Virus record (IMG/VR): IMGVR_UViG_3300012041_000055
Span: 1-28,450 of that record
Length of the DNA: 28,450 bases
Origin: a virus
Lineage: Duplodnaviria; Caudoviricetes
Direction: 5' to 3' (one strand)
Shown here: piece after piece, positions 1 to 28,450 of the stretch
Layout: the number at the start of each line of letters is the position of its first letter
Position numbering within the stretch: position 1 is the stretch's first letter
Program-made: the position numbers and the translations under genes
Notes under the pieces: generated by a model
Told to the model about the DNA's origin: nothing
Database searches by the model: none
Seen by the model: only the letters and a program-made list of their open reading frames with translations

Positions 1-750
1 AATAAACAGACAGAATTGGAAGCCATTAATCGCTTGACGAATACCAGCGATGCGCTTCGCGGTGTTCAGTTCAAGACGAATACGAATACAACTGCGGTCA
101 ATACGTATCAGGAAGCGATGCGATTGAGCGTCGGTGCTAAGGTCGATGTGGTCGAGGATGCTGTTGCCGATATTGCACAGGCGCTTGCAGAGCTATGCAT
201 CAAGAATATGTCGTCAGAGGAAGTTGCAGGACTGATTGGTCCTGCGCTTGCGCAAGGCTTTAGGAACATGCCTGTGCAGGAGTTCAATTCACAGTATTCG
301 GTGCAACTTGTTGCGGGAAGCATGGAGAAGCCGAATAGTACGTTTAAGAAGAAGGAAGCGATTGAATTGACGCAAGCTGTAGGACAATTCGCTAAGGCTG
401 CTCCTGGATCGACTCTCAGGATCATGCTCAAGGTGTTACAGCAAGCGTTTACTGAGATCGTAATGAAGAAGGAAGATTGGGCTGCGATCGATCAAGAAAT
501 CCAGGCCAATCTGTCCCGAGGCGTCAGTGACGGTTCGGGTGGCGGCGGTGAAGGTGGAGACCTGCAACAAGCAGCACAGCAGTTGCCGGACGAAGTGAAG
601 GCTCAGGTTGTTCAAATGAAACAGCAAGGGGCTTCGGATCAAGAAATATTGGCATTCATACAGGAGCACGTGAACAATGGCACCCAGAGACAGACAACAG
701 GACAGCAGCAGCGACAGCCGACAAATGGTGTTCGACAATCTCGGGCTTGA
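1..750 (+). CDS. Portal (head-tail connector) protein, C-terminal part; truncated by the window edge
   Basis: Frame is open from base 1. Helical protein with a Gln-rich C-terminal tail, directly upstream of scaffold and capsid genes in the usual podovirus order. Call rests mainly on synteny. Confidence 0.7.
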   Translation, partial: NKQTELEAINRLTNTSDALRGVQFKTNTNTTAVNTYQEAMRLSVGAKVDVVEDAVADIAQALAELCIKNMSSEEVAGLIGPALAQGFRNMPVQEFNSQYSVQLVAGSMEKPNSTFKKKEAIELTQAVGQFAKAAPGSTLRIMLKVLQQAFTEIVMKKEDWAAIDQEIQANLSRGVSDGSGGGGEGGDLQQAAQQLPDEVKAQVVQMKQQGASDQEILAFIQEHVNNGTQRQTTGQQQRQPTNGVRQSRA

Positions 751-1801
751 CGCTGACGACCTTGGCGCCGGCGATCTTGGCGATGATCTGGACTCCGGTT
801 CTGATGATAGTCAGGACGACGGCGATCAACAGAGCGACGACGGCGCACCGGATCATAGGGGGCGGCAGCAGCTTGACGATCTGAGTGTGAGTCGTACACC
901 GGATCGTCGACAGCAGCGACAGCAGTCTGAAACGCAGCCTCGACCATTCGCTCGTACTGCGGAAGTGCAGCCGGACGGCAACGGCAATCTGGTCGATCCG
1001 CAGACTGGTCAGGTTGTGGCTAGAGCGGGACGTGAAGCTGCACTATATCAACGCGGCTTCAAGAGCGGTGAGGGCGCGAAGGTAGGTGGTTTGACCTATC
1101 GTTTGCAACAGCGAGAGAATCAACTGCGTCAGGCTATGGACGCAGGGCGTCAACTGCATACAGAGGTTCAGCAGCTTCGCAGTCAAGGTGAAGCGTTAAA
1201 GCAGTTCAATTTGCAGCCGAATGATATGTTAGCGGCTGCAAAGCTGTTCAACGACCTAAAAACAAGGCCAGCGGAGGCCCTGCGCGCCCTATTGACAAGG
1301 GCAGCCGCAAGTGGTACAAATGTGGCAGAACTTGGAATTCAAGGCGTGAACGGTGCAGATGCCAAGTCACTGATCGATTTGGTCCGAGAGGAAATTCAGA
1401 AGGCCACACAGCCTATTTCTGAGCAGAACCAGAGAACCCAAGAAGTCGAACGGCAGCGTCAGCAGCAACAAGAACAAGAACGTAAGGCGCATGAAGAAGT
1501 AGAGTCGTTCTTCGCTGAAAATCAGGATGCGCAGAAATACATGCCCGTGTTCCAACGGGTACTTCAGAACCCCGATTTCAGGGGAATGTCGCTCGGTGAA
1601 ATCTGGGCACGTATTCAACTGAACCTACTGCGAAACGGAAGCCGTCAAGGTGGTTCTCAAAGAGGGAACGCTCGTGGTGCATCACGTCCGGTTGGTCGTG
1701 GACAGCCGCCGAGCGGAGACGATAGAAACCGTCCTGCTCCAGCAAATTCGACATACGACAATATCTTGAAGGACGTTCTGGACCAGCACGGCGTTGTGTG
1801 A
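677..1801 (+). CDS. Capsid scaffolding protein
   Basis: AGGAG at 662-666. Asp-rich disordered N-terminus, Gln/Glu-rich coiled coils, short C-terminal helix (YDNILKDVLDQHGVV); lies immediately before the capsid gene. Confidence 0.7.
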   Translation: MAPRDRQQDSSSDSRQMVFDNLGLDADDLGAGDLGDDLDSGSDDSQDDGDQQSDDGAPDHRGRQQLDDLSVSRTPDRRQQRQQSETQPRPFARTAEVQPDGNGNLVDPQTGQVVARAGREAALYQRGFKSGEGAKVGGLTYRLQQRENQLRQAMDAGRQLHTEVQQLRSQGEALKQFNLQPNDMLAAAKLFNDLKTRPAEALRALLTRAAASGTNVAELGIQGVNGADAKSLIDLVREEIQKATQPISEQNQRTQEVERQRQQQQEQERKAHEEVESFFAENQDAQKYMPVFQRVLQNPDFRGMSLGEIWARIQLNLLRNGSRQGGSQRGNARGASRPVGRGQPPSGDDRNRPAPANSTYDNILKDVLDQHGVV

Positions 1802-1855
1802 GTCATAATCTGATCAGCACCCTTTTCTAAGGGTGTAAACCTCTAGGAGAGATCA

Positions 1856-2833
1856 ATGGCTGCCCTCGATACCGTCATCCACTCCATGCTCACTCGCAGT
1901 CGTGCGAAGCTGATCATGGCGTCGGCGATTTCGGGCACCGTTTCCGCGTATCTCCACGCTAAGAAGCGCGTGGTGGTCGAAGACGGCGGCCCGAGCATTA
2001 CCAATCCGATCATCGTCGGGTTGAATCCAAACGTTACATCGATGCAGTACTACGATACAGTGCCCATCGATCAGACCAATGAGTTCACGACCATTAGCTA
2101 CAGCATGGCAAGAGTCGTGGGTTCCCTAATCATCTCAGATCAGGAAGAAGACGAGAACCAAGGTCGTGCTCAAATCTTTAAGATCATCAAAGGCAAGATC
2201 ATGGCGCTCGACGAGAGCATTTCTCGTCAGTTCGCGGCTTATCATACGGCGGTCGGTGCCGGGACCGATCCTAACGGGTTGGGCAATCTCATTCCGGCCG
2301 ATCCGACTACCGGCTCTGTGGGCGGTATCAGTCTTGCGGCGGAACCGCAGTGGCGGTCCTCGTCATATGACTTCGCCGGTACGCTGACGCCGGAGAACAT
2401 CGAGGAAGCGTTCGACGACATTCTCGAACTCGACCTGAACCGTGGCGATACGTCTGCGGACGATGCGGCTGAGTCCAAGCCGAGTGTCATCTTCGCTGGA
2501 CGTAATATCTACCGTATGCATAAGGCGGCGGCTCGCGATAAGCAGACCATCGCTCTCGATGCATCCGGCACCGGTAAGAAGCTGGTGAACCTCGGTATCG
2601 TTGGCACGACGCACAATGGTACACCGTTGCTTTTCGACGAGAAGCTCGGAGCCAATGTCGCGTACTTCGTCAACGACAAGTTCCTTACGCTCCACATCCT
2701 CCGTGGCGTCAACATGCGCATCAAGCAATTGGTCGCACCTTGGAGCATGGATGCATCCGGTCGTCGGATTGTGTGGGAAGGGCAACTCTGCTCTTGGCGT
2801 CAATACCGAACGCACGCCTACCTCACCAATTAG
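1856..2833 (+). CDS. Major capsid protein (HK97-fold expected)
   Basis: 325 aa with AGGAG RBS and strong C/G-ending codon bias. The segments GGPSITNPI, IISDQEEDENQG and NGLGNLI resemble podovirus-type capsid proteins; position after the scaffold. Confidence 0.85.
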   Translation: MAALDTVIHSMLTRSRAKLIMASAISGTVSAYLHAKKRVVVEDGGPSITNPIIVGLNPNVTSMQYYDTVPIDQTNEFTTISYSMARVVGSLIISDQEEDENQGRAQIFKIIKGKIMALDESISRQFAAYHTAVGAGTDPNGLGNLIPADPTTGSVGGISLAAEPQWRSSSYDFAGTLTPENIEEAFDDILELDLNRGDTSADDAAESKPSVIFAGRNIYRMHKAAARDKQTIALDASGTGKKLVNLGIVGTTHNGTPLLFDEKLGANVAYFVNDKFLTLHILRGVNMRIKQLVAPWSMDASGRRIVWEGQLCSWRQYRTHAYLTN

Positions 2834-2891
2834 GCACCCGCTTCCGCGGGTGTGAATGTGCGAGTCGCACACGAACCAGGAGTACAGCACC

Positions 2892-3314
2892 GTGTTTCAA
2901 GCAGCAATGAGCGGCACCAGACTGTCGTATGTCGTGCGGCAGCTTGATGGGCAAGTCGAGCGGGAAATCACTCCGTTCGACATGAAGAAGCGTGAGATCG
3001 TGCGCAAGATACAGAAGCAAGACGCTGGATACATCGTCTACTTCCCTCGTGGGCACGTTCTCCGTTTCAAGAATATGGAGGAATTGAAGCGGTACAAGCT
3101 TCACGTTCGTCCTCGGATGATCAACTTGCAGGGTTTGGAAGACCCAAACAGTCCACTCGGCAAGCTGATTTCCGCGCAAGACCAAAACGAACGCGACACT
3201 GCGTTCGAGGCACTTGAGAACCAAGTCATCGCCATGGCCACAGCCCGAACAGGGCGGGTGGTCATGCCGGAGCAGTTGATTTCACAACCGGCTGCTCCCG
3301 GCACGACGGTGTGA
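2892..3314 (+). CDS. Hypothetical protein (head module)
   Basis: ORF track gives 2856; in-frame GTG at 2892 preceded by AGGAG (2878-2882) is the more likely start. Confidence 0.65.
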   Translation: MFQAAMSGTRLSYVVRQLDGQVEREITPFDMKKREIVRKIQKQDAGYIVYFPRGHVLRFKNMEELKRYKLHVRPRMINLQGLEDPNSPLGKLISAQDQNERDTAFEALENQVIAMATARTGRVVMPEQLISQPAAPGTTV

Positions 3315-3343
3315 CTCACGCAACCTAAAGGAGGATCGGTCAG

Positions 3344-4054
3344 ATGGCCGCCAAAGAGAGACTGTTTTCTGGGTTGACTGGCATCAACAACTATGTGCCA
3401 GCGATGGGATACTCTGCAAACCTTGTCCATGGGCAACCGACGGCTTTCTCTCTTGGAACGCCGGCTGTTGCTGCTGCTGCTGCACTTAGCGCCAACGCTG
3501 GTGGTGCAAACGCTGTAGCACTTACGTTCTTTCCGCTCAGTCTTACGACGGACAGTCCGTATGGACGTGTGTTGCGTGTTGATCTCAGCGGTGTTCCTGG
3601 CAACATACCAGTAATCGAAATACAAGGCGTTGACTATCTCGGTCAACCGGTTGCGAAGCGATTCACTGGTGGTGCTGCGGTGACGACGACAACTGCCGGC
3701 GGTGCTGCGGCGATTAGGCGCGTTACCGGTGCGAAGATCATTACTGCGGCAACCAACGCAGTGACGTTCTCCATCGGTACGACTGGCATCCTCGGCTTGC
3801 CGTACAAGTGCAACATCGGATGGGCGAAGGAAGGTACACCGCCGGTGTTCATCGATCCTGCTGGCATCTTTGCCAAATGGGTCAAACCGGTGTTGGTCGA
3901 TCCTCAGTCGTTGACCACCGGCGATCCGCGTGGAACCTATGCGCCAACGACGCTCGATAGTGTGATGGAAACCATTCTCGGGCTCGAAGGTGATAACTCG
4001 GTGAATGCCGCAGGCAACGGTGGGCTGCACGGTATCAAGCACTTCTTCGCGTAG
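3344..4054 (+). CDS. Putative capsid decoration / minor virion protein
   Basis: AAGGAGG RBS; 236 aa, Ala/Gly/Thr-rich beta-type composition, TGDPRGTYAP near the C-terminus; between capsid and tail genes. Confidence 0.5.
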   Translation: MAAKERLFSGLTGINNYVPAMGYSANLVHGQPTAFSLGTPAVAAAAALSANAGGANAVALTFFPLSLTTDSPYGRVLRVDLSGVPGNIPVIEIQGVDYLGQPVAKRFTGGAAVTTTTAGGAAAIRRVTGAKIITAATNAVTFSIGTTGILGLPYKCNIGWAKEGTPPVFIDPAGIFAKWVKPVLVDPQSLTTGDPRGTYAPTTLDSVMETILGLEGDNSVNAAGNGGLHGIKHFFA

Positions 4055-4063
4055 GTATGAGTC

Positions 4064-4753
4064 ATGTCAGCTACTGTTCGCCAAGTAGTAGACGATGCGC
4101 TGGAACTGGTCGGTGAAGTAGCCGGCCCAGGCGTCCAGATGTACGGGGACGACCGGATGCGCAGCAATGCCATCCGGGCGTTCGACATGCTTTTCAAGAA
4201 GTATCCGTGGCACCAATACCGCAAGTGGTTTCGCTTACAGCTTGACGGTGTACTTGGCGTGGTGTCCACGGACGCATTCGAACAGGTAAAGGACTTCGAG
4301 GACTTCATTAAGGTTTGTCGTGATGCGGAGTCCGAGTCTATACCGATGTGGCCGCGTGATGCCAATCCGTTTTCGTCTGCGATCACTAGCGGCGGTACGC
4401 AGCTTCGGTACTGGACAAGTCTGCATGTAGCAGACGCGAACTATGCAATGCGTAGGCTGCAATTCTATCCTGTGACCGCCACGGGTTTCGTGAACATTCA
4501 AGTGCTGTTGTATCCTCTCGTTCCTCCGGCATCGCAGTGGGATTGGGAAGATACATGGTATTTGGACCGTGCGTTGCTTACATATGCGACAGCGTTCATG
4601 ACACTTGTGGGCGATGACATGAATACCAATGCTGCCAATGTCGTTAAGGGAATGATGAATGACAAATTCAACGATATTAAGAATGCGTTGTCGCGTATCC
4701 CGAAAGCGATCGATCCGTCTTCTGGCGTTCCTACTGAATGGCAAGAAGTGTGA
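4064..4753 (+). CDS. Tail adaptor (tail tubular protein A-like)
   Basis: 229 aa; N-terminal 'TVRQVVDDALELVGE' helix and 'KKYPW' are typical of podovirus adaptors; precedes a ~600-aa nozzle gene. Confidence 0.65.
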   Translation: MSATVRQVVDDALELVGEVAGPGVQMYGDDRMRSNAIRAFDMLFKKYPWHQYRKWFRLQLDGVLGVVSTDAFEQVKDFEDFIKVCRDAESESIPMWPRDANPFSSAITSGGTQLRYWTSLHVADANYAMRRLQFYPVTATGFVNIQVLLYPLVPPASQWDWEDTWYLDRALLTYATAFMTLVGDDMNTNAANVVKGMMNDKFNDIKNALSRIPKAIDPSSGVPTEWQEV

Positions 4754-4786
4754 GTCATACAGCACCCGATCGAACCGAGTGTAAAC

Positions 4787-6610
4787 ATGGGTCGCGATCT
4801 ACTTTCGATTGAAATCAAAGCGAAGAAGCCAAGTAAGCTTCTGCCGCTTGTTATCCGTGGCTTCGGCGGTGGTTTGAACACGGTCGAAAACGATATTCTT
4901 ATGAGCCCTTCTGATCAAGTTGCCCTGAATAACATGCGGCGCACAGCGTCTGGCGGGCAGAAGGTTCGATATGGCTCGAACTGGTTTGAGGATGTGTCTG
5001 ATACTGTTACTGGTACGATTGTTGACATGGAGTATTTCGCGAACACCATCATCTCGGTTACAACGACGGGGCAGATATGCGCGACGGATAACGATGGCGT
5101 CAGTATCGTTATATGGAATAGTGCCATCGCGGCGCTTCTCCCAGGTGCTCCATCAGGTTGGTCCGCAGGAATTACTAATGTCGATTTCGTCCCGTTCAGG
5201 AATCAGCTTATCGTTCACAATGGAATAGACAAACCGATTACGATTAGTGCGAGTTTGGTTGTAACATACTTACAGGACTTGGGGAGTGGTAGTAATACCA
5301 ATACGCCCATCGGTAAATATGGATGTGTTGTATCAAACTATCATTGCATTGCAGGCATTAGTGGTTTGCCTAATACTATCTACATATCAGCAAAAGGAAC
5401 TGCTGGAACGTTCTTCGGTGATCCCGCTCCTAACGATTCGATTAGTATCGATGTTGGTGCGTATGCTCCAGAAGGTGCCGCCGAGATTAGAGGCATTGCT
5501 GGATTTCGTACCTTCTTGATTGTGTTCTTTCTCGCTCAATCACTTGTCGTTCAGCTTGGTATATATAATGATGCGACTACTCCTGAGCATGTTCCAGAAT
5601 TTCCTGACTCGATGCCAGATTTTGGAATACTTGGTCATCGTTGTATTAAACAGGTTGAGAACGATATGCTATTTGCTGGTCTTGACGGTCTGGCAAGTGC
5701 GACTCGTAATCTGTTCGGCAATCTGGATACGTTGGCACTTAGTGAAAAGATCGAGCCGTTTTATCGTGCTACAATTGCTGTTTTGACCGATACACAAATC
5801 AGGCTTAATTGTTTTTTGGTGTATGACTCACTAGCGCATGATCTGATCTTATCGATTCCGTCTGGTCCGTCGTTTGTGTATAGCTTTAATGACCGTTTAC
5901 GTTATCGAAGCTGGTCAACTTTTTCTGGTCAAGGAATGACTGCGGCATGTACATCATTCTTAGGTCGAGTGTTCTATTCAATTGGAACACGTATCTTTCA
6001 ATATGGAAACGGTGCATATCTTGGTGAAAACTATGCAGCAGATAGGCTTAATGATCGCGATGGTGATTGGGCTCCTGTCACTGCTTATGCTGTTGGGGAC
6101 ATTCTACGAGATGTTCCGAATGATTCAAGTTGGATTGCCATAGGTAATAATGTTAGCGGTTCAGTTTCGTTTGCCCAAGATCGTGCCGATCAAGTACTGG
6201 CCCCGAAGTGGACAGAATATGAAGGTGAGGCAATTGCGTTCGAGATGGAGTTGCCTTGGTTGGATAGTAAAGACCCAACACAAACTAAGATTTTGAGATT
6301 TGCTTCTGTCGGTTCAAAGGGAACTGGAGAGTTTATGCTCAAGATTTATGTAGACAACTTGTTTAAGGACGGCGATGGCGTTATACAGTACAATCCAGCG
6401 GTTACTGTCAATTTCATTGGTAATGATGCTCCCGGTTTCGGGTTCGATGCTGGTCCTTACGGCGGTGGCCGTAGAAGCGATGATCCGAGGCTCTGGAACG
6501 TACCAGTAAAGTTTAAGACCCTAAAATGTATCTATGCAGGATCGGTTCGTAAGCCGCTTGAATTGATTAGTCAAAAGTTTGTCTACGCTCGCGGAAGCCG
6601 CCAACGATGA
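4787..6610 (+). CDS. Tail nozzle (tail tubular protein B / P22 gp10-like beta-propeller)
   Basis: 607 aa, beta-rich; 'RGFGGGLN...NNM...GGQKVRYG' N-terminus characteristic of podovirus nozzle/head-closure proteins; position after the adaptor. Confidence 0.75.
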   Translation: MGRDLLSIEIKAKKPSKLLPLVIRGFGGGLNTVENDILMSPSDQVALNNMRRTASGGQKVRYGSNWFEDVSDTVTGTIVDMEYFANTIISVTTTGQICATDNDGVSIVIWNSAIAALLPGAPSGWSAGITNVDFVPFRNQLIVHNGIDKPITISASLVVTYLQDLGSGSNTNTPIGKYGCVVSNYHCIAGISGLPNTIYISAKGTAGTFFGDPAPNDSISIDVGAYAPEGAAEIRGIAGFRTFLIVFFLAQSLVVQLGIYNDATTPEHVPEFPDSMPDFGILGHRCIKQVENDMLFAGLDGLASATRNLFGNLDTLALSEKIEPFYRATIAVLTDTQIRLNCFLVYDSLAHDLILSIPSGPSFVYSFNDRLRYRSWSTFSGQGMTAACTSFLGRVFYSIGTRIFQYGNGAYLGENYAADRLNDRDGDWAPVTAYAVGDILRDVPNDSSWIAIGNNVSGSVSFAQDRADQVLAPKWTEYEGEAIAFEMELPWLDSKDPTQTKILRFASVGSKGTGEFMLKIYVDNLFKDGDGVIQYNPAVTVNFIGNDAPGFGFDAGPYGGGRRSDDPRLWNVPVKFKTLKCIYAGSVRKPLELISQKFVYARGSRQR

Positions 6611-6652
6611 TTGTGTGAGTCACACACTACTCGAACAGGTTGAGCACAAGCT

Positions 6653-7978
6653 ATGACACAGTTTTCTGCACACTTTCGCATTCCAATTCCTGACTTTGAG
6701 CAGGAGCCTTGGCACGATGAATTGGAAACAGCAATTCGTCAAGTCGATCAGGCTATCTATGAAGCACTGTTCGCGGCCGGTGCTGCTTTGTGGGAGAATG
6801 ATCATGACTACTTCACTGGCGATATTGCTCTTGATAACATCGATGGTCAGCTTTATGTGTGTGCTATTAATCACACTAGTCCATCCACACCTACCACGTT
6901 CACGTCGTTCCGAAATGCTAATCCGACATTTTGGAATGCCATTGTTACCATCCCTCAGTTCCGAGGTATTTGGGCTACTGCGACATCGTACATCAAGGGT
7001 GATTTTGTTATCGATAATCAGCGGTACGCTGTTGCTACTGTTTCTCATTTCTCAACTGTTTTCAATTCCGATCTTGGAGCGGGTAAGTGGGCCGTCCTGA
7101 TTGATTTAACCACCGTTCAAGCTGGATTTAATGAAAACGCGGAAGGCTCTATTGCTTCTGCGTCGACTACTGACATTGGAGCGGAAGCACCGTCACGCTT
7201 AGCCATTACTGGTACGGCTACGATCACTAGTTTCGGTGCTGTAGCGAACAAGTACAAGATGCTGCGGTATACGGACGCGGCGATTGTGACTCACAATGCT
7301 ACGACGTTGGCACTGATTGGTAGTGCAAACAGGACCATGCGAACGGGCGATGTTCAAATCTTGACATCGAACGCTTCTGGGCAGTGGCGTGAATTTGCAT
7401 TCTTTCGATCGGATGGCAATCCGGCGACTGAAACAGAACCTGGTGTAATCGAGCTTGCTACAACGGCGGAAGCGCAAGCAGGCGCTGATACTACTCGGGC
7501 TATTAGTCCAGCAAGGTTCAATGAAGCATTTGACAATCGCTTCTTTCCTTCTGGTACAAAAATGCCATTCCAACAGACTACCGCACCGATTCGTTGGACA
7601 AAGGATACAACGCATAACGATAAGGCACTGCGTGTTGTTTCCGGTTCCGTTGGCTCTGGCGGTACAGTTGCATTCTCAACAGTCTTTGCAAGGACCGCAA
7701 CGGATGTACACGCATTGACGATCAGTGAAATGCCAATACATAATCACAGTATCAGTGATCCTGGACATGTGCATGGTATATCACCTGATGCGGCAACTAC
7801 ATCAGGTCAGACCTTTACTGCTGGTGGCGTTGCTGGGGCTGCGGCGGCAGGTGCAACAGATACGGATAGTGCTGTGACAAATATCACAGTCGATAATTCT
7901 GGCGTTGGTGACTCGCACTCACATGCTATGGACATTCGTGTCCAATACGTCGATCTGATCATCGCAACGAAGGACTAG
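6653..7978 (+). CDS. Tail fibre protein 1
   Basis: Two W-x5-Y-x2-GD (CBM5/12-like) modules, a 'GVIELATTAEAQAG' fibre repeat and a collar/His-rich tip (MPIHNHSISDPGHVH...SHSH). Confidence 0.8.
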   Translation: MTQFSAHFRIPIPDFEQEPWHDELETAIRQVDQAIYEALFAAGAALWENDHDYFTGDIALDNIDGQLYVCAINHTSPSTPTTFTSFRNANPTFWNAIVTIPQFRGIWATATSYIKGDFVIDNQRYAVATVSHFSTVFNSDLGAGKWAVLIDLTTVQAGFNENAEGSIASASTTDIGAEAPSRLAITGTATITSFGAVANKYKMLRYTDAAIVTHNATTLALIGSANRTMRTGDVQILTSNASGQWREFAFFRSDGNPATETEPGVIELATTAEAQAGADTTRAISPARFNEAFDNRFFPSGTKMPFQQTTAPIRWTKDTTHNDKALRVVSGSVGSGGTVAFSTVFARTATDVHALTISEMPIHNHSISDPGHVHGISPDAATTSGQTFTAGGVAGAAAAGATDTDSAVTNITVDNSGVGDSHSHAMDIRVQYVDLIIATKD

Positions 7979-7981
7979 GCC

Positions 7982-8308
7982 ATGAAAGTGTCAGTCATTA
8001 GAGAAGACAACAAAGTCGTAGTGGACGGTGTAGGTCATGATGTAGACTGTTCCGAGCTACCGACGTTTATCCATGCAATCCAATTCGATAATGGTGTCGG
8101 CCATATCGAATTCAAAGCGGATGAGAATGGACGACGGATGGGAAACATCAAGATCATGGATATTACGTTCGCCAACTACCTATTGGATCGTCATAGGATC
8201 GAAGACGAACGTGTAAAAAAGGAGAAGAAGGAAGCAGGCGAAAAGATGAAGCTCGCATCTGAGGAACGCGAAGCGAAACTAGCTGAACTTAGGAACAAGA
8301 AGATATGA
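7982..8308 (+). CDS. Tail-fibre-associated hypothetical protein
   Basis: 108 aa directly after the fibre gene; beta N-terminus and charged coiled-coil C-terminus. Confidence 0.55.
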   Translation: MKVSVIREDNKVVVDGVGHDVDCSELPTFIHAIQFDNGVGHIEFKADENGRRMGNIKIMDITFANYLLDRHRIEDERVKKEKKEAGEKMKLASEEREAKLAELRNKKI

Positions 8309-8607
8309 ACCTCCCTGATCCAAAGATTGGGTGTCACAAGACCGGCTTTGTGAAGAAGTGTCGTAAGCTGGTTGCTGATGGCATCTGTGACAGGTGGATG
8401 CACATCGTTGGAATGAACCCTAATACGGGTGTACAGATTGATCAGTATCGATGTATCGATGATTGGGTTCCACTGCTCATGATCGAGAACTCGAAGTTGC
8501 AACGTGAGACTGGTGCTGCTGTAGAGAGTTTTCGAAACGAGATGGTGAAACAGAACGAGGAAAGCTTTAGACAAATTACGCGAGAGCCTAAGATAATTAA
8601 CAATTAG
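8305..8607 (+). CDS. Cys-containing hypothetical protein of a type often seen next to phage tail-fibre genes
   Basis: ATGA overlap with the upstream gene; four Cys plus 'G.NP.TG...D...C...W.PLL.IEN...RETGAAVESFRNE'. Family recollection is from memory, not a search. Confidence 0.6.
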   Translation: MNLPDPKIGCHKTGFVKKCRKLVADGICDRWMHIVGMNPNTGVQIDQYRCIDDWVPLLMIENSKLQRETGAAVESFRNEMVKQNEESFRQITREPKIINN

Positions 8608-8622
8608 CTGTGCGAGTCGTAC

Positions 8623-10137
8623 ATGCCGACGCCGGAAGAATTAGAAGTGATTAGGGCGTTTCGACAGCGCCAGTATCGCATGAGAATGATGCGATTGCGG
8701 CCGTCTGTGCCTGTTACAGAACAAAATCCTGCTCGTGAAGCGAATGGGATGTGGGGGTACCAGCGCACCGGTTCAATGAATGCAGGATCACCAATTTTGA
8801 CATTGACCTTTACATCAGATTTCCAAGTTGGCGATCCAGTCATTGTATCGACAGGTGGCGAGGAAGGGCTCGGCTTGTATGGTACTGTTGGCGTTGGCGG
8901 GAACCGTGGTATTGTCGGTTCGAACTATTACGAGTCGCAAATAAATCCACAGGCGTTGATCGCAACTGTGATCGATCGCAATGACGACGGTTCGGTGTTG
9001 ACATTGAGTCAATCAGCTGTGGTCAGCACGACCAATACCCTGATTGTATTCGACAACCGATCAATCGTTCAAGGATTTAATGAAGAAGTTCACGCTCCTG
9101 GTCATGAGATTGTCTATCCTGCTGGCAATTTTTATATGAGCAACACCTTTGGTATCATTGGTCAATCTGCGGGTTGGCTTATTCGTGGTGCAGGAAAGCA
9201 CGATACTGTATTTCGAGCACCTACGGGTGTCCAACTAAGCATGTTTGCATTTCAAGCTCATGGTGTAGAGATAAGGGACTTTAGCATCATAGGAAACCTT
9301 GCAGATGATAGTTTTGGTATGACAGGTACGGAATACAACTCCGGCATAGTTTTGATCCAGACGGCCAATGCCATTGTTCGTAATTTTCACGCCGAGGATG
9401 TGTTTGCAAAGGTAGTATGGGCAATAGGTGGTGGTGCCGATAATGTACTAGTCGAGGATTGCTCATGTCGTATGCGTGCGGCGCGTCGAGAATACTTAGC
9501 TGAATGGCTCTTTGGCGTAAGTGACAGCGTTGGCGGTACGTTCAATCGCTGTACTGTTGATAGCGATTACTTGATGCCTGGATTTGAAACCTTTCGTTCC
9601 AACGGCGTTATCTTCAATGACTGTAGCAGTAGAAATGGAATAGTTGCGTGCAATTCGAGTGGCAATTTTGAACTTAACGACTTCTCAATAATAGTGGAGG
9701 AATTGTCACAGCCCAATCAACCGTCTGATGTCCCACATCACCATTTGAGTCCGATCATAGACGTTAACCGAAACATCGTGCCTCCAGATCCTAGTATATC
9801 TGCGGGTGGTGTGATTAATAACATGCAGATTATCGTACAAGGACCAATCAATTCGAATGGAGAATTAAAGAAGGGGATCGTTATTAATGTGGACAACCCA
9901 AACATCACGGTCAATGGTGGACAGGTAGCGTATCCATCGACTCCTGGTCCGAGTGGTACAGATGTTGGTGCGCGTGGGTTTAGTTCGACAGGCCTGAATA
10001 CGATTGTTAATAACTTTACGGTCATTGGTCCATCGAGAGATGAATTCGAGAACAATATTGAAGTCGAGGATGGAGCGGTTAACAATTGTACTGCGACGCG
10101 TATCAGATGCGTTGGACCGAACTGTGTACTGACATAG
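8623..10137 (+). CDS. Right-handed beta-helix (pectin lyase-like) tailspike / depolymerase candidate
   Basis: 'IVYPAGNFY...LIRGAG...T', 'VEIRDFSIIGN' and 'NVLVEDC' beta-helix signatures; Asn/Gly/Ile-rich. Confidence 0.7.
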   Translation: MPTPEELEVIRAFRQRQYRMRMMRLRPSVPVTEQNPAREANGMWGYQRTGSMNAGSPILTLTFTSDFQVGDPVIVSTGGEEGLGLYGTVGVGGNRGIVGSNYYESQINPQALIATVIDRNDDGSVLTLSQSAVVSTTNTLIVFDNRSIVQGFNEEVHAPGHEIVYPAGNFYMSNTFGIIGQSAGWLIRGAGKHDTVFRAPTGVQLSMFAFQAHGVEIRDFSIIGNLADDSFGMTGTEYNSGIVLIQTANAIVRNFHAEDVFAKVVWAIGGGADNVLVEDCSCRMRAARREYLAEWLFGVSDSVGGTFNRCTVDSDYLMPGFETFRSNGVIFNDCSSRNGIVACNSSGNFELNDFSIIVEELSQPNQPSDVPHHHLSPIIDVNRNIVPPDPSISAGGVINNMQIIVQGPINSNGELKKGIVINVDNPNITVNGGQVAYPSTPGPSGTDVGARGFSSTGLNTIVNNFTVIGPSRDEFENNIEVEDGAVNNCTATRIRCVGPNCVLT

Positions 10138-10159
10138 GAAAGATTGTGAGTCATACACG

Positions 10160-11512
10160 ATGACGACCTCATATACCAGATACCTTAGGTTGCCCCTTGA
10201 GGATTTCCTCACGGTGCCGTGGCATACCGGCTTCGCGAACACTGTACACGCGATCGATCGGGTTATGTTCCGTATCGCAACGGGACAAGGCGTAACGATT
10301 TGGGCTAACAACACTGATTATGAAGGGACAGATCTGGTCATCAGTCCAGAGGATGGTACTTTTTGGGAGTGTCTCGTAGCGCATACCAGTGCGACTTCAC
10401 CTACACTGTTCTCCGCTGATCGGACGGCAAATCCTAGCTTCTGGATCGAGCTTGTTGGCGATCTTTTGCCGAACGAGGTTACGAATACCATTCTTGCTGA
10501 TATGCCACCTTGGTCGATTAAGGGTCGCAACGCAGGAATTACAGGCGATCCTAGCGATATGGCGTTAGCCACGATTGCTACGGAAGCGGTGGCTGCATCT
10601 GGTCAATTCCTTTTGGGCTTTCTTGCAACTGGAGAAATTCGTAAGTTCGAAATGATTGATGTCCTTGGTGGTGTCGGTGGTAGTTCACCGGGTGGTGTCG
10701 ATACAAATATTCAATTCAATGACGGCGGCAGTTTTGGGGGCGATGCTAATTTCAATTGGAATAAAACCGATGAACGATTGGCAATTGGTCATACACAAAC
10801 GCTTGTATCAGTGAACGCCTTTCATCCAGCCGTGCAGATGCATGGTGTAGATTTCAATCACGCCTCTTTCCAAGCAACTGAGTGGTCGAATGACGATCTT
10901 TTTCCTGGTATTCTGTTGGGCAAATCGCGGGGCGCAGCGATCGGAACACACTCTGCTGTACTCCTAGACAATCGATTGGGTGGTATATTCTTTCTAGGCT
11001 CGGATGGTGCTGTATTTCGTGTTGGCGCTGAATTTAATGCCTTTGCTGATGGAAACTGGACAGGTAGTAGTGCTCCCGCAAGGTGGAGTGTACGAGTCAC
11101 ACAGCCGAACGATGTTGGTCCTACAGAAGCACTACTTGTTATGAGCAGTTTGGAGTTGCGACCATTGGCGCGTGTGACCGACACAATAGTTCCGTTGTCA
11201 GACGTGGCGTCTGTTCCACTTGATGCCGCTTTGGGTGACAGTTTCAAGTTAATCGCGACAGGTGACAGAACAATTCAGGTGCCAACGAATGCGCCCGCAA
11301 CCGGTCGTGGGCACAGGGTCATCATTATGCACGAAGCCTCCGGTGCAAATCGCACGTTGTCCTTAACGACAGGTTCGGCTGGATCGTTCAGGTTCGGATC
11401 GGACATTATGAGTCTCACAGTAACACTGAGCGGAACGGTCGATTACATTGGTTGTGTGTGGAACCAAATAGACGATCGATGGGATGTAGTCTCTTACGTG
11501 AAAGGGTTCTGA
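10160..11512 (+). CDS. Tail fibre protein 2 (N-terminus paralogous to fibre 1)
   Basis: The first ~100 aa align by eye with 6653-7978; 'PGGVDTNIQFNDGGSFGGDANF' fibre linker. Confidence 0.7.
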   Translation: MTTSYTRYLRLPLEDFLTVPWHTGFANTVHAIDRVMFRIATGQGVTIWANNTDYEGTDLVISPEDGTFWECLVAHTSATSPTLFSADRTANPSFWIELVGDLLPNEVTNTILADMPPWSIKGRNAGITGDPSDMALATIATEAVAASGQFLLGFLATGEIRKFEMIDVLGGVGGSSPGGVDTNIQFNDGGSFGGDANFNWNKTDERLAIGHTQTLVSVNAFHPAVQMHGVDFNHASFQATEWSNDDLFPGILLGKSRGAAIGTHSAVLLDNRLGGIFFLGSDGAVFRVGAEFNAFADGNWTGSSAPARWSVRVTQPNDVGPTEALLVMSSLELRPLARVTDTIVPLSDVASVPLDAALGDSFKLIATGDRTIQVPTNAPATGRGHRVIIMHEASGANRTLSLTTGSAGSFRFGSDIMSLTVTLSGTVDYIGCVWNQIDDRWDVVSYVKGF

Positions 11513-11513
11513 G

Positions 11514-11873
11514 ATGAAGAAAGAAGGCGAAGTGATGATCGACCACCGGGCTAGTCCTGGTATTCCTGCCGATATGGCAGAAAAGTTTGGCTTCCATCCT
11601 GATCAAGTTAAGGAAGGAGCCCTGTTCGAAGCTGCCACCATGACTTGTTGGCACTGTGGCCGCGTGGTCATTCGTAATCCCTTACGGGAACGGGCGCGTC
11701 CCCATTGCTATCAGTGCAATCAGTACATCTGTGATATTTGCGATGGAGTACGGCGTCAACCTGACTATGTACACCGTCCGTGGAAAGCTGTCGTGGACTT
11801 GGTTCAGAGCGGCAAGTTCACAATGGCTGGAACCTCAGTCAACCCCGTTCTGATACCACGAAAGGAAGACTGA
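11514..11873 (+). CDS. Zn-finger-like hypothetical protein
   Basis: Three CxxC pairs (CWHC, CYQC, CDIC). Confidence 0.65.
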   Translation: MKKEGEVMIDHRASPGIPADMAEKFGFHPDQVKEGALFEAATMTCWHCGRVVIRNPLRERARPHCYQCNQYICDICDGVRRQPDYVHRPWKAVVDLVQSGKFTMAGTSVNPVLIPRKED

Positions 11874-11874
11874 G

Positions 11875-12393
11875 ATGGCGAAATGGTCCTTCAAATCTGC
11901 TGGTCTAACCTTCACTGCTGCTAATGCGGGCGCTGCGATCGGTAGCGCCTCGACATATATGGCACTCAAGGGTGGCTCGACAACGCAAGTGATCGATCTT
12001 CTCGAAGTGTCGATCTCTGGTAAGGCGACCGCTTCAACTGTAGCTGCCTTGGAACTCGCCAGGGCGTCCACGTTGGAAACCACTCCTACGGCGCTCGCGG
12101 CCCCGCACAGTGCTGGTCCGATGCATCCCGCTACTGCCGCTCTGGCCGCTCCGCCGGTACCGTTTGTTGCGGCTGCGACTCAGCCCACACCGTCGAACGT
12201 TGTGACTGATGCGAAGCTCAATCTCGCAATGAACTTGTTCGGCGGTATCTATCGTTGGAACGCAAGTCCTACCCAACAGTGGACGATTGTTGGTAATACT
12301 GCTCCTGGCGGCGAAAGTGTACTGTGGAACAACCTGCTCGCCGGTGGTTCTTCGGGACTCGCCGACGCGCACTTCGAATATGAGCCATTCTGA
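11875..12393 (+). CDS. Hypothetical, probably virion structural protein
   Basis: 172 aa, Ala/Thr/Gly-rich; AAGGAAG RBS; within the tail module. Confidence 0.55.
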   Translation: MAKWSFKSAGLTFTAANAGAAIGSASTYMALKGGSTTQVIDLLEVSISGKATASTVAALELARASTLETTPTALAAPHSAGPMHPATAALAAPPVPFVAAATQPTPSNVVTDAKLNLAMNLFGGIYRWNASPTQQWTIVGNTAPGGESVLWNNLLAGGSSGLADAHFEYEPF

Positions 12394-12412
12394 GGGTGTG
12401 TGAGTCACATAC

Positions 12413-12438
12413 GGATGCGCGCATCGCTGCGCGCATCC
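12413..12438 (+). terminator. GC-rich stem-loop GGATGCGCGCA-TCGC-TGCGCGCATCC (terminator or processing hairpin)
   Basis: Perfect 11-bp intergenic stem; only a weak T-containing tail (ATCTTACTT), so termination is uncertain. Confidence 0.5.
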
Positions 12439-12461
12439 ATCTTACTTGAGGATACTAAATC

Positions 12462-15400
12462 ATGGCTGTTGCGATTACCAATACTGGTGGAGATATTGCT
12501 GGCGTTGCTGCGTCTGGCAATGTTGCCACCTATTCTGGTGTTAGTATTGGTGCGACTGCGGCTGATCGTGTTGTTGTAGTCTGTATTGGTACTGAGCTAA
12601 CTAGTTCTGTACCAACTGCCGTTACCATTGATTATGGTACTGGCGCTCTCGCTATGAGCGCCAGGCAGAGCGCGACTCAAGGGGCTGTTAACTCTCATAT
12701 TTTTTCTCTACCTGCACCGACTGGGACGACCGCAACTATTGCTGTGACGTTTGGGGGTACTAATCCAACTGGCGCTCAGAATAAAATTGCAGTCTTTCGT
12801 GTTACAGGAGGATTTGAATTACCTGGTGTTGGAAGCGTCGCTGACACCGATGCTGATCCAATTTCCTCTGGTGCTATAACGATTCCGACCAGTGGCGGTT
12901 GCATTGCGATTTGTGCAGATGCTACCAATGGTACAGCACGTACATGGACAGGTATTACCGAAGACTTAGACGTTGATACAACAGCCTTTAGGTTTTCTAC
13001 CGGAATTAGTACCACAGCCGGTACTCCAACTATTACCGTCTCTGGAGGTAATGGCGAAGACGGCGCACTCAGTTGGGTTATATTCGGACTTGCGCCTTCA
13101 ATGAACGCATTCCGTATCTATGCAAACGGAACAGAGGCTGGTGCTGTTGCTCACGCTGCACAAAATACCAATGCCGAGTTCAACGCCGATAGATTTGACA
13201 GTGGGCATATCCGCGTTCGAATTCAGAATAACGGTCTGGCCAACCCTTCGACCGATGACTGGACACTACAGTTTTCGAAGAACGGCGGAGCCTATGTAGA
13301 TTATTCTGACTCTACGGATATTGCCTGTTTCAATGGCGTTGGCGGCCTGACAGATCAAGCTGCGACTACCAATCGTCTCACCGGTGGTACTGGCTCGTTC
13401 GTTGCAGGTAAGCAGGGTTCTGGGGATGCCACGATTGAAAACCTTGCAATCACGGCAAATAATTTTACTGAACTTGTCTACGGGTGGATGGGCGTTCCTG
13501 ATGTTGGCTTTTGTATAGAAGGGGACGACTACGATTTCCGTGTTCTACTTAACGGCGTTCCGATTACTTATAACGTCGTTCCTAGGCTCACAGCTAGGCG
13601 ACAAGGATTGTCACAAGATGCTTTCCGCTTTTACAACGACGACGAAGTAGGGGCTGACAATAATGACAGCACTCCGATTGCGGCACAGAACACTAACATT
13701 GTTCACAACACTACAAGTACTCCAAACATTCATATTCAGTTTCGTATTCAGGAGACTAATAACTGGTCTGAAACTCAAGCGATCACCCCAGCGGATGATC
13801 ACAAGACATTAGAGCTGTGTGTATCCAAAAATGGAGGCGCATACCATGCACTCGCTAGCGGGAATACGGAATGGATAGCGACTGGTACTGGAAGCACACT
13901 TGCGGATGGCGGTGCTACGACCAATCGCCTTGGTGCAGGAACGGGATCGTTTCAAGCCGGTCAGCAGATCGAATTCCAAGGCGGCGGTAATCTATCGATT
14001 TTTAATATTATCTATCCAGCTCTCGGTTACACAGAACATGTATTTGCCATTACCGCTCAAGCAGACGCTAAGGTGAATGGCGAAACATGGGACTTTCGCT
14101 TAATAAATAATAATGTCGTAAGCGATATTGTAGTTCATACTCAAACTCCACGGCTCACAGTCACCGGCGGAACCGATCCAGCAAGACCAAACAACCAGAA
14201 AGATTGGCCGTCGAGTCCTGGACACCAATTCCCTGTTCTACTAAGAAGTTGGACTCAGAACCTTCTAAGTACAACGCTCAAACCGGTAGTATTTACGGTC
14301 GGAGAACAAGTAACTGCGCTCTCACCGCGTGGGCATCAGTATCCAACGCAGCTTCGCACTTGGACACTTTCGCTTCAACAGACCACACTGGCACCGGTCC
14401 CATCAATTCCGGCTGGTAATCAAATATATGAATTGACTGATCGTGGTCTGTTACAACCGCTTCGCAGTTGGACTTGGAATTACAATCCAAATCTGATTGC
14501 TCAAGATGAAATGACAGTCGGTGATCGGCGCACCGAGTTGTCGCCGCGTGCATATCCAGAGCCTGCAACGAGAACTTGGACATTCTCATACAATCTAAAT
14601 CTGATTGGTCAAGATCGCATGACGGTAGGCGACCGTCATACCGATCTACCTAATCGTGGACCGATACAGCCGCTCCGCAGTTGGACTTGGAGCTACAATC
14701 TTAATCTGATTGCCCAAGACGAAATGGTGGTTGGTGCGACTCGCACAGAGCTACCGCCGTTCGGACCGTTGCAACCGCTGCGTTCTTGGGCGCTTTCGCT
14801 ACAACAAACGACTCTCGCACCGATTGAATTTACTGTTGGCGTACAGCATTACGACCGATTGGACACCGGACCGTTACAGCCGCCACGTTCCTGGACACTC
14901 TCACTACAACAGACAACACTTGCGCCGGCGGCACCAACACCGTTCGCTCAATTTGATTGGCCGAATCCGTATGGGCCACGACAGCCTTTGCGTTCTTGGA
15001 CATTCTCATACAATCTTAACTTAATTGGTCAGGATGTAGTCCCTGGACAACAGCGTGTCGATCTACCTCCGAGCGGTTCACGCCAACCGCTGCGCAGTTG
15101 GACTTTCTCATACAACCTAAACCTCATTGGCCAGGATCAACTTCCGGTCGGTGATCACTTTACCGTACTGCCGCCCAGAGGACACATTCATCCGAATAGC
15201 CTTCGGACATGGATACAGTCAGTCAATCTGGCACTTACTACCGAAGCGGGAACCATACCGTTCAATCAATACAATTGGCCAAATCCGCGTGGTTATATAC
15301 AGCCAATAAGATCGTGGACTGCGTTCTACAATCGCAATCTTATTGGTCAGGATAAATTCCCGGCTGGCGATCATCTGTATGCACTGTCGCCGCGTGGTCA

Positions 15401-15695
15401 TATACAGCCAAGCGATCAGCGAACATGGATTGGCAGAACACTACGATTGTTGGCTTCGGTACAGCCAATAGGTAGTCGTGTAACGGCCGTTCCGTTGTCC
15501 GTCAGACAGCCAGTCCGTACATGGATCAATGTTCAAAATCCAAACTTGGCCGCACAAGCTCTGCCGGTTGGTATGGTCTGGACTCAATTGCCAAGTGGCG
15601 CGTTCCCGAGGGATATAGGAAATCGTGCTTGGAACAGCCAAGTGCAACCAGTATCGGGATTCAATCGAAATAGTACATTCTTTGTCGTAATGTAG
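12462..15695 (+). CDS. Large virion-associated protein: beta-rich N-terminal domains plus 14 C-terminal ~36-aa R[ST]W repeats
   Basis: 1077-aa ORF with GAGG RBS; the internal duplication and tandem repeats are visible in the translation. Confidence 0.7.
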   Translation: MAVAITNTGGDIAGVAASGNVATYSGVSIGATAADRVVVVCIGTELTSSVPTAVTIDYGTGALAMSARQSATQGAVNSHIFSLPAPTGTTATIAVTFGGTNPTGAQNKIAVFRVTGGFELPGVGSVADTDADPISSGAITIPTSGGCIAICADATNGTARTWTGITEDLDVDTTAFRFSTGISTTAGTPTITVSGGNGEDGALSWVIFGLAPSMNAFRIYANGTEAGAVAHAAQNTNAEFNADRFDSGHIRVRIQNNGLANPSTDDWTLQFSKNGGAYVDYSDSTDIACFNGVGGLTDQAATTNRLTGGTGSFVAGKQGSGDATIENLAITANNFTELVYGWMGVPDVGFCIEGDDYDFRVLLNGVPITYNVVPRLTARRQGLSQDAFRFYNDDEVGADNNDSTPIAAQNTNIVHNTTSTPNIHIQFRIQETNNWSETQAITPADDHKTLELCVSKNGGAYHALASGNTEWIATGTGSTLADGGATTNRLGAGTGSFQAGQQIEFQGGGNLSIFNIIYPALGYTEHVFAITAQADAKVNGETWDFRLINNNVVSDIVVHTQTPRLTVTGGTDPARPNNQKDWPSSPGHQFPVLLRSWTQNLLSTTLKPVVFTVGEQVTALSPRGHQYPTQLRTWTLSLQQTTLAPVPSIPAGNQIYELTDRGLLQPLRSWTWNYNPNLIAQDEMTVGDRRTELSPRAYPEPATRTWTFSYNLNLIGQDRMTVGDRHTDLPNRGPIQPLRSWTWSYNLNLIAQDEMVVGATRTELPPFGPLQPLRSWALSLQQTTLAPIEFTVGVQHYDRLDTGPLQPPRSWTLSLQQTTLAPAAPTPFAQFDWPNPYGPRQPLRSWTFSYNLNLIGQDVVPGQQRVDLPPSGSRQPLRSWTFSYNLNLIGQDQLPVGDHFTVLPPRGHIHPNSLRTWIQSVNLALTTEAGTIPFNQYNWPNPRGYIQPIRSWTAFYNRNLIGQDKFPAGDHLYALSPRGHIQPSDQRTWIGRTLRLLASVQPIGSRVTAVPLSVRQPVRTWINVQNPNLAAQALPVGMVWTQLPSGAFPRDIGNRAWNSQVQPVSGFNRNSTFFVVM
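14180..15690 (+). repeat. Degenerate coding tandem repeat, 14 units of ~105-115 bp
   Basis: Recurrent QPLRSWT[WF]SYNLNLI[GA]QD and R[ST]WxLSLQQTTLAP units. Confidence 0.9.
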
Positions 15696-15716
15696 TGTAC
15701 GACTCGCACAGCGGAG

Positions 15717-16052
15717 ATGAACATGATCGACTTCTCAGCGGCACTGAAAGGAATGGACGGAAAGACTGATATGACACAGATGGTGACTGGTGACGATGGA
15801 GCCCCATTGACAGAGCTAGTCACACTTGGTAAAATAGCTGTTAATTCGCTCTGCGCTGGTGGACAGAACATTAGTGGTGAGGAACACGTTAAGCGGTTTC
15901 TTTTAGCCACTAAAATACGTGAACAACAATCTGTTACACTTAGCACGGCAGACATAGAATTGATCAAACAGTGCATCCAGAAGATATATCCTGCGACAAT
16001 AGTCGTGGCGCAGTGTTGGATACTGCTTGATCCGGCAATCGCAAAGACATAA
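15717..16052 (+). CDS. Hypothetical protein (possible tail chaperone)
   Basis: 111-aa ORF filling the gap between the repeat protein and the internal virion genes; GGAG upstream (ATG 15723 is an alternative start). Confidence 0.6.
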   Translation: MNMIDFSAALKGMDGKTDMTQMVTGDDGAPLTELVTLGKIAVNSLCAGGQNISGEEHVKRFLLATKIREQQSVTLSTADIELIKQCIQKIYPATIVVAQCWILLDPAIAKT

Positions 16053-16064
16053 TGGGAGGCCACA

Positions 16065-17006
16065 ATGGGCTTTTGGGACTTTCAAGACTGGTTCGGCGGT
16101 TACGATGAAGGCGCAGCTAATGCTGCCGAGCAACGTAAACGCGAGGAAGAAGATCGCCAACGACTGGCTGCACAGGCCACTAGTGATGCGACTGCAAGTT
16201 CCGAAACAGCACGATTAGCTGGCCTTCGTACTTCGGCTGCCGATACAGCAAGGACCGGTGCTCAGAACTACTTCTCCGAGCGCGGTCTTGATCCATCTGC
16301 ATATGGTAGTAATATCGACGAAGAAATCAACAGCATTATGAGTTCGATCGGTTCTAGCGATCCGACTCCTGGCATGTACTTCAAAGACTTTGGCCAGAAT
16401 GTATTTGATCGTGCGCAGCAGGGCTCAAGGGATAGGGCTTTGCGTAGTATAGATTCGCAATTCGGTCCTGATTATGCTTATGGACGGATTGCCAACACGG
16501 CAGATGATCCATTCATTTCGCAAATCGATACAGAACAGCGCGGTAAAGCTAACGAGTACATTGACCGGCTCTTGAAACGTGGTGTCATTACAGATACCGG
16601 TGCGACTGGTGCGTACAAGAACTTGGATGAACAGGGTGCAGGTGTTCGATCCCAACTCAGTGACATTGGCGGCGATCTCTTATCCAGTGGACGAGACAGT
16701 CTTGGTTCGATCTTGGGACGTGCCCGGGGAGCCGCAGGTGGCCTTTCGCTTGGCAACGATTTCGACGTTGGAAGATACCAGAATGAACTCGATCAGACCT
16801 TCAACGATTTCATGAGCGGCTTCGGTGAGAAACTCCGTGGATCAATATCTGGACCGCTCTATGACACATCCAATTTAGCTGCAACTGCTGGTGCTGCTTC
16901 GGGTGCGCAAAATACAGCGTTCAATCCGTTTGCACTGGCTGGTCAAGAAGACCCATTGGGTCAAACGCCTGGAACAGAAGATAAAAAGAAAAAGACATTC
17001 TTCTAG
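16065..17006 (+). CDS. Putative internal virion (ejection) protein
   Basis: GGAGG RBS; helical, Gly/Ala/Asp/Gln-rich, no Cys; first of a run of such genes ending in a 1316-aa gene. Confidence 0.55.
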   Translation: MGFWDFQDWFGGYDEGAANAAEQRKREEEDRQRLAAQATSDATASSETARLAGLRTSAADTARTGAQNYFSERGLDPSAYGSNIDEEINSIMSSIGSSDPTPGMYFKDFGQNVFDRAQQGSRDRALRSIDSQFGPDYAYGRIANTADDPFISQIDTEQRGKANEYIDRLLKRGVITDTGATGAYKNLDEQGAGVRSQLSDIGGDLLSSGRDSLGSILGRARGAAGGLSLGNDFDVGRYQNELDQTFNDFMSGFGEKLRGSISGPLYDTSNLAATAGAASGAQNTAFNPFALAGQEDPLGQTPGTEDKKKKTFF

Positions 17007-17036
17007 GCTGTATGACTCGCACACTCGGAGGCGGTT

Positions 17037-18041
17037 ATGGCATTTGATCCAATCAGTGCGGCGATCACTGGCGGTCTTGCTCTTATCGATATGCAGGGCA
17101 AGAAGGAAGCGTCCAAGACCGCGCAAGCGCAACTCGCTGAAACGAAGCGGATGAATGCCGATATGCTCCGTATGGCTCAAGCTGGCCAAACGGATGCCTT
17201 TGGCAACCGCTTTACTTTCAATGACGCCCTAAACGAATGGCTCACAAAGCTTACACCGGAACAGCAATCTCTCATTAGTGCTGGTGAACGTGAACAGCGC
17301 CTTGGATTGACAGAAGACGCTGGCCGGAACCGTGGCATTCGGGAGATGCAGGCACGTACAGGTCGTCAGGCTGGCGACATGCTCAGTCAAGCATTGACTC
17401 GTTATGCGTCCGGTGGTCCGTCGGAAGAAGGTACGCGATCCACACTAACCAGATTACTTAGCCAATCAACTCCTGACGTTGGAGCGCGTCGCGATGTAAC
17501 TCCTAGCGGTGTATTGATTAGTGGTGGACAACAGGGAACTCCGATACAGCGTTTGGCCAAGATACTGTTGCAATCGCGACAAGGCGCACTGGCAGAAACC
17601 GGTCAACGTGAAGGTCAGCGGCAACAGCGTGACCTTGGCGGAATCGGTCAATTGGCTTCTCTAATGGGAGGCGGTCAGACCAATATCAACATGCCGGGTA
17701 CTGCTGACAGTATCGATGCCAAACAAAACGCCTTGTCCAACAGACAGCTACAAACGCAACAGGGCGCGATCGGCAATATACAAGGCCCGTATGCTAATGC
17801 TGTCAAGACAGCAGATACGATGCCTGGACTACGCGACATTGCATCGCTGTATGCCGCTCTGAACAGAAGTACTACTAACAAGACTGGAACGGGTGCAGTC
17901 CGTAACCTGCCAAATCTAACTGAGCCCATCGGTAAGAGCAGTCTTGGACCTTCGCCGTCATCATTGTCCACGACGCAGCCGTTCTCGTCATGGATGGACT
18001 CAACTAAGCATCCGTGGTCATTAGAGCAATCCTGGTTCTAA
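17037..18041 (+). CDS. Putative internal virion / DNA pilot protein
   Basis: GGAGG RBS; N-terminus MAFDPISAAITGGLALI followed by a Gln/Ala coiled coil, as in podovirus ejection proteins. Confidence 0.6.
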   Translation: MAFDPISAAITGGLALIDMQGKKEASKTAQAQLAETKRMNADMLRMAQAGQTDAFGNRFTFNDALNEWLTKLTPEQQSLISAGEREQRLGLTEDAGRNRGIREMQARTGRQAGDMLSQALTRYASGGPSEEGTRSTLTRLLSQSTPDVGARRDVTPSGVLISGGQQGTPIQRLAKILLQSRQGALAETGQREGQRQQRDLGGIGQLASLMGGGQTNINMPGTADSIDAKQNALSNRQLQTQQGAIGNIQGPYANAVKTADTMPGLRDIASLYAALNRSTTNKTGTGAVRNLPNLTEPIGKSSLGPSPSSLSTTQPFSSWMDSTKHPWSLEQSWF

Positions 18042-18073
18042 CGCTGTGTGACTCATACAAATAGGAGAAGACA

Positions 18074-18856
18074 ATGGACCCGCAACTCATGGCACTTCTC
18101 GGTCAGCAAGAAGATTCTGGCAATCCTATGATGCGCGTCATCCAGATGATGATGAATCAAGGTCAAGGTGGCAGACCGGCCGGAGCTAATATGGACCCAC
18201 GCCTTGCTGCTATGCAAAAGATGCAGTCTTCTGCTCCAGTTGGTCAGTTCCCACCCGACGGCTTCCGTAGTATTCAGGGACCAGAAGGAGGCAGATCACC
18301 AAATACACGCGGTTTCGAGAACGAACAGGGTGCAGCATTTGGCATGTATCCAAATGCTGCTGGTCGTACTGGAGAAATGAATCAACCGATGGAGAGAGCG
18401 GCTCCGCAGTCCACGGAGCAGGAATTGGAAGACGTTTATTCTGAGAAACGATCTTATAAAGGCCCTGATATACCACTCGATCAACTGCCGACAGGACCAG
18501 AAGACCCTTACGAAGCAGAACATATGTTTAGTGATCTGCCTCCATCAGTAAAGCGTCGTCATGACACTTTCAAAATGCGAAACAAAGGTGAGGGGCCTGC
18601 TACTGACTCTGAATACGATAATGAAACACAAACGACAGAAGAAGAACTCGAAGACGTTCACTCACAAATGGACAAGGAAGCAGGCATCGCCGGAGAAGAC
18701 AGGGCACTTGGTACGCCTCCACTGTTTTCTGGCGATCTCGCGGAAGACTTAACTGTGTTCGACGAGCTTGATCCAGAAGACCTGACCTCAAACGATATCG
18801 AGTTGTTCATTCACCTACATGGTAAGGACGCTTTACCGAAGGGTTATTTCGACTAG
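18074..18856 (+). CDS. Acidic, largely disordered hypothetical protein (possible internal protein)
   Basis: AGGAG RBS; Met/Gln/Gly-rich N-half and Asp/Glu-rich C-half. Confidence 0.6.
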   Translation: MDPQLMALLGQQEDSGNPMMRVIQMMMNQGQGGRPAGANMDPRLAAMQKMQSSAPVGQFPPDGFRSIQGPEGGRSPNTRGFENEQGAAFGMYPNAAGRTGEMNQPMERAAPQSTEQELEDVYSEKRSYKGPDIPLDQLPTGPEDPYEAEHMFSDLPPSVKRRHDTFKMRNKGEGPATDSEYDNETQTTEEELEDVHSQMDKEAGIAGEDRALGTPPLFSGDLAEDLTVFDELDPEDLTSNDIELFIHLHGKDALPKGYFD

Positions 18857-18879
18857 ACTCATACATGAGAGTTATACAT

Positions 18880-19359
18880 ATGGCTGATCCCTTTGCTGAG
18901 ATGTTTGCCGCTGATCGGCAGCCGCGTACCGATCCATATACTGAGATGCTAAAACTATCCGAAGAAGACCCACGCATCAAGGCTATAATGGAAATGCGTG
19001 GAACTGATCAAATGCACAAAGGTGATCCGTCGCCTAGAGATATTCTCGCTGGGCGGATGATGAATATGTTGTTTAAGGGACTACACGATCCTGTTAGTAC
19101 GCCGGACCTTTCAGGTTTTACACCAAACTACGAGCCAGGAAAGCCTATTCCTAGTATACAACGTAGCACAGAACAGTTTAAGAGATACGTTGGAGATGCT
19201 CCGCGCGGTGATGAAGAACTTGACGCTGTTTGGGGAGGCGACGACAATGAGAATAATACCTATATACTCAAAACACCCAATAAAGATAATCCACCACAAA
19301 CAACAGAGGAAGAATTGGAACTAATCCAACGACTGATGGATCGTGATCTAGGATTGTGA
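18880..19359 (+). CDS. Acidic hypothetical protein (possible internal protein)
   Basis: ORF from ATG 18865 or in-frame ATG 18880 (GAGAG upstream); shares a QTTEEELE motif with the preceding gene. Confidence 0.6.
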   Translation: MADPFAEMFAADRQPRTDPYTEMLKLSEEDPRIKAIMEMRGTDQMHKGDPSPRDILAGRMMNMLFKGLHDPVSTPDLSGFTPNYEPGKPIPSIQRSTEQFKRYVGDAPRGDEELDAVWGGDDNENNTYILKTPNKDNPPQTTEEELELIQRLMDRDLGL

Positions 19360-19368
19360 GTCATACAC

Positions 19369-22300
19369 ATGACTGATGCCTATTCGTCGATGTTTGGTCT
19401 AGCTGACTTCGAATTTCCAGAAACCGAAGAACAGCAAAAGCTGCGCAGAGAAAAGGCGCTGGCCGAAGCCATTCAAATAGAAGAAGCCCAAACCGGAGAG
19501 CGGTCAACGCTTCGCGATCAGGCTATGTTCGCTACAGGTGGCGTCCGTCATACAGCGAGTGGCTTTCTTGGTGGTATAGCTGGTGCGCCGTGGGATATCG
19601 GCGCACTGATCACGGAAGGATCGGCAGCACTGCCATCGTCACCATCGTTTGGCGGAGCCTTGTTGAAGGCTCCGGCAGCGGCTTTAGGCGCTGCTGGTAT
19701 CGAACCACAAGCCGCAGCCAATTGGATGCGTCAACAGGGTAAAGGCGCGCGTTCGTTCTTTGATGAAATCACAGGAACAGAACTTCCTCCACAAACTTCT
19801 GTGGAAAAAGGCGGTCGCCTTCTTGGTGAATCTGCTCAACCAGCAGGAAAGTTAACCATTCCACTCACCGCCGCAGTAGCTGGTGCTAAGTACTTTTCAC
19901 AACCTAACCAACCAGCGATGGATGAGCCATCGCTAATGACCGGTCGGCCGCTGCCGCCGCCGGAACGAACCTTCTCTTGGCTTGATTCTGTTTCACCGAT
20001 TTCAACCGCACTAGCTGCGCCGCAGCCGAGTGTGAGTCATACACCAAAAGAGATTACAGTCGAAGCCCAAGGTGGACCGGTAAGCTTCAACTGGAAAGAT
20101 TATGCAACGATGGGCGGTCTAGTTGCAGCAACCGCAGGAATGATCTTTGCGCCTAAGTTGATTGGTACATTTACACGCGGCGCGGTTCCGCGTCTCCGTC
20201 CGGTCGTTGATGCTGCTCCTGGTACATCGACGATCAGTACCGTTGGTGATTACATGCGAACGCAGGATGACGTTAATGCTGGTCTGGTTCGAATAGCTGA
20301 ACGTGCTGGTTCTCCCGTTCCAGTCGTAGATGCACTAAAGGACCGCCTCCGCTTTCAGACTAGGGGCGAAGCAAATGCCCTTGGTGAGTCCGCCATTATT
20401 GGTGGTCGCGCCGAAACTCCTACGTTTACATTTCAAACTGCTGTACCGATGGCCGATCTGATTGCTGCTAATGTTCCGAACGCTTCACGGTATATGAACC
20501 TTCGCAATATATTTGATGAGATTGGTATGATCGATGCCCGGATTGCAGCCGGTCGTATAAAGAACCCGCCTCCTGGACCTACAACGGTTCAGGGGATGGC
20601 CATGCCTGATGTGCTACAGGAAATGCACGCACTCGAACAAGCCACTCCGCAATTGCGGCAGCTTGCCCAAGGCTACACACAAAACCTGCGTGACTTACGA
20701 AAGTTTGAAGAAGTTGGTGAGTATGGAACACTCAGTAAAAAAGAACGCGCTTGGGAAAATTCGAACCGTCCTAATGATACGGCATTTACAGGTATGCGCG
20801 CACTTGATGAAGCTCCGGTAGATGACATACTGCAAAACTCAGCGGTAACCATTGCCAGTAGGATCAAGTTTCGTATTGAGAACGAATCAAAAGGTATGTA
20901 TATTGACGAACTCAGAAAAGTAAGACCGGAACTGGCCGTAGGGCCTGTTTCCAAAGAATGGCTCGATAAGCATCCGAGAGCAGAAACTAGAGTCGTTACA
21001 TTCTATCGTCGTGGTGTATTGGAGCGATATACTGTCGATCCGTACATTGCTGATGTAATGAAACTCGATCCATACTATATGACAGGTGCGGCTCAACAGG
21101 TTTTGTATGGAAGCAAACGCCTTTTGGAAATGGGTGCTACTGGCGCTTTAGCCCCATGGTTTATATCGACAAGCTTTATACGAAGTGTTTGGATCAATCG
21201 ACATACCGCAGCCAGTGCTTTTCCTGGAGCCAAAAGTGTAGGATTTACTCGATCGCTCTATGCTGTTCCACAACAGCTTGTTCCACAATTGGCCAAGGCC
21301 GTTAGCAGTTCATTGGATCGTGGTAGTGCTGGTTGGCTACTGCGGACGCTCAATGTAAGTGCAGGAAATATCCAAGCATTAAGTACACGCTTGGCTCACA
21401 CCTATCATAATAGTCTATTTCATCAATTGCAATCTGTTGGTAGTACGCATGGAAACGTACTGACACAGCAAGCAATTGCACGTAATCAATTCAATAGAGC
21501 AATTCAGACCACAACTGGTCCACTCAAATCCTTACTAAGTATGTACATGCGGATGGTTGAAGCTGGTCATAATGCACCATCATTTGCATTTGCTAGTAAA
21601 AATTATGGTAAAGTATCGCTCCCCAAATTAGCAGGAGCGTCACGACACCTAACGGGTAGCCCTCGTGTCGGTGGACAATACTACAGTGGTGGCGGGCTGT
21701 TTACCGGCGGCACAAAACCAATTCGGTTTGAAGATACACGAACCGACTGGCGCGGTCGTGTGAGTCGTACAGTACACCGTACTATTGCTCAGCCATATGG
21801 ATACGCAACAGAATTGGGTCGGTCGACTGTTCCGTGGTTCAACGTTACTACGCAAGGCGTCAAACGTATCGGTGAAGCATACATTAAAAATCCAGCAGGG
21901 TTCATTGGGCGCACTTGGCTCTATACAATGCTGCCTGCGGCTGCTGGTTATATGTATACGGCAGGATTGGGTAAAGACCCAAATGGTCTTAGCTATATTG
22001 ATTATATGTTCAATCGACGTAACGATTACAAAAAGACAATGAATTTCTACATTCCTATTCCCGGCCGTCCTGCCGAAGAAGGAATCGAGTTTCCACGCTT
22101 TCACGAACTGGCTCCGGCCGCTCGTATGATGGAAACCGCTCTACATCATATGACACATTCCAGTCTATTCTCGCAAACTGAGGACTTTATGCGCGTGGCG
22201 CAAAGCTTTTTCAATATTGCGATCTCTCCACCCCTACCGCCTATATTCGGTGTAAGTGCTGCCACTATGGGATATACAGCGCCGCAGGGTGTGTTTGGTG

Positions 22301-23319
22301 GCGAGATGTACAAACGCCGCTCCGAGCCCTTCGATCAATCCGGCGGACTACCCATTAATATTGAGCTTCTCATTCGTGCTCTTGGCGGGGGGATCGGTGA
22401 CGTTGTAGGTGCCGGAGCGGCGGCATTCACACAAACGCCAGAAGGTATAGACAAGGCATTCAAAAACGCTCTTGCAGAAATGGGAACGCGGGCTGTTTCC
22501 AAAACACCAATTCTCAGGGACGTACTCGGTATCCACGCGCCTTCGATTGGCAATACAGATGTTGTCAGTAAAATGTTTGAAAAGAATCGAGCAATTAAAC
22601 AACTGAGCGGATACTACAATAAATGGACTGTAAAAGATGGTGCATTGTATGGCGGTGATCCAGGAAAGAAAAGGGATGTGATAACTGAATCTGGTGAACG
22701 AGTCGCACAGGAGAAACTCGGTCCACGTCCACCGAGAGGCAATCCAGGTATGGGACAAAAAGACCCAACCAATCCGCTTTACATACAGTTTGCCAAGGAA
22801 GTGCATGAGAAGTTCATGCGTGATGCAACGTTATCAGCAGGTGGCCAGAAGCATTGGCAAAATCTAGAAAACCAAAAGGCAAAGTTTGCAAACGATCCAA
22901 TCAAACTGTCTGAAATTAAAGCAAAGCAAGAAAAAATAGAACAGGAGGAAAATGTCGGAGGCATCGGTTTCAAATCACTGTTTGAACGCTATAACATTGC
23001 GACTCGTGCAATCCAGCGTATCAACAAAGTGAATGCTGGCAATTTCGTAACTTGGCAGGACTATCTTTTGAATGAAGGAGAAGTGACGCAGTATCTACAC
23101 GAGAACAAAGTGAATATACAAGACCCCGTTTCCGTCAAGAATTTCTATGAGCGTCAACGTCAGGACGCCGCCCGTGTAATTCTGCATACAATCAAAGCCG
23201 TTGAAAATGACTTCTCAAAAAGAATAGGCCAGCCGATCAAAATTGAAGACTTGAAACCATACGGCCCAGGCACTATAGAATTGCCAGAAGTAGAGGTTAC
23301 TGATACTGGACTGTACTAA
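19369..23319 (+). CDS. Large internal virion / ejectosome protein (positional analogue of T7 gp16)
   Basis: 1316 aa, helical with Gly/Ala-rich hydrophobic segments; last gene of the virion arm. Confidence 0.65.
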   Translation: MTDAYSSMFGLADFEFPETEEQQKLRREKALAEAIQIEEAQTGERSTLRDQAMFATGGVRHTASGFLGGIAGAPWDIGALITEGSAALPSSPSFGGALLKAPAAALGAAGIEPQAAANWMRQQGKGARSFFDEITGTELPPQTSVEKGGRLLGESAQPAGKLTIPLTAAVAGAKYFSQPNQPAMDEPSLMTGRPLPPPERTFSWLDSVSPISTALAAPQPSVSHTPKEITVEAQGGPVSFNWKDYATMGGLVAATAGMIFAPKLIGTFTRGAVPRLRPVVDAAPGTSTISTVGDYMRTQDDVNAGLVRIAERAGSPVPVVDALKDRLRFQTRGEANALGESAIIGGRAETPTFTFQTAVPMADLIAANVPNASRYMNLRNIFDEIGMIDARIAAGRIKNPPPGPTTVQGMAMPDVLQEMHALEQATPQLRQLAQGYTQNLRDLRKFEEVGEYGTLSKKERAWENSNRPNDTAFTGMRALDEAPVDDILQNSAVTIASRIKFRIENESKGMYIDELRKVRPELAVGPVSKEWLDKHPRAETRVVTFYRRGVLERYTVDPYIADVMKLDPYYMTGAAQQVLYGSKRLLEMGATGALAPWFISTSFIRSVWINRHTAASAFPGAKSVGFTRSLYAVPQQLVPQLAKAVSSSLDRGSAGWLLRTLNVSAGNIQALSTRLAHTYHNSLFHQLQSVGSTHGNVLTQQAIARNQFNRAIQTTTGPLKSLLSMYMRMVEAGHNAPSFAFASKNYGKVSLPKLAGASRHLTGSPRVGGQYYSGGGLFTGGTKPIRFEDTRTDWRGRVSRTVHRTIAQPYGYATELGRSTVPWFNVTTQGVKRIGEAYIKNPAGFIGRTWLYTMLPAAAGYMYTAGLGKDPNGLSYIDYMFNRRNDYKKTMNFYIPIPGRPAEEGIEFPRFHELAPAARMMETALHHMTHSSLFSQTEDFMRVAQSFFNIAISPPLPPIFGVSAATMGYTAPQGVFGGEMYKRRSEPFDQSGGLPINIELLIRALGGGIGDVVGAGAAAFTQTPEGIDKAFKNALAEMGTRAVSKTPILRDVLGIHAPSIGNTDVVSKMFEKNRAIKQLSGYYNKWTVKDGALYGGDPGKKRDVITESGERVAQEKLGPRPPRGNPGMGQKDPTNPLYIQFAKEVHEKFMRDATLSAGGQKHWQNLENQKAKFANDPIKLSEIKAKQEKIEQEENVGGIGFKSLFERYNIATRAIQRINKVNAGNFVTWQDYLLNEGEVTQYLHENKVNIQDPVSVKNFYERQRQDAARVILHTIKAVENDFSKRIGQPIKIEDLKPYGPGTIELPEVEVTDTGLY

Positions 23320-23402
23320 GAGAACGCATACGTCAAAATAACGGCTCCAATTATCGTTAGGATAACACCCAGTATTGCCTCATCCAGTTCGTATGTAAAC
23401 AT
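23316..23402 (-). CDS. 28-aa single-pass membrane peptide (MFTYELDEAILGVILTIIGAVILTYAFS), below the ORF-track cutoff
   Basis: AGGAG 8 nt upstream of the ATG; one long hydrophobic stretch; exactly fills the gap between the two arms. Confidence 0.6.
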   Translation of the reverse strand: MFTYELDEAILGVILTIIGAVILTYAFS

Positions 23403-23406
23403 CACT

Positions 23407-23703
23407 CTATCTCCTGTGGTCCGCTGGCCATCCGTTGCAGTGCGCTATTTCGTGACGCAGTACCGCCTCTTTATCATATAGAGAATCGGTGCTGATAATC
23501 ACAACGCATCGATTGCCCATACTGTAGCTGCAGCCAGCAACGCTACCTGTACGAGATATTACGTATGCATTGCACATACGATTAGCCTCATCCCCAGAAA
23601 CGCGTTTGATTAATAACTCACCTGAAAACGGATGATCATAGATTGCTGGCGGTGCTATTGGCGCGCATCCTATTAGTAGCAGTATTGGTACGAACTTTAT
23701 CAT
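23407..23703 (-). CDS. Small predicted lipoprotein with HExxH motif
   Basis: MIKFVPILLLIG-C lipobox-like signal; LRHEIAHCNGW zincin-type motif; four further Cys. Confidence 0.65.
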   Translation of the reverse strand: MIKFVPILLLIGCAPIAPPAIYDHPFSGELLIKRVSGDEANRMCNAYVISRTGSVAGCSYSMGNRCVVIISTDSLYDKEAVLRHEIAHCNGWPADHRR

Positions 23704-23951
23704 ATCTCTCTTATCCTATCAGTTGCTCGCCAGATGGTTGTGTTAGTACCCTGATTAGAAGTACCAAGGTTGGACTTGATGAACTTATCGACCTTGCGCT
23801 GCGACTGTAGATATTCGAGATATGCTACGCAGTCAGCCGCTTTCGTCTTTACAACCACTCGGCCAGTGATCTTCTGTTGCTGGACGCCCTTCGGTCCCGC
23901 CTTAATCAGCATCTGAATTACTACCTCTTGCCAGTCTCCGTATTGCCACAC
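23700..23951 (-). CDS. Small basic hypothetical protein, possibly winged-helix
   Basis: 83 aa; AAGGA upstream of GTG; helix-helix-helix-strand-strand pattern by eye; ATGA overlap with the next gene. Confidence 0.55.
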   Translation of the reverse strand: MWQYGDWQEVVIQMLIKAGPKGVQQQKITGRVVVKTKAADCVAYLEYLQSQRKVDKFIKSNLGTSNQGTNTTIWRATDRIREI

Positions 23952-24144
23952 GGTCGTAGTCCTTCATAACGAATCCCAAACCCATACAATGACAGCATCT
24001 TATTGATATGGATGTACTATATTGTAATGTATTATGTTGTACATAATTAGTAGATTCCACATAAAGAGATTTCTTTCCTTTGCAACAAGGACACTCGATT
24101 CGAAATTCTTCTGGATATCGAATGTCAAGTTCTGTATGACTCAC
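23902..24144 (-). CDS. Small Zn-finger protein (DnaJ-type CxxCxGxG-like)
   Basis: CPCCKGKK and CCHCMGLG motifs; likely GTG start overlapping the polymerase stop (GTGA). Confidence 0.55.
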   Translation of the reverse strand: MSHTELDIRYPEEFRIECPCCKGKKSLYVESTNYVQHNTLQYSTSISIRCCHCMGLGFVMKDYDRVAIRRLARGSNSDAD

Positions 24145-26705
24145 AATTCCATCTTTACCATGTGCGCCCATCTATGCAGTCCTTTCTTTTGATCTAGTAC
24201 AAACGTTCCAGGAGTCTTCACCTTCTTGCCACTCCAATCCACTGTAGCTTTCTCGTTCCAGATTGTGGGAACCGAAATTTTCAATTCCGCCGGAATACTC
24301 AACGGTTCCGCCGGCCTTCTTTTCCACACATCTTGTATCCATATCGGTTCCTCCGCATACTTCTTTAGAATTGCACCCACTGTCTTAGCGACGCGAGGCG
24401 TGGAAATCGCGACAAGATTGTCATGCACATCAATAGCGACCCTAGCCCTGCCCGTCGGCCAGTCGTCATCTTCCATGGATTGATACCAAGACCTTGTAAC
24501 TTTGTCACCAATAGTCGATTGCGGGTAAAACGCAATAATGGACTCCAATACTGAGTCGTCGAGTTGCTGAACGACTTTAAGCCTACGGCCATAGGCGTTC
24601 GATATGGATTTCGTCGCACGGAATTCTCTTTCTTCTTGCGTCCACCAACGCTTAATCTCTGGAGTAATTTGGTGGTAGATAATGAATGATCGTTGGGCTT
24701 GGAAATATGGAAGACCTGTGACCTCCGCAAGCTTTTCCATTTGCATACGATAGTTAAGTCCATGCCTGCACCTTTTCGCTATATATCTGATCGTCGGCTT
24801 GTCGTCTTCGTCCCAATCCGACTTCGGAACTTGATCGTAGGGCACCTTAAACATTTCGCTGGCCAAGGCTCTGTGTGAGTCGTACATGCCGTCAATTTTC
24901 GCTTGAGCGTATTGATCCTTCCATGTCTGAATATCTGCACGAAAAGAAACAACTTGTGCTTCTGCTTGGGATAGATCAAAATATACAAGGACACAACCGT
25001 CATCCGCGACGTATTGGACACGAGCACGAACTGGTTGATTTTGCATATTCCCACCGTCACCGTCGAGCAACTTAGTACTCGATAGACGGCCTGGAGCCTT
25101 TGCAACCCCATATTGTTTGTAGTCGCAGCGAAATCTGCCATCAGATGACACTCTGGATTTCGCATACGTCGAAAAGAACTTGTGTTCCTCTTTGAATTTG
25201 TTGAGCGCAACGATCATCTCCTTTGCCAGCGGAGGCGTAGTCGGTTCTTTGAGGATAATATTTCTATTTTCCTCATTGGTCGAGCGCCCCCGACCCCTAA
25301 GCTTGAGTATGTCGAAGAAGAACACCTGTAGCTGTTGCCAGGAAGACGGCAACGGATAGTATTCTTCGTCGCCGGTAATTTCATGAACAATCCTATAGAA
25401 CTCATTCTCAAAAGTCTTAACATCCTGCTCACACTCTTTAATGACGCGTTGCTTAACCACTTCATCTGATTTAACTCCATGGATTGTAGCTTCGACTAAA
25501 TGTGGCTGAGCACGCATCACATGACCAAAGAAAAACTTATCCATCCCGGAGGTTTTCAGTTCCCTTGTCAATCGCTCGTGGACGGCGTAGGTGAGAGCGG
25601 CATCTTTACAATTATACTTCCAGTACGTATCAATATCTCCACCCTCCTTCCAGATTTTAGCATCATCCTTGTAAAAAGGATGCGTGGTATAGCATGATAC
25701 AAGGAAAGCCAAACTGTGAGGCAGTCGTGGCAACAGGGTATGATGCGCGAGTAGAGTATCGAACCAGAGTCGAATCTTGAGCCTTTCACGCATCCCGGTC
25801 CAGTAAGAGTCAAAGCCACCATTCTGCGCGATAATGTTGTGTGAGTCACACAGAGCTTGCAACGCATACAAAATGTCCGCTTCTTGAGACACTGTAAAGC
25901 GATTTTGGACAGTATCTCTAAGGCTAATGCACATAGCTTTGTGTGGATCGTTACTGAGTCCGTAGCAAGCCGTGTATCCATTAATGCCTTCGATGTCAAA
26001 CGAAACTGGCTTTGTAGATTTCTGTAGATCACGAATGAACGCGAGTACTTCCTTGTACGTCGGGTTAATAATCTCCTCGATGTAGTGCATCCTGTAGACA
26101 TTGCGGATCACCATGTCCAACTTATGCAGATCGGCCATGAAGATTGGCTCGAACCGTGGATCGCGTCCATGCATTGCATATGCTGGATTGATCGTACAGA
26201 CGATCCAACCCTCTTTACCATTGGGTAGTACACTCTCAATGACAGAACCTCGCCAGTTCAGAATGCCTGCCTCTCCGGTCATGGCCTCTAATGCCATGGA
26301 GCCAAGACATACTATGATCTTGGCTTTTGGTAACTGCTCCAACTCCCATTGCAGTAGTGCCGTCCACTGATCTAACTCGTCTTGGTGGACTTCGTGTCGC
26401 TCGTTGGTCCTTCGACTAAGACTAATTTGTCGTTTGACCACGTTAGTACAATACGCGTTGTGTCTTCCAATATGAAACTTTCCAGTGACTCGCCATAGCA
26501 TCTGACCAGCGCCCCCGACAAACGGTCGTCTACTTCTATCGCGAACCTCTGATTCCCCCGGCCCTTCACCAACAAAAACCACTTCGGCGTCGATTGGACC
26601 ATCACTAAATACCTCCGTTTTGAGTCCGATCAGATCAGCTTGGTCACGAAACTCTTGCTCTAGAGTTTCTCTTGTGTGCGGTTTGTTTCTTGTCCTTCTT
26701 GACAT
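24141..26705 (-). CDS. polA: Family A DNA polymerase with N-terminal uracil-DNA glycosylase (family 4)-like domain and 3'-5' exonuclease
   Basis: UDG-like: VFVGEGPG..E, PFVGGAG, TNVVK, IVCLG..A, RGS. Exo: FDIE, QNGGFD, YNCKD. Pol: GRLSS..NMQNQP, motif A DLSQAE, motif B RxxAKxxxHGxNY, motif C VHD. Confidence 0.93.
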   Translation of the reverse strand: MSRRTRNKPHTRETLEQEFRDQADLIGLKTEVFSDGPIDAEVVFVGEGPGESEVRDRSRRPFVGGAGQMLWRVTGKFHIGRHNAYCTNVVKRQISLSRRTNERHEVHQDELDQWTALLQWELEQLPKAKIIVCLGSMALEAMTGEAGILNWRGSVIESVLPNGKEGWIVCTINPAYAMHGRDPRFEPIFMADLHKLDMVIRNVYRMHYIEEIINPTYKEVLAFIRDLQKSTKPVSFDIEGINGYTACYGLSNDPHKAMCISLRDTVQNRFTVSQEADILYALQALCDSHNIIAQNGGFDSYWTGMRERLKIRLWFDTLLAHHTLLPRLPHSLAFLVSCYTTHPFYKDDAKIWKEGGDIDTYWKYNCKDAALTYAVHERLTRELKTSGMDKFFFGHVMRAQPHLVEATIHGVKSDEVVKQRVIKECEQDVKTFENEFYRIVHEITGDEEYYPLPSSWQQLQVFFFDILKLRGRGRSTNEENRNIILKEPTTPPLAKEMIVALNKFKEEHKFFSTYAKSRVSSDGRFRCDYKQYGVAKAPGRLSSTKLLDGDGGNMQNQPVRARVQYVADDGCVLVYFDLSQAEAQVVSFRADIQTWKDQYAQAKIDGMYDSHRALASEMFKVPYDQVPKSDWDEDDKPTIRYIAKRCRHGLNYRMQMEKLAEVTGLPYFQAQRSFIIYHQITPEIKRWWTQEEREFRATKSISNAYGRRLKVVQQLDDSVLESIIAFYPQSTIGDKVTRSWYQSMEDDDWPTGRARVAIDVHDNLVAISTPRVAKTVGAILKKYAEEPIWIQDVWKRRPAEPLSIPAELKISVPTIWNEKATVDWSGKKVKTPGTFVLDQKKGLHRWAHMVKMEL

Positions 26706-26838
26706 TTAGCATCGCCCCTTTCCTAGATATGATGTAGTGTTGTCCGCTCGAAAGATTCCAACCTGTTCTGCGAAGTGGGTTGGCAACATACGGAGACTGC
26801 CACTGTTCTTCCATAATCTCTTTGAGTGTACGACTCAC
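26644..26838 (-). CDS. Possible 64-aa basic hypothetical protein
   Basis: Fills the gap between helicase and polymerase but overlaps the polymerase start by 62 nt and lacks a clear RBS. Confidence 0.3.
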   Translation of the reverse strand: MSRTLKEIMEEQWQSPYVANPLRRTGWNLSSGQHYIISRKGAMLNVKKDKKQTAHKRNSRARVS

Positions 26839-26863
26839 GTTATGTACCGATGTGCTGTGCGAC

Positions 26864-28111
26864 TCATACTTCTGCCCTTCGTAGTGCCAGATACATTGCT
26901 CGTCTGTCAGCGATTATGATCACATGACCCTTCGCCCTCGTTATGGCGGTGTAGAAATTTCTACGGTTAAGAAGAAATGCCTGCCCCCTCGAAATGCAAT
27001 AAATAACAGTCTCGAACTCAGAACCTTGCGCTTTGTGAGTCGTAATCGCATAGCCCAACTCCAATTGTTTCCTTGGGTCATATTGGATATGTGTTCCATG
27101 GTAGTAGCTGAACATCTTTACTCTTGGAGGCACGATCACATGACGATCACCCAGCAACAGACCACACGATCCTTCGTCTTCATCTACCCAATCCACCGTA
27201 CCAATCTCTCCGTTGAATAGGTCTAAATTGTAATCGTTCTTGATCCAAATGAACTTGTCCTTTGGCTTGACTATTAGTTTAGCTTCCTTCTCGTCATATC
27301 GATCCACACGAAGACCGCCCTTATACTTATTAAACTTCAATTGCAGCGTTGGATTGGTCTTACTTGTTCCGTAATTACCACGCCTTGTCGGCATGATAAT
27401 CTGTCGATTGTCTTTCGCAAACTCACCAGTTGCAAACTCTGCCAACGTCTTCATTGGCCAATCGCTATACAATACCTCGAACCGATCATTCCTGATCGGA
27501 ATTGACCCACGTAGTATTCGCATCGCATTGGATACAATATGATCCTCGCTCCTGAAATTATGATGTAGTTCTATCATCGGTCGCTCTTTCAAAATCTTAA
27601 TGAAAGGCGGCTCGCCGTCCTCAACTGGTGGCAACTGATTGTTGTCACCAAAGAACCTGATCACTCCACCATTCGGCAACGCGTCGATCAATTGTCTATA
27701 CAATGTAGGTGCGACCATAGACGCCTCGTCTACGATCACAACCATTTCATCGAGTCGATTGAACCTGTTCCGCTTCGGTTCAGTCGGATCAACCACACCG
27801 AAATCGTCCTCATCTGGACGGGGAAACTCCAGCAGTCTATGTATCGTCTTGGCTGGTATCCCCGTCAGTTCCTGAATGCGCTTTGCTGCACGACCGGTCG
27901 GAGCGGCCAGGACAACCTTGCGTCCCCGTCTGGCGAGTGTCTCATACACCTTGCCGAGGACCAACGTTTTTCCTGTACCTGCTCCGCCGGTTACACTTGC
28001 GATCAAAGTCGATAGATCGCAACACAGCATGACAGCGTTCTCCTGTTCCACACTGAGAACCGTCTCATGTTCCGGCCTTGGAGCCGGTTTGTTCACCTTA
28101 GCTTTGACCAC
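26864..28111 (-). CDS. RecD/Dda-like superfamily 1B helicase
   Basis: GGAGTGKT (Walker A), APTGRAAK, TIHRLL, DEASMV, GDNNQLPPV, YAITTHKAQGSE, YTAITRAK; GGAGG RBS before GTG. Confidence 0.95.
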   Translation of the reverse strand: MVKAKVNKPAPRPEHETVLSVEQENAVMLCCDLSTLIASVTGGAGTGKTLVLGKVYETLARRGRKVVLAAPTGRAAKRIQELTGIPAKTIHRLLEFPRPDEDDFGVVDPTEPKRNRFNRLDEMVVIVDEASMVAPTLYRQLIDALPNGGVIRFFGDNNQLPPVEDGEPPFIKILKERPMIELHHNFRSEDHIVSNAMRILRGSIPIRNDRFEVLYSDWPMKTLAEFATGEFAKDNRQIIMPTRRGNYGTSKTNPTLQLKFNKYKGGLRVDRYDEKEAKLIVKPKDKFIWIKNDYNLDLFNGEIGTVDWVDEDEGSCGLLLGDRHVIVPPRVKMFSYYHGTHIQYDPRKQLELGYAITTHKAQGSEFETVIYCISRGQAFLLNRRNFYTAITRAKGHVIIIADRRAMYLALRRAEV

Positions 28112-28112
28112 G

Positions 28113-28388
28113 TTATACCTCCGACAGTTTGACGCGTTTTCCTGGTACAGTCATTGGGCTAACCTTTGGCTTCGGAACCTCCGGTTCTTCTGCTTCTGCT
28201 AGTATCTGCTCGGCAGCTTGTATGAGTACCATCCTGGTAAAGTCAGCTTGGGCCAGTCCGAGATGCCGAGCAGCCAAATCGATCTTACGCTTATCGCCGA
28301 TGTACATACGAGTCAGCACCGCAGTACTCCCTGGGCGCCGAAATGAATACAAGTCCACGACGATCCGTTGCGGTAGCGCCACTTTCAT
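28113..28388 (-). CDS. Ribbon-helix-helix-like DNA-binding protein
   Basis: ATG at 28388 with AGGAG (28391-28395), close spacing. 'TAVLTRM..GDKRKIDLAARHLGLAQADFTRMVLIQAAEQIL' fits the strand-helix-G-helix pattern of Arc/CopG/DUF1778-type RHH proteins. Confidence 0.6.
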   Translation of the reverse strand: MKVALPQRIVVDLYSFRRPGSTAVLTRMYIGDKRKIDLAARHLGLAQADFTRMVLIQAAEQILAEAEEPEVPKPKVSPMTVPGKRVKLSEV

Positions 28389-28406
28389 TTCTCCTGTGGT
28401 TGTGGC

Positions 28407-28446
28407 GGTGTATGACTCACACTTACCTTTGTATGAGTCATACACC
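28407..28446. promoter_or_regulatory. Tandem pair of palindromic sites (operator-like) upstream of the RHH-like gene
   Basis: GTATGACTCACAC (28410-28422) and GTATGAGTCATAC (28431-28443), centres 21 bp apart; together they also form the inverted repeat GGTGTATGACTCA...TGAGTCATACACC. Confidence 0.65.
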
Positions 28447-28450
28447 ACCG

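Follow-up and report, generated by a model that had tools for sequence, protein, structure and literature searches.

The 28,450-nt stretch of viral DNA analysed here (the window: positions 1-28,450 of IMG/VR record IMGVR_UViG_3300012041_000055, Caudoviricetes) carries a 13-bp palindrome, GTRYGASTCRYAC, about once per kilobase, at gene junctions and within long genes. The sites form an array that is biased towards junctions, spaced so as to fill gaps, under selection within genes and re-spelled along the phage tree. They likely bind a dimeric protein of the phage's own making, with its 313-aa first early product as the leading candidate, in an explanation to which we give a probability of roughly 0.4: the protein, made early, would dock on the palindromes as duplex DNA and cover the genome with roadblocks at even intervals, silencing transcription or setting its timing.

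Perfect copies number 17 between positions 885 and 28443, just as originally predicted, where 100 dinucleotide shuffles gave a mean of 0.03 and a maximum of 1. Allowing up to one mismatch yields 25 sites against 0.48 expected, and because eight of the 17 two-mismatch matches keep the YGASTCR core intact, near copies total 16, close to the predicted 15 or so. A self-trained 15-bp weight matrix finds 31 sites, where Markov nulls give 0.3. Copies do occur on both gene arms, as had been claimed. Of the claimed extension to TGT-N9-ACA, 10/17 perfect copies have both flanks (T in 12/17, A in 15/17).

Gene junctions hold 15/31 matrix sites in the window (6.8% expected) and 47-86% of sites across 13 close genomes (7-15% expected), the gene calls behind the junction and intragenic classes being heuristic. 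Perfect intergenic copies stand at 6613..6625, 8610..8622, 15697..15709, 17010..17022 and 18046..18058, with one-mismatch copies at 10144..10156 and 12398..12410. Others overlap gene ends: perfect sites at 4748..4760 (a TGA stop) and 26857..26869 (the stop of a RecD-like helicase), and one-mismatch sites at 1796..1808 (the TGA stop of a scaffold-like gene), 3309..3321 (the stop of g152, discussed below), 19354..19366 (a TGA stop) and 24134..24146 (the polymerase stop and the start of the following gene). Two-mismatch sites at 4055..4067 (a junction) and 26828..26840 (a gene start) fall under the matrix cut-off. The junction 3' of the major capsid gene, with a perfect site at 2858..2870, is occupied in 14/14 genomes.

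Within genes the window has 16 sites, where the codon-preserving (synonymous) shuffles proposed with the original prediction give 1.1, and close genomes have 5-23 each against 0.5-2.3, about a tenfold enrichment. Perfect intragenic copies lie at 885..897 (the scaffold-like gene), 11090..11102, 14734..14746 (a 1077-aa gene), 20030..20042 and 21758..21770 (a 1316-aa gene), and 24873..24885 and 25839..25851 (the UDG-PolA polymerase gene). One-mismatch copies lie at 22696..22708 and at 5697..5709, the midpoint of a 607-aa gene (910 nt from its start, 901 from its end). Two-mismatch copies are found at 7284..7296 (a tail-fibre-like gene), 7906..7918, 8928..8940, 22997..23009, 11406..11418 (a weak matrix match) and 5821..5833 (under the cut-off), and a further one, at 27033..27045, falls in a conserved part of the helicase (ITTHKA), whose protein sequence may dictate it. 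The polymerase site at 25839..25851 occupies the same alignment column in 13/15 genomes, and its amino acid changes with the DNA motif.

Spacing, the regularity of which had also been put forward for checking, proves more even than chance would give. Sites inside genes keep away from other sites (the median distance to the nearest one is 756 bp, against 369 bp when randomised) and fill the long gaps between them; the combined gap statistic is 18,070 against 22,948, with 0/2000 randomisations as even, although the genomes share ancestry and pooled statistics therefore overstate independence. Individually, 10/12 genomes reach p<0.05. This is evidence that spacing itself is selected. (One genome, G005, was omitted as a near-duplicate of G004 from the spacing, arm-pairing, site-alignment and protein-versus-motif distance analyses, and G010 is not in the set.) Junction bias and more-than-random evenness are two features that the original prediction had overlooked.

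The palindromes could instead be RNA hairpins that signal processing or termination, or joints at which genes are swapped by recombination, and a bias towards junctions would suit either; the site 3' of the 313-aa gene is, moreover, sometimes part of a longer hairpin. The arms argue otherwise. Among the 31 matrix sites in the window, six are perfect palindromes and 15 are fully pairable with G-U wobble. Pooled over genomes, 2415 arm pairs include 265 true mismatches and 97 G-U pairs, which means that a hairpin is not being preserved, and G-U is not clearly favoured over A-C (97 vs 73, p 0.08). The potential stem is 5 bp with a 3-nt loop, Rfam yields no match in the window or in L092, and neither hairpins nor joints fit selection within essential genes such as the polymerase. 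We consider this explanation most improbable. The predicted recognition of duplex DNA over an RNA hairpin is borne out by the pairing counts, and a protein very probably reads duplex DNA at these sites.

The phage of which the window forms a part has complete relatives of 43-48 kb and belongs to a large family of uncultured phages with 951 capsid clusters. By weight matrix the array is present in 13/13 close genomes, with 31-51 sites each where null means never exceed 0.6, and 12/12 close relatives of the window phage carry 33-51 copies each. A co-varying motif in related phages, which the original prediction had suggested looking for, is indeed found: the arms are re-spelled by lineage (GTGTGA, GTTTGA, CTTTAA, GATTAA, TTGTG) into at least five motif classes, and distant relatives set other arms in the same 13-bp frame. 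Motif class requires 8-9 changes on the phage tree against ~16.5 when shuffled.

Such re-spelling might be expected if a host transcription factor or nucleoid protein read the sites and the motif varied because hosts vary. Of the core phage proteins with a classical DNA-binding fold, none fits the motif classes, and CTTTAA-S-TTAAAG is common to L153 and G020, which the RecD tree does not place as sisters (its long branches make placement unsure). Set against a host reader, motif class follows the phage tree, and close relatives differ by small-step drift, one position being G in 87% of sites in L088 and A/G/T in 36/23/40% in L090. CcrM/GcrA sites were considered and rejected: the GANTC core gives way to AASTT in L153, L157 and G020 and is relaxed in G021, and its loss from the CTTTAA and GATTAA lineages means that CcrM/GcrA is not the common thread. 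A host reader thus appears improbable, and we infer that the reader is probably encoded by the phage.

Among phage proteins, a 91-aa ribbon-helix-helix (RHH) protein resembling TacA/NikA (28113..28388, minus strand) was initially favoured, as a reader that would regulate its own gene through two perfect tandem sites, 21 bp apart, upstream in the window (28410..28443). The fold, a beta-strand and two helices, is confirmed (Pfam NikA-like, E 1.3e-6; model pLDDT 90; TacA1 match at Z 6.3, rmsd 1.6 over 51 residues), the gene is core in 13/13 close genomes, and its homologues form 226 clusters at 50% identity. It was dropped because G020 (48.5 kb, CheckV 100%) has 28 sites and no homologue (best E 1.1 with filters off), and because the protein tracks the motif poorly. 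L157 has no RHH gene at the usual slot, L153 has one yet uses the same motif as G020, and L088 and L090 have near-identical RHH cores but differing motif preferences. Few proteins predict motif distance as badly from their own distance (rho 0.33, partial -0.10), and the tandem pair is not conserved in relatives. That this protein is the reader is now very doubtful. An 83-aa winged-helix-like core protein (23700..23951, minus strand; fold assigned by eye) fits the motif classes poorly, its putative recognition helix being acidic and variable inside one motif class, and was likewise rejected.

The 313-aa protein is a tentative candidate for the reader. Its gene, the first conserved early gene, lies beyond the end of the window (13751-14692 in the relative G001) and is present in 15/15 other whole genomes, including G020, which lacks the RHH gene. 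Across 19 loci a site occurs near the start in 9/19 and within 50 nt past the stop in 11/19, often with a hairpin; in G001 the site sits, by eye, between a sigma70-like promoter and the gene start, while in G003, G011, G020 and G023 no regular site adjoins the start in the stretch examined. Protein distance correlates with motif distance at rho 0.79 (partial 0.34), a fit equalled or surpassed by g152, SSB and the nuclease. The structural model (pLDDT 87) has no match in PDB or BFVD at E<=0.001, and protein-family support was not found. Homology to the phiC31 repressor c was pursued and set aside: an Atlas hint of 0.80 is at chance level, hhalign gives a probability of 0.27% and hmmsearch an E of 1.

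The sites may also form a structural lattice that a phage protein bridges or grips, in the manner of matS/MatP, so as to compact or protect the genome, package it or draw it in; g152, an HTH-bearing small-terminase-like protein and the 313-aa protein are candidate binders. The even, gap-filling spacing speaks for such a lattice, as do the lack of any integrase found and of orientation relative to transcription (sense-strand centre G 282, C 221 in pooled genomes; only G020 leans one way). Intragenic sites also recur in different lineages at nearby yet different codons and frames. The g152 protein (2892..3314, plus strand, start approximate), encoded just past the occupied capsid junction, is basic (median pI 9.5), has no family match beyond scattered hits at E 0.002 at best, and ranks first for motif distance both among 26 core proteins (rho 0.91, partial 0.62) and among four proteins over the 32 of 54 eligible loci kept after dereplication for its locus comparisons and trees (partial 0.45). 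Its tree nevertheless requires nine motif changes, no fewer than the 8-9 on its neighbours' trees, and it was for this reason rejected as the reader and kept as a minor candidate. Its variable hairpin does not hold a disproportionate share of the signal, and L219 carries a g152 homologue although no array was seen in the 16 kb examined. Against the lattice more generally, gaps extend to 2.1-4.2 kb with no fixed period, and the early arm has the higher site density in 13/13 genomes. We hold a structural lattice to be rather unlikely, and an effect of the sites on transcription rather than packaging to be slightly favoured.

Several observations weigh against the roadblock explanation. Tyrosine integrase (PF00589) and serine recombinase (PF07508) were each found in 0/14 genomes, leaving no apparent lysogenic state to be silenced, and the sites are unoriented and mostly away from promoters. 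HTH_3 (PF01381) occurs in 2/14. No prophage was found by capsid protein among GTDB genomes; a 26-kb MAG contig at 55% identity, from an incomplete genome, carries phage-like genes only, with no array seen in the 16 kb examined and no 313-aa homologue found.

Dispersed palindromes of 12-14 bp, many of them intragenic, organise bacterial chromosomes as the matS/MatP, SlmA and Noc sites. The sites described here are similarly short, dispersed and often inside genes, whereas those systems are bacterial, limited to one chromosome domain and far sparser, and no sequence homologue of their binders was seen here. In phage phiC31, conserved inverted repeats are bound by repressor c; we count 15 perfect copies over its 41-kb genome, many of them intergenic. 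The likeness lies in palindromic sites spread genome-wide, many between genes, but phiC31 is a temperate, integrase-bearing phage with a sparser set of invariant sites, and c is not detectably homologous to the 313-aa candidate, the sole protein compared. The OB site of KorB in plasmid RK2 is, in the parts of the source covered, likewise a 13-bp palindrome centred on one base, and it acts in long-range silencing (PMC11790492); its sequence differs, and no ParB/KorB-like match emerged from a Pfam scan of 47 proteins (28 from the window, 19 from G001).

The stoperators of Cluster A mycobacteriophages number 20-30 per genome, most away from promoters (PMC6550527), and in that cluster and in Streptomyces phage R4 the stoperator motifs drift among related phages together with the repressor (PMC6550527, PMC10276819; both papers as far as the parts covered go). 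Here too the sites are genome-wide and mostly off promoters, with 31-51 per genome. Unlike stoperators, which are asymmetric and oriented with transcription in phages that are temperate with an HTH repressor (PMC6550527, PMC10276819, same parts), they are palindromic and unoriented, and no integrase and no core HTH_3 protein were found. Also similar in form is the 17-bp dyad repeat of Cluster O mycobacteriophages, described in the parts of the paper covered as 34 copies of no clear orientation, intergenic and intragenic, the intergenic ones concentrated in one arm, in phages with no integrase and with a binder and function not known (PMC4351075). Our array shares with it more than 30 dyad-symmetric copies of no clear orientation genome-wide, between and within genes, the crowding of intergenic copies in one arm, and the missing integrase. 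It differs in its 13-bp span, conserved centre and degenerate arms (against 7-3-7 with invariant arms), in an unrelated phage family and in a density about twice as high; those parts of the paper treat five near-identical genomes without re-spelling and contain no spacing test (PMC4351075).

With Cluster A, Cluster O and phiC31 as precedents, the proposal that the array is of an undescribed kind is not supported, nor is the premise that operators in phages come in small, clustered numbers. Arrays of palindromes across whole phage genomes are already known, and what is new is the gap-filling spacing and the re-spelling in place. This particular motif was not found described for any phage in a search of openly accessible main texts, and the eight papers found to contain the exact 13-mers concern, in the parts covered, plants, mice or people.

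Palindrome arrays in phages that lack an integrase have had no explanation since they were met in Cluster O in 2015, and this family offers beyond it hundreds of relatives, at least five motif classes, the natural loss of one candidate reader, and evidence for selection on spacing. At its most ambitious, and we think it unlikely, the array may mean that a non-integrating phage family has a sequence-specific nucleoid of its own, in which a first-made protein of new fold would sit on a lattice of sites that selection holds about 1 kb apart even at the expense of amino-acid changes, site and reader drifting together so that each lineage recognises its own DNA. With the reader named, silencing could be told apart from genome organisation or self-marking.

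The window, one entire contig of 28,450 bp from a tailed phage, carries 17 perfect copies of the palindrome where 0.03 would be expected, 25 copies when up to one mismatch is allowed (0.48 expected) and a further eight with two mismatches and an intact core, bearing out the dense, genome-wide palindrome of the original prediction; a self-trained matrix places 31 sites against 0.3 expected. Fifteen of these 31 lie at gene junctions (in intergenic DNA or ≤25 nt from a gene end), where 6.8% would be expected, and across 12 relatives the junction share is 47-86% against 10-15%, the most frequent position being one in which the motif's own TGA provides the stop codon (65 cases). Sites inside genes are also in excess of codon-preserving shuffles, a comparison that had been proposed as a check: 16 versus 1.1 in the window and 5-23 versus 0.5-2.3 in relatives. 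When junction sites were held fixed and intragenic sites randomised, gaps fell below those of the randomised arrays at p<0.05 in 10 of 12 genomes and none of 2000 pooled randomisations was equally even, although pooled p-values overstate independence, given the relatedness of the genomes and the use of our own heuristic for calling genes. Median nearest-site distance is 756 bp, compared with 369 bp after randomisation. The regularity that had been put forward for testing is present without a strict, fixed period, gaps reaching 2.1-4.2 kb. The array is real, under selection and found family-wide.

The motif is re-spelled along the phage tree. The window and its close relative G001 share GTRYGASTCRYAC, three genomes (G002, G003, G006) use GTGTGASTCACAC, five (G004, G005, G008, G009, G011) use GTTTGASTCAAAC and three (G007, G012, G013) carry a relaxed form. 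Distant members retain the 13-bp frame with changed arms: CTTTAA-S-TTAAAG in locus L153 and genome G020 (28 copies), GATTAA-S-TTAATC in L157 and TTGTG-NNN-CACAA in G021 (34 copies). On protein trees of 32 loci, motif class changes 8-9 times, against ~16.5 when shuffled, so the motif co-varies with lineage, a point originally raised as a check; a more distant locus (capsid 55%) had no array within 16 kb. The G020 sites (L211-L213) are nearly invariant and biased towards one orientation: read on the sense strand, most of the 28 have C at the centre and AA as the 5' flank, unlike the close clade. Because 265 of 2415 arm pairs cannot pair, an RNA hairpin is not the conserved property, in keeping with earlier doubt on that point, and since GANTC is not conserved among motif classes, CcrM/GcrA is ruled out. 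At one site within the family A DNA polymerase gene (window 24141-26705, minus strand; N-terminal uracil-DNA-glycosylase domain; core throughout the family), which occupies an identical alignment column in 13 of 15 genomes, the protein follows the DNA motif, LCDSH becoming LFDSH in several genomes with the GTTTGA motif. Other intragenic sites reuse the same region across genomes but differ in codons and frames, and rough location seems to matter more than exact location.

Capsid and tail-fibre-like genes occupy the plus strand of the window, and the glycosylase-fused polymerase and a RecD-like helicase the minus strand; no primase or replicative helicase family was matched among the scanned proteins of the window and G001. 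The capsid protein is distant from named phages (23-27%, best 30 of 42 records), and uncultured relatives are plentiful (214 viral loci, 951 protein clusters). The contig given for one capsid homologue (P0178, 86%) measures 141,629 bp, three times the length of genomes in this family, and is possibly a prophage or assembly artefact that could reveal the host. The C-terminal half of a 1077-aa gene (window 13900-15600) contains repeated QPLRSWT-like units of ~30 residues, without a Pfam or PHROG match, and tandem repeats occur in unrelated viral loci (L177 13600-14650, period ~66 bp; L179 8730-8950, ~64 bp; L184 330-2150, 42-66 bp).

The phiC31 genome holds 15 perfect copies, by our count, of a 14-bp palindrome bound by the phiC31 repressor. 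Published work on Cluster O mycobacteriophages describes a 17-bp dyad repeat in 34 copies, its role not known and integrase absent (PMC4351075); that on stoperators, 20-30 asymmetric, oriented sites whose motif drift accompanies the repressor (PMC6550527, PMC10276819); and that on KorB, recognition of a 13-bp palindrome with a single central base (PMC11790492). Our array works like all four and by sequence belongs to none, and the literature searched yielded no account of the motif in phages. The kind of array, originally proposed as undescribed, is already known but unsolved.

Which protein reads the sites is best answered, at odds of roughly one in three, by the 313-aa product of the first conserved early gene (G001 13751-14692), which lies past the end of the window. 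Among proteins shared with G020 its gene has the most regulator-like layout, with a site near the start in 9 and after the stop in 11 of 19 loci (two loci begin within the gene and several stretches examined end before the start codon), and in G001 a sigma70-like promoter, read by eye, precedes the site. The protein has a confident predicted fold, family and structure searches gave no match, and homology to the phiC31 repressor was unsupported by comparison. A host protein is an unlikely reader. Less likely still is g152, a basic protein encoded directly 3' of the capsid gene (window 2892..3314, plus strand, start approximate), which tracks motif distance best and on trees does no better than neighbouring genes. 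We had first favoured the 91-aa ribbon-helix-helix protein (window 28113..28388, minus strand), a core protein of all 13 close genomes with two tandem sites upstream of its gene. It is now the most doubtful of those named: the array occurs in G020, a genome rated complete that lacks a homologue, L157 lacks it in its usual slot, L088 and L090 differ in motif preference with near-identical cores, and of 26 core proteins it is one of those whose distances predict motif distance least well. Some other phage protein takes the remaining share. By eye, a second palindrome (~TGTTGCA-N3/4-TGCAACA) lies over the 313-aa promoter in G001 (L092 ~14760-14800), G002, G006, G013 and L090, and was not seen there in G020, which lacks the ribbon-helix-helix protein; it could be that protein's own operator. 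Elsewhere in G001 (L092 16940-17110, minus strand), two sigma70-like promoters, one TTGACA-17-TATACT, are followed within ~60 nt by a terminator-like hairpin and T run, possibly a small RNA of the divergent region, with no match in an Rfam search.

Every step beyond the array itself we infer. A structural lattice for genome compaction, protection or packaging, the main rival, would account for the same spacing. Against the reading we favour, that the sites act as roadblocks, stand their lack of orientation relative to transcription, the failure to find integrase in 14 genomes and the presence of HTH_3 in only 2 of 14; for it speak the denser early arm (13 of 13 genomes), a site that can come directly after an early promoter and the filling of gaps. 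As roadblocks, the evenly spaced sites would be laid down by a phage-made dimer and may silence or time transcription, their filling of gaps ensuring that few long transcripts would miss every site.
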